Source of the DNA: Squalus acanthias | Lineage: Eukaryota | Length of the DNA: 64,000 nt | Assembly: GCA_030390025.1 (NCBI GenBank) | Contig: CM059452.1 | Span: 10,292,001 to 10,356,000, forward strand | Reading direction: 5' to 3' | Shown here: positions 1 to 64,000 of the stretch, one piece after another | Layout of the letters: every line of letters starts with the position of its first letter | Numbering within the stretch: position 1 is the first letter of the stretch | Notes under the pieces: generated by a model | Databases searched by the model: none | What the model saw: only the letters and a program-made list of their open reading frames with translations | Told to the model about the DNA's origin: nothing | Translations under genes and position numbers: made by a program

Positions 1-255
1 GACACTGGTTGTACCAGAAGAGGTAGGGAAATCTATCGGCTGTGGAGTAACTAGAGTTCAGTATTAAGATCTGTCCTTCCTGAACCGTTAATTCAGGTGG
101 ATCCTGGGAAAATGAGGCTTCGCCATTGTAACAAAATACTGAATCTGTCAGAAGTCTGGGAGTAAATATAACCCATGAAATACATACGATATTTTAAACA
201 TAGACTCACCGGGCAGCACGACCATTATTATCAGTAAGAAACATGGGGAGCGCAT
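1..255 (-). pseudogene. TCR alpha/delta-type V segment V1, 5' part (runs off window start); first conserved Cys replaced by Ser
   Basis: Leader exon 255-210 (MRSPCFLLIIMVVLP, 46 nt, GTGAGT donor). V exon from ~144 reads DSVFCYNGEASFSQDPPELTVQEGQILILNSSYSTADRFPYLFWYNQ, with NSSY where NCSY is expected. Confidence 0.8.
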
Positions 256-420
256 GGTGTCTAGTTTAGATGGGAGTCTCCGGCTCTGATACCAGAACAA
301 CATCAACTATTGGTCACTGGCCCCATCTCACAGACTGACGCTGTTAAAGGGCGAACATTGGCTTTAATCCTCGTGCAGTTCTGAGGGGAACAATTTCACT
401 CCGTTCTCTGATCCCCGCTC

Positions 421-570
421 TGACGTCATGAATTGGCGAACAACGTAGCTGTGAGCTGATTGGTTGAATTGGAAAACAAAGGAGCTGCAAACTGATTGGA
501 TAAATTGGAGAACAAAGGACCGAGAGCTGATTGAATGTGATCTGCTGACTCTGTCGCGAACGGACCAATC
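421..570. promoter_or_regulatory. Putative promoter upstream of V1: CRE plus repeated CCAAT and AACAAAG motifs
   Basis: TGACGTCA at 421-428. Short imperfect direct repeats CTGATTGG..AATTGG..AACAAAGGA. Confidence 0.4.
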
Positions 571-1142
571 GGCAGATAGACCGGATATTACTCAACATCT
601 TCCCAATTCTTGACAAGACAATTTCAGCTTCAAACCGTTCTGTTCAAATCCACCACCAACTCTCCGCAAATATGTTGGGTGTTACTTTTTATTTATTCGT
701 CACAGCTGCAGCTCTCTTAACTGATAAGTTCACAAGTTACACAGCACTGTGTTTCACATCTGTATCATACATTATATTTAATCGGCCAGTTCCCTGAACA
801 CATGAATATCAATAGATTGATCCGAAGTGAAGAAAACATCTGGATCCACCTTGACTCAACACTGAACACTGTTTGGGGAAACTCGACAAACTCCCTCAGT
901 GAATAAAAGCGGATGAGTTAAGGTGAGATTACAGGCGAATGGCAGACAGACAAGCCCGTCGGCGTCAATGACGGACATTGACAGACACACGAGTCTTAAA
1001 CCAACAGACAGTTTGAAGCTTTCCCTTCACATCACAAGAGGTGAAGGTGAGGAACTGATCCCGTTGGAAGGTGCTGAAGGTTCATTAAAGGGTGTTGATT
1101 CAGTCGATCCCAGCGCCATCCCGTGAGCAGCCCCTGAGCTGT

Positions 1143-1361
1143 GGGGATATATATTTATGTTCAACTGCCCTGATTTGCTTCACAGGTAAGTGTTGGGGGT
1201 GACGGGCTGATTCTGGGCAGTAAACACAGTGAAGTGATATTGTTTAATTTAATATCGCTCTGGGCTCTTGTGGGACATGGGCGAGGAGACTCCGGTTCAC
1301 AGACACCGGCTGCAACCACAGTAAATGAAGGAGACGATGTTCAGTTGTATTGTAATTATAC
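1143..1361 (+). pseudogene. TCR V segment V2, 5' part, cut by the assembly gap; probably defective
   Basis: Leader-like IYLCSTALICFT with CAG|GTAAGT donor (~1185) but no nearby in-frame ATG. FR1 reads GDSGSQTPAATTVNEGDDVQLYCNY. The acceptor reads GG instead of AG. Confidence 0.6.
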
Positions 1362-1583
1362 NNNNNNNNNNNNNNNNNNNNNNNNNNNNNNNNNNNNNNN
1401 NNNNNNNNNNNNNNNNNNNNNNNNNNNNNNNNNNNNNNNNNNNNNNNNNNNNNNNNNNNNNNNNNNNNNNNNNNNNNNNNNNNNNNNNNNNNNNNNNNNN
1501 NNNNNNNNNNNNNNNNNNNNNNNNNNNNNNNNNNNNNNNNNNNNNNNNNNNNNNNNNNNNNNNNNNNNNNNNNNNNNNNNNNN
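1362..1583. other. Assembly gap (N run)
   Basis: Run of N. Confidence 1.
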
Positions 1584-2100
1584 GTGAAAGTCTTTCCTAG
1601 AGGTAACCAGGCTGATGACTGAAAGACAGATGGACAGCGGCCTGTCTGGGCCTCGGTCGCTTGTTCTCCCTGAGCAGGGGGACCAGTTTGTATCAGGGTT
1701 ACCACAGTGCGGAGACACAGAGAAAGGAATCACTGGACACCGGGAAATGCAGGAAGAAAAATATACTGACTGTCTGGAGCCTGTGCACACAGGTCACGAG
1801 CATCTGGCACCAGTAGAACTGAAAGGAAATGAAAGTCAGTTGTTGTGAATGTGGGTTGTGAGTTGGGTTTTTTTCAGATCAGGAAGGGTTAAATCTGCGA
1901 GCGCAAGCTGTCAATTTCCGAGCTCGAATTCATCTGATTAATGTTTCTGTCGCTGTAAGTGTTGATGTAAAAGGCTCTACATTCGCCATCAGCATCACCG
2001 CAACACATCTCGCTATAAATGAGCACTGGAAACTGCCCATAGATACACTGACTGTCGGTTTTCACCCAGGATCTCAAAAGTGTAAAAGTTCCCATTATAT

Positions 2101-2115
2101 CCGCCAGAGGGCGCC
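2101..2115 (+). promoter_or_regulatory. CTCF-binding motif
   Basis: CCGCCAGAGGGCGCC matches the CTCF core consensus CCASYAGRKGGCRS. Confidence 0.7.
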
Positions 2116-2403
2116 GTGCTCATATGTTTCTCGCTGCTTTCTTCGCACTCAGTCGCATGTTATTCATGATATATCGAAAACCATCAACATTTCAAACCTG
2201 TTTATATTTGTGTTGTGTTCCTGGTGTTCAGTAAAATACCTCCCCTCCCGCTTGTTCTGTCTTGCTTTCACCGTCACAATCTCTCTCCACCACGCTTATG
2301 AAAAATTTCCTTATACTGCACATCTTAAAGCAACTGCAAAGTGGCATTTTTGGTAGTTTTGTAAAGCTGCAGTTTGAAAAAAAATCTCTTATATATTAAA
2401 ATA

Positions 2404-3114
2404 TGTAATGGACGTCACACTCAGAGGGACAATTTTGTAACCCGAGTGAGGAGTTTCTCCCGTGTCACTAACCAGTGTTGGACAGCCTGGAGAGATGTAT
2501 GTTGAACATCTTGGGGAGTGACGGGTTAACAGTCGAACTTCTTTGTATCTTGTATTAACAAGCTTCCAGGCTTTCAACATATAAACAGGATGACTTTGAA
2601 GTGTCGTAAAAATAATGCACTGCTTGTTTTCTGAGATGTAAAGTGCTTGTGTAAGGGAATAAGTGATAGTAATGACGTCACCCATGAGTGGTTTAGTTTT
2701 AGGGTAATAAACATGGTTAGATGCATCCATTAGCTACAGAGAGCAGTTGGTAGAGTATTTACTTCAAAGATGCTAGCAAATCTTCTGTTAGGAAGTCTTG
2801 TTTAAGGGACGTAGTTATGAATTAAACAAACAACAAACTGTTTAGATGAATATTCCGTTTTCAAAGGGTCTGGGAATAGATACGTCATAAAGGCTTATCT
2901 ATGACATTTCCTTTGATGTAGTCAAATATGGTGTATAAAGGATCATGTTTTTCAACAGTATCTCAGCGTGTACGGGAAAGATACTGAAACCGAAACAGTC
3001 ACTCTCTGTATACAGTTAAAGACCGATCACCTTCACTGTGCAGTAATAAGGTCTGTTCCGTGTACTCCACTACGGAGTCTCGTGCTTACTCGAAACGTGT
3101 TGCTGTGAACCACA
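2404..3114 (+). mobile_element. Possible solo LTR
   Basis: TGTAA...CA boundaries, CRE motifs, TATAAA and an AATAA signal before the end. It lies inside a ~1.65 kb insertion that splits a V-promoter module. No TSD found. Confidence 0.3.
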
Positions 3115-3425
3115 GGAGAAAGGAGGTTGACTGCTAACAGCCACCATTTCCCTCCCCGTGTGATTAATTTCCGCGCCTCCTGTTAGTTTCAGGCAGACTT
3201 TAATCTAACGGGTTCAGCAGATATTTAGGGAAGGGGCTCATATTCCCCTCCCAGCTATTGCCAACACAGTCGGATGATGGCGGTTAGATATTATCTCGGT
3301 GACAATGTGTCGGTTTGAATGTAGATGAAGATGTTCAGTTTATTTCACTCACTGTCAGTAATCAGACTGAGGTGGTTGACGGGGGTCGGGTTTGATTAAC
3401 CGTCTGATGAGGACACACAAGGAGA

Positions 3426-3542
3426 AGATTTCCTCTGGTCTCTCTGTGGAATTCTCCTCTGAAAGTTGTTTTAACGAAATCGCAATCTCATTCCTTTAGA
3501 ATGCGTTCATTATTTCGTTAGAAATAGCGACCAGAGGAAATC
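3426..3542. repeat. Small inverted-repeat-bounded (MITE-like) element; related copies at ~25115-25225 and ~26390-26511
   Basis: AGATTTCCTCTGGTC ... GACCAGAGGAAATCT inverted repeats. Confidence 0.5.
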
Positions 3543-3937
3543 TCAACCACAGTGTGGGCACCTCGGTGTAAACACGAATGTTACAGGAGAATGAAGTTAA
3601 TGCTCTCGATGAGTCGTCACACACCAGCATAAAATAAACACTCAGTGTGACCGATTCGGCTCCGGTGAATATAATCCCACAATTAAGCAATGCTGAAGTT
3701 TTCCTCAGACCAAGGAATGCCCTCACTGAGTGACGGCTCCACAGACCGATACTTTATGCTGTGACTGTCAGTATCGCTGATCAAACCCGCTATCAACTGG
3801 AAATTATAGAGACAAACCTTGCGGTAACACTGCCTGCGGCAGCCCCGCCCACAGCTTCCGTTCGCTGCTCGCGCCTTGCCCGCCCTGTGTTTTTGGAGAG
3901 ATTGCTGCAGCTGCTACGGGACTGTAAACAGGAGGGA

Positions 3938-3976
3938 GGTTTTTGTACAGTGACTGCCGCGTTTCCTCTCAGTGTG
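3938..3976 (-). other. 23-RSS of V3
   Basis: CACACTG-23 bp-ACAAAAACC. Confidence 0.9.
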
Positions 3977-4407
3977 CGGCTGTATCGCACAGTAATAAAC
4001 CGCGGTATCCGCGCTCTCCGTGCTCTCAATGACCAATTGGCCGCGTTTGTCCGCAGTGGAAAGATTCAATTCAAATCGGTCCCTTTTCTCTTTGCCAGCC
4101 GATATTTGCCTTATTAACCACTCCAGTCCCTGACTGGATTTCTGTTTGTACCAGTGCATGGCGTAAAAGCTGGACATGTCATAGCTGCAGTTTATCTGCA
4201 CCGAATCCCCGTTCCGGATTGTTATCGCAGCGGGAGACTGCAGCACTCGGTCCGAGAGACATCGACCTGTAAAAACATTCAGATAATAAAACACCAGAGC
4301 AACGTGAATAAAACAAACAATGCGGGTTACTGAGCTCAGCTCCTGTACCTACATGTTAACAGCAACAGAATAACAAGTAATACATTCACTTGTACCGAGT
4401 AATACAT
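3977..4407 (-). CDS. TCR alpha/delta V segment V3, apparently intact (leader exon 4407-4353, V exon 4266-3977)
   Basis: Leader MYYSVQVNVLLVILLLLT, phase-1 intron. V exon DRVLQSP..INCSY..MHWYKQ..DTAVYYCAIQ, followed by a 23-RSS. Confidence 0.88.
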
Positions 4408-4684
4408 CCTTGTAATTACAATGTCAAGAGGAAAGCGGCAGACAGCTCGCATCAGAAGACCCCGAACCGAGTGACGCCATTGAACAGGCGGCTGATTAAA
4501 GTCAGCGCCGCCCAGTTAAAGTCTCAGTCACGTGGGTTTGCTGTGCTTGGATTGGCTGGAAATAGACATTGTTCACCCGCAGTTCACATCCGGACATGTC
4601 AGTGGTCCAATGACCAGCAAGTTCCTCTCCTCCTTGTGGAGGGAAGTGAGGTGAACCCCATCCCTTTGTGACAGTGACTCACTA

Positions 4685-5008
4685 AAACACGTACTGTGGA
4701 GGCTGCCCGGGGTGCTGACTGTACCAGTACACATAAGGGTTACTAGCGGCGGTTTTCAAGGCGCAGTTTAGTGTGACATTACTTTCCTCTTCAACCGTTA
4801 TTTCAGGAACCGGCTGTTCCACTGCGTCTTGCAGGCTCCATTCTAATATAAAATAATAGTAATAGTCATCACCATCATCATCAGGATCATTTAACCAATT
4901 ATCATAGCTGGTTTACAGCTGTCAGGGGGAGAATGGATTTTAACTGGGGAGGAAATACTTACTGAGAAGTGATATAATGATGAGGTGTGGTGCGAGGTGC
5001 TTGCACAT
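4685..5008 (-). pseudogene. TCR V segment V4, 3'-truncated (same family as V8 and V11)
   Basis: Leader MCKHLAPHLIIISLL|GTAAGT. V exon DAVEQPVPEITVEEESNVTLNCALK..VYWYSQHPGQPPQYVF*, with no FR3 and no RSS. Confidence 0.85.
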
Positions 5009-5240
5009 TCTACAGTCCTGGAAAACCTCGTAGGAGCAGAAATACAGATCCCCGCCGCACTGCACTGCTGATCCAACCAATGCCAAAGAAGTAACAGAGG
5101 CAGTAATCTCTCCGATAACAGAAGGCGGGTCAGAGCGAGAGCAGCAAACGGAAGCTGTGGGCGGCGCTGCCGCGGGCAGTGTTACTGCAAGCTTTGTCTC
5201 CATCATTTCCAGTTGGTAACGGCGAGAAACATGTGACCAC

Positions 5241-5255
5241 GGCGCCCTCTGGCGG
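5241..5255 (-). promoter_or_regulatory. CTCF-binding motif
   Basis: Reverse complement reads CCGCCAGAGGGCGCC. Confidence 0.7.
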
Positions 5256-5704
5256 TCACTCTGAGAACTTTACACTGTCAGGATAATAGATTGAGTAAGG
5301 TGTGAGTTTATCTATGGCGAAATTTCCAGCGTCCGAATTTTGGGAGAGGCGGTTCAGACAATTTAACAATTTTTGAATCTCTTTCTTTATGGCTTTCTCT
5401 TACCTTTAAGATTTATGTTTCTCATTCGTTGTTTCTCACTTTCTTTAATTTCTCTCTTTTCCTAATTTGCTGTCCACTACACGCTGATTTTTCTCTTTCT
5501 CTCATTCTTTCTTCAGTGCCTTCGCTTTGTTTTCCTCTCTCTGTGTTTCAAAATTTCTTCATTTCAGAATTTCTTTAAATCTCTCTCTTCTATATTTCCT
5601 ATTATTTTTCTGTGCTCAGTCCCCCTGCCCTCCGATTATTATAACCGGGCCCCTCCCAATCCCGTCACTCCAAACACAGCAGAGCGGCGCTGCCCCTCGG
5701 TGCA

Positions 5705-5743
5705 GGTTTCTGTGCGGACTCTCCGCCTGTTTGTTGCACTGTG
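5705..5743 (-). other. 23-RSS of V5
   Basis: CACAGTG-23 bp-ACAGAAACC. Confidence 0.9.
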
Positions 5744-6074
5744 GGCTCACGGCGCAGAGATAGGTGGCGCTGTCTGTCACTCGCGCGTCTCTCACAGTCA
5801 GGGCACTGAGTTTATTGCCTCCCTCGATTGAAGCAGTGATCCTCCCGTGTTGATCGGTCCCGCTTGTGGCCATCACCAGATGCTGGAGGGTCTTATCCGG
5901 GTGCTGTCTGTACCAGCGCACGACGGTAAAGGCAGCGGTAGCGGAGCAGTTGATGGATACGATTCCCTCTTCACTAACCATCCCCCGAGGGAGCTGCTCC
6001 ACCTCATCTTCACCGCTCACATCCGTGCAGATCAGAGTGTAAATTAGTAGGGAAACGCTGTAAATCCGGAACAT
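5744..6074 (-). CDS. TCR alpha-type V segment V5, single exon (leader fused to V), intact
   Basis: One continuous ORF: MFRIYSVSLLIYTLICTDVSG-EDEVEQLP..INCSA..VRWYRQ..DSATYLCAVS, followed by a 23-RSS. Confidence 0.88.
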
Positions 6075-6376
6075 TATCGGATCAGATGATGAGGAGGCTG
6101 AAAGAGCTCGGGTTAGAACTAGGACACGGATATTATATTCAGCGTAATTAACAAAGAGACAAATCAGGCAGTGAATTCCAGGTCACAACAACTCACTGAG
6201 TAAAAAATCAAATCTCCTCATCTCCTCTCTGGTTCTTTTGCCCAGTATCTTCAATGTGTTTGTCCTCTGGGTACCGACCCTGCTGCCAATGGAAACAGTT
6301 TCTCCTTACTTACTTTATCAAATCTCTTCATATATTTCTGTTTGGATACAGTCACTCTGAGGACTCCTATTCTGAA

Positions 6377-6828
6377 ATGCTATCCTGCTTTTGTTGTTTG
6401 AGCGACAATCTCACCGCCTGTTTGGATTTATTACTCACAGTTATTGGAACTTTATCTGAACGTTTCCCTCTCTGTCCTTTATACAGCGTCAGTGGATGGA
6501 TCGCTCATTGGCCAATGGAAGAGGTGACCGCTCAGGAGGGAGAGATCACGACAATAACCTGCTCCTACACAGCGGTGACGAGAGTTTGCCTGTCCTGGTA
6601 CCGGGAGGGTCGGTCCGTGGGCCCGGAGAATATCCTCATCCGCTGCACCGACCGGTTCAGTGACGATGCGAACTTTGCAAGACGGCGCTTCATCTCATCT
6701 TTGGCCAAAACTTACAGAGCCGTCAGTTTAAGGGTTTCACAGCTGACAGCTGCGGATTCCAGGCAATACTTCTGGGTCATAACACCGCACACGGTGCTGT
6801 ATTTAGAGCAAGGGCCGACAATAAACTA
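6377..6828 (+). pseudogene. TCR V segment V6; second conserved Cys replaced by Trp, degenerate RSS
   Basis: EEVTAQEGEITTITCSY..CLSWYRE..QLTAADSRQYFW. CACGGTG at 6790 followed by an A-rich nonamer-like CAATAAACT. Leader boundaries uncertain. Confidence 0.75.
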
Positions 6829-7049
6829 CAGGTGATCCACGGCAGACTGAAACAGTGAATTCTCTGGTTTATTGTATCTCATGGTCCAATGTCACTGTGT
6901 AGTCTGAAGGAGAAGGACAACAATTCTTTCATTCAAAATGTTTCTTCAACGTGTCGTAAAGAGACAGAGCGTTGTGTGGACGGATGATGTTGTCATTATT
7001 GACCAGAAATTGAAAATATATGGAAAGTACCTGGACTCTCCAATCAGGT

Positions 7050-7250
7050 GCTTCATAGGAGCGTTATCAAACAAAATTTGTCACCGGGCTACACAAGGAG
7101 ATATTAGGACAGATGTTTAAGGAGGGAATTCGAGATGTTAGGGCCCAGGCAGCTGAAAGCACGGCCGCCAATGGTGGAGCGATTAAAATAGGGAATGCAC
7201 AAGAGGCCAGAATTGGAGGAACGGAAATATCTCAGAGGGTTGTCGGGTCA
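7050..7250 (-). mobile_element. Degraded LINE (L2/CR1-group) fragment
   Basis: Resemblance, from memory, to a common shark LINE 3' region. No ORF. Confidence 0.4.
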
Positions 7251-7289
7251 GCAATGTGAAGTTAATGGAACGGCATCTTAAACCTTTCC

Positions 7290-7700
7290 CTTTTGTTATT
7301 AATTCTCGGGATGTGGACTTCACTGGCTAGGCCCGCATTTATTGCCCATCCCTTGGTTGTCCCTTGAGAAGTTGGTCTTCTTCTCGAACCACTGCAGTTC
7401 TGCTGCTTTCAAGGGTTTGATACAACTGAGGGACTTGCAAGGCCACATCAAAGGTCAGTTGAACCAGGTTGAGTATGGGACTGGAGTCACATATAGGCCT
7501 GACGGGGTAAGGACGGCAGGTTTCCTTCCCTGAAGAGACGTTAGTTAACCAGTTTGTTTTTTTAACCACAATCTACTTTTACTGATGCCAGCTTCTTATT
7601 TATTTAAAAAAAAATCTGAATTCAATTTCCAAAACTACCCTGGTACCATTTGAACTCGTGCAATCAAATTATTAGCTCAGGCCTCTGGATTACAAATCGA
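7290..7700 (-). mobile_element. SINE-like element sharing its 3' tail with the LINE at 28140-28963 and 61085-61641
   Basis: Minus-strand tail GGATGGGCAATAAATGCGGGCCTAGCCAG..CCACATCCC matches the LINE 3' end. Related body fragments at ~8150-8360 and ~28030-28140. Confidence 0.55.
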
Positions 7701-8424
7701 GTCACATAACGACAACACATCTGCAACACTTATAAGGCGTAATGTTCTCTGCCTCAAGCATTCCATGTGGCAAAGTCCCCCATGCTCCAGCAACTCCCCC
7801 CACCCCAGCCCCGCGTCCATACAGATATTTTTGCCAACCTATGTCACGCTCAATTTTAATTTGATGACCTTTCGTTACTGACTCCTCAAGCAGAGGAATC
7901 AGTCTTTCCATCTCCCCTCCAGTGAAGCCACTTCGCAATAAATACATCGATTAGATCGTTTAGCCTTGTTTGCTTCAATGGAAATCTCAAGTCTCCCATC
8001 ATAACTGTAGTTACCATTCCTAGGGTCATCCCGGTCAATCTAAGCTGTTAAAGTTCCTATAACTGTAATGCTATTCCTATAATGAGACGTGTTGCACTGC
8101 AGACATCACTCGTACAGTGGACCAATCATCCCAGCGGTTAGAGTACTCGACCAGAGACTCGGAGTTCATGGCGTGAAACTGAAGTCGAATACAGCTGATA
8201 ATATGTTAGCTGACACAAGGAAATGAGGATGAAAGCTGTCGGATTGTTGTTAAAAACCACAATTGGTTGAATAATGTCCTTCATTGTAGGGAATCCGCTC
8301 CAAACTTACCGTGCTTGTCTCCTAATATCATCAGGGTGCCTAGGGATGGGCAAATAAAACCCCAAGAAATTTAGATGTCCGAGTACAGAAATCACTAAAA
8401 GATAGTGGACAGGACAGGTACGGA

Positions 8425-8670
8425 ATTTTGTTTTTATTCCTACCTGGGATGTAGGCGTCGCTGGCAACGCCAGAATTTATTGTCCATCCCTAGTTGTTCT
8501 TGAGAAGGTGGTGGTGAGCTGCCTTCTTGAACCGCTGCAGTCCGTGTGGTGAAGTTACTCCCACAGTGCTATTAGGGAGAGAGTTCCAGGATTTTGACCC
8601 AGCGACGATGAAGGATCGGCGATATATTTCCAAGTCAGGATGGTGTGTGACTTGGAGGGGAACCTAGAGG
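8425..8670 (-). mobile_element. 3' fragment of the same LINE family as 28140-28963
   Basis: Reverse complement matches 28740-28960 and 61400-61640. Confidence 0.75.
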
Positions 8671-8679
8671 TAATTAATT

Positions 8680-8985
8680 AAAAGGCTAATGGAATGTTGG
8701 CCTTTATCTGTAGGGGGCTGGAATAAAAAAGGGGTAGAAGTTATCTTACATTAATATACATCCCTGGTTAGACTCTGTTTAGAGGACTGCTTTTAGCACT
8801 GGGCACCGCTCCCCAGGAAGATACATTGACCTCAGAGGGGGTGCAGCGCTGATTCGCCAGGGTTAAATTATGAGGACAGGGCGCATAGACTGGGTTTGTA
8901 TTCCCTTGAATATTGAAGGTTACGGGGTGATATAATTGAGGTGTTGAAAATGTTGAAAGGAATTGATAAGGTGGATAAAGCGATA
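8680..8985 (+). mobile_element. Degraded CR1 ORF2 3' fragment
   Basis: Similar to CR1 18880-19200 (KANGMLAFI..LEGVQR motifs, with stops). Confidence 0.65.
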
Positions 8986-10407
8986 AACAGGCGATAAGGT
9001 GTAGTGCTGTTATCGCTCAGACATGGTCTCCTGTAACGTAAACAGAGGCAGGATTTAATTTAATATAAATAGGGACATTATCTAGTGCAGTATTCACTGA
9101 GAGAGGGCCTAGTGTAATATAAACAGATACATTGTCTAATGCAGTAACAACTGAGACAGGGCCTTGTGAAAAATAAACAGTGACAAGGTATAGTGCACTG
9201 ATAGCAGATACGGGGTCTGGTCTAATATACGTCTAATATACGTCTGGTCCAGTATCCCCCACGATGACGGCATCGCTGCGACAGCCTCAGTACTCAACAC
9301 CAACAACAGCCAATCTCCAGACGCCATCCTACAACTCATCCGCTTCATCCTTGACCACAATGTCTTCACCTTCGACAACCATTTTTTTACCCAAACACAC
9401 GGAACAGCCATGGGGACCAAATTCGCACCCCAATACGCCAACATCTTCATGCACAAGTTCGAGCAAGGCTTCTTCGCTGCACAGGACCTCCAGCCAACGC
9501 TGTATACCAGATACATCGACGACATTTTCTTCCTTTGGACCCATGGCGAAGGATCACTGAAAAGACTACACGATAACATAAACAAGTTCCATCCAACCAT
9601 CAAACTCACCATGGACCACTCCTCAGAATCGGTTTCATTCCTGGACACACGAATCTCCATCAAAGACGGACACCTCAGCACTTCACTCTACCGCAAGCCC
9701 ACGGACAACCTCACGATGCTCCACTTCTCCAGCTTCCACCCTAACCACGTTAAAGAAGCCATCCCCTATGGACAAGCCCTGCGAATACACAGGATCTGCT
9801 CAGACGAGGAGGAACGCGATGGACACCTACGGACGCTGAAAAACGCCCTCGTAAGAACGGGATATGACGCTCGACTCATCGATCGACAGTTCCGACGGGC
9901 CACAGCGAAAAATTGCATAGACCTCCTCAGAAGGCAAACACGGGACACAACCAACAGGGTACCCTACGTCGTCCAGTACTTCCCCGAAGCGGAGAAACTA
10001 CGCCATGTTCTTCGCAGCCTCCAACATGTCATCGATGACGACGAACACCTCGCTAAGGCCATCCCCACGCCTCCACTACTTGCCTTCAAACAGCCGCCTA
10101 ACCTCAGAAGTACCATCGTTCGCAGCAAATTACCCAGCTTTCAGGATAACAGCGACCATGACACCACACAATCCTGCCACGGCAACCTCTGCAAGACATG
10201 CCAGATCATCAACATAGATACCATCATCACACGTGAGGACACTACCCACCAGGTACATGGTACATACTCATGTGACTCGGCCAACGTTGTCTACCTCATA
10301 CTTTGCAGGAAAGAATGCACCGCGGCATGGTACATCGGCGAGACCATGCAGACACTGAGACAACGTATGAACGGACACCGCGCAACAATCACCAGGCAGG
10401 AGTGTTC

Positions 10408-10545
10408 ATAGAAACATAGAAACTAGGAGCAGGAGTAGGCCATTCGGCCCGTCGAGCCTGCTCCACCATTCAATACGATCATGGCTGATCATCCAAATCC
10501 AGTACCCTGTCCCTGCCCCCTCACACAGAATCCCCATCGAGCCTA
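10408..10545 (-). mobile_element. Short CR1/SINE 3'-end insertion disrupting the GIY-YIG domain of Penelope A
   Basis: Reverse-complement (TTTCTATG)n tail at 10408. The Penelope reading frame resumes at ~10546 (SLPVGEHF). The insertion is absent from copy B. Confidence 0.8.
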
Positions 10546-11051
10546 TTCCCTCCCAGTCGGGGAACACTTCAGCAGTCAAGGACATTCAGCCTCGGATCTG
10601 CGGGTAAGCGTTCTCCAAGGCGGCCTTAGAAACACACGACAACGCAAAATCATCGAGCAGAAACTGATAGCCAAGTTCCGCACTCATGAGGATGGCCTCA
10701 ACCGGGATCTTGGGTTTATGTCACGATACATGACGTGATCCAGACTCGAGTCGTCGTTGGCTTGTTCTCAGATGTGATTCCCAGTAAAAAAGTAAAAATT
10801 TTAAAGTTTATCGTTTCCCATACCGACTGCGGCTTTTGACACATTGGACCCCCTGTGACTCCACCTCATTGTCTCAGTTGTATCTTGCTATGTCTTTGAT
10901 GTGGTACCTTCCTGGCTGACCTGATTGCCTTTTGTCACACCTCGGCAGATAAACAGTCAGGATGATTTAAATGTAGTCGTCTGCCATTGTAAGTTACACA
11001 TGCATTGTTCTCTATCTATATATGCTTTGTCGACTCTGTATTTCTTTACTT

Positions 11052-11090
11052 CACCTGAGGAAGGGGCCACGTAAGCTCCGAAAGCTTGTG
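11052..11090 (+). ncRNA. Minimal type I hammerhead ribozyme of Penelope A
   Basis: CAC-CUGAGGA-A-GGGGC(cacguaa)GCUCC-GAAA-GC-UU-GUG. Core boxes are present, helix II and helix I pair, and helix III is the palindrome AAGCUU. Confidence 0.8.
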
Positions 11091-11949
11091 TTTTCAAATA
11101 AAACTGTTGGACTATAACCTGGTGTTGTGCGACTTCTCATTTTGGTCTTATATAAGCAGAGAAAGTACCTAGTGCAGTAATAACTGAGACAGGCCCAGTG
11201 TAATATAAACAGAGACAATGTGTGGTGTTGTAATAAAATGACATGGTTGGCGTCAATTAAACTGCGACAGGGCCCAGTGTTATCTTTGTGGAATGCACTT
11301 GTTAACATTAAGAATGAAGTGCTTTGCACACACACACGAACACAAACACACACACATATATATAATGCTTTGTATGTGCTCTTTTCAGTGTTCCTGTTAA
11401 CCAGATGATAGTTGTGCACTTGGTATCATTAGGAACCTGTGGCAACCCATCAGGCGTTGCTGTGAGATCAGGGTCCCAGGCTCTGTCTAGCACAATAAGT
11501 GGGTCATGCGAAAGCTAAATAGAAAATTCTATGTAATATGAAGAGAGACAGGGTATGGTGCAGTATTAAAAAAGACAGGGTCGAGTGTAATATAAGCAGA
11601 GACATGGTCTAGTGCAGTAATACCGGAGACAGGGCCCAGTGTAATATAAACAGAGACATGGTCTAGAGTAGTAATAACTGAGACAGGGCCTTGTGTAATA
11701 TAAAAAGAGACATGATCTAGTGCAGTAATAACTGAGACAGGGCCGAGTGTGCTATTAACACAGACATAGTCCAGTACTGTGTAACTAAGACATAGTCTCG
11801 TGTAATTTAAACAGGGGCATGGTCTAGTGCAGTAATAAATTATATATGGCCTAATGCAATATAAACAGAGGCATTTTCTATTGCAGTAATAAATGAGATG
11901 GGGCCTAGTATAATATTGACAGAGACAGTGTCTAGTGTAGTAATAATTG

Positions 11950-12960
11950 AGACATTGCTCAGAACTTTAACCTTTGAGACCAGACAGGCCTTGAGCTTCT
12001 CTACCGTATCGGTCCTCAATCACCTGCACAGATACATTGCTCAGAGCTTTAAGCATCCAGAGCAGAAAGGGATAGGGCTGATACACCGTGGGGGGCCTCA
12101 CTCAGCTGCACAGGTACATTGCTGAGATCTTCCTTTCATTTAATCACTTCCATTGTTCTATTTCTTAATTTTAATCTTCTGTTTCTTTTTCTGTTCTTTG
12201 TCTGTTTTATATCTCTATTTATCCCTATGTGTTCTGCTTTTCCTAATGCTCGGTTCGCCCCATTCACTGCAAAACACCCAGATTCCCCCTTTCCCATGTA
12301 CTCTGGTGACACTGTGCAGTCTGTGTGACGTCAGTATGCAGTCTGTGTGTGACGTCAATCTGTGTGACGTGGTCTACGTCTGTGTGACGTTTATCTGCAG
12401 TCTGTATGACGTCAGTCTGCATTCTATGTGTGTGACGTCAGTCTGCATTTTGTGTGTCAGCCTCTCGCGCTCTGTGGTTGAGTGACGTGGCGTGGGCCAC
12501 ATTTGAGTGACGTGCCTTCGTCCATATTTGAGTGACGTACAGGCGGACTTGTTTGATTGACGTACAGTCGGCCTTGTTTGAGTGAGGTATAGCCGGCCTT
12601 GTTTGAGGAAGGTAGAGTCGGCCATGTTTGAGTGATGTGACGTCGGTGATTTAGGCGATATTTGGGTGACGTTTGAATGTCAGCAACCTCCTTCTCGGAG
12701 CTGTTCTGAATATCGATCCATGACTTTAAGGGAAAACAGCTGATCAGAAACAGAAAAGAGGATTCATTCTGTGATTGATCTTTCGGGCCAATTGGATTCT
12801 GCAGTTTGTTTCTCGGCCGCTGCTGGAAACAGTTGGGTGACAGTTTGATCCGAGGTTAATTTGGTTTCCTCTCGGTGTGTGTTTGAGCGCCTGACAGCGC
12901 GCTGCTCATTGTGGCTGCATCTGCCCGCGATTCCACACAACCACAACAGACTGGAGCTCA
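11950..12960. repeat. ~1 kb duplicated non-coding block (paralog ~29345-30440) with TGACGT(CA)-rich short tandem repeats
   Basis: Direct similarity between the two regions; 12780-12950 is nearly identical to 30260-30430. Confidence 0.8.
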
Positions 12961-12978
12961 TCCCTACAGTTCAATGGC

Positions 12979-13017
12979 AGTTTTTGTACGGGGCTGAGAC
13001 TGCTTTCCATCACTGTG
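12979..13017 (-). other. 23-RSS of V7
   Basis: CACAGTG-23 bp-ACAAAAACT. Confidence 0.9.
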
Positions 13018-13480
13018 AGGCTCAGAGCGCAGTAATACACGGCAGCGTCAGTCAGCTGCAGCCCCGAGATGGTTAAACTGGTGAATTTAGTCGAGGTCTT
13101 GAGCTCTACAGAGAAACGGGTTTAGCAAAATCTGCTTTGTCTTCACCAGTGCTCGAGCCTTTCCTCAGTATAAACTCGGGCTGTGTGTCTGGGTGTTGCC
13201 GGTACCAGTATATATGATAGTAGCTCAGTGCAGTATCATAGGTACAGCTTAAAGTCACCGCTTCTCCTTCTGTCTTAACTCCCGGGGACAGCAGCTGAGT
13301 GAGAGAATCTCCAAGACTCAGATCTGAAAAACATGTTCAAACAGGAAAAGATCAGACCGGCGGGTGTTTAAAATTCAGAATCAAAACATATGAGAAATGA
13401 GAGAAAAGATGAAATGAGTTTTCACCACAATTACCTGTCAGAAATGCCCCCCACACAGCCCAGATACTGAGTAGCCGCAT
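13018..13480 (-). pseudogene. TCR alpha/delta V segment V7 with a 1-bp frameshift at ~13120 (may be a sequencing error)
   Basis: Leader MRLLSIWAVWGAFLT (13480-13435). V exon DSLTQ..LSCTY..IYWYRQHPDTQPEFILR..ADFAK, frameshift, then RFSVEL..DAAVYYCALS. Confidence 0.85.
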
Positions 13481-14714
13481 TGTCGCTGTCCGCTCTGTAA
13501 AAGGGGGGTTGGATATTTGAAGACACCCGTTCTAATCCCCGCCCTCAATAATCTGCTGTCGTGTCTCAGGATGCTCTGACCTCACTTCCTCGTGTCCCCA
13601 GTGGTGCTGTGAGACCGGTAGGTGGTGAGCTGGCTGTCAGTGAATGGAAACACCCCGAGCTGGGCTACAGTCAGTGTCCTTATATGGAATGGTTCCGCTT
13701 TACGAGACCGGGGGTGGGAATGAAACCCTGGTCAGGTTATTGTAACCGGGAAGCTCAGGGATTGTTGATGAATTATGGTTTATTCCGAGGTCAATTCTTT
13801 CTCCAGAATTCCGTTAGTTTGACCGTCGGGACACCGATAACCGTGACTCTAGTGAGCTTTCCCTCACGGGTCCATTAACTGGTGAACTATCAATGACTCG
13901 GCATTTTATCGGAGTGATTTATAGATCCGTGATATTAGAACGATGATATCTGCTGTTACTGAACAAACAATTGAAGGGACATGAAGAATAAGCTCTCCCT
14001 GTAATTTAAGCAGTGTTTCAAGCACCGTCCCCTTCTGTGGTTTGCATTCAAAATGTTTTTAGTTATATCTGGTGAATTGGGGCCATTTTTGTGCCTGTAA
14101 TGATTAATTTTAGGATCCCTAATTTTCAGATTTTGGATTTGCAATGAGAGAGAATGGAGGGAGCGGCGCTTTTCAGCAACTTACCGCTCATCTGCTTAAA
14201 GTGCCCGGGAGCAGAGTGGTGGGACCGGGGTCAAACCCCCAGGGTGAGGTGTCGGGCGGGATCTCATTAACAAGAGCTCAACACCAGCAGGACATGAAAA
14301 ACTGTCCTTACAACTTTCACTCATATTAGAAAAGGATGTGGCGCCGAAAAAGAAACAAACAACAGGCGGTTTCTCTTTCGCTCTTTTAACATCGATCTCC
14401 ACCATCGGTGCAGTTAATGGCTTCAGAAATCAGATCTTAGGCTGTGTCTTTCACTCACATTTTAATATTCCTTTCCCCATCTTCCACATACGTCCACTTA
14501 CTTGTCCTGCCCATTGGTTAGTTTCAGAATTATATCCTTCCATATGATGGATGACCTTTGTGATGATTATTGCCCGACGTACCGAGCCAGTCCATTGTGG
14601 CACGTGGTTTCAAATGTTGATCTTGAATTCATTCCAACATTTGCACAACAATTCGAGAAACAACATTTAACTCAAAGCCCCGGGGTCTGAGCCACAAAAG
14701 GAATATTGTGACCT

Positions 14715-14729
14715 GACGCCCTCTGGTGG
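14715..14729 (-). promoter_or_regulatory. CTCF-binding motif
   Basis: Reverse complement reads CCACCAGAGGGCGTC. Confidence 0.6.
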
Positions 14730-14778
14730 ATAATCTTAGAACTGTTCAGATGCCGGTGCACAGGATGTGAGAAATTTC

Positions 14779-14890
14779 GGCCCAGAAATTCGTCCCGGGC
14801 AGTGGCGCAAGACGGGCGGTATCGGATCGGCCGCCGGTTATACGCAGCGCCTGTTATTCGGTTCCATGGGCCGAGACGAATTTCTGGGCC
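14779..14890. mobile_element. MITE-like element with 16-bp perfect terminal inverted repeats
   Basis: GGCCCAGAAATTCGTC ... GACGAATTTCTGGGCC. No clear TSD. Confidence 0.6.
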
Positions 14891-15284
14891 ATTGCGTTTA
14901 TTGACTGCCCTGTCTGCAGTTCCTGTTTTTGGGAAACTGAATTGGAGCGGTTCTGAATGAATATGCCGAGCAGCAGCAAAGTATTTACATAGTTAAACTA
15001 AACACTGGAAGAAGGAAATTCATATCATTATGGGTAAAGAGTGGAGACAGGGTATGAGAAGGGACAGGGAGGCACGGAAAGAGCATCGAAAGACAAAAGG
15101 CGCCGCAGATGCCTTTGCGCAATGTATTTTTGTTATAAATGCGAGTTAAAATCACCAACTAATATAATTCCGCCGGTGGACCTCACCGGTTCTTGTTGAG
15201 AGTTGTGTTTTATTGCCCGATTAAGAAGGTCCCTGTGACTCTCACTGTGGAGGCTGAATTATTGATGCTGTTTATCGGGGTGAG

Positions 15285-15299
15285 AGCGCCCTCTGGTGA
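15285..15299 (-). promoter_or_regulatory. CTCF-binding motif ~25 bp beyond the V8 nonamer
   Basis: Reverse complement reads TCACCAGAGGGCGCT. Confidence 0.7.
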
Positions 15300-15323
15300 G
15301 CACTACCTGGAACTCTCGGTGTG

Positions 15324-15363
15324 GGTTTTTGTGCGGGAGCCGCTATATCTCTGCGGCAGTGTG
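15324..15363 (-). other. RSS of V8 (24-bp spacer)
   Basis: CACACTG-24 bp-ACAAAAACC. Confidence 0.85.
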
Positions 15364-15831
15364 GGGCTCATGGCACAGAAATACACGGCGGTGTCGGAGA
15401 TCAGGGCTTTGCCGATCGTTAGCTCGGTAATCTTGGTAGTTCGATTGAACGTAGGAGAGAATCGGTCAGTGAAGTCAGCATTCCGGTTTACTATCGCTCC
15501 ATAGAGCATGTACTGTGGTGTCTGCCCGAGGTTCTGACTGTACCAGAATACAGAAGGGTGAGGATCGCTGGTTTTCAAGGTGCAGGTTAGTGTGACATTC
15601 CTTTCCTCTTCAACCGTCATTTCGGGAATCGGCTGTTCCACTGTGTCTTGGTGGCTCCATTCTAAGATTAAATAATAGTAATAGTCATTATCACATTATC
15701 ATCTTCATCATCATTTCAACAATAATAACACCAGGGCTGCAGCAGTCAGGGGAGAATGGATGTTTACTGGGAAGGAAATACTTACTGAGAAGTGATATAA
15801 TGATGAGGAGCGGTGCGAGACGGTTCCACAT
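15364..15831 (-). CDS. TCR alpha/delta V segment V8, apparently intact (leader 15831-15786, V exon 15661-15364)
   Basis: Leader MWNRLAPLLIIISLL|GTAAG. V exon DTVEQPIPE..LTCTL..VFWYSQ..DTAVYFCAMS, followed by an RSS. Confidence 0.9.
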
Positions 15832-16437
15832 GACGCTCCCTGAGTCTGTAACTCTGCAGTCCTGGAAATCCTCTGTCGGAGCTGAAATACAGATCCCCGC
15901 CCCACTGCACTGCTGATCCAACCAATGCCAAACAGGGAACAGCGGCAGCAATCTCTCCAATAACACAGGGCAGGCAAGGCGGGTCAGAGCGAGAGCAGCA
16001 AACGGAAGCTGTGGGCGGGGCTGCCGCGGGCAGTGTTGTCACACGTAGGATCCACCTGTGAGGAACTGAATTCAATAATAATGGCCCCATCGGAAATTAT
16101 ACAACTCTGCCTTTATATAAGGGCTGCGTCACTTTCACATTCGGGTCAAGCAGATTGGCGTCTGGAATTTCAAACTTATTTTATTATTCGATAGTTGCCA
16201 AAGTCTTCAACAGTGAAGTGGGTTAAAACCCGGGGCTGAAACTAGCGGTGGGAAGTAGAAAAAAAACTGTAAGGAAATTATAAAATTAATGAGTAGAAAT
16301 GTGAAATAAAAAGGAATTTCACCTTAATTTATGTTGAGAAATATAACTGCGGATTGACCACCGCCCTTTGCCTGAACTGGTCGATTACGGGACCGATTTG
16401 ACTGTCAACCAATCTACCCAGGCTTTGCTCAGAGAGG

Positions 16438-16961
16438 AGATATTGTAGGAGAGCGGGGCCTTTCCCCCACACTGTGGCCCACGGCACAGTAATAGATTCC
16501 TGTATCTGCCAACTCTGCCTGGTCGATGCCGAGTGTGCTCAGACTTTGATCCCGGTCGATGTGGATCTTAAACTGGCCTTGGTGGCGCTCTCCTTTGAAT
16601 CTACAATGGATGTACCCCGGGGCATCGCTCACCAGTCGGCTGTACCAACAGGTGTTGTCAGTGTTGCTGAACCCGCACTGGATCCTGACGGGGTTTCCTT
16701 CCACTGCGAACTCTCGGGCAGGTTGAGAAATCTGGGCCAAACTCGGAGCATCTTTGGACACAATTTAAGAATTACACAGAATGTACAGCAAAGAAACAGG
16801 TCATTCGTCCCAACTAGTCTATACCTGTCATTATGCTCCACACGAGTCTCCTCCCAACTCCACTGACATTGAAAAACAGCAGTTTATAGAGCAGAATCAT
16901 TAAAACCAGTTAGGTAATACTCACATGATAATTAGAGCAGGAAGAGGTGAATATCCCCCAT
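16438..16961 (-). pseudogene. TCR V segment V9: V exon open with two extra Cys; candidate leader has an in-frame stop; 23-RSS at 16438-16476
   Basis: QISQPAREFAVEGNPVRIQCGF..TCWYSR..IHCR..DTGIYYCAVG. RSS CACAGTG-23-ACAATATCT. Leader MGDIHLFLL*LS|GTGAGT. Confidence 0.78.
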
Positions 16962-17494
16962 GACTGATTTATACTGTTTACTCAAAGCTCCGTCTCACTC
17001 TGTATTAAAGCTGGCGGTGATTATTGAAGGCTGCAACTTGCCCAGACTCCATGAGACCGCGCTCTCTGCTTCTGCATAACTTCCCTGCAATAGTTCAGGA
17101 GCCAGGAGACATCACGATAGAAGGCCACGGTTTCTCACCTCAGTTTCGCTGTCAGTCATACGGGATCTGCTAGAGTTAATGTCAGTGACAGTCTCACATC
17201 TTCTGCTTCAGCTGAAACTCAATCGGTCATCAATATATCGATTACTTTGCCCAGCTGGCTCCCGTAATCAGAAGGAGCACATTGGACCTGTGCTAGTTCT
17301 CCGAGGAAACTGTTCACTCAGTCCAATTCTTCTCCTCTTTCACTACACACGTGAGTTTCTTTTTCAAATATTAACCTATTAACATTTTAAACGGTATTAT
17401 GGATTCAGCTTCCTCCCGGCTTTTGGTTGGGAATTTTATGTCCCAACAATCCTCTGAGTCAAAAAAAGAACCTTCGTTCTCATGGTAGGGATCG

Positions 17495-18565
17495 TAGCAC
17501 TGAGTACAGTAATACAGCGAGACACCAGCAGAGAGAGATAGATAAAGGTGTAACTGAGCACACTGATACAGAGACACCAACAGAGGGAGATAGATAAAGG
17601 TGTGACAGAATATAGTGCAATTGAGAGACAACAACAGAGGGAGATAGATAAAGGTGTGACTGAGCACAGTGATACAGAGACACCAACAGAGGGAGATAGA
17701 TAAAGGTGTGACAGAATATAGTGCAATTGAGAGACAACAACAGAGGGAGAGAAATAAAGCTGTGACTGAGCACAGTGATACAGAGAGACACTAACAGAGG
17801 GAGATAGATAAAGGTGTGACTGAGCACACTGATACAGAGACACCAACAGAGAGAGATAGATAAAGGTGTGACTGAGCACACTGATACAAAGAGACACCAA
17901 CAGAGAGAGATAGATAAAGGTGTGACTGAGCACAGTGATAAAGAGAGACACCAACAGAGGGAGAGAGATAAAGGTGTGACAGAATATAGTGCAACTGAGA
18001 GACAACAACAGAGGGAGATAGATAAAGGTGTGACTGAGCACAGTGATACAGAGAGACAACAACAGAGGGAGAGAGATAAAGGTGGGTCTGAGCACACTGA
18101 TACAGAGAGACATCAACAGAGGGAGAGAGATAAAAGTGTGACTGAGCACAGTGATACAGAGACACCAACAGAGGGAGAGAGATAAAGGTGTGACAGAATA
18201 TAGTGCAACTGAGAGACAACAACAGAGGGAGATAGATAAAGGTGTGACTGAGCACACTGATACAGAGAGACATCAACAGAGGGAGAGAGATAAAGGTGGG
18301 ACTGAGCACACTGATACAGAGAGACATCAACAGAGGGAGAGAGATAAAGGTGTGACAGAATATAGTGCAACTGAGAGACACCAACAGAGGGAGAGAGATA
18401 AAGGTGTGACTGAGCACAGTGATACAGAGAGACACCAACAGAGGGAGATAGATAAAGGTGTGACTGAGCACAGTGATACAGAGAGACACCAACAGAGGTA
18501 GATAGACAAAGGTGTGACTGAATACAGTGATAAAAGACACCAACAGAGACAGATAGATACATTTG
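17495..18565. repeat. Minisatellite with a ~52-57 bp purine-rich unit
   Basis: Unit CAGAGGGAGATAGATAAAGGTGTGACTGAGCACAGTGATACAGAGAGACACCAA, with an alternating variant unit. Confidence 0.95.
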
Positions 18566-18568
18566 TGC

Positions 18569-21500
18569 GAAACACTGAGTGTGAGCGGCCCGGTGTGAGC
18601 TCAGAGACAGTGTGAGCTGGTGTCAGTGAGAAACACTGAGTGTGGGCTGCCCGGTGTGAGCTCAGAGACAGTGTGAGCTGGTGTCAGTGAGAAAAATGGG
18701 CCGAAAAATGGCAGATGGAATTTAACCCTGATAAGTGCGAGGTGATTCATTTTGGTAGGGCAAATTTGAATAAGGATTACAGGGTCAACGGCAGGGTTCT
18801 GAGGAACGTGGAGGAGCAGAGGGATCTGGGGGTTCATATCCACAGATCTCTGAAGGTTGCCACTCAAGTGGATAGAGCAGTAAAGAAGGCCTATGGTGTG
18901 TTAGCGTTTATTAACAGAGGGTTTGAGTTTAAGAACCGTGAGGTTATGCTGCAACTGTACAGGACCTTGGTGAGACCACATTTGGAATATTGTGTGCAGT
19001 TCTGGTCACCTCACTATAGGAAGGACGTAGAAGCATTGGAAAGAGTGCAAAGGAGATTTACCAGGATGCTGCCTGGTTTGGGGGGGAGGTCTTATGACGA
19101 AAGATTGAGGGAGTTGGGGCTTTTCTCTTTAGAGCGGAGGAGGATGAGAGGCGACTTAATAGAGGTTTATAAGATGATGAGGGGGATAGATAGAGTGGAT
19201 GTTCAGAGACTATTTCCTCGGGTAGAGGCAGCTGTTACAAGGGGGCATAACTATAAGGTGCATGGGGGGAGATATAGAAGGGATGTCCGAGGTAGATTCT
19301 TTACTCAGAGAGTGGTTGGGGTGTGGAATGGACTGCCTGCTGTGATAGTGGAGTCGGACACTTTAGGAACTTTCAAGCGGTTATTGGATAAGCACATGGA
19401 GCACAGCAGAGTGATAGGGAGTGTGATAGCTTGATCTTGGTCTCGGACAATGCTCGGCACAACATCGAGGGCCGAAGGGCCTGTACTGTGCTGTACTGTT
19501 CTATGTTCTATGTTAAACACAGAGTGTGGGCGGCCCGGTGTGAGCTCAGAGACAGTGTGAGCTGGTGTCAGTGAGAAACACTGAGTGTAGGCGGCCCGGT
19601 GTGAGCTCAGAGACAGTGTGAGCTGGTGTCAGTGAAACACTGAGTGTGAGCGGCCCGGTGTGAGCTCAGCGACACTGTGAGCTGGTGTCAGTGAGAAACA
19701 CTGAGTGTGAGCGGCCCGGTGTGAGCTCAGAGACCGTGTGAGCTGGTGTCAGTGAGAAACACTGAGAGTGGGCGGCCCGGTGTGAGTTCAGAGACAGTGT
19801 GAGCTGGTGTCAGTGAGAAACACTGAGTGTGAGCGGCCCGGTGTGAGCTCAGCGACACTGTGAGCTGGTGTCAGTGAGAAACACTGAGTGTGAGCGGCCC
19901 GGTGTGAGCTCAGAGACAGTGTGAACTGGTGTCAGTGAGACACTGAGTGTGGGCGGCCCGGTGTGAGCTCAGAGACAGTGTGAGCTGGTGTCAGTGAGAA
20001 ACACTGACGGTGGGCGGCCCGGTGTGAGCTCAGAGACAGTGTGAGCTGGTGTCAGTGAGACACTGAGTGTGGGCGGCCCGGTGTGAGCTCCGGGACAGTG
20101 TGAGCTGGTGTTACTGAGAAACACTGAGTGTGGGCGGCCCGGTGTGAGCTCAGAGACAGTGTGAGCTGGTGTCAGTGAGAAACACTGACTGTGGGCGGCC
20201 CGGTGTGAGCTCAGAGACAGTGTGAGCTGGTGTCAGTGAGAAACACTGACTGTGGGCGGCCCGGTGTGAGCTCAGAGACAGTGTGAGCTGGTGTCAGTGA
20301 GAAACACTGAGTGTGAGCGGCCCTGGTGTGAGCTCAGAGACAGTGTGAGCTGGTGTCAGTGAGAAACACTGAGTGTGGGCGGCCCGGTGTGAGCTCAGAG
20401 ACAGTGTGAGCTGTTGTCAGTGAGAAACACTGAGTGTGAGCGACCCGGTGTGAGCTCAGAGACAGTGTGAGCTGGTGTCAGTGAGACTCTGAGTGTGAGC
20501 GGCCCGGTGTGAGCTCAGCGATACTGTGAGCTGGTGTCAGTGAGACACTGAGTGTGAGCGACCCGGTGTGAGCTCAGAGACAGTGTGAGCTGTTGTCAGT
20601 GAGAAACACTGAGTGTGGGCGGCCCGGTGTGAGCTCAGAGACAGTGTGAGCTGGTGTCAGTGAGACTCTGAGTGTGAGCGGCCCGGTGTGAGCTCAGAGA
20701 CAGTGTGAGCTGGTGTCAGTGAGAAACACTGAGTGTGGGCGGCCCGGTGTGAGCTCAGAGACAGTGTGAGCTGGTGTCAGTGAGAAACACTGAGTGTGAG
20801 CGGCCCGGTGTGAGCTCAGAGACAGTGTGAGCTGGTGTCAGTGAGACTCTGAGTGTGGGCGGCCCGGTGTGAGCTCAGAGACAGTGTGAACTGGTGTCAG
20901 TGAGAAACACTGAGTGTGAGCGGCCCGGTGTGAGCTCAGAGACAGTGTGAGCTGGTGTCAGTGAGACTCTGAGTGTGGGCGGCCCGGTGTGAGCTCAGAG
21001 ACAGTGTGAGCTGGTGTCAGTGAGACTCTGAGTGTGGGCGGCCCGGTGTGAGCTCAGAGACAGTGTGAGCTGGTGTCAGTGAGACTCTGAGTGTGGGCGG
21101 CCCGGTGTGAGCTCAGAGACAGTGTGAGCTGGTGTCAGTGAGACTCTGAGTGTGAGCGGCCCGGTGTGAGCTCAGAGACAGTGTGAGCTGGTGTCAGTGA
21201 AACACAGAGTGTGAGCGACCCGGTTTGAGCTCAGAGACAGTGTGAGCTGGTGTCAGTGAGACTCTGAGTGTGGGCGGCCCGGTGTGAGCTCAGAGACAGT
21301 GTGAGCTGGTGTCAGTGAGACTCTGAGTGCGAGCGGCCCGGTGTGAGCTCAGAGACAGTGTGAGCTGGTGTCAGTGAGACTCTGAGTGTGAGCGGCCCGG
21401 TGTGAGCTCAGAGACAGTGTGAGCTGGTGTCAGTGAGACACTGAGTGTGAGCGGCCTGGTGTGAGCTCAGAGACAGTGTGAGCTGGTGTCAGTGAGACAC

Positions 21501-22360
21501 ACTGAGAGTGGGCGGCCCGGTGTGAGCTCAGAGACAGTGTGTGCTGGTGTCAGTGAGACACTGAGTGTGAGCGGCCTGGTGTGAGCTCAGAGACAGTGTG
21601 AGCTGGTGTCAGTGAGAAACACTGAGTGTGGGCGGCCCGGTGTGAGCTCAGAGACAGTGTGAGCTGGTGTCAGTGAGACACTGAGTGTGAGCGGCCTGGT
21701 GTGAGCTCAGAGACAGTGTGAGCTGGTGTCAGTGAGAAACACTGAGTGTGGGCGGCCCGGTATGAGCTCAGAGACAGTGTGAGCTGGTGTCAGTGAGACA
21801 CTGAGTGTGAGCGCCCTGGTGTGAGCTCAGAGACAGTGTGAGCTGGTGTCAGTGAGAAACACTGAGTGTGAGCGGCCCGGTGTGAGCTCAGAGACAGTGT
21901 GAGCTGGTGTCAGTGAGAAACACTGACTGTGGGCGGCCCGGTGTGAGCTCAGAGACAGTGTGAGCTGGTGTCAGTGAGACACTGACTGTGGGCGGCCCGG
22001 TGTGAGCTCAGAGACAGTGTGAGCTGGTGTCAGTGAGAAACACTGAGTGTGGGCGGCCGGTGTGAGCTCAGAGACAGTGTGAGCTGGTGTCAGTGAGAAA
22101 CACTGAGTGTGGGCGGCCCGGTGTGAGCTCAGGGACAGTGTGAGCTGGTGTCAGTGAGAAACACTGAGTGTGGGCGGCCCGGTGTGAGCTCAGAGACAGT
22201 GTGAGCTGGTGTCAGTGAGACACTGAGTGTGGGCGGCCCGGTGTGAGCTCAGAGACAGTGTGAGCTGGTGTCAGTGAGAACACTGAGTGTGGGCGGCCCG
22301 GTGTGAGCTCAGAGACAGTGTGAGCTGGTGTCAGTGAGACTCTGAGTGTGGGCGGCCCGG
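18569..22360. repeat. Minisatellite with a 59-61 bp unit, interrupted by CR1
   Basis: Unit AAACACTGAGTGTGGGCGGCCCGGTGTGAGCTCAGAGACAGTGTGAGCTGGTGTCAGTGAG, roughly 50 copies. Confidence 0.97.
18694..19514 (+). mobile_element. 5'-truncated CR1 LINE (ORF2 C-terminus and 3' tail)
   Basis: WQMEFNPDKCEVIHFG..LYRTLVRPHLEYCVQFWSP..FFTQRVVGVWN; (TTCTATG)n tail. Confidence 0.95.
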
Positions 22361-22537
22361 GGTTTTTAAAGCCCGAGACGCAGCAGGTTTCGTCAGTTCG
22401 ACAGGAAGAAGCCTCTGAGTTGGACATGAATGGGAGTTTGTCTGCTTGCTAATTCTCCTGAATATAATATCAGAGTCCTGGTTCTAACCCGACCTCTGTG
22501 TACAATTCTTTCAGCCTCCTTTTCATCTGATCGGATA

Positions 22538-22909
22538 ATGCTCGGATTTACAGAGTTTCCCTGCTGATTTACACTCTGATCTGCACGGATGTGAGCGGTG
22601 AAGATGAGGTGAAGCAGCTCCCTCGGCGGGTGGTTGTTAGTGAAGAGGGAATCGCGTCCATCAACTGCTCCGCTACCGCTGGCTTTAACGTCCTGCACTG
22701 GTACAGACAGAACCCGGATCAGACCCTCCAGCATCTGGTGATGGCCACAAGCGGGACCGATCAACACGGGAGGATCACTGCTTCAATCGGGGGAGGCAAT
22801 AAACTCAGTGTCCTGACTGTGAGAGACGCGCGAGTGACAGACAGCGCCAGCTATCTCTGCGCCGTGAGCCCACAGTGTAACAAACAGGCGGAGAGTCCGC
22901 ACAGAAACC
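22538..22909 (+). pseudogene. TCR V segment V10, single-exon paralog of V5 with a 1-bp deletion in the leader; 23-RSS at 22871-22909
   Basis: ATGCTC-GGATTTACAG versus ATGTTCCGGATTTACAG in V5. The V domain is open. RSS CACAGTG-23-ACAGAAACC. Confidence 0.85.
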
Positions 22910-23418
22910 TGCCCCGAGGGGGAGCGCCGCTCTGCTGTGTTTGGAGTAACGGGATTGGGAGGGGCCCGGTTATAATAATCGGAGGGCAGAGGGAATGAGC
23001 ACAGAACAATGATGATATATTGAAGAGAGAGATTTAAAGAAAGTGAGAAATGAAGAGAGTTGGAAACATGACAGAGGGAAAGAGAGAGAAAGCAGAGTAC
23101 GAGGGAGAGAAAGAGAAAAAGCGGTGAAATAACGAGAGTGTAGAGGACAGCAAATTTGGAAAGGAGGGAAAGAGAAATGAACGAAAGTGAGAAATAACGA
23201 GTGAGAAACACAAACCTAAAAGGTAAGAGAAAGCCATAAAGAAAGTGGTTCAGAAATAATGTAAAATCCTTTAAATTCACTCACATTTCCCTTCGCCCTA
23301 TTTACACAGTTGAATTATCTGAAACGTGACTCCCAATATCAAGCCGCTGGCAACTGTCCCGGAGATAAACTGACACTTTACTCTGCCCATGATGCTGACA
23401 GTGTACAGTCCCGGGTCA

Positions 23419-23433
23419 CCCCCAGAGGGCGCC
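23419..23433 (+). promoter_or_regulatory. CTCF-binding motif upstream of V11
   Basis: CCCCCAGAGGGCGCC. Confidence 0.6.
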
Positions 23434-23695
23434 GTGGTCACATGTTTCTGGCCGTTATCAACTGGAAATTATAGAGACAAATCTTGCGGTGACACTGCCC
23501 GCGGCAGCCCCGCCCACAGCTTCCGTTTGCTGCTCTCGCTCTGACCCGCCTTGCCTGCCCTGTGTTATTGGAGGGATTGCTGCCTCTGTTCCTTGTTTGG
23601 CATTGGTTGGATTAGCAGTGTAGTGCGGCGGGGTCTGTATTTCTGCTCCGACAGAGGATTTCCGGGACTGCAGAGTTACAGACTCAGGGAGCATC

Positions 23696-24194
23696 ATGTG
23701 GAACCGTCTCACACCGCTCCTCATCATTATATCACTTCTCAGTAAGTATTGCCTTCCCAGGAAAAATGCATTCTTCCCCCGACTGCTGTAACCCAGATGT
23801 TAATATTGGTGAAAATTGTGATGATGATGGTTATGTTGATTGAGGTGATGATGATGGTGACTATATACTATTATGTCATTTTAGAATGGAGTCGCCAAGA
23901 CACAGTGGAACAGCCGGTTCCTGAAATGACAGTTGAAGAGGAAAGTAATGTCACTCTAACCTGCACCGTGAAAACAAGCGATCTTAGCCCTGCAGTGTTC
24001 TGGTACAGTCAGCACCCCGGGCAGCCTCCACAGTACGTGGTTTATATTATTGCAGGGATAGTAAACAGGAACCGCGACTTCACTGACGTAGACCGATTCT
24101 CTTCTACATTTAATAAAACTACCACGATTACCGAGCTAACGATCAACAACGCCCTGATCTCCGACACCGCCGTGTATTTCTGTGCCATGAGACC
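23696..24194 (+). CDS. TCR alpha/delta V segment V11, apparently intact (leader 23696-23741, V exon 23885-24194)
   Basis: Leader MWNRLTPLLIIISLL|GTAAGT. V exon DTVEQPVPE..LTCTV..VFWYSQ..DTAVYFCAMR. Confidence 0.9.
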
Positions 24195-24234
24195 CACACT
24201 GCTGCAGAGATATAGCGGATCCCGTACAAAAACT
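24195..24234 (+). other. RSS of V11 (24-bp spacer)
   Basis: CACACTG-24 bp-ACAAAAACT. Confidence 0.85.
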
Positions 24235-24259
24235 CCACACTGAGAGTTCCAGTTAGTGC

Positions 24260-24274
24260 TCACCAGAGGGCGCT
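24260..24274 (+). promoter_or_regulatory. CTCF-binding motif ~25 bp beyond the V11 nonamer
   Basis: TCACCAGAGGGCGCT. Confidence 0.7.
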
Positions 24275-25450
24275 CTCACAGAAGCGATAATTCAGGCTTC
24301 ACAGTGAGAGAGAGACAGAGACCTGCGAGGAACTTCTGTCCGTCTCTTTCCGAATAACCTGCTGCTGCTCTGTTGCACAAACACTTTACAACAAACTCAC
24401 ATGGGTATATTGAATCGATTTTAAACAGCCTGCTTGTGGCGAGGTTACCGGGAACAGCTTCAACCGGTCATTATTTTCCAATATTACAAACCAAACTTTA
24501 CATCCTCCTTCTGTCTTCCTTTTATTTATTTTTCTATATAATTATCTCTCATCTTTACATAGAGATTGGGGGAGACACACACACACAGAGGCGCTCCGAG
24601 CAATTTCCGAGGACCAAAGGTCTACATTATCTCTCTATATATTGGTGCAACTCTTGTGTAGGATGCTGCCTTCCTTATAAAAAGGAATTTACAAAAGGGA
24701 ATTTGATATATACTTGAAAAGGAAACATTTTTAGGGCTATGTGGAAAGAGCAGGGCAGTGGTACTAACAGCACAGGTGCGTTCGGGCAAAGGTCTCCTTC
24801 TGTGCTGTAAGATTCTATGTTTCTATGAAATGAGCTCAGAAGGAGAGTTAAAGAGACACTGGGCGGTAACAGTGACCAAGGAGAGCAGTCAGCATGTAGT
24901 TTCTGGCTCCGTCCAATTGGTGGCGCCGTGGAGCGAATTTCCATAGTCTCTCGGTCTTTATTTGCTATATCAAAACATCATTTATTTTCCCCGGGTAACG
25001 CTAAGGGCAGCTCAACACTGTCTATGAAAAGTGCCACTGCTACATGCAATGAACTAAGGAAGGGGGATAGTGTCTCTGTTCACTGAGTGCAGCGAATCTT
25101 AAATCGTTCCACGAAGATTTCCTCTAGTCTCTCTCTAAATTAATCTTAAATACGTTCTTTTTGCAATTAAGTAGTTAAAAAAGGAATCGTTTAAGATTTC
25201 CCTAGAAATGCCGACCAGAGGAATCTCCATTGAAACATTTCGGATGTTGCTGCACCCACAGTGACCAGAGCAATTCTCCCCACTCCCTGATGGTGTGAAA
25301 TTATCCCAAACGGTTGTGACATAGTTGCAGGGTCACTTCCCTTTCTATGCTTGTCACAGGTTTAAATAGCTCAGCCTGGTCCTGTACTGGTGGCAGTTTT
25401 TGCTGCAGCAGAGAAAGGGGCGATGCTCATATTGTGGCCCACGGATAGCG

Positions 25451-25933
25451 ATGTGATTCCCTGTTTATTTCAGTGTGGTGTTGGCGCTCTCTGTGCTGTG
25501 TAAGTACATGTGGAATCCGAGCAGGAAAGACACCAATGGGTCCGGTTAGTGGGGCAGATATTTGTAAATGTTCAATTTCTCTTCCAGCCAATAGCGTTGG
25601 CGGTGATTACGCGCACCAAGACTATTCGAACAGGATGGTGCGTGAAGAAGAAACGGTGAGGTTGAATTGTAGTTTTACAACAACAGATACAAACCCTGAG
25701 CTTTCCTGGTACCGGCAGCTTCCCGGTCGGCCTCCGGTAAACGTGTTGCTTATCACCAAATACGGCACCTTCCCAGCCGACTTCGCCAAGGACCGTTTCA
25801 CAGCAGAGCTCAGCGCAGAGGAGGGCGCGGTTCAGCTGAGAGTTTCTGGGGCGGAGCTGTCAGACGGCGCCGTGTATTACTGCGCTCTGAGGCCCACAGC
25901 TGCACAGCTCTGTGCCCGTCCTGTACAAAAACT
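25451..25933 (+). pseudogene. TCR V segment V12: V exon (25588-25894) open, leader codon 2 is a stop; 23-RSS at 25895-25933
   Basis: ATG TGA FPVYFSVVLALSVL|GTAAGT. V exon VRLNCSF..LSWYRQ..DGAVYYCALR. RSS CACAGCT-23-ACAAAAACT. Confidence 0.82.
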
Positions 25934-26619
25934 GCAGCACACCGCGTGTAAATAGAACAGTGTGTGGCCGGAATACCTGCCTGTGATGGTCTGATTAGGA
26001 CAGTTACTGTCATGTCAGAATATTCCCACAGGGCAGCACCCAACAGCTCTGAATAGAGGAGTATGATTTTAGATTTCATTCACTCTATAATGAGGGATGA
26101 ACAGGAGGAAACACGCGCAGGTTTAATAGCCCAATGTACCGTGTAATGTCTGTTCAATTTCAAGTTTCCCTCCTCACTGCCGCTGTGTTTATTTCATTTC
26201 CACACCCCTTACACTAGCACAGAAGTGTGCAGCTTTGCTTAGATTTGGGATTATATTCAAAGGGCTCTAAACCTTCCCTTTTCTGCGTGTTGGTTTAATT
26301 TCTGACGGTGTGTGACGGCTCACCGAGAGCAATAATCTCATTCTCCTGTGATATTCGTGTCTACACCGAGGTGTCCGCTCTATGCGGCAGATTTCCCCTG
26401 ATCGCTACTTCTAGTGACATAGTGAACGCGTTCTAAAACAATGAATGACGGTTCTACTAAACTAGCGATCGGACGAGATTTCCCGCTGTGTTTGGGAGAC
26501 CAGAGGAAATCTTCCCCTTGTTTGTCCCCAGCAGAAGGTTAATCAAACCCGAACCCCGTCTACCACCTCAGCCTGATTACTGACAGTGAGAGAAACACGC
26601 TGAACATCTTCATCCACAT

Positions 26620-26885
26620 AATCACAAAAAATCCAATGGTGAATTCTGGAGAAACGTCTTTACCAAGGTTAGAATGTAGAATCCGCTGCCACAAGCAATA
26701 GTTGAGGCGAACAGCATAGATTCATTGAAGGGGAAGTTAGATAAGTACACGAGGGAGCAAGGAATAGAAGGATATGTTGATAGGGGGAGATGAAGAAGGC
26801 TGGGTGGAGGCTCGTGTGGAGCATAAACACGGCATAGACTGGTTGGGACAAATTACCTTTTTCTGTGCAGTAAATTCTATTTAAT
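26620..26885 (+). mobile_element. CR1 3'-end fragment, lying where the V13 leader would be
   Basis: Matches CR1 58770-59045. Confidence 0.8.
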
Positions 26886-26978
26886 TTTATGTAAAACTCG
26901 CTGCGCATTTTCACCGTCAGTTGGTTCAGTTTGAACCTTTAATCGATGATTTCCGCTTTCTTTAACCATGTGATCCAG

Positions 26979-27321
26979 ATCTGAGCGATGGAGATTCTGT
27001 TACTCAGCGGGAGTCCTCGCTCACACAGACAGAGGGAGAAGAGGCCACTTTAACCTACACCTATCCCGGCGATGTTTATTACTTGTTCTGGTACCGCCAT
27101 TACCCAGGCAGACAGCCCGAGTTTGCAGTCCGGAGGTACACGAGCGGCGGTTCTGAATATCAGGCGGATTTCGCTCAAGGCCGGTATTCCGATGCAGTCT
27201 AGCGGTCAGACAAGTTGTACCGATTGACCATCTCGGGTCTGCGGCTGACTGACACCGCGGTGTATTACTGTGCACTGAGTCTCACAGTGATGGGAACGAG
27301 CTAAAGCCTCGTCCAATAACT
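26979..27321 (+). pseudogene. TCR V segment V13: no leader found, first Cys replaced by Tyr, in-frame stop; 23-RSS at 27283-27321
   Basis: DSVTQRESS..LTYTY..LFWYRH..YSDAV*..DTAVYYCALS. RSS CACAGTG-23-CCAATAACT. Confidence 0.85.
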
Positions 27322-28139
27322 GCAGCAGGTTTCTGGGTCACAGCTGCTGCCTGTTGTGGGCTGTTTATCACAGCGGGTCAGACACTGACACGTGACTACA
27401 TTCCTGTGCGCGCAGACCCCGATCAGATTCCACATCAAACTCATATAAAACCGTTCACATCGAATACTGATTCCGTCTGATTATTGTATTAACTGCACGA
27501 GATCAAAAATGGTTGATGTGTATTTCTGTATCTTTAGGAAGCGCCAGTCCCATTGAGAATAAACACACCTGCGGGTACTGCAACAGGTGCACCGCTGCTT
27601 CGGATATAACGCACGGCAAACGGACAAATAATGATTGGTTTAAAATATCAGTCTACAGTGTAGACAGAGATAGGTCGGGTGGGGAAGACCCGTATAATTC
27701 TAATAACTTTATTGAACATTTCTCAAAATTATAGAGACTTGCCCATATATAAAGTGAAATCTGCAGTAAAAGCAGGTTCCAGAAGGTCAAATTCAGGACA
27801 AGAGAAGAAGCTGATGAACAAACATTAATCGAATAATAATCTCTAAGGACACAAATGGTGTGTTCTTGGCTCCGTGCCAGATAGTCAGAGGACCGACTGA
27901 ATACAAAAGACTAAGAACATAAAAGCACAAGAAATAGCAGCAGGAGTCGGCCATTTGGCCCTTCGAGCTTGCTCCGCCATTCAATAAGATCATGGCTGAT
28001 CTTCTACCTCAACGCCACTTCCCTGAACTATCAGTTTAAATTCAGTTAATTAAAATAAATCTGAAATAAAAAGCTAGTATCAGTAATGGTAACCATGAAA
28101 CTATCGTATTGTTGTAAAAAACGATTTAGTTCACTAATG

Positions 28140-28963
28140 TCCACACCATCACGGAATCCCCCACCATCAACATCCCGGGGGTCACAATTGACCAGAAACG
28201 GTTATTGGATAAGCACATGGAGCGCACCAGAGTGATAGGGAGTGTGATAGCTTGATCTTGGTTTCGGACAATGCTCGGCACAACATCGAGGGCCGAAGGG
28301 CCTGTACTGTGCTGTACTGTTCTATGTTCTATGTAAACTTAACTGGCCCATGGTGTGGCAACAAGAGCACGTCAGAGGCTAGGTATTCTGCGGCGAGTGT
28401 CTCTCCTCCTGACTCCCCAAAGCCTTTCCACCATCTACAAGGCACAAGTAAGGAGTGTGATGGAATACTCTCCACTTGCCTGGATGATTGCAGCTCCAAC
28501 AACAGTCAAGAAGCTCGACAGCATTGAGGACAAAGCAGCCCGCTTGATTGGTACCCCATCCACCACCTTAAACATTCACTCCATCCACCACCAGCGTACC
28601 GTGGCTGCAGTGTGTACTATCTACAAGATGCACTGCAGCAACTCGCCAAGGCTTCTTCGGCAGCACTTCCCAAACCCGCGACCTCTTCCACCTAGAAGGA
28701 CAAAGGCAGCAGGTGCATGGGAACACCACCACCCTCCAAGGCACACACCATCCCGACATGGAAATATATCGCCGATCCTTCATTGTCGCTTGCTCAAAAT
28801 CCTGGAACTCCCTCCCTAACAGCACTGTGGGAGTACCTTCACCACACAGACTGCAGCGGTTCAAGAAGACGGCTCACCATCAGCTTCTCAAGGACAAATA
28901 GAGATGGGAAATAGATGCTGGTCTTGCCAGCGCCACCCACATCCCATTAACGAATAAAAAAAA
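28140..28963 (+). mobile_element. 5'-truncated non-LTR retrotransposon 3' end (clade not resolved), with a nested CR1 tail at 28200-28334
   Basis: TIYKAQVRSVMEYSPLAW..KSWNSLP and an A-rich tail. The nested piece matches 19378-19513 and is flanked by AAAC. Confidence 0.85.
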
Positions 28964-30458
28964 GTCTGCAATCTGTTTGTGTGTCCCTGAGGTTCAGCCA
29001 GCGTCACTCTCTCTGCCAGTGTCCGTGTGAGTCACTCTACCTCAGTCAGGTTTTGATTAATCAGCCCTCTCATTATCCATTTGTATTACACAGAACAGTG
29101 CCGATCCCTTTACCCCGCTGCATGGCTTCCGGGGTTATCCTCATGGGGGAATAGTCAGCACAACCCTTATTAAACTGTTCCCTTTTTGTGACTTTATATT
29201 TATAAATACAGGCCTGACTCAATCTCCCTCTGTTGGTGTCTCTCTGTCTCACTGTACTCATTCTCACCTTTATCTATCTCCCTCTCAAAGTGTACAGACT
29301 GGCAAAGAGCTGATCTATGGAGGTGGCTTCATTCACCTGCACAGCTACATTGCTCAAATCTTTAACCATTGAGAGCAGACAGACACTGAGCTGGTCCACA
29401 GTGAGGGGCCTCATTCACTTGTATATGTACAATGCTCAGATACTTAAAGATGGCAAGCAGACATTGGTGGGGCTGATCCACCGAGGGGTTGCTCACTCAC
29501 CTGCACGAGTACATTGATCAGATATTCCTTTCAATCAATCACTTCTATTGTTCCAGTTCAGAATTTGAACCTACTGTTTGTTTTTCCGTTCCCCGTCTGC
29601 TTTTTCCGTCTATTTATCCCCATCTTTTCTGCTTGTCCTCTCGCTCATTTCTCCCCATCACCTCCATTCCCTTCACAAACCCCAGATTTTCCTATTCCCA
29701 TGTCCCCTGGTGACATCGTGCAGGCTGCAGTCTGTATGGCGTCAGTCTGCAGTCTCTGTGACGTTAGTCTGCAGTCTCTGTGACGTCAGTCTGCAGTCTC
29801 TGTGACGTCAATCTGCACTTGCTGTAGACGGTTCCCTATTAACGTGTACAGCCAGAAGGGATCATCGGCGTCAAAACATTAAAGTACAATTAATCATTTC
29901 TCCCATTTCTATTCTGTAATCTTGAAGAATATGTAATGTAACATTGAGCTTCAGTCAGCGTTAGACTCTCCCGCTTTGTGTTTGCGTGACGTCAGTCTGA
30001 AGTTTGTGTGACGCACGTCGGCCATGTTTGTGTGACGTGCTGTCGGACATGTTGAAGTGATGTGCCGTCGGCCATGTTTGAGTGACGTGCCTTCGGCCAT
30101 GTTTGGGTGACTTGTTTCTGCGATATTTGAGTGACGTTTGAGTGTAAGCGACCACTTTCTCGGAACAAATCAGAACATCGATCCATGATTTTAAAGGGAA
30201 AACAGCTGATTAGAAGCAGAAAGGACAGTTTAACCGGTCGGTTCATTCTGTGATCGATCATTTGGGCCGATTGGATTCTGCAGTTTGTTTTCTCGGCCGC
30301 TCCCGGAAACAGTTGGGTGACAGTTTGATCCGAGGTTAATTTGGTTTCCTCTCGGTGTGTGTTTGAGCGCCTGACAGCGCACTGCTCATTGTGGCTGCAT
30401 CTGCCCGCGATTCTACACAACCCCAACAGACAGGAGCTCCGCCGTACCGTCCAATAGC

Positions 30459-30730
30459 AATTTTTGTACGGGAGTGAGACTGCTTTCCATCACTGTGAGT
30501 CCCAGGGTGCAGTAATAGACGGCAGAGTCAGTCAGCTGCAGCCCGAAAATGGTTAAACTTTTGAATTTAGTCGCGGTCTATAGCTGAGCAGAAAAACGGA
30601 TTCCGAAACCTTTTCCTCTCCGTTCCTGTGTGTCCCAAGACCGTCTCCTGATTACAAACTGGGGCTCCTTCTCTGCTTGGTGCTGGTACCAATATAAATT
30701 ATAATAGTTTTCTGTGGTACTGTAGTACAT
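30459..30730 (-). pseudogene. TCR V segment V14, 5'-truncated at the Penelope terminus, with an in-frame stop; 23-RSS at 30459-30497
   Basis: YYSTTENYYNLYWYQH..PQFVIRR..RFSAQL*..DSAVYYCTLG. RSS CACAGTG-23-ACAAAAATT. Confidence 0.85.
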
Positions 30731-30734
30731 CTTA

Positions 30735-30831
30735 TATGCGGAGATGCCGGTGTTGGACTGGGGTGGACAAAAGTGAGAAGTCGCACAACACCAGGTTATA
30801 GTCCAACAGTTTTATTTGAAATCACAAGCTT
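30735..30831 (-). mobile_element. Extreme 3' terminus of a Penelope-like element (left flank of the Tx1 array)
   Basis: Reverse complement AAGCTTGTGATTTCAAATAAAACTGTTGGACTATAACCTGGTGTTGTGCGACTTCTCA matches 11082-11139. Confidence 0.88.
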
Positions 30832-31796
30832 GTGGTGAGCAGCAGCAGCAGAGTGGTGGTCTCTGTGTCCAGGAAGAGGAGAAGGAGACCAGATAGCAGA
30901 CCACCACCAACAACCAACAACCACTACTGAGGTGCCTGGAGAGAGAGGACAGGAGAGGAGAAAGAAAAGGCCAAGGCCATTAACACCAGAGGAGAGGCCT
31001 TTCCACACTGCCTCCTCAATTGGCCTCCATTTTAGGAGAGGGAGCGAGGGGAGAAAACCATCACAACAAATATCATCTGTTTGGAAGGAGGAAGAAAGAT
31101 AGAAAGAACATCAGCTACAGGTGGGTGTTATTTCTGGGGCACTCTCCCAGAGACTTTGTTTTGTAGGTGGGGGGAGGAAAGAAGAAAAGAAGAGGGCCGG
31201 AACATCTAAGGGGTGTGTGTGTGTGTGTGTGTGTGGCTTTTGTAAAAGCTAGGCCGCACACACCATATTAAACACCCCTTTCCCATTGCCTGACCTGGGA
31301 CAGCTGGAGCTGCCTAGGTGAAGTCCCCAATTAACTTAATATTATTGGGCATCGTTAAGACCTGGTGCAGGACTGAGCCTGGGCATCTCCAGCTATCCCA
31401 GGTGAAGACATCTTCTCCCCCCACCAGAAGACCACCACCAAAGACTTGTATTACATCGGAGAGTGCACCCCCCTGCCAACACCCACCCACCCACCATCCT
31501 GAGTGGCGACCCTGCCCTTGCGGCTTCCCTCCTTCCACCCCCTCTCTCTCTCTCTTTGTCTCTTGTCTCTCTCTGCCTCTCTCTCTAAGAGGCACCTCAT
31601 CTATTTTTAATTAAGTACCCATTGAGCAGAGGGGAGAAGGCCCCTCTCCCAATTCAATCAACTAAAGGGAGAGGTGTGCCTTCAATTTAAGAGCTCCCTC
31701 TGCTCAGGGGAAAACTAAAACAAAAAAAAACCGAGGCCATTAACACCTTCAGGCCTGTGACTTGGGGTGAGTGTAGCCCTTAAAGAACCCTCCATT

Positions 31797-33954
31797 ATGG
31801 CGACCACATCTTCGCCGGTGGCGGGGGCAGCGAGGACGTACGTGAGCGTGGCAGCCGCGGCCACGGCCGCAGCCACGAGTCCTCCTGTTACCCCGTCACC
31901 TTTTACCCTCCTTACGAGGAAGAATGGGGTCAAGAGCTACACTCACCCCAACATGACTATAGAGGCGTGTGTAAAAGCCATGGCTGGGGTTGTCGGCCCT
32001 TCAGCCATCGTCGCCGCCTCTAAAATGTACGGCAAGGCTGTGTTCTTCCTGGGGTCGGAGCGGGCGGTGTCCCTGGCCATCGAGAAGGGGCTCACCGTGG
32101 GCGGGACCTTCCTGCCGGTGGACCCCCTTGAGGCCACCGCGCAAAGGATTGTGGTTTCCAACGTCCCGCCCTTTGTTCCGGGTGAGCTCCTCCTCCCCCA
32201 CCTACGTCAACTGGGGGAGGTGAGGTCGGGGATCACACCCATCCCGCTCGGCTTCCGGGAAGCCAGCCTTCGGCACGTCTTCTCCTTCCGGCGCCAGCTT
32301 TTCGTCCGGCTGGCGCGGGAGGAGGACGCGGACGGCGCGTTCACGGTGCTCCACGGGGGGACCGCCCACCGCGTCTTCTGGACCTCGGACGGCGTGCGGT
32401 GCTACGCCTGTAAGGAGGTGGGGCACGTCCGCAAAAACTGCCCCGCCTCCAAGGCCGCCACGACACCTGGCGCGGCCGGGGTTGGCGCCGCCGCCCCCCC
32501 TCCCCCTGATACTGTCCGCGCGTCGACGGCGACGGATGCGCGGTCGAAATCGGAGGCCAACACCACCACGGCCTCCGGCGGGGAGGAGGGAGAGCGTCCG
32601 GGGGGAAGGAAGGCGCGTAGGAAAACTAAACACCTAAGGGCGGATCCCCTCGCGGAGGAAACATCGGAATTGACCGAACTCACGCCCGAGTATATCGCGG
32701 AGTTGGTCGGGACGCATGAGACTGGGGGGGTCCTCGTGCCCGGGCCCGTGACCGTGACCGCAACCGCCGAGGAGGCTAAATCAAGACCTGCGGCCGGGCT
32801 CGGGCCCGAGGGGCCCAAGAAACCCAGTCGTCGGAAGGGGGCAGAGAGGGAGGCCCCAGCAGACATGGAGGCCTCCCCCTCTCCGGGCCCCAACTTGTTA
32901 AAAAGAAAGCTCCGCCCCCAGCAGGAAGACTGCGAGGAGGAAGGTCCCTCCGCAAAAGGGGGGCAGTCGCCCGCCGCGGGTGCTGCGCCCCACCCCACCA
33001 CCGTCATCGTCGCGCGCGAGCGGCGGGGGTCGTCTGTCCCTCGGGAGGGTGAGACAGCCGAGTCTGTCCGACCTGTGCCTCCCGGGGATGGGGAAGAGAC
33101 CCTGCCCGTGGGGGGGGGCACGGAACAACCCGCGGAGGGAAATGTAGAACCTGAACCGTTGCTCCTCGCCGGGTCGGGCGTCCTGGGGACTGGGGCGGGC
33201 GAGGCCAAAGAGGCTGAAGCCGAGCCCGCCTTTTATAACCCAGACATCTCCCAGGGACTGCTCGACCTGGTGGAGGACTTTAACAATCCCCAGCCCGCTG
33301 GGTCGGAGGTTGGTGGCGGGGAGACAGAAAGACCCCTGACTCCGTCTCTGTTGTTGGCGCCGGACGTGCTGGAGGAATTTGGGATTATTTTCTCCCCGGT
33401 TTCTCCGGTCGCCCCGGCGCCTGAGGCGGGGGGGGGGCCCCGAACCGCCGCCGCCGCCTCCCGGCCCGGCGCCCCTGAAGGAGCCCAGGGTGGACTCCTC
33501 TGCCACCGATCCTGGGGGTGGGATCGTGACGGAGGCGGGGCCGGCCGGTGCGGCCGAGCCGTTCGCTGCACCCTGTGTGACGGACGGGTTGGCCGCCGGT
33601 GACGACCTCCCGGAGGAGGACGGGGACTCGGTGTTGGGCAACGAGGACGATTTGGAGTCCATCGGCAGCGAGGCGATGGACGCCCTCGTGCCCTTCACCG
33701 ACTCTCCCCTCATCCCCGTAGGGGAACTCCGGGATTTTATGGCCATGAGCCAGGGTCGTCACAAGAAGATCCGGCTGGCCCTCGACAAGTGGTCGGAGCT
33801 GACGCTGCTCGTCGTGTCCGTCCGCGCCGCCGTTAAAATCATGGGCGCGGACAAGGACGTTGGCCGGCTCGAGCTGCGTCGGCTCAAGAGCTTCCACACT
33901 GGGCTGCTGAGGGAGTGGCGGTCGTCAGTGACCGCGCTCCCTCCCCTCCGTTAG
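31797..33954 (+). CDS. Tx1 ORF1, copy 1 (zinc-knuckle protein), frameshift in the poly-G at ~33430
   Basis: CYACKEVGHVRKNC knuckle. The C-terminus is in another frame compared with copy 2. Confidence 0.85.
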
Positions 33955-33979
33955 GTAGAGGTTGCACTATGCTTCTGAG

Positions 33980-36900
33980 ATGAAGATAACCATAGCCAGC
34001 CTCAACATCAACGGCAGCAGGGAGGCGCGCCGTAGATTCAATAACTTCTCGGTCCTTCGGGACGGGAAATATGCGGTGTGCTTCCTGCAAGAAACCCACA
34101 CCGTTCCGGGAGACGAGGCTACGTGGCTCCTGGAGTGGCAAGGAGGGGTCAGCATGAGTCACCTCTCTAACAATTCCTGCGGGGTGGCTGTCTTGCTGGC
34201 CCCGCATTTTCAGCCGGAGATCTTGAGGGTCAAGGAGCACGTGCCCCAGGTCACTGTTCGCCTGGGAGGCGTGCCGCTCCATTTATTGAACGTGTACGCC
34301 CCCCGGACCGGTGCGCAGCAAGTGCGCTTCTTCGGAGAAGTGTCCGCTCTTCTGGGCTCCATCGACGTGGGCGAGTGCGTCATCCTCGGGGGGGATTTCA
34401 ATTGTACCCTCGAGGCGCGGGACCGGTCGGGTCCCCCGCGAAGCCCGGCGGCGATGGAGAAGTTGCGGGACCTGGTCGGGTCCTTCGACTTGGTGGACGT
34501 CTGGCGAAATCTCCATCCCGACTCCAGCGCCTTCACGAGCGTGAGGTCTGGAGGAGGAAGGTCCAGAATCGACCGCCTTTACATTTCCCGGGCGTACGTC
34601 TCCTGCGTTCCGGCGGCTTCCATGCGGCCGGTGCCGTGCACGGACCACCACCTGGTGTGGGCGGAGCTCGCTCCGCTGCGCGCGCGGGGGGGGTCCGCGT
34701 ACTGGCATTTTAACAACCTGCTGCTGGAGGACGCGCGGTTCCGGGATTCGTTTCGCCGGTTCTGGGCCGACTGGAGAAGGAAGCGGGGAGGCTTCCCCTC
34801 CTTGAGGCTATGGTGGGACGTGGGCAAGGCTCACGTCCGCGTCTTCTGTCAGGAGTACGCGAAGGGGTCGACCAAGAGGCGGGAGGCCCGGGTCGGGCGA
34901 TTGGAGAAAGAAGTGCTCGACCTGGAGTCCCGTCTCGGTCAAGTCGTCGAGGACCCGGCCCTGCGGAAGGTGTACGAAGAGAAGAAGGGCGCGCTGAAGG
35001 ACCTGCAGCTGGTCGGGTCCCGAGGCGCGTACGTGAGGTCGCGGATCCAGTTCCTGCGGGACCTGGACCGCGGCTCCCCCTTCTTCTACTCGCTGGAAAA
35101 AAGACGGGGGGTCCGTAAGCAGCTCTTGGGGCTGCTGGCCGACGACGGATCTCTGGTCTCGGATCCGGAGGGCATCAGCGCGGAGGCCCGGGCCTATTAC
35201 GGGGCTCTGTTCTCTTCGGATCCGTCCAGCGAGGATGCGCGCAGAGTTTTGTGGGAGGACCTGCCGAAGGTCGGCCCGGAGGGCGCCGAGAATTTAGAAG
35301 CTCCGCTAAGCCTGGCGGAGCTGACCGGCGCCCTGCGCCAGCTCTCGAGGGGCAAGTCCCCGGGGCTGGACGGGCTGACCGTGGAGTTCCACAGGGCGTT
35401 CTGGGACGTCTTGGGGGACGACTACGCGCGGGTCCTGGGGGAAAGTCTGGCGACCGGGGAGATGCCCCTCTCTTGGCGCAGGGCGGTCATCGTCCTGCTG
35501 CCCAAGAAGGGCGATCTCCGCCTACTTAAGAACTGGCGCCCGGTCTCCCTCCTCAGCACGGACTACAAAATTTTCGCCAGGGCTATGTCTGCTCGCCTTG
35601 GCACCGTGCTGGCCCGCATGATCCACCCCGACCAGTCCTACACGGTCCCGGGCCGGAGTATCCACGATAACATCCATCTGGTCCGGGACCTGGTCCACCA
35701 TTCCCAGAGGGCTGGTCTGTCGGTCGCCTTCCTTTCCCTGGATCAGGAGAAGGCGTTCGACAGGGTGGATCACGAGTATCTTTTCGGGACTCTGCGCGCA
35801 TTCGGGTTCGGGACGCATTTCGTCGCCCGGATCCGACTTCTGTACGCCGCCGCGGAGTGTCTGATTAAAGTTAACGGGTCTTTGACGGCGCCCCTTCGCT
35901 TCGGGAGGGGGGTGCGTCAGGGATGCCCCATGTCCGGTCAGTTATACGCCGTTTGCGTGGAGCCTTTCCTGCGCCTCTTGCGGAAGAGGTTGACGGGACT
36001 GGCTCTGCAAGGGCCGGGCGTGGAGGTGGTCCTCTCGGCTTACACCGATGACGTGCTCCTCGCGGTCACGGATCCCGTCGACTTGCGGAGGATGCGAGAA
36101 TGCCAGCAGATTTACTCGGACGCATCCTCCGCCAAGATCAACTGGGAGAAATGTTCTGGACTCCTGGTGGGCCCATGGCGGGTGGACTCCCTGCCGGAGG
36201 AGTTCGGGCCTTTCGCCTGGAGCACCACGCACCTCCTCTACCTGGGAGTCTACCTCAGCCCGGCCGAGGACGCCTGGCCGGCGAACTGGCAAGAGCTGGA
36301 GGCCAAAGTCACCGCTCGCCTAGGACGCTGGACAGGACTGCTCCGAGTGTTGTCCTACAGGGGTCGAGCGCTGGTCATAAACCAGCTGGTGGCCGCCATG
36401 TTGTGGTACCGGTTGATCACTTTGATCCCTCCCCCTGCGTTTGTCGCCAAGATGCAGAAGAAGCTCGTCGACTTCTTCTGGGACAAAAGGAAGCACTGGG
36501 TCTCTGCCGCGGTTTTGAGTCTCCCGCTTAGGGAGGGCGGTCAGGCGCTGGTGTGCCTTCGCACCCAGGCGGCGACTTTCCGTCTTCAGACGCTGCAGAG
36601 ATACCTGTACGTGGAGAATCCTCCTAGGTGGCGTGCGCTGGCGACGTATTTCTTCCGCCAGCTGCACGGCCTCAATTACGACACGCAGCTCCTGTTTGTG
36701 AGAGTGGGTGGCACGCGTGCCAGCCTGCGGGAGCTGCCTGTCTTCTACCAGGAACTGCTATGGGTTTGGAACAGCGTCGCCTCCGAGCGCAGTTCTCCCC
36801 CGTCAGGAGCGGCGGCCGTCCTTCGGGAGCCGCTGTTCAGGAATCCGCACCTCCACGACCGCGGGTTCGGCTGGCTGGCGGAGGGCAGGGCTGTGCCCGG

Positions 36901-37867
36901 TAAGGTGACCAGAGTCGGGGACCTGCTCGATGGCGGAGGAGCGGGCTGGATGGCGCCGGAGGAGTTGGCGAGGCGCATGTCCTGGGTCAACGTCCGGCTC
37001 GCGGTCAAAGCCATCGAGTCGCTAAAAGTGGCACTGGGCCCCGTCTCCACTAGGTGTGTCGAGGAGGCTCAAGCACGTGGGGCGATCCCGTCCGAACTGA
37101 CCCCCGTTCGGACGGAATTCCTTATCGGCGCCCGGCCCCGAATCCTCCCTCGGGAGCCGCCGCCTCACCACTTGAGCCTTCTCGGAGAAATGCCCTCCGT
37201 GCCCTTTCAATCCGCACGGAGGCGTTTCCTGTACGGGCTGCTCCTGCACACTCTCCACTTTGCCATCTTCGTCTGCCGTCCGGACACGCCTTGGCGTACC
37301 ATCCTGCCGTCCGGCGGAGGCGAAGGTCCCCATTGGAAGGCTCTCTACGCGGGAGTCTTCCCTTGTTCTATTGGGGACTTGGCCTGGAGGGTGTTGCACG
37401 GAGCAGTCCCGTGCAATAGGATTTTAAGTAGGTTTACGGACTCCCAGGCTGCTTGCCATTTTTGCGGCCTGGAGGAGTCCGTTTATCACATTTATGTTGA
37501 ATGTGAGAGGTTGCAGCCCCTCTTTCATTATTTGAAGGGGCTGCTCCTCAATTTCTGGTTGCACTTCAGCCCCACGCTCCTGATCTACGGTCACCCGGTG
37601 CGGAGGGGAGCGGGTAGGTCGGAGGACCTCCTCGTAGGACTGCTCCTGGGCCTGGCCAAGAAAGCCATTAATTGGTCCAGGCAGCGGGCGGTCGAGGGGG
37701 TCGTTCGGCCCGATTGCCTGCCTCTCTTCCGCGGCCATGTTCGCGCCCGGGTGGCCCTGGAGATGGAGCACGCGGTGTCCGCCGGCACGCTTGAGTTTTT
37801 CCGCGACCGGTGGGCGCCGCGGGGACTGGAGTGCATCGTCACCCCGCACTTTCAAATTTTAATTTGA
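33980..37867 (+). CDS. Tx1 ORF2, copy 1 (open; 12-bp in-frame deletion in the endonuclease; YTDD)
   Basis: SLNING, LQETH, GGDFN, TDHH; KSPGLDG, DQEKAFD, GVRQGCPMS, YTDD; CHFC..H..C. Confidence 0.92.
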   Translation: MKITIASLNINGSREARRRFNNFSVLRDGKYAVCFLQETHTVPGDEATWLLEWQGGVSMSHLSNNSCGVAVLLAPHFQPEILRVKEHVPQVTVRLGGVPLHLLNVYAPRTGAQQVRFFGEVSALLGSIDVGECVILGGDFNCTLEARDRSGPPRSPAAMEKLRDLVGSFDLVDVWRNLHPDSSAFTSVRSGGGRSRIDRLYISRAYVSCVPAASMRPVPCTDHHLVWAELAPLRARGGSAYWHFNNLLLEDARFRDSFRRFWADWRRKRGGFPSLRLWWDVGKAHVRVFCQEYAKGSTKRREARVGRLEKEVLDLESRLGQVVEDPALRKVYEEKKGALKDLQLVGSRGAYVRSRIQFLRDLDRGSPFFYSLEKRRGVRKQLLGLLADDGSLVSDPEGISAEARAYYGALFSSDPSSEDARRVLWEDLPKVGPEGAENLEAPLSLAELTGALRQLSRGKSPGLDGLTVEFHRAFWDVLGDDYARVLGESLATGEMPLSWRRAVIVLLPKKGDLRLLKNWRPVSLLSTDYKIFARAMSARLGTVLARMIHPDQSYTVPGRSIHDNIHLVRDLVHHSQRAGLSVAFLSLDQEKAFDRVDHEYLFGTLRAFGFGTHFVARIRLLYAAAECLIKVNGSLTAPLRFGRGVRQGCPMSGQLYAVCVEPFLRLLRKRLTGLALQGPGVEVVLSAYTDDVLLAVTDPVDLRRMRECQQIYSDASSAKINWEKCSGLLVGPWRVDSLPEEFGPFAWSTTHLLYLGVYLSPAEDAWPANWQELEAKVTARLGRWTGLLRVLSYRGRALVINQLVAAMLWYRLITLIPPPAFVAKMQKKLVDFFWDKRKHWVSAAVLSLPLREGGQALVCLRTQAATFRLQTLQRYLYVENPPRWRALATYFFRQLHGLNYDTQLLFVRVGGTRASLRELPVFYQELLWVWNSVASERSSPPSGAAAVLREPLFRNPHLHDRGFGWLAEGRAVPGKVTRVGDLLDGGGAGWMAPEELARRMSWVNVRLAVKAIESLKVALGPVSTRCVEEAQARGAIPSELTPVRTEFLIGARPRILPREPPPHHLSLLGEMPSVPFQSARRRFLYGLLLHTLHFAIFVCRPDTPWRTILPSGGGEGPHWKALYAGVFPCSIGDLAWRVLHGAVPCNRILSRFTDSQAACHFCGLEESVYHIYVECERLQPLFHYLKGLLLNFWLHFSPTLLIYGHPVRRGAGRSEDLLVGLLLGLAKKAINWSRQRAVEGVVRPDCLPLFRGHVRARVALEMEHAVSAGTLEFFRDRWAPRGLECIVTPHFQILI

Positions 37868-38977
37868 TTTATTAAGTTTCATTTCAAGTTTTAATTGATT
37901 TACAGTAAATTTGCGTTCTGTCAAACCAAAAAGATGAACACCAGGTTATAGTCCAACAGTTTTATTTGAAATCACAAGCTTTCGGAGCTGCTGACTGAGG
38001 AGCAGCAGCAGCAGAGTGGTGGTCTCTGTGAGCAGGAAGAGGAGAAGGAGAAGGAGAAGGAGACCAGACAGCAGACCACCACCAACAACCAACAACCACA
38101 ACAACTGAGGTGCCTGGAGAGAGAGGACAGGAGAGGAGAGGGAGAAGAAAGGAAAGCCAAGGCCATCAACACCAGAGGGGAGGCCTTTCCACACTGCCTC
38201 CTCAATTGGCCTCCATTTTAGGAGAGGGAGAGAGGGGAGAAAACAACACAACAACCATCAACTGTTTGGAAGGAGGGAGGAAGGAAAGAACATCAGCTAC
38301 AGGTGGGTGTGATTCTGGTGCACTCTCCCAGAGACTTTGTTTTGTAGGTGGGGGGAGGAAAGAAGAAAAGAAGAGGGCCGAAACATCCAAGGGGTGTGTG
38401 TGTGTGTGTGTGGCTTTTGTAAGAACTAGGCCGCACACACCATATTAAACACCCCTTTCCCATTGCCTGACCTGGGACAGACAGCTGGAGCTGCCTAGGT
38501 GAAGTCCCCAATTAATTTAATCTTATTGGGCATCGTTAAGACCTGGTGCAGGACTGAGCCTGGGCATCTCCAGCTATCCCAGGTGAAGACATCTTCTCCC
38601 CCCACCAGAAGACCACCACCAAAGACTTTTATTACATCGGAGAGTGCACCCCCCTGCCAACACCCACCCACCCACCATCCTGAGTGGCGACCCTGCCCTT
38701 GCGGCTTCCCTCCTTCCCACCCCCCCTCTCTCTCTCTCTTTGTCTCTTGTCTCTCTCTGCCTCTCTCTCTAAGAGGCACCTCAATCTATTTTAATTAAGT
38801 ACCCATTGAGCAGAGGGCAGAAGGCCCCTCTCCTAATTAATTCATAAAAAGGGAGAGGTGTGCCTTCAATTTAAGAGCTCCCTCTGCTCAGGGGAAAAAA
38901 AACAAAAAAAACCGAGGCCATTAACACCTTCAGGCCTGTGACTTGGGGTGAGTGTAGCCCTTAAAGAACCCTCCATT

Positions 38978-41135
38978 ATGGCGACCACATCTTCGCCGGT
39001 GGCGGGGGCAGCGAGGACGTACGCGAGCGTGGCAGCCGCGGCCACGGCCTGCAGCCACGAGTCCTCCTGTTACCCCGTCACCTTTTACCCTCCTTACGAG
39101 GAAGAATGGGGTCAAGAGCTACACTCACCCCAACATGACTATAGAGGCGTGTGTAAAAGCCATGGCTGGGGTTGTCGGCCCTTCAGCCATCGTCGCCGCC
39201 TCTAAAATGTACGGCAAGGCTGTGTTCTTCCTGGGGTCGGAGCGGGCGGTGTCCCTGGCCATCGAGAAGGGGCTCACCGTGGGCGGGACCTTCCTGCCGG
39301 TGGACCCCCTTGAGGCCACCGCGCAAAGGATTGTGGTTTCCAACGTCCCGCCCTTTGTTCCGGGTGAGCTCCTCCTCCCCCACCTACGTCAACTGGGGGA
39401 GGTGAGGTCGGGGATCACACCCATCCCGCTCGGCTTCCGGGAAGCCAGCCTTCGGCACGTCTTCTCCTTCCGGCGCCAGCTTTTCGTCCGGCTGGCGCGG
39501 GAGGAGGACGCGGATGGCGCGTTCACGGTGCTCCACGGGGGGACCGCCCACCGCGTCTTCTGGACCTCGGACGGCGTGCGGTGCTACGCCTGTAAGGAGG
39601 TGGGGCACGTCCGCAAAAACTGCCCCGCCTCCAAGGCCGCCAAGACACCTGGCGCGGCCAGGGTTGGCGCCGCCGCCCCCCCTCCCCCTGATACTGTCCG
39701 CGCGTCGACGGCGACGGATGCGCGGTCGAAATCGGAGGCCAACGCCACCACGGCCTCCGGCGGGGAGGAGGGAGAGCGTCCGGGGGGAAGGAAGGCGCGT
39801 AGGAAAAATAAACATCTAAGGGCGGATCCCCTCGCGGAGGAAACATCGGAGTTGACCGAACTCACGCCCGAGTATATCGCGGAGTTGGTCGGGACGCATG
39901 AGACTGGGGGGGTCCTCGTGCCCGGGCCCGTGACCGTGACCGCAACTGCTGAGGCAGCTGAATCAAGACCTGCGGCCGGGCTCGGGCCCGAGGGGCCCAA
40001 GAAACCCAGTCGTCGGAAGGGGGCAGAGAGGGAGGCCCCAGCAGACATGGAGGCCTCCCCCTCTCCGGGCCCCAACTTGTTAAAAAGAAAGCTCCGCCCC
40101 CAGCAGGAGGACTGCGAGGAGGAAGGTCCCTCCGCAAAAGGGGGGCAGTCGCCCGCCGCGGGTGCTGCGCCCCACCCCACCACCGTCATCGTCGCGCGCG
40201 ATCGGCAGGGGTCGTCTGTCCCTCGGGAGGGTGAGACAGCCGAGTCTGTCCGACCTGTGCCTCCCGGGGATGGGGAAGAGACCCTGCCCGTGGGGGGGGG
40301 CGCGGAACAACCCGCGGAGGGAAATGTAGTTTCGGAACCGTTGCTCCTCGCCGGGTCGGGCGTCCTGGGGACTGGGGCGGGCGAGGCCAAAGAGGCTGAA
40401 GCCGAGCCCGCCTTTTATAACCCAGATATCTCCCAGGGACTGCTCGACCTGGTGGAGGAGTGTAGCAATCCCCAGCCCGCTGGGTCGGAGGTTGGTGGCG
40501 GGGAGACGGAAAGCCCCCTGACTCCGTCTCTGTTGTTGGCGCCGGACGTGCTGGAGGAATTTGGGATTATTTTCTCCCCGGTTTCTCCGGTCGCCCCGGC
40601 GCCTGAGGCGGGGGGGGGCCCCGAACCGCCGCCGCCGCCTCCCGGCCCGGCGCCCCTGAAGGAGCCCAGGGTGGACTCCTCTGCCACCGATCCTGGGGGT
40701 GGGATCGTGACGGAGGCGGGGCCGGCCGGTGCGGCCGAGCCGTTCGCTGCACCCTGTGTGACGGACGGGTTGGCCGCCGGTGACGACCTCCCGGAGGAGG
40801 ACGGGGACTCGGTGGTGGGCATCGAGGACGATTTGGAGTCCATCGGCAGCGAGGTGATGGACGCCCTCGTGCCCTTCACCGACTCTCCCCTCATCCCCGT
40901 AGGGGAACTCCGGGATTTTATGGCCGTGAGCCAGGGTCGTCACAAGAAGATCCGGCTGGCCCTCGACAAGTGGTCGGAGCTGGCGCTGCTCGTCGTGTCC
41001 GTCCGCGCCGCCGTTAAAATCATGGGCGCGGACAAGGACGTTGGCCGGCTCGAGCTGCGTCGGCTCAAGAGTTTCCACACTGGGCTGCTGAGGGAGTGGC
41101 GGTCGTCAGTGACCGCGCTCCCTCCCCTCCGTTAG
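38978..41135 (+). CDS. Tx1 ORF1, copy 2 (1-bp insertion at ~39050; open from 39135)
   Basis: GGCCTGCAGCC versus GGCCGCAGCC in the other copies; 666-aa downstream ORF. Confidence 0.85.
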
Positions 41136-41160
41136 GTAGAGGTTGCACTATGCTTCTGAG

Positions 41161-44100
41161 ATGAAGATAACCATAGCCAGCCTCAACATCAACGGCAGCA
41201 GGGAGGCGCGCCGTAGATTCAATAACTTCTCGGTCCTTCGGGACGGGAAATATGCGGTGTGCTTCCTGCAAGAAACCCACACCGTTCCGGGAGACGAGGC
41301 CACGTGGCTCCTGGAGTGGCAAGGAGGGGTCAGCATGAGTCACCTCTCCAACAATTCCTGCGGGGTGGCTGTCTTGCTGGCCCCGCATTTTCAGCCGGAG
41401 ATCTTGAGGGTCAAGGAGCACGTGCCGGGCCGCTTGCTCCAGGTCACTGTTCGCCTGGGAGGCGTGCCGCTCCATTTAGTGAACGTGTACGCCCCCCGGA
41501 CCGGTGCGCAGCAAGTGCGCTTCTTCGGAGAAGTGTCCGCTCTTCTGGGCTCCATCGACGTGGGCGAGTGCGTCATCCTCGGGGGGGATTTCAATTGTAC
41601 CCTCGAGGCGCGGGACCGGTCGGGTCCCCCGCGAAGCCCGGCGGCGATGGAGAAGTTGCGGGACCTGGTCGGGTCCTTCGACTTGGTGGACGTCTGGCGA
41701 AATCTCCATCCCGACTCCAGCGCCTTCACGAGCGTGAGGTCTGGAGGAGGAAGGTCCAGAATCGACCGCCTTTACATTTCCCGGGCGTACGTCTCCTGCG
41801 TTCCGGCGGCTTCCATGCGGCCGGTGCCGTGCACGGACCACCACCTGGTGTGGGCGGAGCTCGCTCCGCTGCGCGCGCGGGGGGGGTCCGCGTACTGGCA
41901 TTTTAACAACCTGCTGCTGGAGGACGCGCGGTTCCGGGATTCGTTTCGCCGGTTCTGGGCCGACTGGAGAAGGAAGCGGGGAGGCTTCCCCTCCTTGAGG
42001 CTATGGTGGGACGTGGGCAAGGCTCACGTCCGCGTCTTCTGTCAGGAGTACGCGAAGGGGTCGACCAAGAGGCGGGAGGCCCGGGTCGGGCGATTGGAGA
42101 AAGAAGTGCTCGACCTGGAGTCCCGTCTCGGTCAAGTCGTCGAGGACCCGGCCCTGCGGAAGGTGTACGAAGAGAAGAAGGGCGCGCTGAAGGACCTGCA
42201 GCTGGTCGGGTCCCGAGGCGCGTACGTGAGGTCGCGGATCCAGTTCCTGCGGGACCTGGACCGCGGCTCCCCCTTCTTCTACTCGCTGGAAAAAAGACGG
42301 GGGGTCCGTAAGCAGCTCTTGGGGCTGCTGGCCGACGACGGATCTCTGGTCTCGGATCCGGAGGGCATCAGCGCGGAGGCCCGGGCCTATTACGGGGCTC
42401 TGTTCTCTTCGGATCCGTCCAGCGAGGATGCGCGCAGAGTTTTGTGGGAGGACCTGCCGAAGGTCGGCCCGGAGGGCGCCGAGAATTTAGAAGCTCCGCT
42501 AAGCCTGGCGGAGCTGACCGGCGCCCTGCGCCAGCTCTCGAGGGGCAAGTCCCCGGGGCTGGACGGGCTGACCGTGGAGTTCCACAGGGCGTTCTGGGAC
42601 GTCTTGGGGGACGACTACGCGCGGGTCCTGGGGGAAAGTCTGGCGACCGGGGAGATGCCCCTCTCTTGGCGCAGGGCGGTCATCGTCCTGCTGCCCAAGA
42701 AGGGCGATCTCCGCCTACTTAAGAACTGGCGCCCGGTCTCCCTCCTCAGCACGGACTACAAAATTTTCGCCAGGGCTATGTCTGCTCGCCTTGGCACCGT
42801 GCTGGCCCGCATGATCCACCCCGACCAGTCCTACACGGTCCCGGGCCGGAGTATCCACGATAACATCCATCTGGTCCGGGACCTGGTCCACCATTCCCAG
42901 AGGGCTGGTCTGTCGGTCGCCTTCCTTTCCCTGGATCAGGAGAAGGCGTTCGACAGGGTGGATCACGAGTATCTTTTCGGGACTCTGCGCGCATTCGGGT
43001 TCGGGACGCATTTCGTCGCCCGGATCCGACTTCTGTACGCCGCCGCGGAGTGTCTGATTAAAGTTAACGGGTCTTTGACGGCGCCCCTTCGCTTCGGGAG
43101 GGGGGTGCGTCAGGGATGCCCCATGTCCGGTCAGTTATACGCCGTTTGCGTGGAGCCTTTCCTGCGCCTCTTGCGGAAGAGGTTGACGGGACTGGCTCTG
43201 CAAGGGCCGGGCGTGGAGGTGGTCCTCTCGGCTTACGCCGATGACGTGCTCCTCGCGGTCACGGATCCCGTCGACTTGCGGAGGATGCGAGAATGCCAGC
43301 AGATTTACTCGGACGCATCCTCCGCCAAGATCAACTGGGAGAAATGTTCTGGACTCCTGGTGGGCCCATGGCGGGTGGACTCCCTGCCGGAGGAGTTCGG
43401 GCCTTTCGCCTGGAGCACCACGCACCTCCTCTACCTGGGAGTCTACCTCAGCCCGGCCGAGGACGCCTGGCCGGCGAACTGGCAAGAGCTGGAGGCCAAA
43501 GTCACCGCTCGCCTAGGGCGCTGGACAGGACTGCTCCGAGTGTTGTCCTACAGGGGTCGAGCGCTGGTCATAAACCAGCTGGTGGCCGCCATGTTGTGGT
43601 ACCGGTTGGTCACTTTGATCCCTCCCCCTGCGTTTGTCGCCAAGATGCAGAAGAAGCTCGTCGACTTCTTCTGGGACAAAAGGAAGCACTGGGTCTCTGC
43701 CGCGGTTTTGAGTCTCCCGCTTAGGGAGGGCGGTCAGGCGCTGGTGTGCCTTCGCACCCAGGCGGCGACTTTCCGTCTTCAGACGCTGCAGAGATACCTG
43801 TACGTGGAGAATCCTCCTAGGTGGCGTGCGCTGGCGACGTATTTCTTCCGCCAGCTGCACGGCCTCAATTACGACACGCAGCTCCTGTTTGTGAGAGTGG
43901 GTGGCACGCGTGCCAGCCTGCGGGAGCTGCCTGTCTTCTACCAGGAACTGCTATGGGTTTGGAACAGCGTCGCCTCCGAGCGCAGTTCTCCCCCGTCAGG
44001 AGCGGCGGCCGTCCTTCGGGAGCCGCTGTTCAGGAATCCGCACCTCCACGACCGCGGGTTCGGCTGGCTGGCGGAGGGCAGGGCTGTGCCCGGTAAGGTG

Positions 44101-45060
44101 ACCAGAGTCGGGGACCTGCTCGATGGCGGAGGAGCGGGCTGGATGGCGCCGGAGGAGTTGGCGAGGCGCATGTCTTGGGTCAACGTCCGGCTCGCGGTCA
44201 AAGCCATCGAGTCGCTAAAAGTGGCACTGGGCCCCGTCTCCACTAGGTGTGTCGAGGAGGCTCAAGCACGTGGGGCGATCCCGTCCGAACTGACCCCCGT
44301 TCGGACGGAATTCCTTATCGGCGCCCGGCCCCGAATCCTCCCTCGGGAGCCGCCGCCTCACCACTTGAGCCTTCTCGGAGAAATGCCCTCCGTGCCCTTT
44401 CAATCCGCACGGAGGCGTTTCCTGTACGGGCTGCTCCTGCACACTCTCCACTTTGCCATCTTCGTCTGCCGTCCGGACACGCCTTGGCGTACCATCCTGC
44501 CGTCCGGCGGAGGCGAAGGTCCCCATTGGAAGGCTCTCTACGCGGGAGTCTTCCCTTGTTCTATTGGGGACTTGGCCTGGAGGGTGTTGCACGGAGCAGT
44601 CCCGTGCAATAGGATTTTAAGTAGGTTTACGGACTCCCAGGCTGCTTGCCATTTCTGCGGCCTGGAGGAGTCCGTCTATCACATTTATATTGAGTGTGAG
44701 AGGTTGCAGCCCCTCTTTCATTATTTGAAGGGGCTGCTCCTCAATTTCTGGTTGCACTTCAGCCCCACGCTCCTGATCTACGGTCACCCGGTGCGGAGGG
44801 GAGCGGGTAGGTCGGAGGACCTCCTCGTAGGACTGCTCCTGGGCCTGGCCAAGAAAGCCATTAATTGGTCCAGGCAGCGGGCGGTCGAGGGGGTCGTTCG
44901 GCCCGATTGCCTGCCTCTCTTCCGCGGCCATGTTCGCGCCCGGGTGGCCCTGGAGATGGAGCACGCGGTGTCCGCCGGCACGCTTGAGTTTTTCCGCGAC
45001 CGGTGGGCGCCGCGGGGGCTGGAGTGCATCGTCACCCCGGACTTCCAAATTTTGATTTGA
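41161..45060 (+). CDS. Tx1 ORF2, copy 2, intact APE endonuclease-reverse transcriptase (1299 aa)
   Basis: All APE and RT motifs present, including YADD and the C-terminal CCHC. Confidence 0.95.
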   Translation: MKITIASLNINGSREARRRFNNFSVLRDGKYAVCFLQETHTVPGDEATWLLEWQGGVSMSHLSNNSCGVAVLLAPHFQPEILRVKEHVPGRLLQVTVRLGGVPLHLVNVYAPRTGAQQVRFFGEVSALLGSIDVGECVILGGDFNCTLEARDRSGPPRSPAAMEKLRDLVGSFDLVDVWRNLHPDSSAFTSVRSGGGRSRIDRLYISRAYVSCVPAASMRPVPCTDHHLVWAELAPLRARGGSAYWHFNNLLLEDARFRDSFRRFWADWRRKRGGFPSLRLWWDVGKAHVRVFCQEYAKGSTKRREARVGRLEKEVLDLESRLGQVVEDPALRKVYEEKKGALKDLQLVGSRGAYVRSRIQFLRDLDRGSPFFYSLEKRRGVRKQLLGLLADDGSLVSDPEGISAEARAYYGALFSSDPSSEDARRVLWEDLPKVGPEGAENLEAPLSLAELTGALRQLSRGKSPGLDGLTVEFHRAFWDVLGDDYARVLGESLATGEMPLSWRRAVIVLLPKKGDLRLLKNWRPVSLLSTDYKIFARAMSARLGTVLARMIHPDQSYTVPGRSIHDNIHLVRDLVHHSQRAGLSVAFLSLDQEKAFDRVDHEYLFGTLRAFGFGTHFVARIRLLYAAAECLIKVNGSLTAPLRFGRGVRQGCPMSGQLYAVCVEPFLRLLRKRLTGLALQGPGVEVVLSAYADDVLLAVTDPVDLRRMRECQQIYSDASSAKINWEKCSGLLVGPWRVDSLPEEFGPFAWSTTHLLYLGVYLSPAEDAWPANWQELEAKVTARLGRWTGLLRVLSYRGRALVINQLVAAMLWYRLVTLIPPPAFVAKMQKKLVDFFWDKRKHWVSAAVLSLPLREGGQALVCLRTQAATFRLQTLQRYLYVENPPRWRALATYFFRQLHGLNYDTQLLFVRVGGTRASLRELPVFYQELLWVWNSVASERSSPPSGAAAVLREPLFRNPHLHDRGFGWLAEGRAVPGKVTRVGDLLDGGGAGWMAPEELARRMSWVNVRLAVKAIESLKVALGPVSTRCVEEAQARGAIPSELTPVRTEFLIGARPRILPREPPPHHLSLLGEMPSVPFQSARRRFLYGLLLHTLHFAIFVCRPDTPWRTILPSGGGEGPHWKALYAGVFPCSIGDLAWRVLHGAVPCNRILSRFTDSQAACHFCGLEESVYHIYIECERLQPLFHYLKGLLLNFWLHFSPTLLIYGHPVRRGAGRSEDLLVGLLLGLAKKAINWSRQRAVEGVVRPDCLPLFRGHVRARVALEMEHAVSAGTLEFFRDRWAPRGLECIVTPDFQILI

Positions 45061-46124
45061 TTTGTTAAGTTTCATTTAAAGTTTTAATTGATTTACAGTA
45101 AATTTTGATTTGTCCAACCAAAAAGAGCAACACCAGGTTATAGCCTCAGCAGCCAGGAGAAGGAGAGTGAGGAGCAGCAGCAGCAGAGTGGTGGTCTCTG
45201 TGACCAGGAAGAGGAGAAGGAGAAGGAGACAGACAGCAGGCCACCACCAACAACCAACCACAACAACTGAGGTGCCTGGAGAGAGAGGACAGGAGAGGAG
45301 AGAGGGGAGAAAGGAAGGCCAAGGCCATCAAAACCAGAGGAGAGGCCTTTCCACACTGCCTCCTCAATTGGCCTCCATTTTAGGAGAGGGAGAGAGGGGA
45401 GAAAACAACACCAACAAACATCAACTGTTTGGAAGGAGGGAGGAAGGAAAGAACAGCTACAGGTGGGTGTGATTCTGGTGCACTCTCCCAGAGACTTTGT
45501 TTTGTAGGTGGGGGGAGGAAAGAAGAAAAGATTAGGGCCGGAACATCCAAGGGGTGTGTGTGTGTGGCTTCTGTAAAAGCTAGGCCGCACACACCATATT
45601 AAACACCCCTTTCCCATTGCCTGACCTGGGACAGCTGGAGCTGCCTAGGTGAAGTCCCCAATTAATTTAATCTTATTGGGCATCGTTAAGACCTGGTGCA
45701 GGACTGAGCCTGGGCATCTCCAGCTATCCCAGTTGAAGACATCTTCTCCCCCCACCAGAAGACCACCACCAAAGACTTTTATTACATCGGAGAGTGCACC
45801 CCCCTGCCAACACCCACCCACCCACCATCCTGAGTGGCGACCCTGCCCTTGCGGCTTCCCTCCTTCCCACCCCTCTCTCTCTCTCTTTGTCTCTTGTCTC
45901 TCTCTGCCTCTCTCTCTAAGAGGCACCTCATTATCTTTTAATTAAGTACCTATTGAGCAGAGGGGAGAAGGCCCCTCTCCTAATTAATTCATATAAAGGG
46001 AGAGGTGTGCCTTCAATTTAAGAGCTCCCTCTGCTCAGGGGAAAACAGAAACAAAAAACCGAGGCCATTAACACCTTCAGGCCTGTGACATGGGGTGAGT
46101 GTAGCCCTTAAAGACCCGTCCATT

Positions 46125-48274
46125 ATGGCGAGTACATCTTCGTCGGTGGCGGGGGCAGCGAGGACGTATGCGAGCGTGGCAGCCGCGGCCGCAGCCACGA
46201 GTCCTCCTGTTACCCCGTCACCTTTTACCCTCCTTACGAGGAAGAATGGGGTCAAGAGCTACACTCACCCCAACATGAATATAGAGGCGTGTGTTAAAGC
46301 CATGGCTGGGGTTGTCGGCCCTTCAGCCATCGTCGCCGCCTCTAAAATGTACGGCAAGGCTGTGTTCTTCCTGGGGTCGGAGCGGGCGGTGTCCCTGGCC
46401 ATCGAGAAGGGGCTCACCGTGGGCGGGACCTTCCTGCCGGTGGACCCCCTTGAGGCCACCGCGCAAAGGATTGTGGTTTCCAACGTCCCGCCCTTTGTTC
46501 CGGGTGAGCTCCTCCTCCCCCACCTACGTCAACTGGGGGAGGTGAGGTCGGGGATCACACCCATCCCGCTCGGCTTCCGGGAAGCCAGCCTTCGGCACGT
46601 CTTCTCCTTCCGGCGCCAGCTCTTCGTCCGGCTGGCGCGGGAGGAGGACGCGGATGGCGCGTTCACGGTGCTCCACGGGGGGACCGCCCACCGCGTCTTC
46701 TGGACCTCGGACGGCGTGCGGTGCTACGCCTGTAAGGAGGTGGGGCACGTCCGCAAAAACTGCCCCGCCTCCAAGGCCGCCACGACACCTGGCGCGGCCA
46801 GGGCTGGCGCCGCCGCCCCCCCTCCCCCTGATACTGTCCGCGCGTCGACGGCGACGGATGCGCGGTCGAAATCGGAGGCCAACGCCATCACGGCCTCCGG
46901 CGGGGGGGAGGGAGAGCGTCCGGGGGGAAGGAAGGCGCGTAGAAAAAATAAACACCTAAGGGCGGATCCCCTCGTGGAGGAAACATCCGAGTTGACCGAA
47001 CTCACGCCCGAGTACATTGCGGAGTTGATCGGGACGCCTGAGACTGGGGGGGTCCTCGTGCCCGGGCCCGTGACCGTGACCGCAACTGCTGAGGCAGCTG
47101 AATCAAGACCTGCGGCCGGGCTCGGGCCCGAGGGGCCCAAGAAACCCAGTCGTCGGAAGGGGGCAGAGAGGGAGGCCCCAGCAGACATGGAGGCCTCCCC
47201 CTCTCCGGGCCCCAACTTGTTAAAAAGAAAGCTCCGCCCCCAGGAGGAGGACTGCGAGGAGGAAGGTCCCTCCGCAGAAGGGGGGGAGTCGCCCGCCGCG
47301 GGTGCTGCGCCCCACCCCACCACCGTCATCGTCGCGCGTGATCGGCAGGGGTCGTCTGTCCCTCGGGAGGGTGAGACAGCCGAGTCTGTCCGACCTGTGC
47401 CTCCCAGGGATGGGGAAGAGACCCTGCCCGTGGGGGGGGGCGCGGAACAACCCGCGGATATCAATAATAAAAAACCTGAACCGTTGCTCCTCGCCGGGTC
47501 GGGCGTCCTGGGGACTGGGGCGGGCGAGGCCAAAGAGGCTGAAGCCGAGCCCGCCTTTTACAATCCAGATATCTCCCAGGGACTGCTCGACCTGGTGGAG
47601 GAGTATAACAATCCCCAGTCCGCTGGGTCGGAGGTTGGTGGCGGGGAGACAGAAAGCCCCCTGACTCCGACTCTGATGTTGGCGCCGGACGTACTGAAGG
47701 AATTTGAGATTATTTTCTCCCCGGTTTCTCCGGTCGCTCTGGCGCCTGAGGCGGGGGGGGCCCCGAACCGCCGCCGCCTCCCGGCCCGGCGCCCCTGAAG
47801 GAGCCCAGGGTGGACTCCTCTGCCACCGATCCTGGGGGTGGGATCGTGACGGAGGCGGGGCCGGCCGGTGCGGCCGAGCCGTTCGCTGCACCCCGTGCGA
47901 CAGACGGGTCGGCCGCCGGTGACGACCTCCCGGAGGAGGACGGGGACTCGGTGGTGGGCATCGAGGACGATTTGGAGTCCATCGGCAGCGAGGTGATGGA
48001 CGCCCTCATGCCCTTCACCGACTCTCCCCTCATCCCCGTTGGGGAACTCCGGGATTTTATGGCCATGAGCCAGGGTCGTCACAAGAAGATCCGGCTGGCC
48101 CTCGACAAGTGGTCGGAGCTGGCGCTGCTCGTCGTGTCCGTCCGCGCCGCCGTTAAAATCATGGGCGCGGACAAGGACGTTGGCCGGCTCGAGCTGCGTC
48201 GGCTCAAGAGTTTCCACACTGGGCTGCTGAGGGAGTGGCGGTCGTCAGTGACCGCGCTCCCTCCCCTCCGTTAG
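46125..48274 (+). CDS. Tx1 ORF1, copy 3 (frameshift at ~47760)
   Basis: Split ORFs 46095-47798 and 47810-48274. Confidence 0.85.
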
Positions 48275-48299
48275 GTAGAGGTTGCACTATGCTTCTGAG

Positions 48300-51200
48300 A
48301 TGAAGATAACCATAGCCAGCCTCAACATCAACGGCAGCAGGGAGGCGTGCCGTAGATTCAATAACTTCTCGGTCCTTCGGGACGGGAAATATGCGGTGTG
48401 CTTCCTGCAAGAAACCCACACCGTTCCGGGAGACGAGGCCACGTGGCTCCTGGAGTGGCAAGGAGGGGTCAGCATGAGTCACCTCTCTAACAATTCCTGC
48501 GGGGTGGCTGTCTTGCTGGCCCCGCATTTTCAGCCGGAGATCTTGAGGGTCAAGGAGCACGTGCCGGGCCGCTTGCTCCAGGTCACTGTTCGCCTGGGAG
48601 GCGTGCCGCTCCATTTAGTGAACGTGTACGCCCCCCGGACCGGTGCGCAGCAAGTGCGCTTCTTCGGAGAAGTGTCCACTCTTCTGGGCTCCATCGACGT
48701 GGGCGAGTGCGTCATCCTCGGGGGGGATTTCAATTGTACCCTCGAGGCGCGGGACCGGTCGGGTCCCCCGCGAAGCCCGGCGGCGATGGAGAAGTTGCGG
48801 GACCTGGTCGGGTCCTTCGACTTGGTGGACGTCTGGCGAAATCTCCATCCCGACTCCAGCGCCTTCACGAGCGTGAGGTCTGGAGGAGGAAGGTCCAGAA
48901 TCGACCGCCTTTACATTTCCCGGGCGTACGTCTCCTGCGTTCCGGCGGCTTCCATGCGGCCGGTGCCGTGCACGGACCACCACCTGGTGTGGGCGGAGCT
49001 CGCTCCGCTGCGCGCGTGGGGGGGGTCCGCGTACTGGCATTTTAACAACCTGCTGCTGGAGGACGCGCGGTTCCGGGATTCGTTTCGCCGGTTCTGGGCC
49101 GACTGGAGAAGGAAGCGGGGAGGCTTCCCCTCCTTGAGGCTATGGTGGGACGTGGGCAAGGCTCACGTCCGCGTCTTCTGTCAGGAGTACGCGAAGGGGT
49201 CGACCAAGAGGCGGGAGGCCCGGGTCGGGCGATTGGAGAAAGAAGTGCTCGACCTGGAGTCCCGTCTCGGTCAAGTCGTCGAGGACCCGGCCCTGCGGAA
49301 GGTGTACGAAGAGAAGAAGGGCGCGCTGAAGGACCTGCAGCTGGTCGGGTCCCGAGGCGCGTACGTGAGGTCGCGGATCCAGTTCCTGCGGGACCTGGAC
49401 CGCGGCTCCCCCTTCTTCTACTCGCTGGAAAAAAGACGGGGGGTCCGTAAGCAGCTCTTGGGGCTGCTGGCCGACGACGGATCTCTGGTCTCGGATCCGG
49501 AGGGCATCAGCGCGGAGGCCCGGGCCTATTACGGGGCTCTGTTCTCTTCGGATCCGTCCAGCGAGGATGCGCGCAGAGTTTTGTGGGAGGACCTGCCGAA
49601 GGTCGGCCCGGAGGGCGCCGAGAATTTAGAAGCTCCGCTAAGCCTGGCGGAGCTGACCGGCGCCCTGCGCCAGCTCTCGAGGGGCAAGTCCCCGGGGCTG
49701 GACGGGCTGACCGTGGAGTTCCACAGGGCGTTCTGGGACGTCTTGGGGGACGACTACGCGCGGGTCCTGGGGGAAAGTCTGGCGACCGGGGAGATGCCCC
49801 TCTCTTGGCGCAGGGCGGTCATCGTCCTGCTGCCCAAGAAGGGCGATCTCCGCCTACTTAAGAACTGGCGCCCGGTCTCCCTCCTCAGCACGGACTACAA
49901 AATTTTCGCCAGGGCTATGTCTGCTCGCCTTGGCACCGTGCTGGCCCGCATGATCCACCCCGACCAGTCCTACACGGTCCCGGGCCGGAGCAATCCACGA
50001 CAACATCCATCTGGTCCGGGACCTGGTCCACCATTCCCAGAGGGCTGGTCTGTCGGTCGCCTTCCTTTCCCTAGATCAGGAGAAGGCGTTCGACAGGGTG
50101 GATCACGAGTATCTTTTCGGGACTCTGCGCGCATTCGGGTTCGGGACGCATTTCGTCGCCCGGATCCGACTTCTGTACGCCGCCGCGGAGTGTCTGATTA
50201 AAGTTAACGGGTCTTTGACGGCGCCCCTTCGCTTCGGGAGGGGGGTGCGTCAGGGATGCCCCATGTCCGGTCAGTTATACGCCGTTTGCGTGGAGCCTTT
50301 CCTGCGCCTCTTGCGGAAGAGGTTGACGGGACTGGCTCTGCAAGGGCCGGGCGTGGAGGTGGTCCTCTCGGCTTACGCCGATGACGTGCTCCTCGCGGTC
50401 ACGGATCCCGTCGACTTGCGGAGGATGCGAGAATGCCAGCAGATTTACTCGGACGCATCCTCCGCCAAGATCAACTGGGAGAAATGTTCTGGACTCCTGG
50501 TGGGCCCATGGCAGGTGGACTCCCTGCCGGAGGAGTTCGGGCCTTTCGCCTGGAGCACCACGCACCTCCTCTACCTGGGAGTCTACCTCAGCCCGGCCGA
50601 GGACGCCTGGCCGGCGAACTGGCAAGAGCTGGAGGCCAAAGTCACCGCTCGCCTAGGGCGCTGGACAGGACTGCTCCGAGTGTTGTCCTACAGGGGTCGA
50701 GCGCTGGTCATAAACCAGCTGGTGGCCGCCATGTTGTGGTACCGGTTGGTCACTTTGATCCCTCCCCCTGCGTTTGTCGCCAAGATGCAGAAGAAGCTCG
50801 TCGACTTCTTCTGGGACAAAAGGAAGCACTGGGTCTCTGCCGCGGTTTTGAGTCTCCCGCTTAGGGAGGGCGGTCAGGCGCTGGTGTGCCTTCGCACCCA
50901 GGCGGCTACTTTCCGTCTTCAGACGCTGCAGAGATACCTGTACGTGGAGAATCCTCCTAGGTGGCGTGCGCTGGCGACGTATTTCTTCCGCCAGCTGCAC
51001 GGCCTCAATTACGACACGCAGCTCCTGTTTGTGAGAGTGGGTGGCACGCGTGCCAGCCTGCGGGAGCTGCCTGTCTTCTACCAGGAACTGCTATGGGTTT
51101 GGAACAGCGTCGCCTCCGAGCGCAGTTCTCCCCCGTCAGGAGCGGCGGCCGTCCTTCGGGAGCCGCTGTTCAGGAATCCGCACCTCCACGACCGCGGGTT

Positions 51201-52200
51201 CGGCTGGCTGGCGGAGGGCAGGGCTGTGCCCGGTAAGGTGACCAGAGTCGGGGACCTGCTCGATGGCGGAGGAGCGGGCTGGATGGCGCCGGAGGAGTTG
51301 GCGAGGCGCATGTCCTGGGTCAACGTCCGGCTCGCGGTCAAAGCCATCGAGTCGCTAAAAGTGGCACTGGGCCCCGTCTCCACTAGGTGTGTCGAGGAGG
51401 CTCAAGCACGTGGGGCGATCCCGTCCGAACTGACCCCCGTTCGGACGGAATTCCTTATCGGCGCCCGGCCCCGAATCCTCCCTCGGAAGCCGCCGCCTCA
51501 CCACTTGAGCCTTCTCGGAGAAATGCCCTCCGTGCCCTTTCAATCCGCACGGAGGCGTTTCCTGTACGGGCTGCTCCTGCACACTCTCCACTTTGCCATC
51601 TTCGTCTGCCGTCCGGACACGCCTTGGCGTACCATCCTGCCGTCCGGCGGAGGCAAAGGTCCCCATTGGAAGGCTCTCTACGCGGGAGTCTTCCCTTGTT
51701 CTATTGGGGACTTGGCCTGGAGGGTGTTGCACGGAGCAGTCCCGTGCAATAGGATTTTAAGTAGGTTTACGGACTCCCAGGCTGCTTGCCATTTCTGCGG
51801 CCTGGAGGAGTCCGTCTATCACATTTATGTTGAATGTGAGAGGTTGCAGCCCCTCTTTCATTATTTGAAGGGGCTGCTCCTCAATTTCTGGTTGCACTTC
51901 AGCCCCACGCTCCTGATCTACGGTCACCCGGTGCGGAGGGGAGTGGGTAGGTCGGAGGACCTCCTCGTAGGACTGCTCCTGGGCCTGGCCAAGAAAGCCA
52001 TTAATTGGTCCAGGCAGCGGGCGGTCGAGGGGGTCGTTCGGCCCGATTGCCTGCCTCTCTTCCGCGGCCATGTTCGCGCCCGGGTGGCCCTGGAGATGGA
52101 GCACGCGGTGTCCGCTGGCACGCTTGAGTTTTTCCGCGACCGGTGGGCGCCGCGGGGACTGGAGTGCATCGTCACCCCGGACTTTCAAATTTTAATTTGA
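48300..52200 (+). CDS. Tx1 ORF2, copy 3 (frameshift at ~49991)
   Basis: GGAGCAATCC versus GGAGTATCC in the other copies; split ORFs 48282-50201 and 50098-52200. Confidence 0.88.
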
Positions 52201-52269
52201 TTTATTAAGTTTCATTTAAAGTTTTAATTGATTTACAGTAAATTTGGGTTCTGTCAAACCAAAAAGATG

Positions 52270-53622
52270 AACACCAGGTTATAGTCCAACAGATTTATTT
52301 AATTTTACAAGCTTTCGAAGCAGTTCGCTCCTTCGTCAGGTAAGTTAGCAATGAGAGAATCTCCCAGAATTCACAATTTAAACCCAGACAAAATCTATTC
52401 ACATTATTCCCTACAACAAAGAGCACAGCCAAGACAATGAGATGTGTCCCAGGGGGTCCAACGTGTCAAACCACCTGCTGGCTGCATATCCTGTCAATTT
52501 GTGTTCTTGTTAGTCTTTTAAAAAAAAAAACACCTGGGAAGACCGGCCATGATGTCAAGTCACGTTCTGTATCGTGACATGAACCCGATATCGCGATTGA
52601 GGCCATCCTCATGAGTGCGGAACTTGGCTATCAGTTTCTGCTCTATGATTTTGCGCTGTCGTGTATCTCGAAGGCCGCCTTGGAGAACGCTTACCCGCAG
52701 ATCCGAGGCTGAATGCCCCTGGCTGTTGAAGTGTTCCCCGACTGGGAGGCAACCCTCCTGCCTGGCGATTGTTGCGCGGTGTCCGTTCATACGTTGTCTC
52801 AGTGTCTGCATGGTCTCGCCGATGTACCATGCTCTGGAGCATCCTTTACTGCAACGTATCAGGTAGACAACGTTGGCTGAGTCACATGAGTATGTACCGT
52901 GTACCTGGTGGGTAGTGTCCTCACGTGTAATGATGGTATCTGTGTCCATGATTTGGCATGTCTTGCAGAGGTTGCCGTGGCAGGGTTGTGTGGTGTCTTG
53001 GTTGCTGTTCTCCTGAAAGATGGGTAATCTGCTGCGAACGATGGTACTTTTGAGGTTAGGCGGCTGCTTGAAGGCGAGTAGTGGAGGCGTGGGGATGGCC
53101 TTAGCAAGGTGTTCGTCGTCATCGATGACATGTTGAAGGCTGCGAAGAACATGGCGTAGTTATTCCGCTCCGGGGAAGTACTGGACGACGTAGGGTACTC
53201 TGTTGGTTGTGTCCCGTGTTCGTCTTCTGAGGAGGTCTATGCGGTTTTTCGCTGTGGCCCGTCGGAACTGTCGATCGATGAGTCGAGCGTCATATCCCGT
53301 TCTTACGAGGGCGTCTTTCAGTGTCCGTAGGTGTCCATCGCGTTCCTCCTCGTCTGAGCAGATCCTGTGTATTCGCAGGGCTTGTCCATAGGGGATGGCT
53401 TCTTTAACGTGGTTAGGGTGGAAGCTGGAGAAGTGGAGCATCGTGAGGTTGTCCGTGGGCTTGCGGTAGAGTGAAGTGCTGAGGCGTCCGTCTTTGATGG
53501 AGATTCGTGTGTCCAAGAATGAAACCGATTCTGAGGAGTAGTCCATGGTGAGTTTGATGGTGGGATGGAACCTGTTGATGCTATCGTGTAGTCCTTTCAG
53601 TGATCCTTCACCATGGGTCCAT
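52270..53622 (-). mobile_element. Penelope-like retroelement copy B, 5'-truncated and frameshifted; host of the Tx1 array
   Basis: WTHGEGSL..FHPTIKLTMD..LYRKPT; NVVYLIRC..WYIGET..GLNRD; stop at 52560; 3' region with a hammerhead. Confidence 0.92.
52305..52343 (-). ncRNA. Minimal type I hammerhead ribozyme of Penelope B
   Basis: UUAC-CUGACGA-A-GGAGC(gaacu)GCUUC-GAAA-GC-UU-GUAA; its helices covary with copy A. Confidence 0.8.
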
Positions 53623-54399
53623 ATAAAGGATATAAAGAGACCGCGCGCTGTTCCTCCTCCCACTGCCTGGGGGAATGGGCCAGATATTTAAAGGGACAGG
53701 GACTCCCCTTTCTCTGTCTATTTATAGTTAAAGGGACAGACCCGTTTATCTTTGGAGTGTCGGAGGACTTCACTAACAGAGCTCCCATTAGCAGTCGCTC
53801 CCTTCTGTACTGTGCAGTGATTGTAAACCTGTCTGTTTCAGTGACTTGATCCTTTCTAAAATGTCTCTGTTTTTGATGATCCATTTGACTTGCTTGGTTA
53901 ATTTGGAAAGACTTCAGAATTTTGCAGTGTGACGAAGGTTTCATTTAAAGGTGGAGTGATATTTCTTTCTAAATATTCTTTTCTAAACCCCCCCCCACGC
54001 TTTAAAACACTCGGCACTACTGACTGGGAAGGTCACAAATTCAATCCTTGATCTGGGCTGTTAGTTGATCTCAACCAAGGCAGCAGTTCAGGGGCCATAA
54101 TTGGCCTCAGTACCACTGGGCTAAGTGTAAAAATCAGCCACTGCCCCTGCTCTTGATGGCGATCCAGTGACCTGAACTGGGAAGTGTATGGATGTCAATT
54201 GAGGGCAGGATTGGACTCGGCTGTGATGCCGACCACAGTGGAAATGCTGCTGACACTCACTGAGTCGGCTGACGGTGAGGCACTAGAGGTTAACTAATGC
54301 CTGTGGAATTGCACCCAGCCAGATTCAGCACCTTCTGGAGAGAAGGGGCGAAACAAAATCCCAGATGGTGTAATTAATGTTTTTAGACAGTAGGAATGG

Positions 54400-54850
54400 A
54401 TTCAGTTGCCCGTCTGAGGTGGAAACTCATGGATACAGTCACACCGGGGAGAGGCCATTCACCAGCTGAGTGTGGAAAGAGATTCACTCACTCATCTCAC
54501 CTATTAGCACACGGACATGTTCGTAATGGGGAGAATCCGTTCACTGCTCTGTATGTGGAAAGGGATTCTATCGACCATCCCATTTACTGACACACCAGCA
54601 CAGTCACACCGGAGAGAGACCGTTTAGATACTTCACGTGTGAGAAGGGATTGACTCCATTCTCCCACCTGTTGACACTCCAGAGTGTCCACATTGAGAAC
54701 AGATGCTTTAAATACTCTGACATTGAAAAAGCTTTCAAAGTTCAAAGCAGCTGATGCACGATCAGCGCATTGATACTGGAGAGAGGCTGATTCAATATCC
54801 TGTGTGTGGGAAGAAATTCACCCCACCTGCTGAGACTCCAGTGAGTTCAC
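54400..54850 (+). pseudogene. Highly degenerate C2H2 zinc-finger remnant
   Basis: HTGERPF, ECGKRFTHSSHLLAH and TGER-like linkers, with frameshifts. Confidence 0.75.
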
Positions 54851-55059
54851 AGGTGACTGCAGGGGTTTGGATTCTGTTATTAATCACATCCAGGACTGAA
54901 CCATGGCAGAGTGCCCGTGCACTTCGGTTTCTGTGTGAATTATTGATTAATTTTCTCTTCAATGGGATCACAGAAACTCATTCTCCATTCACTAATTGGG
55001 GCTTTCACTGTTCCCCAGCATGCCCCGCGGGGGAGAATGTGCCCCATTCACACTGGAGG

Positions 55060-55375
55060 AGCCCAGTGCGCAGGCGCAGTGCCCGCCTGTATTTCGAGCA
55101 TGCGCAGTGTCAGTGTGATTAGAGCCAGGCAAGTGCTGGGAGCGGGCCGAGTTAGGAGACGCGGTTTTTACGCCGATTACGAATCACCGGGGAGCAGAGA
55201 GGTAACGCACCCGGCGGGTGAGCTTCATAAACACCTGGTGCAGGTCGCAAGCCCCGAATGAGAACCTACAGGTTCCGTGTTTGCAGCTCCGGGGCTTTTT
55301 CGCGGTAACAGGCCCAGGCTAAGGGCGGCCATCTTTGTAAAGGAAAGCATTGTCTTTGTTCGCTGCCATCTTGAT
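55060..55375 (+). promoter_or_regulatory. CpG-rich promoter/first exon of the zinc-finger gene
   Basis: NRF1-like GCGCAGGCGC and GCATGCGC, a GAG|GTAAC donor at ~55201, and YY1-like GCCATCTT twice. Confidence 0.5.
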
Positions 55376-55444
55376 TCGCACGGCCGTCTTTGTAAAGGAC
55401 CAAAACGTGGGCAGGGCCTCAGGGTCCCCTTGAGTGTGGTAGTG

Positions 55445-55900
55445 ACCCAGCCAGAGTCAGCACCTTCAGGGGAGGAGAACCAGTGAGTGTAGAACTGAAC
55501 CCAGCCACAGTCAGCACCTTCAGGGGAGGGGAACCAGTGAGTGTAGAACTGAACCCAGCCAGAGTCAGCACCTTCAGGGGAGGAGAGGGAGGGGAACCAG
55601 TGAGTGAACTGAACCCAGCCAGAGTCAGCACCTTCAGGGGAGGAGAGGGAGGGGAACCAGTGAGTGTAGAACTGAACCCAGCCAGAGTCAGCACCTTCAG
55701 GGGAGGAGAGGGAGGGGAACCAGTGAGTGAACTGAACCCAGCCAGAGTCAGCACCTTCAGGGGAGGAGAACCAGTGAGTGAACTGAACCCAGCCAGAGTC
55801 AGCACCTTCAGGGGAGGAGAGGGAGGGGAACCAGTGAGTGAACTGAACCCAGCCAGAGTCAGCACCTTCGGGGGAGGAGAACCAGTGAGTGTAGAACTGA
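55445..55900. repeat. Minisatellite with a ~51-63 bp unit
   Basis: Unit GAACTGAACCCAGCCAGAGTCAGCACCTTCAGGGGAGGAGAGGGAGGGGAACCAGTGAGTGTA. Confidence 0.93.
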
Positions 55901-56104
55901 TCATACTGAAAACTGGGAGCGGAGGACAGACTATCTTGAGACGTCTTTGGATTTTAGCACAGGGAGGAGGGACAATATGTGGGACGGGGATTTACAGCTT
56001 TGGAGGAAGAAGAGAAGAAAGACTGTTCGATAGAAACTAAAATTGTCTGTTCTGAATTTCTGTCCTGTACTTACAGTGATGAATTTTGTAAACTCCTTTT
56101 ACAG

Positions 56105-57141
56105 GGTATTAGAACGGGAGGATTTGCAGATGGGAAACTCAAACCAAACATCATGTCAAAATCTGACAGTCACTCGTTTACTCAGGACCTGAATATCATC
56201 GGCCTTTGAATGTGGAAGGAGAAATGTTTGTCTGTTCTGTCTGTGGGAAAAGATTTCAAAGAACAGTATGACTGGAAAAGCACCAAGACACACACACCCG
56301 AGTGAGAGTGTTTCAGTGCACTGACTGTGGAAAGAGCTTTAACCAGTTACACAGCCTGAAAAAACATCGCACCATTCACAGCGGGGAGAAACCGTACACG
56401 TGTTCTGTGTGTGGACAAGGCTTCAACTGATCGTCCAACCTGGAAAGATACAATGACACCCGCACCACGGAGAAACCATGGAAATGTGGGGACTGTGGGA
56501 AGGGATTCAATTACTCGTCTGAGCTGGAAATTCATCATCGCACTCACACTGGGGAGAGGCCGTTCACCTGCTCCATGTGTGGGAAGGGATTTACTCAGTC
56601 ATCCGACCTGCTGATACACCAGCAAGTTCACACTGGGGAGAGACCGTTCACCTGCTCTGAGTGTGGGAAGGGATTCACTCGATCATCCACCCTGCTGATA
56701 CACCAGCGAGTTCACACTGGGGAGAGACCGTTCACCTGCTCCGTGTGTGGGAAGGGATTCATTCAGTCATCCGACTTGCTGATACACCAGCGAGTTCACA
56801 CTGGGGAGAGACCGTTCACCTGTTCCGTGTGTGGGAAGGGATTCATTCAGTCATCCGACTTGCTGATACACCAGCGAGTTCACACTGGGGAGAGGGCGTT
56901 CACCTGCTCCTTGTGTGGGAAGGGATTCCCTTCATCATCCAGCCTGCTGATACACCAGCGAGTTCACACTGGGGAGAGACCGTTCACCTGCTCCATGTGT
57001 GGGAAGGGATTTACTGAGTCATCCCACCTGCTGACACACCAGCAAGTTCACACCGGGGAGAGGCCGTTCACCTGGTCTGAGTGTGGGAAGGGATTCACTC
57101 AGTCATCCAACCTGCTGAGACTTCAACGAGTTCACAAGTGA
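56105..57141 (+). pseudogene. Tandem C2H2 zinc-finger gene exon (~11 fingers); stops and a frameshift in fingers 1-3, remainder open
   Basis: TTTACAG acceptor at 56104; repeated [27 protein letters not shown]; TGA at ~56269 and ~56428; last finger has C>W. Confidence 0.85.
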
Positions 57142-58439
57142 CTGCAGGGGTTGGATTCTGCTGTTATTGCTGCTGTTAATTACATCCCGGACTGAATCGT
57201 CTTCATTCTGACAGGTGGAGTTTCTTCCTGCTGATCTTAATAACCCCTATAACTGGGCTGGAGTTTAATATTTTGATATTTGAAATAACACAGTGTGTCG
57301 ATATTTGATGTCTCCAAGATAAGAGGAGACTAATTGATGTCCTGTTACCGACTGCTCCATTTTTGGGCCTTTTCTCCTTTCTAACTCGAGATTATTTCAG
57401 TTCTCATACCTTCGGTTACTCTCATGGACAAGTCCCAGCTCCCCATACATTCCAGAGTGCCTCTCCTAGCCTTGGTATCCAGGGAAGGTCTCGGTAACAC
57501 GCCCGGGATCACTAAACACAAAACCCAGTCTGTTAATCACTTTCAGCTACTGGACTTAGCGTGTGACCCACAGCATCTCTCTCACCTTCGATGTGTGAAT
57601 AGAGCATCACGCCTGCAAACCTGCTTTCAATTTCAATTTGAATCCACTCAGCAAGTGTATTTAAAAAAAATACGTACAAGTAAACAGATCACATCAAATA
57701 ATTGGCAAAGGTTTAGAGTCAACAAGATGAACACATCACGGCCCAATACCCCAGCTCTATATTCACAGGAGAAAGTCTGTTATCTAACTCCTCGAGTGCA
57801 CAGAATAGAGAAAGATCCCAACTCTAAGAACATCTAGAATCTGTTGTAAATATCTTTCAAATCCTGACTGGTCCAATCTGTCGGTTTCCTTTCAATTGAA
57901 GTGAATGGAAGATGAGAGGGGTGTTGGCATATGGACCTCGGTTAATTCAGCTTCTGAAAGGTGTTCATGTTTAGTTCATTCGATATCGGGGAAAATGTGG
58001 TTGGTATCATTAGAGAGAGAGAGATTTCACTGAGCAACAGCTGGTGTTTGCAACCAACTGGCCTTGGATATTTTCATCATAGAATGTTTCGATCAGAAAT
58101 ATGAAGTTGGGATAAGAAAAGTCTGGAGACTAGTGGTTTGTGCTGCCCCAGGAAGGCCACAGTGTTTTTACCTGCTTCTAACGTTGTTGATGTGTGTTGA
58201 AGAAAATGCAGACTTGTGTCTCTGGACTGTGCAGTAGCCAGAGACGACCATATTAGGCAATGCCAGCTCCAGTTTGATAAGAGGTTAATGGGAGAGCAAG
58301 AGATCCAGCAGTTTTAAGAATTTATCTCCCGTTATCTGCAGACATCGAATGTCGCAGCGTGCTGACAAAATTGGACTTAAGACTTTAACCTATTGGGTTA
58401 AATTATTGGGATCGATTGTTATAGAATTGAATTGTTATA

Positions 58440-59048
58440 GAATGGAAAAGTAGGGAAGTTATGCTAAACTTGTATCGAACCTTGGTTAGACCACACTTGG
58501 AGCACTGTGTACAATTCTGGTTGCCATATTATAAAAAGGATAGAGAGGCACTGGAGAGGGTGCAGAGAAGATTTACAAGGATGATACCAGAAATGAGAGG
58601 GTATACCTGTCAGGAAAGGATGGACAGGCTGGGTCTCTTTTCTCTTGAAAAATGAAGGCTGAGGGGTGACCTAATAGAGGTCTTTAAAATTATGAAAGGT
58701 TTTGATAGAGTGGATACAGAGAGAATGTTTCCACTTGTGGGGAAGAGCATAACTAGAGGCCATCAATATAAGATAGTCACCAAGAAATCCAATAGGGAAT
58801 TCAGGAGAAACTTCTTTACCCAGAGAGTGGTGAGAATGTGGAACTCGCTACCACAGGGAGTGGTTGAAGCGAATAGTATAGATGCATTTAAGGGGAGGCT
58901 AGACAAGCTTATGAGGGAGAAGGGAATAGAGGGTTATGCTGATAGAGTTAGATGGGGAAAGACGGGAGGAGGCTCGAGTGGAGCATAAACGCCGGCACGG
59001 ACTGGTTGGGCCGAATGGTGTGTTTCTGTGCCGTATATCCTGTGTAAT
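58440..59048 (+). mobile_element. CR1 LINE 3' fragment
   Basis: LYRTLVRPHLEHCVQFW..FFTQRVVRMWNSLP, with a stop. Confidence 0.9.
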
Positions 59049-59239
59049 CCTATTTTCCAAGACACATTGCTCGAAGGGGAGGATAAATGACTCGCATCCA
59101 AACGCAATTGTTACTTTTGTCTTCTTTGTAAAATCACAAAGTCTGGGCATAATTTGTTTGTGAAATTAAAATTGATTATATAGACTAGAAGTAATTGAAT
59201 CAGGAAATGTATTTTATAATGATGTGCGTTTTGAAATTG

Positions 59240-60125
59240 TACTTGGAACGTCTCCTCATTAAAGATCTCCCATTGTTCCGTTACAGTTTTTCCTGTCAGT
59301 CTTTGGTTCCATTTGACCCTGGCTAGATCCTTTCGCATCCCATTGAATTTAGCCCCAATCCAGTTTAGAAGTTCCACTCTAGATTGTTCCTTGCTCCTCT
59401 CCATTGCTAATCTAAATCTTATGATACGATGATCACTCGTACCCAAGTGTTCTCCCACAGACACTCGGTCGACCTGGCCCACCTCATTCCCCAGCACCAG
59501 ACCCAGCAATGCCTCCTTCCTAGTTGGGCCAAGAACATACTGGTCAAGGAAATTCTCCTGAACACATTTCAGAAATTCCTCCCCTTCCTTTCTCTTTACC
59601 CCAGCATTATCCCAATCGATATTTGGGTAAGTAAAGTCGGGCAATATCACCACTCTATAGCTCTTGCATATCTCTGCGATTTCACTGTAGATTTGCTCCT
59701 CTACCTCCCTCTCACTATTTGGAGGCCTATAGATTACCCCCAATAGCATGATCAGACCCTTTTTGCTCCTCAACTCTAACCAAATGGATTCTGTCCTTGT
59801 CCCCTCAAGAACATCCTCCCTTTCCAACACTACAATGTCTTCCTTAATCAGCACTGCCACCCCACCTCCCTTTTTTCCTTCCCTATGTTTTCTGAACACC
59901 TTGTACCCTTGAATATTTAGTGCCCAATCCTCACCATTTTTAAGCCACGTTTCCGTTATTGCCACAACATCATATTGCCACATGGCTAATTGTGCTTGTA
60001 GCTCACCAACCTTATTCACCACACTTTGTGCGTTTACGTACATGCATTCCAAACCCATTTTTGAATTTTTCGTAGTCTTTCTTAGTCTGCTCCTATCTAA
60101 TATGGTACTACTTCCGCCTCTGGTA
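59240..60125 (-). mobile_element. CR1 ORF2 APE endonuclease fragment
   Basis: YVNAQS, ITETW, GGGVA, IYRPPN, SDH. Confidence 0.9.
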
Positions 60126-60139
60126 CACAGTGTGTGTTT

Positions 60140-60310
60140 TTGCTGATCTTAATAACCCCTATACCTGGGCTGGAGATTAATATTCTGTATAAATATTGAA
60201 TAAAGCAGCTTTGTTTCAAACACAGTGTATTGAATATTTGATTTCTCCATGATCAGAGGAGACTTATTGATGTTCTGTTACCGACTGTTCCATTTTTGGG
60301 CTTTTCTTAC
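60140..60310 (+). repeat. Paralog of the ZNF 3' UTR/flank at 57228-57380
   Basis: Shared GCTGATCTTAATAACCCCTATA..GGAGAC..TGTTACCGACTG..CCATTTTTGGGC. Confidence 0.75.
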
Positions 60311-60699
60311 TCTTGATTATATCACTTCTCACCGAGTTCACCTTCAACCACATCGAACCCCAAGCTGGTTCCGTTTGACTACATGGCTTGTGGGTGTCAT
60401 AGACTGAACTACAGTGTCTCACTTTATACTCATCTGAAATTCCTTTCAACCAACCCTTGAAAGAACTCTCTTGCTTCAGATTTGAAAGCAGTTATTGTGT
60501 GCATGGTTTAACACTTCTTGGATCCGGTTAGTCCAACTCCTCCACAGGTTCTGCATGTGACAGCCTTTGGAATGTTCTGATCTTTGTCATTGTCTTTGCT
60601 GATTGTGATGGTGCCCTTGATTTAATCTCCTGGAACTAACACACCGTGCACTATTTCCTGCATCGAGATCATTGTTTCAAATACTGAGCTTGAGCACAG

Positions 60700-63600
60700 A
60701 GCTTGGAGACAGAGCCGGGAGATTCGCAAACGCAGTGATTCACAAGCAGAGTGGGCGCAGGAATTGGTGGAGAGGAAGAAGGCGGTGGAGACGTCTGAGT
60801 GAAAAGGAGGAGTGGAGCCACAGAACCCAAGTTAATAGGCACGAGAGCGGAGCTGTGGGACAGCGAGAGGAGCGGCCGCAGATAAAGACAGGCCCAAGAG
60901 CCCGGAGGGAGCGCCAGTGTCAGGGAGCGAGGTAAGTGACCTCAGCACAAGGGAAGGAGCAGATTGGGGAGGGATTGTTTTTAAGTCTCGAGTTTATTTC
61001 TCTCAGTTACTTAAAAAAAAAGTTGGTTAATAGTCGAATAACTAGAGGCACAGCAGGGCAACTGGGTCCAGTGGATGCACATCCTGTGCCTTTCCACCAT
61101 CTACAAGTCACAAGTAAGGAGTGTGATGGAATACTCTCCACTTGCCTGGATGAGTGCAACTCCAACAACACTCAAGAAGCTCGACACCATCCAGGACAAA
61201 GCAGCCCGCTTGATTGGCACCCCATCCACCACCTTAGACATTCACTCCCTCCACCACCGGCGTACCGTGGCTGCAGTGTGTACCATCTACAAGATGCACT
61301 GCAGCAACTCGCCAAGGCTTCTTCGGCAGCACCTCCCAAACCCGCGACCTCTTCCACCTAAAAGGACAAGGGCAGCAGGCGCATGGGAACACCACCACCT
61401 CCAAGTTCCCCTCCAGGTCACACACCATCCTGACTTAGAAGTATATCATCGAGCCTTCATCGTCGCTGGGTCAAAATCCTAGAACTTCCTCCCTAACAGC
61501 ACTGTGGGAGTACCTTCCCCACACGGACTGCAGCGGTTCAAGAAGGCGGCTCACCACCACCTTCTCAAGGGCAATTAGAGATGGCCAATAAATGCTGGCC
61601 TTGCCAGAGACGCCCAGATCCCATGAACGAATAAATAAAAATTGTGGGAACTCCAGGACGCTTCCCGTGTCCTGGACAACCACATGTGCAGGAGGTGTGG
61701 TCAGCTGGAGGAGCTCGAGCTCCGGGTTTCGGAGCTTGAGCAGCAGCTGGTGTCACTGCGGTGCATCCGCGAGGCTGAGAGCTTCGTGGACAGCACGTTT
61801 CAGGAGGTGGTCACCCCGCAGCTAATGAGTGCGCAGGCAGAGAGGGAATGGGTGACTGCCAGACAGAAGAGGAGGACCAGGCAGGTAGTGCAGGAGTCCC
61901 CGGAGAGCATCTTGCTCTCCAACCAGTATTCTGTGCTAAGTACTGGTGAGGGTGATGGTTCCTCTGGGGAGTGCAGCCAGAGCCAAGTCCATGGCACCAC
62001 AGGTGGCTCAGCTGCACAGGGGTGGAGGAGGAAGACAGGGAAAGCAATAGTGGGAGGGGATTCAATAGTTAGGGGAGCAGACAGGCGTTTCTGCAGCTGC
62101 AGACCTGACTCCAGGATGGTATGTTGCCTCCCTGGTGCCAGGGTTAAGGATGTCACTGAGCGGCTGCAGGACACTCTGAGGGGGGAGTGTGAACAGCCAG
62201 AGGTCATGGTCCATATCGGTACCAACAATGTGGGGAGAAAGAGGTATGAGATCCTGCAGACAGATTTTAGGGAGCTCGGAAAGAGATTAAAAAGCAGGAC
62301 CTCAAAGGTAGTAATCTCTGGATTACTCCCGGTGCCACGCGCGAGTGAGTACAGAAATAGGAGGATAGAGCAGATGAATGTGTGGATGGAGAGATGGTGC
62401 AGGAGGGAGGGCTTCAGATTCCTGGGACATTGGGGCCGGTTCTGGGGGAGGTGGGACCTGCACAGGCCGGACGGGTTGCAACTCAACAGGGCCGGAACCA
62501 ATATCCTCACGGGGAGGTTCGCTAGTGCTGTTGGGGAAGGTTTAAACTAAGTTGGCAGGGGGATGGGCACCAGGATGTAACATTAGAAAGGGGAAATAAA
62601 GTGCTCACAGGATTGGGATAGGCAGAGATCACTAAAGTAAGATATAGTGAGGTATTAGGTGGGGTCAAACTAAGAGAGAATACAGGATGGTCTAAGATGG
62701 GTTTACAGTGTCTGTATGTGAACGCACGAAGCGTAGTAAACAAGGTAAGTGAGCTGCAGGCACAAATAGCCACATGGGAATATGATGGTGTGGCAATAAC
62801 TGAGACCTGGCTCAAAAAAGGGCAGGATTGGGTATTAAATATTCCTGGTTATAGAGTGTTCAGGAAAGATAGGGAAGGAAAGATCGGAGGTGGTGTGGCA
62901 GTATTGGTCAAGGAGAATGTAACACTGCTGGAGAGGGAGGATGTCCTGGAGGGGTCAAGGACAGAATCTATATGGCTAGAGTTAAGAAATAATAGAGGTG
63001 CTATTACACTACTAGGTGTATTCTATAGACCACCAAATAGTGGGAAAGATATGGAGGAGCAAATTTGCAGAGAAATTACAGAGGGGTGCAAGAACTATAG
63101 AGTAGTAATAATGGGGGACTTCAACTATCCTAATATAGACTGGGATCGTAATAATGTTAAGGGCAGAGAAGGGGAAGAATTTCTGAAGTGTGTTCAGGAG
63201 AACTTTCTTGATCAGTATGTTTCCGGCCCGACGAGGGAGGAGGCATTGCTGGATCTGGTTCTGGGGAATGAGGTAGGTCAAGTGGAGCAAGTGTCAGCAG
63301 GTGAACATTTAGGGAACAGTGATCACAGTATCATAAGGTTTAGATTAGCTATGGAAAAGGACAGGGAGCAATCTAGAGTAAAAATGTTTAACTGGGGGAA
63401 GGCCAATTTCAGTGGGATGAGAATGGATCTGGCCCGGGTAAACTGGAATCAAAGATTGGCAGGCAAAACTGTAATGGAACAATGGGCTGCCTTTAAAGAG
63501 GAAATAGTTCAGGTAAAGTTGAGGTACATTCCCACGAGGGGGAAAGGCAGGGCTCCCTGGATGACGAAAGAGTTAGAGAATATGATGAAGCAGAAAAAGA

Positions 63601-64000
63601 GTGCGTATGACAGATGTCCGGTTGCAAATAAAACTGAGAATCAGGTTATATATAAAAAGGTCAGAGGAGAAGTGAAAAAGAAAATAAGAGGGGCAAAGCG
63701 AGGGTATGAGAATAGAATGGCAGCCACTATAAAAGGTCATCCAAAAGTCTTCTATAGTCATTTAAATAGTAAAAGGGTAGTAAGAGGAGGGGTGGGGCCA
63801 ATTAGGGCCCAAAAAGGAGACCTACGCATGGAGGCAGAGGGCATGGCTGAGGCACTAAATGAGTACTTTGCATCTGTCTTCACCAAGGAAGAGGATGCTG
63901 CCATAGACATAGTGAAGGAGGATGTAGAGGAGATACTGGATGGGATAAAAATTAATAAAGAGGTATTAGAAAGGCTGGCTGTACTTAAAGTAGATAAATC
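60700..64000 (+). mobile_element. CR1 LINE, 5' portion (ORF1 with zinc finger and SGNH esterase; ORF2 open from 62697 to window end)
   Basis: ORF1 CRRC..LEELELRVSELE, GDSIVR, HIGTNN, DGLQLN, stop 62550. ORF2 YVNARS, ITETW, GDFN, SDH, YFASVFT. Confidence 0.9.
61085..61641 (+). mobile_element. LINE 3' fragment (family of 28140-28963) nested in CR1 ORF1
   Basis: STIYKSQVRSVMEYSPLAW; AATAAATAAAAA tail; splits the CR1 zinc-finger motif CTSC|..WE. Confidence 0.85.

Follow-up and report, generated by a model that had tools for sequence, protein, structure and literature searches.

In Xenopus laevis, the LINE Tx1L inserts at a fixed site within another transposon, the piggyBac-type element Tx1D (PMC4494074), and its purified endonuclease nicks almost solely its own target (PMC1950540). 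The crocodilian families Tx1-Mar, Tx1-9_AMi, Tx1-8_Crp and Tx1-4_AMi prefer Mariner, Harbinger and LTR retrotransposons (Kojima 2015, PMC4494074). R2 RNA retains ~28 nt of sequence from the upstream target, which allows the end of its cDNA to pair with the insertion site (PMC13580325). The text of PMC4494074 names neither Penelope nor sharks, and our literature search found no Penelope-targeting Tx1 and no report of Penelope as a LINE target. Tx1 families that aim at other transposons are thus already known, and a Penelope target appears to be new.

The window, a stretch of 64,000 nucleotides from Squalus acanthias (contig CM059452.1), contains three Tx1 copies of ~7.15 kb each (Table 1). As the earlier note had reported, AACACCAGGTTATAG adjoins every copy (30787, 37937, 45129 and 52270 on the plus strand). 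It also occurs uninterrupted at 11112-11126 on the minus strand. With up to two mismatches this motif was matched six times in the window against 0.15 expected, and six matches were reached in none of 100 shuffles. The 5' junctions of the copies are unlike, consisting of 45, 52 and 15 nt of target followed by three distinct heads, and each head recurs at other loci, which argues for separate insertions over tandem duplication, as previously proposed. The same note expected that removal of the array would restore one Penelope end, which was not the case, because the outer flanks represent two different Penelope subfamilies. The right flank belongs to a subfamily with ATTTATTTAATTTTAC, and full tails of that subfamily differ from the left flank at −14, −36 and −48 (19/19 such rows). 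Copy 2 has an open ORF2, as claimed, but its ORF1 is frameshifted. Sequencing error is a possible source of the single-base ORF shifts in the window copies.

Table 1 Features of the Tx1 array and of the Penelope ends in the window.
Feature	Position	Strand	Remarks
Outer half of Penelope pLTR tail (subfamily A type)	30736..30786	-	upstream of insertion point
Copy 1 leader, 45 nt, target-like	30787..30831	+	local duplication and likely inherited target sequence
Tx1 copy 1	30832..37936	+	
Copy 1 ORF1	from 31797	+	+1 shift at 33428
Copy 1 ORF2	33980-37867	+	12-base in-frame deletion within endonuclease
Copy 2 leader, 52 nt, target-like	37937..37988	+	
Tx1 copy 2	37989..45128	+	head resembles sense hammerhead core
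Copy 2 ORF1	38978-41135	+	1-base insertion at 39050 (frameshift)
Copy 2 ORF2, open, 1299 aa	41161..45060	+	APE endonuclease, reverse transcriptase, zf-RVT
GGGG(TG)n tract, copy 2 5' UTR	38391..38412	+	equivalents at 31210-31235 and 45551-45566
Copy 3 target duplication/leader, 15 nt	45129..45143	+	
Tx1 copy 3	45144..52269	+	
Copy 3 ORF1	from 46125	+	shifted near ~47753
Copy 3 ORF2	48300-52200	+	shift at 49992
5'-truncated Penelope-like element (subfamily B type)	52270..53621	-	RT end, GIY-YIG-type C-terminus, 3' UTR and pLTR; pLTR broken by array at 52270
Predicted minimal hammerhead ribozyme of pLTR	52305..52343	-	descriptor match, compensatory stem I pair; predicted cut after 52309
Unoccupied Penelope pLTR end	11051..11147	+	hammerhead motif 11051-11091; intact target 11112-11126 on -

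The assignment of the family to the Tx1 clade was confirmed. ORF2 is 50% identical to Xenopus Tx1L over 100% of its length, and in a midpoint-rooted RT phylogeny (32 rows picked from 120 listed homologs, without named Keno, Mutsu, Kibi or L1 rows) it fell into a seven-row clade with Tx1L (support 100/99). Pfam matches of ORF2 (PF03372, PF00078 and PF13966) correspond to an N-terminal APE endonuclease, an RT and zf-RVT, and the catalytic motifs of the endonuclease align with those of L1 EN. ORF1 carries a CCHC zinc knuckle (zf-CCHC, PF00098) in all three window copies. ORF2 is >99% alike between elements. The family is young, and nine of the 44 units retrieved have both ORFs open.

The Penelope element possesses an 892-aa ORF with YIDD between two repeat copies (L151-L157); its RT was assigned by Pfam, and its GIY-YIG domain was read by eye without a Pfam match. 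The Tx1 target lies within the pLTR and is found also ahead of the Penelope ORF, 52 nt before the ATG. A minimal hammerhead motif with predicted cleavage is present in the pLTR. An Rfam scan of 52200-52500 gave no match. The call comes from a descriptor, which had 81 matches with the inner pairs of stem I kept in 77 and those of stem II in 80 cases. One pair of stem I reads C-G in 38 of these related sequences and T-A in another 38, which counts as one event. The distance from the predicted cut to the junction at 52270 is 39 nt, in line with the earlier estimate. Nothing in the data ties the ribozyme, which lies on the opposite strand, to insertion, and its most probable role is that of a bystander marking the conserved pLTR.

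About four of five copies are inserted at precisely the same base, C^AACACCAGG, in the antisense pLTR tail of the Penelope element, which is far more abundant than the Tx1. When 3' flanks were tabulated genome-wide, they were not mostly unrelated: N-AACACCAGGTT followed 656 of 828 3' ends, the 828 including tandem units and possible assembly duplicates. N-AACAC followed 766 ends (reversed-pattern controls: 0-3), and a minority of the 62 ends lacking AACAC were among those examined. Among 69 sampled loci, derived from 90 matches, 59 were on target and about one in seven off target, whereas the short core alone predicts about 3-6% on target; the genome contains 106,741 CACAACACCAGGTT sites and, by rough estimate, about 2-3 million CAACAC sites. 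Tx1 families have been regarded as sequence-specific if one repeat type is found in >20% of flanks (PMC4494074), a proportion exceeded here by both ends (656/828) and loci (59/69). That the motif is target and does not belong to the 3' end of the element is clear from both flanks and from the off-target copies. Ahead of the outer 5' junctions lies the upstream half of the Penelope tail (45 left flanks, all distinct), and the downstream flanks follow several Penelope subfamilies. The shared flanks support the earlier view of Penelope ends as a multicopy target, which may act as a "safe harbour". None of the 45 left flanks was a pLTR ahead of the Penelope ORF, a count that is uninformative on this pLTR since only 174 such sites, from one subfamily, were counted, versus 106,741. 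Two candidate pre-ORF insertion pairs turned out to be tandem Penelopes.

At off-target loci (L005, L016, L019, L022, L024, L178 and L231), local sequence is duplicated from AACAC onward with C at −1; the C^AACAC core is invariant, and ~6 bases are in common with the target. Truncated copies, on and off target, have target-site duplications of 12-17 bp, of the kind left by target-primed reverse transcription; they are missing at L225 and L009. Copies of at least 1.5 kb were on target in 46 cases and off target in one, and shorter copies in 13 and nine cases, respectively (Fisher p = 7e-5). Every off-target copy is 5'-truncated, including the sole long one, a 2.27-kb unit. Selection against long insertions elsewhere could cause this link between length and target.

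The target motif precedes all 30 full-length 5' ends. These junctions combine local and inherited target alleles, which points to a target-derived RNA leader. At L220, a private insertion at +18 is common to both sides, which differ at +37, +40 and +48; at L219, the sides agree at +20 and differ at +34 and +36. Left and right mismatch at +24 in 7 of 22 long-leader single copies, while 11 of the 22 have no mismatch at any recurrent position, and in three of five copies with a short head, only the left side has G at +11. At L193, TGATAG stays fused to the head although the target is deleted there. Private alleles are common to both sides out to +31 at L096 and, inside an array, out to about +57 at L179/L180, sharing that a long true duplication also explains. 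Recombination of copies that sit at different Penelope ends, which the mixed flanks of the window suggest, can likewise produce the mismatches. Tandem truncated units with one 5' break and differing 3' alleles (L062, L088, L163, L165 and L188; L022 differs at one site only) fit re-insertion that copied the resident front end, or later conversion. Contigs from 4 of 16 public runs over 37700-38300, which cannot show RNA ends, included none that spanned the junction with 31 letters to either side. A cis hammerhead formed by leader and head was discarded on inspection, and the folds were ordinary hairpins.

Judged from these genomic sequences, the family is probably a Tx1 LINE that targets the Penelope pLTR base-exactly by an endonuclease nick plus a target-derived leader. 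The likely reason why copies lie at C^AACACCAGG is that the APE endonuclease makes its nick at this base and primes reverse transcription from it. From the observed position, orientation and frequency of insertions, the duplications of truncated copies and the off-target core, we infer that the enzyme is strict about the core and shows a preference for the longer Penelope context. Full-length RNA would begin inside the upstream target sequence and carry a target-derived leader of 15-52 nt, the cDNA of which would anneal to the local top strand and complete the 5' junction as a mosaic of local and donor alleles. The element thus likely carries at its front an inherited copy of the landing site that helps to complete insertion. 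Each insertion would regenerate the target site, which would allow copies to stack head to tail.

It is unlikely that the same targeting operates with no inherited leader, the second strand being cut 45-52 nt downstream at hairpin-forming hammerhead DNA, so that long true duplications arise and mismatches reflect later recombination or conversion. The private alleles of L096, the clustering of junctions at an AAGCTT palindrome and the stem II loop, and the two-subfamily mix of the window flanks would agree with such a scheme, but L220 and L219 each pass from local alleles into non-local ones inside a single locus, the joining position in the target is fixed for each head variant across many loci, L193 keeps a target piece on its head, and truncated copies carry only the short duplications. 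Recognition of C^AACAC alone, with Penelope ends dominating as abundant, open or tolerated by selection, is very improbable: Penelope provides about 3-6% of CAACAC sites compared to 59/69 loci (binomial p about 1e-61 at 6%), and short copies, which are weakly selected, are still on target in 13 of 22 cases, even though off-target sites match over about six bases only and so many Penelope sites are available.

We see as little merit in the Penelope ribozyme, RNA or protein drawing the Tx1 machinery to pLTRs. The site is near the predicted cut, and the commonest head starts with a piece resembling the sense hammerhead core; however, the ribozyme and the Tx1 RNA are on opposite strands, the order of parts in leader and head is, by inspection, not that of a cis hammerhead, and insertions occur at ends with the hammerhead region rearranged or missing (L083, L164 and L021-type flanks). 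Almost no credence is due to a reading in which the motif is the 3' end of the element itself or a 3'-transduced flank and plain tandem duplication gave rise to the array. Downstream flanks vary by Penelope subfamily among elements with nearly invariant ORF2, the upstream target half precedes the outer 5' junctions, and the three window heads are known from other loci. Identical junctions in some arrays (L065-L068) would suit that explanation, as would AACAC after 766/828 ends without poly(A), so that some read-through bases may well be part of the RNA.

A sister Tx1 family has an endonuclease 91% and an RT 96% identical to those of the Penelope-targeting Tx1, differs in the hairpin loop of the endonuclease and lands at different sites. 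This loop influences target choice. At other loci the sister inserts antisense into the GGGG(TG)n tract that lies in the 5' UTR of the Penelope-targeting element; the tracts in the window are empty. It is unsupported as a general (CA)n targeter, as CAC(AC)nCCC contexts are preferred, and also as strictly specific for the Penelope-targeting Tx1 (32/236 ends genome-wide; 14/26 in the best-matching sample). As a tentative and rather doubtful extension, targeting may be two-step and partly RNA-programmed, with the sister retargeted to the Tx1 5' UTR and to 5' regions of zinc-finger genes. The APE endonuclease would then read just the six-base core, and pairing of target-derived RNA ends would decide completion, so that full-length copies would arise only in Penelope tails. 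If true, Penelope, Tx1-A and Tx1-B would form a three-tier chain in which the sister has its own, different leader, and an exchange of RNA flanks and of some loop residues could alter which target is chosen.

Our results extend the range of Tx1 targets by Penelope-like elements and describe a young, high-copy, base-exact APE-type integrator with some apparently intact copies. The more useful aspect is the natural family pair: two closely similar families that land at different sites make the long-standing question of how APE endonucleases acquire and alter specificity directly testable, and the leader mosaics allow testing how much RNA-target pairing contributes. Use as a gene-insertion tool is limited by off-target C^AACAC sites and by a target known here from this genome alone.

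The target element resembles the Penelope/Poseidon type as described in PMC4209133 and PMC11167929, with a hammerhead with palindromic helix III in the pLTR, one RT and GIY-YIG-type ORF between direct repeats, and a tail that repeats the element start; the tail ends at or before the ATG and not inside the ORF. Tx1L, the type element of the Tx1 clade (UniRef YTX2 entry), likewise has two ORFs and a fixed site within another transposon, with an RT 64% identical to that of the shark element. In contrast, the shark element targets the pLTR of a Penelope-like retroelement, and its endonuclease, at 47% identity, is shorter by three residues in the hairpin loop. Like the shark element, the crocodilian families prefer transposons, but they are old (85-87% to consensus), whereas the shark element is young. 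With R2 in 28S rDNA, the shark Tx1 would share the logic of a target-bearing RNA, as the genomic mosaics suggest. In R2, however, the endonuclease is of the restriction-like type and the element has a 5' ribozyme of its own. The endonuclease of the shark Tx1 is of the APE type, no ribozyme was found in this element, and the sequence to which its leader corresponds is downstream of the nick.

Base-exact targeting of the Penelope tail by this Tx1 element is almost certainly real. When the whole 3.7-Gb genome was searched with a 17-letter pattern from the Tx1 3' end, 828 places matched, compared with three for a control pattern. One base plus AACAC followed 766 of these 828 ends and AACACCAGGTT followed 656, and the unrelated 3' flanks that the earlier note had named as the contrary outcome were thus not found for most copies. 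After 90 fetched matches had been collapsed into 69 loci, 59 were on target. The core CAACAC occurs an estimated 2–3 million times in the genome (1.8 million if all bases were used equally, 3.2 million by extrapolation from 232 kb of sampled sequence), so an enzyme recognizing this core only would be expected to place 3–6% of its insertions in Penelope.

The other outcome considered earlier, that the motif is the tail of Tx1 itself, was ruled out: the flanks 3' of the ends track several Penelope subfamilies, the upstream half of the Penelope tail is found ahead of outer 5' junctions in 45 distinct left flanks, and off-target copies carry a 12–15 bp duplication of their own local site beginning with AACAC. 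All seven off-target loci with such a duplication had C at −1. An older copy was located at T^ACAC (locus L175), and one repeated locus (L009–L011) had no duplication. Locus L163 has its 3' end inside a rearranged inverted pair, at the pLTR's second CAACAC and on the sense strand of Penelope. The Tx1 RNA may also carry read-through AACAC.

The right flank of the array is a 5'-truncated Penelope-like element; a genome search with its C-terminal protein gave 57,179 candidate matches. In full Penelope copies, two direct repeats enclose an 892-aa ORF that has YIDD and ends in a GIY-YIG-type region, which is how Penelope-like elements are organized according to an excerpt of PMC11167929. The repeat harbors a minimal hammerhead (81 matches to a descriptor, their stems paired and one pair compensatory; no match in an Rfam scan) of a kind described in an excerpt of PMC4209133. 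Tx1 is inserted antisense to Penelope, 39 nt past the predicted hammerhead cut, in agreement with the distance of ~39 nt proposed earlier; involvement of the ribozyme in targeting is unlikely. Since the insertion point also lies 52 nt before the Penelope ATG, the target resides in the pLTR at both Penelope ends. The 3' tails are far more numerous, with 174 ORF-proximal sites (one subfamily only) versus 106,741 in all. Genome-wide, Penelope ends very often form inverted pairs, 100–300 bp or a few kb apart (e.g., loci L014, L017, L026, and L069). Some of the inversion joints begin at the hammerhead core and are similar to the commonest Tx1 head, of which they may be the origin.

Features of the window and of the sister Tx1 family
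Feature	Position	Strand	Remarks
Target 15-mer	30787, 37937, 45129, 52270	+	
Target 15-mer	11112	−	
Tx1 copy 1	30832–37936	+	
Tx1 copy 2	37989–45128	+	
Tx1 copy 3	45144–52269	+	
Penelope, right flank	52270–53621	−	
Penelope, second truncated copy	9194–11147	+	target unoccupied
Insert breaking the ORF of the second Penelope copy	about 10407–10546		~140 bp; matches another repeat at 27918–28004
Satellite	17499–18559		54-bp units, about 20 copies
Satellite	19515–22360		61-bp units, about 47 copies, 93% matches
Further 54-bp satellite family	9061–9185, 11532–11954		
C2H2 zinc-finger repeats	54386–57140		84-bp units, open frame 56431–57141
Other LINE fragments with APE domains	59111–60148	−	
	61639–62550, 62622–63998	+	
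Sister Tx1	L091:747–8516, L094, L111–L135, L192, L204		7.8 kb, ~175-bp repeats in 3' UTR
Sister-family 3' ends	C4:43928424–43935394		about 21, closely spaced

In the window, where the target 15-mer is found far above chance, three copies of ~7.15 kb each form a head-to-tail array. In all three, ORF1 codes for a zinc knuckle, and ORF2 for APE, RT, and zf-RVT domains. As assembled, ORF2 is open over its full length in copy 2 only (called intact in the earlier note), and no copy has both ORFs intact. A set of 44 full-length genomic units (duplicates not collapsed) had ORF2 open in 25, ORF1 in 14, and both in nine. Because the three heads differ from each other and each recurs at other loci, comparison of the copies favors separate insertions, also preferred earlier, over tandem duplication. 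The suggestion that removal of the array rejoins one Penelope end did not hold, since the outer flanks stem from different subfamilies (differing at −14, −36, and −48) and a simple rejoin yields a chimera. These mixed flanks most likely arose when copies at two Penelope ends recombined. Elsewhere in the window, one of the other APE LINE fragments is preceded by an ORF whose product has a GDSL/SGNH esterase-like domain, as in CR1/L2-type ORF1.

Target sequence was present ahead of all 30 fetched full-length 5' ends, and each head variant was joined at one fixed target position (+15, +45, or +52). Truncated copies had duplications of 12–17 bp. Of 29 single full-length copies, 27 could be parsed (22 with a long leader, five with a short head). 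Left and right sides mismatched at recurrent positions in 11 of the 22 long-leader copies, seven of them at +24, and a left-only G at +11 occurred in three of the five short-head copies. Locus L193, in which the target is deleted, retains these left-only bases attached to the head. Loci L220 and L219 have a private allele near the nick on both sides, yet the sides differ further in, and at L096 private alleles are common to both sides out to +31. Judged from these junctions, the Tx1 RNA probably begins inside upstream target sequence, and cDNA of this leader would anneal to the top strand of the insertion site, with a crossover point that varies. The main rival is a long true duplication plus recombination instead of an inherited leader.

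Copy length was linked to the target: 46 copies of ≥1.5 kb were on target and one was off, versus 13 on and nine off among shorter copies (p = 7e-5; L163 was counted as off target though within Penelope sequence). The only long copy off target is a unit of 2.27 kb that is itself truncated. This pattern is consistent with a completion step needing homology, and selection could also produce it. Tandem truncated units at other loci share one common 5' break and have differing 3' alleles, as expected if re-insertion copies the front end of the resident unit; conversion is another possible source of the differing alleles. Long arrays of short truncated units exist at L062/L063 (nine or more units of ~332 bp at L062), L188, and L231, often with alternating 3' alleles.

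A second Tx1 (Tx1-B), found via 5' ends, is inserted antisense in the 5' UTR of the Penelope-targeting family (Tx1-A) at GGGG(TG)n, as seen at L091, L094, L192, and L204. Among the 26 ends at its 25 best-matching loci, 14 were in the Tx1-A 5' UTR, four in 5' regions of zinc-finger gene copies, three tandem, and five at other sites; genome-wide, 32 of 236 sister ends had the exact Tx1-A UTR site. Between the sister ORF2 and that of Tx1-A, identity amounts to 96% for the RT and 91% for the endonuclease, whose hairpin loop (placed using PDB 2v0r) has two changes. According to an excerpt of PMC1950540, this loop affects nicking preference and is not a simple swappable module. The sister head begins with sequence of its zinc-finger target, apparently another inherited leader. 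The region upstream of the zinc-finger repeats in the window is 86–91% alike to the zinc-finger loci entered by the sister family.

For the ORF2 of Tx1-A, the nearest named fragments are from cartilaginous fishes (P0094, 75%; P0075, 69%; both partial). This ORF2 is 50% identical to that of Xenopus Tx1L (P0004) over its whole length and 64% in the RT, and the RT phylogeny proposed earlier (32 rows, midpoint root) places both in one clade with 100/99 support. Known Tx1 targets listed in an excerpt of PMC4494074 comprise piggyBac, Mariner, Harbinger, LTR elements, RNA genes, and microsatellites. No Penelope-targeting Tx1 was found in the literature searched. Penelope appears to be a new target class for a member of a clade already known for such targeting. 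The leader use suggested here for Tx1 resembles that of R2, which employs ~28 nt of its target in this way according to an excerpt of PMC13580325.

What the first reader, a model, noticed from the sequence alone, without database searches (positions are those of the whole stretch)
37937..37988. 5' junctions carry target sequence of a different Penelope subtype than the host
Seen: target-like sequence before each copy is ~45 bp (30787-30831), ~52 bp (37937-37988) and ~15 bp (45129-45143). The two long pieces read CAGTTTTATTTGAAATCACAAGCTT (extending to TCGGAGC at 37988), like Penelope A. The host downstream reads CAGATTTATTTAATTTTACAAGCTTTCGAAGC (type B). Simple target-site duplications should equal the local downstream sequence, and these do not. 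Inference: either the Tx1 RNA starts in donor-locus Penelope sequence and uses it for homology-guided 5' joining (analogous to R2 using co-transcribed 28S sequence), or the array is a recombinant or misassembly of arrays from two Penelope loci.
Basis: partly seen in the sequence, partly recalled or inferred. Interest (0 to 1): 0.7.

Follow-up and report, generated by a model that had tools for sequence, protein, structure and literature searches.

The report
Retrotransposon junction carries foreign target DNA
In a shark genome, three copies of one jumping gene sit stacked inside the tail of another, and one joint carries about 38 letters of landing-site DNA from a different copy of that host, most likely brought in on the jumper's RNA, as is already known for insect elements.

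Summary
The sequences and coordinates are right, but only one junction is certainly anomalous. Three young, distinct Tx1-clade LINEs lie head-to-tail at one site in the 3' end of a shark Penelope-like element (type B), antisense and next to its hammerhead motif. The 15-bp spacer is a perfect duplication (15/15). The 45-bp piece equals the next spacer (45/45), so it may be an ordinary long duplication. The middle spacer (37937-37989) has 38 nt that the local host cannot supply: 7/53 differences from host B and 1/53 from Penelope A, far beyond post-insertion drift. Flanks look collinear (13 of 1483 null trials as good), which disfavours a simple two-locus chimera, but copy 2 is mosaic. Best reading (0.5): donor-locus target sequence carried on Tx1 RNA, either as a co-transcribed 5' flank or as a 3' read-through tail reached by template jump, then annealed to the 15-nt overhang. 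Close precedents are earwig R2, melanogaster-type R1 and Tx1-mobilised SINEU-2B. Gene conversion, repair templating and misassembly remain open, because no other loci could be fetched. A Tx1 family targeting Penelope ends was not found in 10 literature searches.

The parts
30735..30786 (-). 3'-terminal piece of the host Penelope-like element, upstream of the Tx1 site (left boundary approximate; A/B subtype not determinable)
   Evidence: matches Penelope A end 11127-11147; homology of the older flanking repeat stops at 30734
30787..30831 (+). J0: 45-nt A-type target sequence at the 5' end of copy 1; either a long local duplication of J1 or a second import
   Evidence: 45/45 to J1, 1/45 differences from Penelope A, 5/45 from host B
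30832..37936 (+). Tx1-clade LINE copy 1 (about 1-kb 5' UTR, ORF1, ORF2 33959-37867 with a 12-nt in-frame deletion); no poly(A) tail
37937..37951 (+). J1 nt 1-15: target core shared by A and B (the usual duplication length at this site)
37952..37989 (+). J1 nt 16-53: the non-local, A-like target sequence (antisense of part of a Penelope hammerhead: helix I 3' strand, helix III, core GAAA, helix II 3' strand)
   Evidence: 7 differences from host B, 1 from Penelope A; hammerhead positions
37990..37995 (+). short linker between target-like sequence and element; part of a 7-nt inverted copy of the element's CAG-rich start (possible snap-back, weak)
   Evidence: 7-nt inverted match reached by 4% of 3000 random linkers
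37996..45128 (+). Tx1-clade LINE copy 2; ORF1 (zinc knuckle; frame change near its start), intact ORF2 41161-45060 (APE endonuclease, RT, zf-RVT); 3' end of a different variant from copies 1 and 3
   Evidence: Pfam; 50% identity over 1299 aa to Xenopus Tx1 149-kDa protein
45129..45143 (+). J2: 15-nt spacer, perfect duplication of 52270-52284
45144..52269 (+). Tx1-clade LINE copy 3, with a unique 23-nt head and a 1-nt insertion in ORF2
52270..53621 (-). host Penelope-like element type B, 5'-truncated in RT; minimal hammerhead motif at 52306-52342
   Evidence: 94.6% to Penelope A over 871 nt of coding sequence, divergent 3' UTR
9251..11143 (+). Penelope A, an uninserted copy of the other subtype (reference only; not itself the donor); hammerhead motif 11052-11089
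   Evidence: best protein hits 85-93% identical in sharks, e.g. Heptranchias perlo

Best explanation
A target-specific Tx1-clade LINE nicks the bottom strand at one fixed site about 50 nt from the 3' end of shark Penelope-like elements and normally leaves a 15-nt top-strand overhang. Repeated insertion at the regenerated site built the three-copy array. For copy 2 (and possibly copy 1), the cDNA ended in 45-53 nt of target sequence from an A-type donor locus that travelled on Tx1 RNA. The RNA carried it either (a) as a co-transcribed 5' flank of a donor with a long junction, or (b) as the 3' read-through tail of a transcript, which the reverse transcriptase reached by end-to-end template jump. 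That cDNA end annealed to the 15-nt overhang and primed the second strand, fixing A-type sequence in a B-type host. Shown: the anatomy, the fixed 3' junction, the 15-bp duplication, the non-local 38 nt and distinct source copies. Inferred: the RNA carrier, the annealing step and the order of insertion. Split: (a) about 0.3, (b) about 0.2.
For: All three 3' junctions abut the same target base. J2 and the host give a perfect 15-bp duplication, and J1 continues seamlessly from that 15-mer into A-type sequence. The copies came from separate source elements: 98.0-98.6% identity, three different 5' junctions, and ORF2 private changes enriched for synonymous ones (15 of 27, neutral fraction 0.25, p=0.0008). 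They are young (0.18-0.31% private ORF2 changes). A and B are real subfamilies: they have different 3' UTRs and hammerhead helix I covaries, CAC/GUG versus UAC/GUA. Copy 3 has no poly(A) tail and no AATAAA/ATTAAA in its 3' UTR or in the next 630 nt of host, so read-through is plausible. The flanks appear collinear (13 of 1483 null trials reach the combined score). Precedents: earwig R2; R1 ISR junctions, R1 tandem arrays separated by the duplication and R1 3' read-through (PMC2718515); SINEU-2B 42-nt extension from its Mariner target (PMC4494074).
Against: There is one certain event at one locus, and no second locus, read or transcript could be examined (searches found nothing). Homology-guided joining gives uniform junctions in most R2s, whereas here 3 of 3 junctions differ, which counts against (a). 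No promoter or 5' ribozyme was found to explain an RNA start in the target: Rfam gave 1 chance-level hit, and a strict HDV descriptor gave 0 hits but had no positive control. Copy 2 is mosaic near its 3' end (max chi-square 27.9, 0 of 1000 permutations), as DNA recombination would also produce. The collinearity signal is short and is not significant by unanchored local alignment.
Confidence: 0.5

Rival explanations
1. DNA-level gene conversion or double crossover. Long duplications (45-53 bp) are genuine products of this element in A-type hosts, and a tract covering J1 (and J0) was copied in from a Tx1-containing A-type locus, using Tx1 and Penelope-end homology, while the outer flanks stayed in place.
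For: J0 equals J1 at 45/45, so long true duplications may occur. Private sites are unevenly spread among regions (chi-square p=1e-4), and copy 2 switches variant near its 3' end. Seven kb of 98% homology is available. Collinear flanks are compatible with this model.
Against: It needs unusually long duplications plus a later conversion in a very young array. Mosaicism can equally arise in source lineages. The J1 and J2 spacers differ, so the array did not grow by simple unequal crossing-over.
Confidence: 0.2
2. Templated repair at integration. The 15-nt top-strand overhang invaded another Penelope copy (A-type DNA), or primed on A-type Penelope RNA, to which it is complementary. It was extended 30-38 nt and then end-joined to the cDNA.
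For: Variable extension lengths (45, 53) and short odd linkers. The overhang is complementary to Penelope sense RNA. Uncleaved PLE RNA is reported as the dominant substrate in vitro (PMC11167929 passage).
Against: Both extensions pass the predicted hammerhead cut (between J1 nt 39 and 40), so cleaved RNA cannot be the template. I saw no precedent for this in the papers read.
Confidence: 0.12
3. Single crossover between two loci, or an assembly chimera joined inside near-identical ORF2 sequence: the left part comes from an A-type locus and the right part from a B-type locus.
For: Copies 1 and 2 show no substitution differences over alignment columns 3600-5100. Copy 2 is mosaic. The window has a 222-N gap, so it is a scaffolded assembly. 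The left Penelope end resembles A, and its B counterpart is unknown.
Against: The older repeat interrupted at 30734 appears to resume at about 53635 in register with two paralogs (25, 35 and 13 of 1483 null trials reach the single and combined scores). All three copies carry private variants along their length.
Confidence: 0.1
4. J1 was a B-type duplication that mutated, or host B drifted from A after insertion.
For: None beyond overall similarity.
Against: p = 3e-8 to 9e-5 at realistic divergence. The differences match Penelope A state for state at 7 of the 8 A/B-diagnostic positions, and at position 36 J1 has the B base. The B changes preserve hammerhead pairing.
Confidence: 0.01

Closest known systems
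Tx1 clade target-specific LINEs: Xenopus Tx1L (into Tx1D) and crocodilian Tx1-Mar / SINEU (into Mariner-N4_AMi) (PMC4494074)
   Same: APE-RT two-ORF element, 50% identical to Tx1L ORF2. It targets another transposable element, here antisense, as at one Tx1-Mar site. Tandem copies sandwich a duplication. SINEU-2B copies carry a 42-nt 5' extension resembling the target transposon of the master locus.
   Different: The target is a Penelope-like 3' end beside a hammerhead motif, not a DNA transposon, snRNA gene or microsatellite. The extension is sequence from downstream of the nick. It is found on the autonomous element.
R2 elements with 28S-containing 5' ends, especially earwig R2 (PMC3774820)
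   Same: [quoted passage not shown] The authors explain this as a junction variant carried on RNA and propagated by cDNA-target annealing.
   Different: R2 has a restriction-like endonuclease and an HDV-like ribozyme, and its junctions are uniform within a species. Here the endonuclease is APE-type, no HDV-like fold was found (weak test) and 3 of 3 junctions differ.
Drosophila R1 tandem arrays and insertion-site-rearrangement junctions (PMC2718515)
   Same: APE-type element; about 14-bp duplication; arrays formed by re-insertion into the 5' duplication; RNA-borne target sequence at 5' and 3' ends.
   Different: R1 carries target from upstream of the nick, and rDNA targets are homogeneous. Here polymorphic Penelope subtypes mark the donor, and the carried piece lies downstream of the nick.
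Penelope-like elements with minimal hammerhead ribozymes (PMC4209133)
   Same: The host ends carry a minimal type I hammerhead with palindromic helix III; there are 2 hits in both strands of the window, both in Penelope ends.
   Different: The ribozyme lies antisense to the Tx1 and cannot process Tx1 RNA. It explains why the target is conserved.

Membership tests
Tx1 clade non-LTR retrotransposon | ORF2 with APE endonuclease, RT and C-terminal zinc-binding region; ORF1 with zinc knuckle | tested here: met
   PF03372, PF00078, PF13966 (below curated cut-off) and PF00098
Tx1 clade non-LTR retrotransposon | RT groups with Tx1L | tested here: inconclusive
   50% identity over 1299 aa to Xenopus Tx1 protein, the best named full-length hit; no tree was built
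Tx1 clade non-LTR retrotransposon | target specificity (same site in more than 20% of independent insertions, criterion of PMC4494074) | tested here: inconclusive
   3 of 3 copies end at the same target base, but all are at one locus; no genome-wide data
Penelope-like element (host) | PLE-type RT followed by GIY-YIG endonuclease | tested here: inconclusive
   RVT_1 match below cut-off for copy A; no Pfam hit for the C-terminal part of B; several homologs carry PF01541. Assignment to the Neptune clade is recalled, not tested
Penelope-like element (host) | minimal hammerhead motif in the terminal repeat | tested here: met
   own motif scan, 2 hits, both in Penelope ends, with covarying helix I; Rfam did not detect it; cleavage untested
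R2-type homology-guided 5' joining | template RNA begins in target sequence | not testable with these tools
   needs 5' RACE, CAGE or long RNA reads
R2-type homology-guided 5' joining | HDV-like ribozyme releasing the RNA from a co-transcript | tested here: inconclusive
   0 hits in three 5' regions and 0 in 30 shuffles with a strict descriptor and no positive control; none in Rfam
R2-type homology-guided 5' joining | uniform full-length 5' junctions among copies | tested here: not met
   3 of 3 junctions differ in target length (45, 53, 15) and linker; it may work like R2 joining but is not filed as such

The most novel reading that the evidence does not exclude
A shark Tx1 family specialises on the conserved hammerhead end of Penelope elements and builds its own 5' homology arm at each insertion. 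Having no poly(A) tail, its RNA reads through into the donor's downstream target, and the reverse transcriptase jumps from the RNA's 5' end onto that 3' tail, so the 'duplication' is written from RNA. Penelope subtype polymorphism would then act as a natural barcode for the source of every junction base, making second-strand priming of L1-group elements testable genome-wide.
Probability: 0.2. Interest if true: 0.7.

Novelty: new member of a known kind. Interest (0 to 1): 0.38.

Why it matters
How APE-type LINEs join their 5' end is still poorly resolved. In rDNA targets, donor and recipient sequences are nearly identical, so the origin of junction bases is mostly invisible. Here the target is polymorphic (Penelope subtypes A and B), so a genome-wide count of 5' versus 3' subtypes could directly separate RNA-carried, repair-templated and recombined junctions. 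The finding also points to an apparently undescribed target for Tx1 elements, the end of another retroelement. As it stands it is one junction, with close published precedents.

Tried and rejected
Search for other loci: two scans of genome contigs (Tx1 ORF2; Penelope C-terminus) found no relatives, as expected for a prokaryotic set. A protein search with the antisense frame across J1, meant to find shark gene models spanning other junctions, found none among 312 candidates. blastx of five junction regions against all 240 fetched proteins gave no hit. Folding of the three junction RNAs showed no unusual stability (z -0.39 to +1.74). The idea that extensions end at the hammerhead cut site was rejected: the cut lies after nt 39, and the extensions end at 45 and 53. 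Unanchored local alignment did not support flank continuity (1272 of 5076 null windows as good at 60 nt); only the anchored test did, and its start freedom of 16 positions was included in the null. The ORF1 synonymous counts used the wrong frame and were redone (22 of 64 synonymous). The snap-back reading of the linkers is weak (4%, 8.5% and 69% of random linkers match as well). The sigma-70 promoter scan is irrelevant to a eukaryote. Growth of the array by unequal crossing-over alone was rejected because spacers and 5' ends all differ. PMC85248 (Tx1L endonuclease) was not held, and the supplements of PMC4494074, with its Tx1 junction alignments, could not be read; they may bear on duplication lengths in Tx1 families.

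Full report
Setting. The window is shark DNA by protein similarity: the Penelope-like ORF at 9251-10411 has best hits of 85-93% identity in Heptranchias, Scyliorhinus and other sharks. Self-comparison shows three head-to-tail copies of a 7.1-kb element at 30832-37936, about 37996-45128 and 45144-52269. ORF2 has an APE endonuclease, an RT and a weak zf-RVT match, and ORF1 has a zinc knuckle. ORF2 is 50% identical over 1299 aa to the Xenopus Tx1 149-kDa protein. The array interrupts the 3' end of a 5'-truncated Penelope-like element on the minus strand (type B, 52270-53621, with its last ~50 nt at 30735-30786). A second, uninserted copy (type A) lies at 9251-11143. A and B are 94.6% identical over 871 coding bases but have divergent 3' UTRs.

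Observation. J1 differs from host B at 6 of 52 (7 of 53) positions and from Penelope A at 1 of 53. At 7 of the 8 positions that distinguish A from B it has the A state. On that basis J0 equals J1 at 45 of 45 and J2 equals the host at 15 of 15. Only J1 is unexplained: downstream of copy 2 there are just 15 target bases. In either order of insertion, nt 16-53 (37952-37989) cannot be copied from this locus as it stands. If copy 2 inserted last, J0 would be non-local too. Copy 2 has the fewest non-synonymous ORF2 changes (1, versus 4 and 7), which is too few to fix the order.

Not drift. Private substitutions in ORF2 are 8, 7 and 12 in 3885 columns (0.18-0.31%). Of these 27, 15 are synonymous against a neutral fraction of 0.25 (p=0.0008). 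Many differences therefore arose in active source lineages, and the insertions are very young. Six changes in 37 nt have probability 3e-8 at 0.5% divergence, 9e-5 at 2% and 0.014 even at 5.4%. A motif scan found exactly two minimal hammerheads on both strands of the window, one in each Penelope end, with helix I covarying between A and B. This matches the minimal hammerheads described for PLE terminal repeats (PMC4209133, first quarter read). A and B are thus functional subtypes, and the Tx1 site lies 39 nt from the predicted cut, in antisense orientation.

One locus or two? An older repeat, with paralogs near 13.0-13.3 kb and 26.8-27.3 kb, stops at 30734 where the Penelope end begins. Its continuation aligns in register from about 53635. 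With 16 free start positions, 25 and 35 of 1483 random windows reach the score for each paralog and 13 of 1483 reach the sum. The match is only about 40 nt and is not significant as an unanchored local alignment. This is suggestive evidence against a single-crossover or assembly chimera, and it says nothing against gene conversion. Against a clean history, private sites are clustered: copy 2 has 6 private changes in the 71-column 3' UTR, and the best breakpoint is reached by 0 of 1000 permutations. Copies 1 and 2 have no substitution differences over columns 3600-5100.

Mechanism. All three 3' junctions abut the same target base with no poly(A) tail, and there is no AATAAA/ATTAAA in the 3' UTR of copy 3 or the next 630 host bases. 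This fits a fixed bottom-strand nick and read-through transcripts (inference). A 15-nt overhang explains J2. For J1, the most economical source is Tx1 RNA from a donor in an A-type Penelope, either as a co-transcribed 5' flank or as a 3' tail reached by template jump. The copied end then anneals to the overhang, which explains the seamless join. I give these 0.3 and 0.2. The differing junctions and short odd linkers favour de novo events, while published precedent favours the inherited flank. No HDV-like ribozyme was found at the 5' ends, but the scan was strict and had no positive control, and Rfam gave only one chance-level hit in the window. The rivals are gene conversion from a Tx1-bearing A locus (0.2), repair templated on another Penelope copy or its RNA (0.12), a chimera or misassembly (0.1) and mutation (0.01). 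No further locus could be obtained to separate them.

Comparison with what is known. Kojima 2015 (PMC4494074; parts 1-4 of 5 read, supplements not available) describes Tx1 families targeting DNA transposons, LTR elements, snRNA genes and microsatellites. It also reports tandem SINEU-3 copies sandwiching a duplication, and a 42-nt 5' extension of SINEU-2B derived from the master locus's Mariner target. Eickbush 2013 (PMC3774820; passages) reports that all earwig R2 5' junctions carry 22 bp of downstream 28S sequence with three substitutions, attributed to RNA carriage and cDNA-target annealing. Stage and Eickbush 2009 (PMC2718515; passages and parts 4-5 of 8) describe R1 tandem arrays separated by the 14-bp duplication, RNA-borne target at 5' junctions and 3' read-through. 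Passages only were seen of PMC4640811, PMC6530143, PMC11167929, PMC1950540, PMC1919474, PMC11331408 and bioRxiv 10.64898/2026.07.22.740005. Ten searches listed no paper that, from title and abstract start, describes a Tx1 family targeting Penelope ends or shark Tx1 junctions. Repbase entries and subscription journals are outside this library, so absence is not established.

Verdict. This is a real but single anomaly: 38 nt of foreign-subtype target at one 5' junction of a young Tx1 array. It works like the RNA-carried junction sequence of R1, R2 and SINEU, but fails the uniform-junction test for R2-type joining and is not filed there. It is a new member of a known kind, with interest 0.38. Its value is that target polymorphism makes the origin of 5' junction bases testable across the genome.

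Noticed in passing
window 9195-9250 and 11143-11155; 53622-53637 and 30731-30737: Both Penelope copies sit in TATA-rich sites and have a short tandem duplication of flanking DNA at their 5'-truncated end (11-nt unit at A, 8-nt unit at B). Copy A has an apparent ~12-bp target duplication with one mismatch.
   Followed up: partly
window 30832-52269: 5' UTR and ORF1 differ between copies several-fold more than ORF2 (private changes 0.4-3.0% versus 0.2-0.3%). Each ORF1 has a frame change, two of them at a G run that could be sequencing error.
   Followed up: partly
window 45144-45171: The unique head of copy 3 contains a 12-nt direct copy of sequence just inside the element (0.4% of random linkers match as well). 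It is either the true 5' end or a templated addition.
   Followed up: partly
window 30823-30834: J0 ends in a perfect 12-nt palindrome centred on the hammerhead helix III, so its last bases could be a fold-back.
   Followed up: partly
window 10407-10545: A ~139-nt insertion interrupts the Penelope A ORF; part of it matches 27918-28004 (84%), probably a short retroelement 3' end.
   Followed up: no
window 17499-18694 and 18565-22360: Two adjoining minisatellite arrays with about 54-nt and about 60-nt periods.
   Followed up: no
window 59111-60148 (-) and 61639-62550 (+): Fragments of other LINEs: an APE endonuclease ORF and a GDSL-esterase-type ORF1, in partly inverted arrangement with 62691-63502.
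   Followed up: no
window 1362-1583: Run of 222 N, an assembly gap.
   Followed up: no
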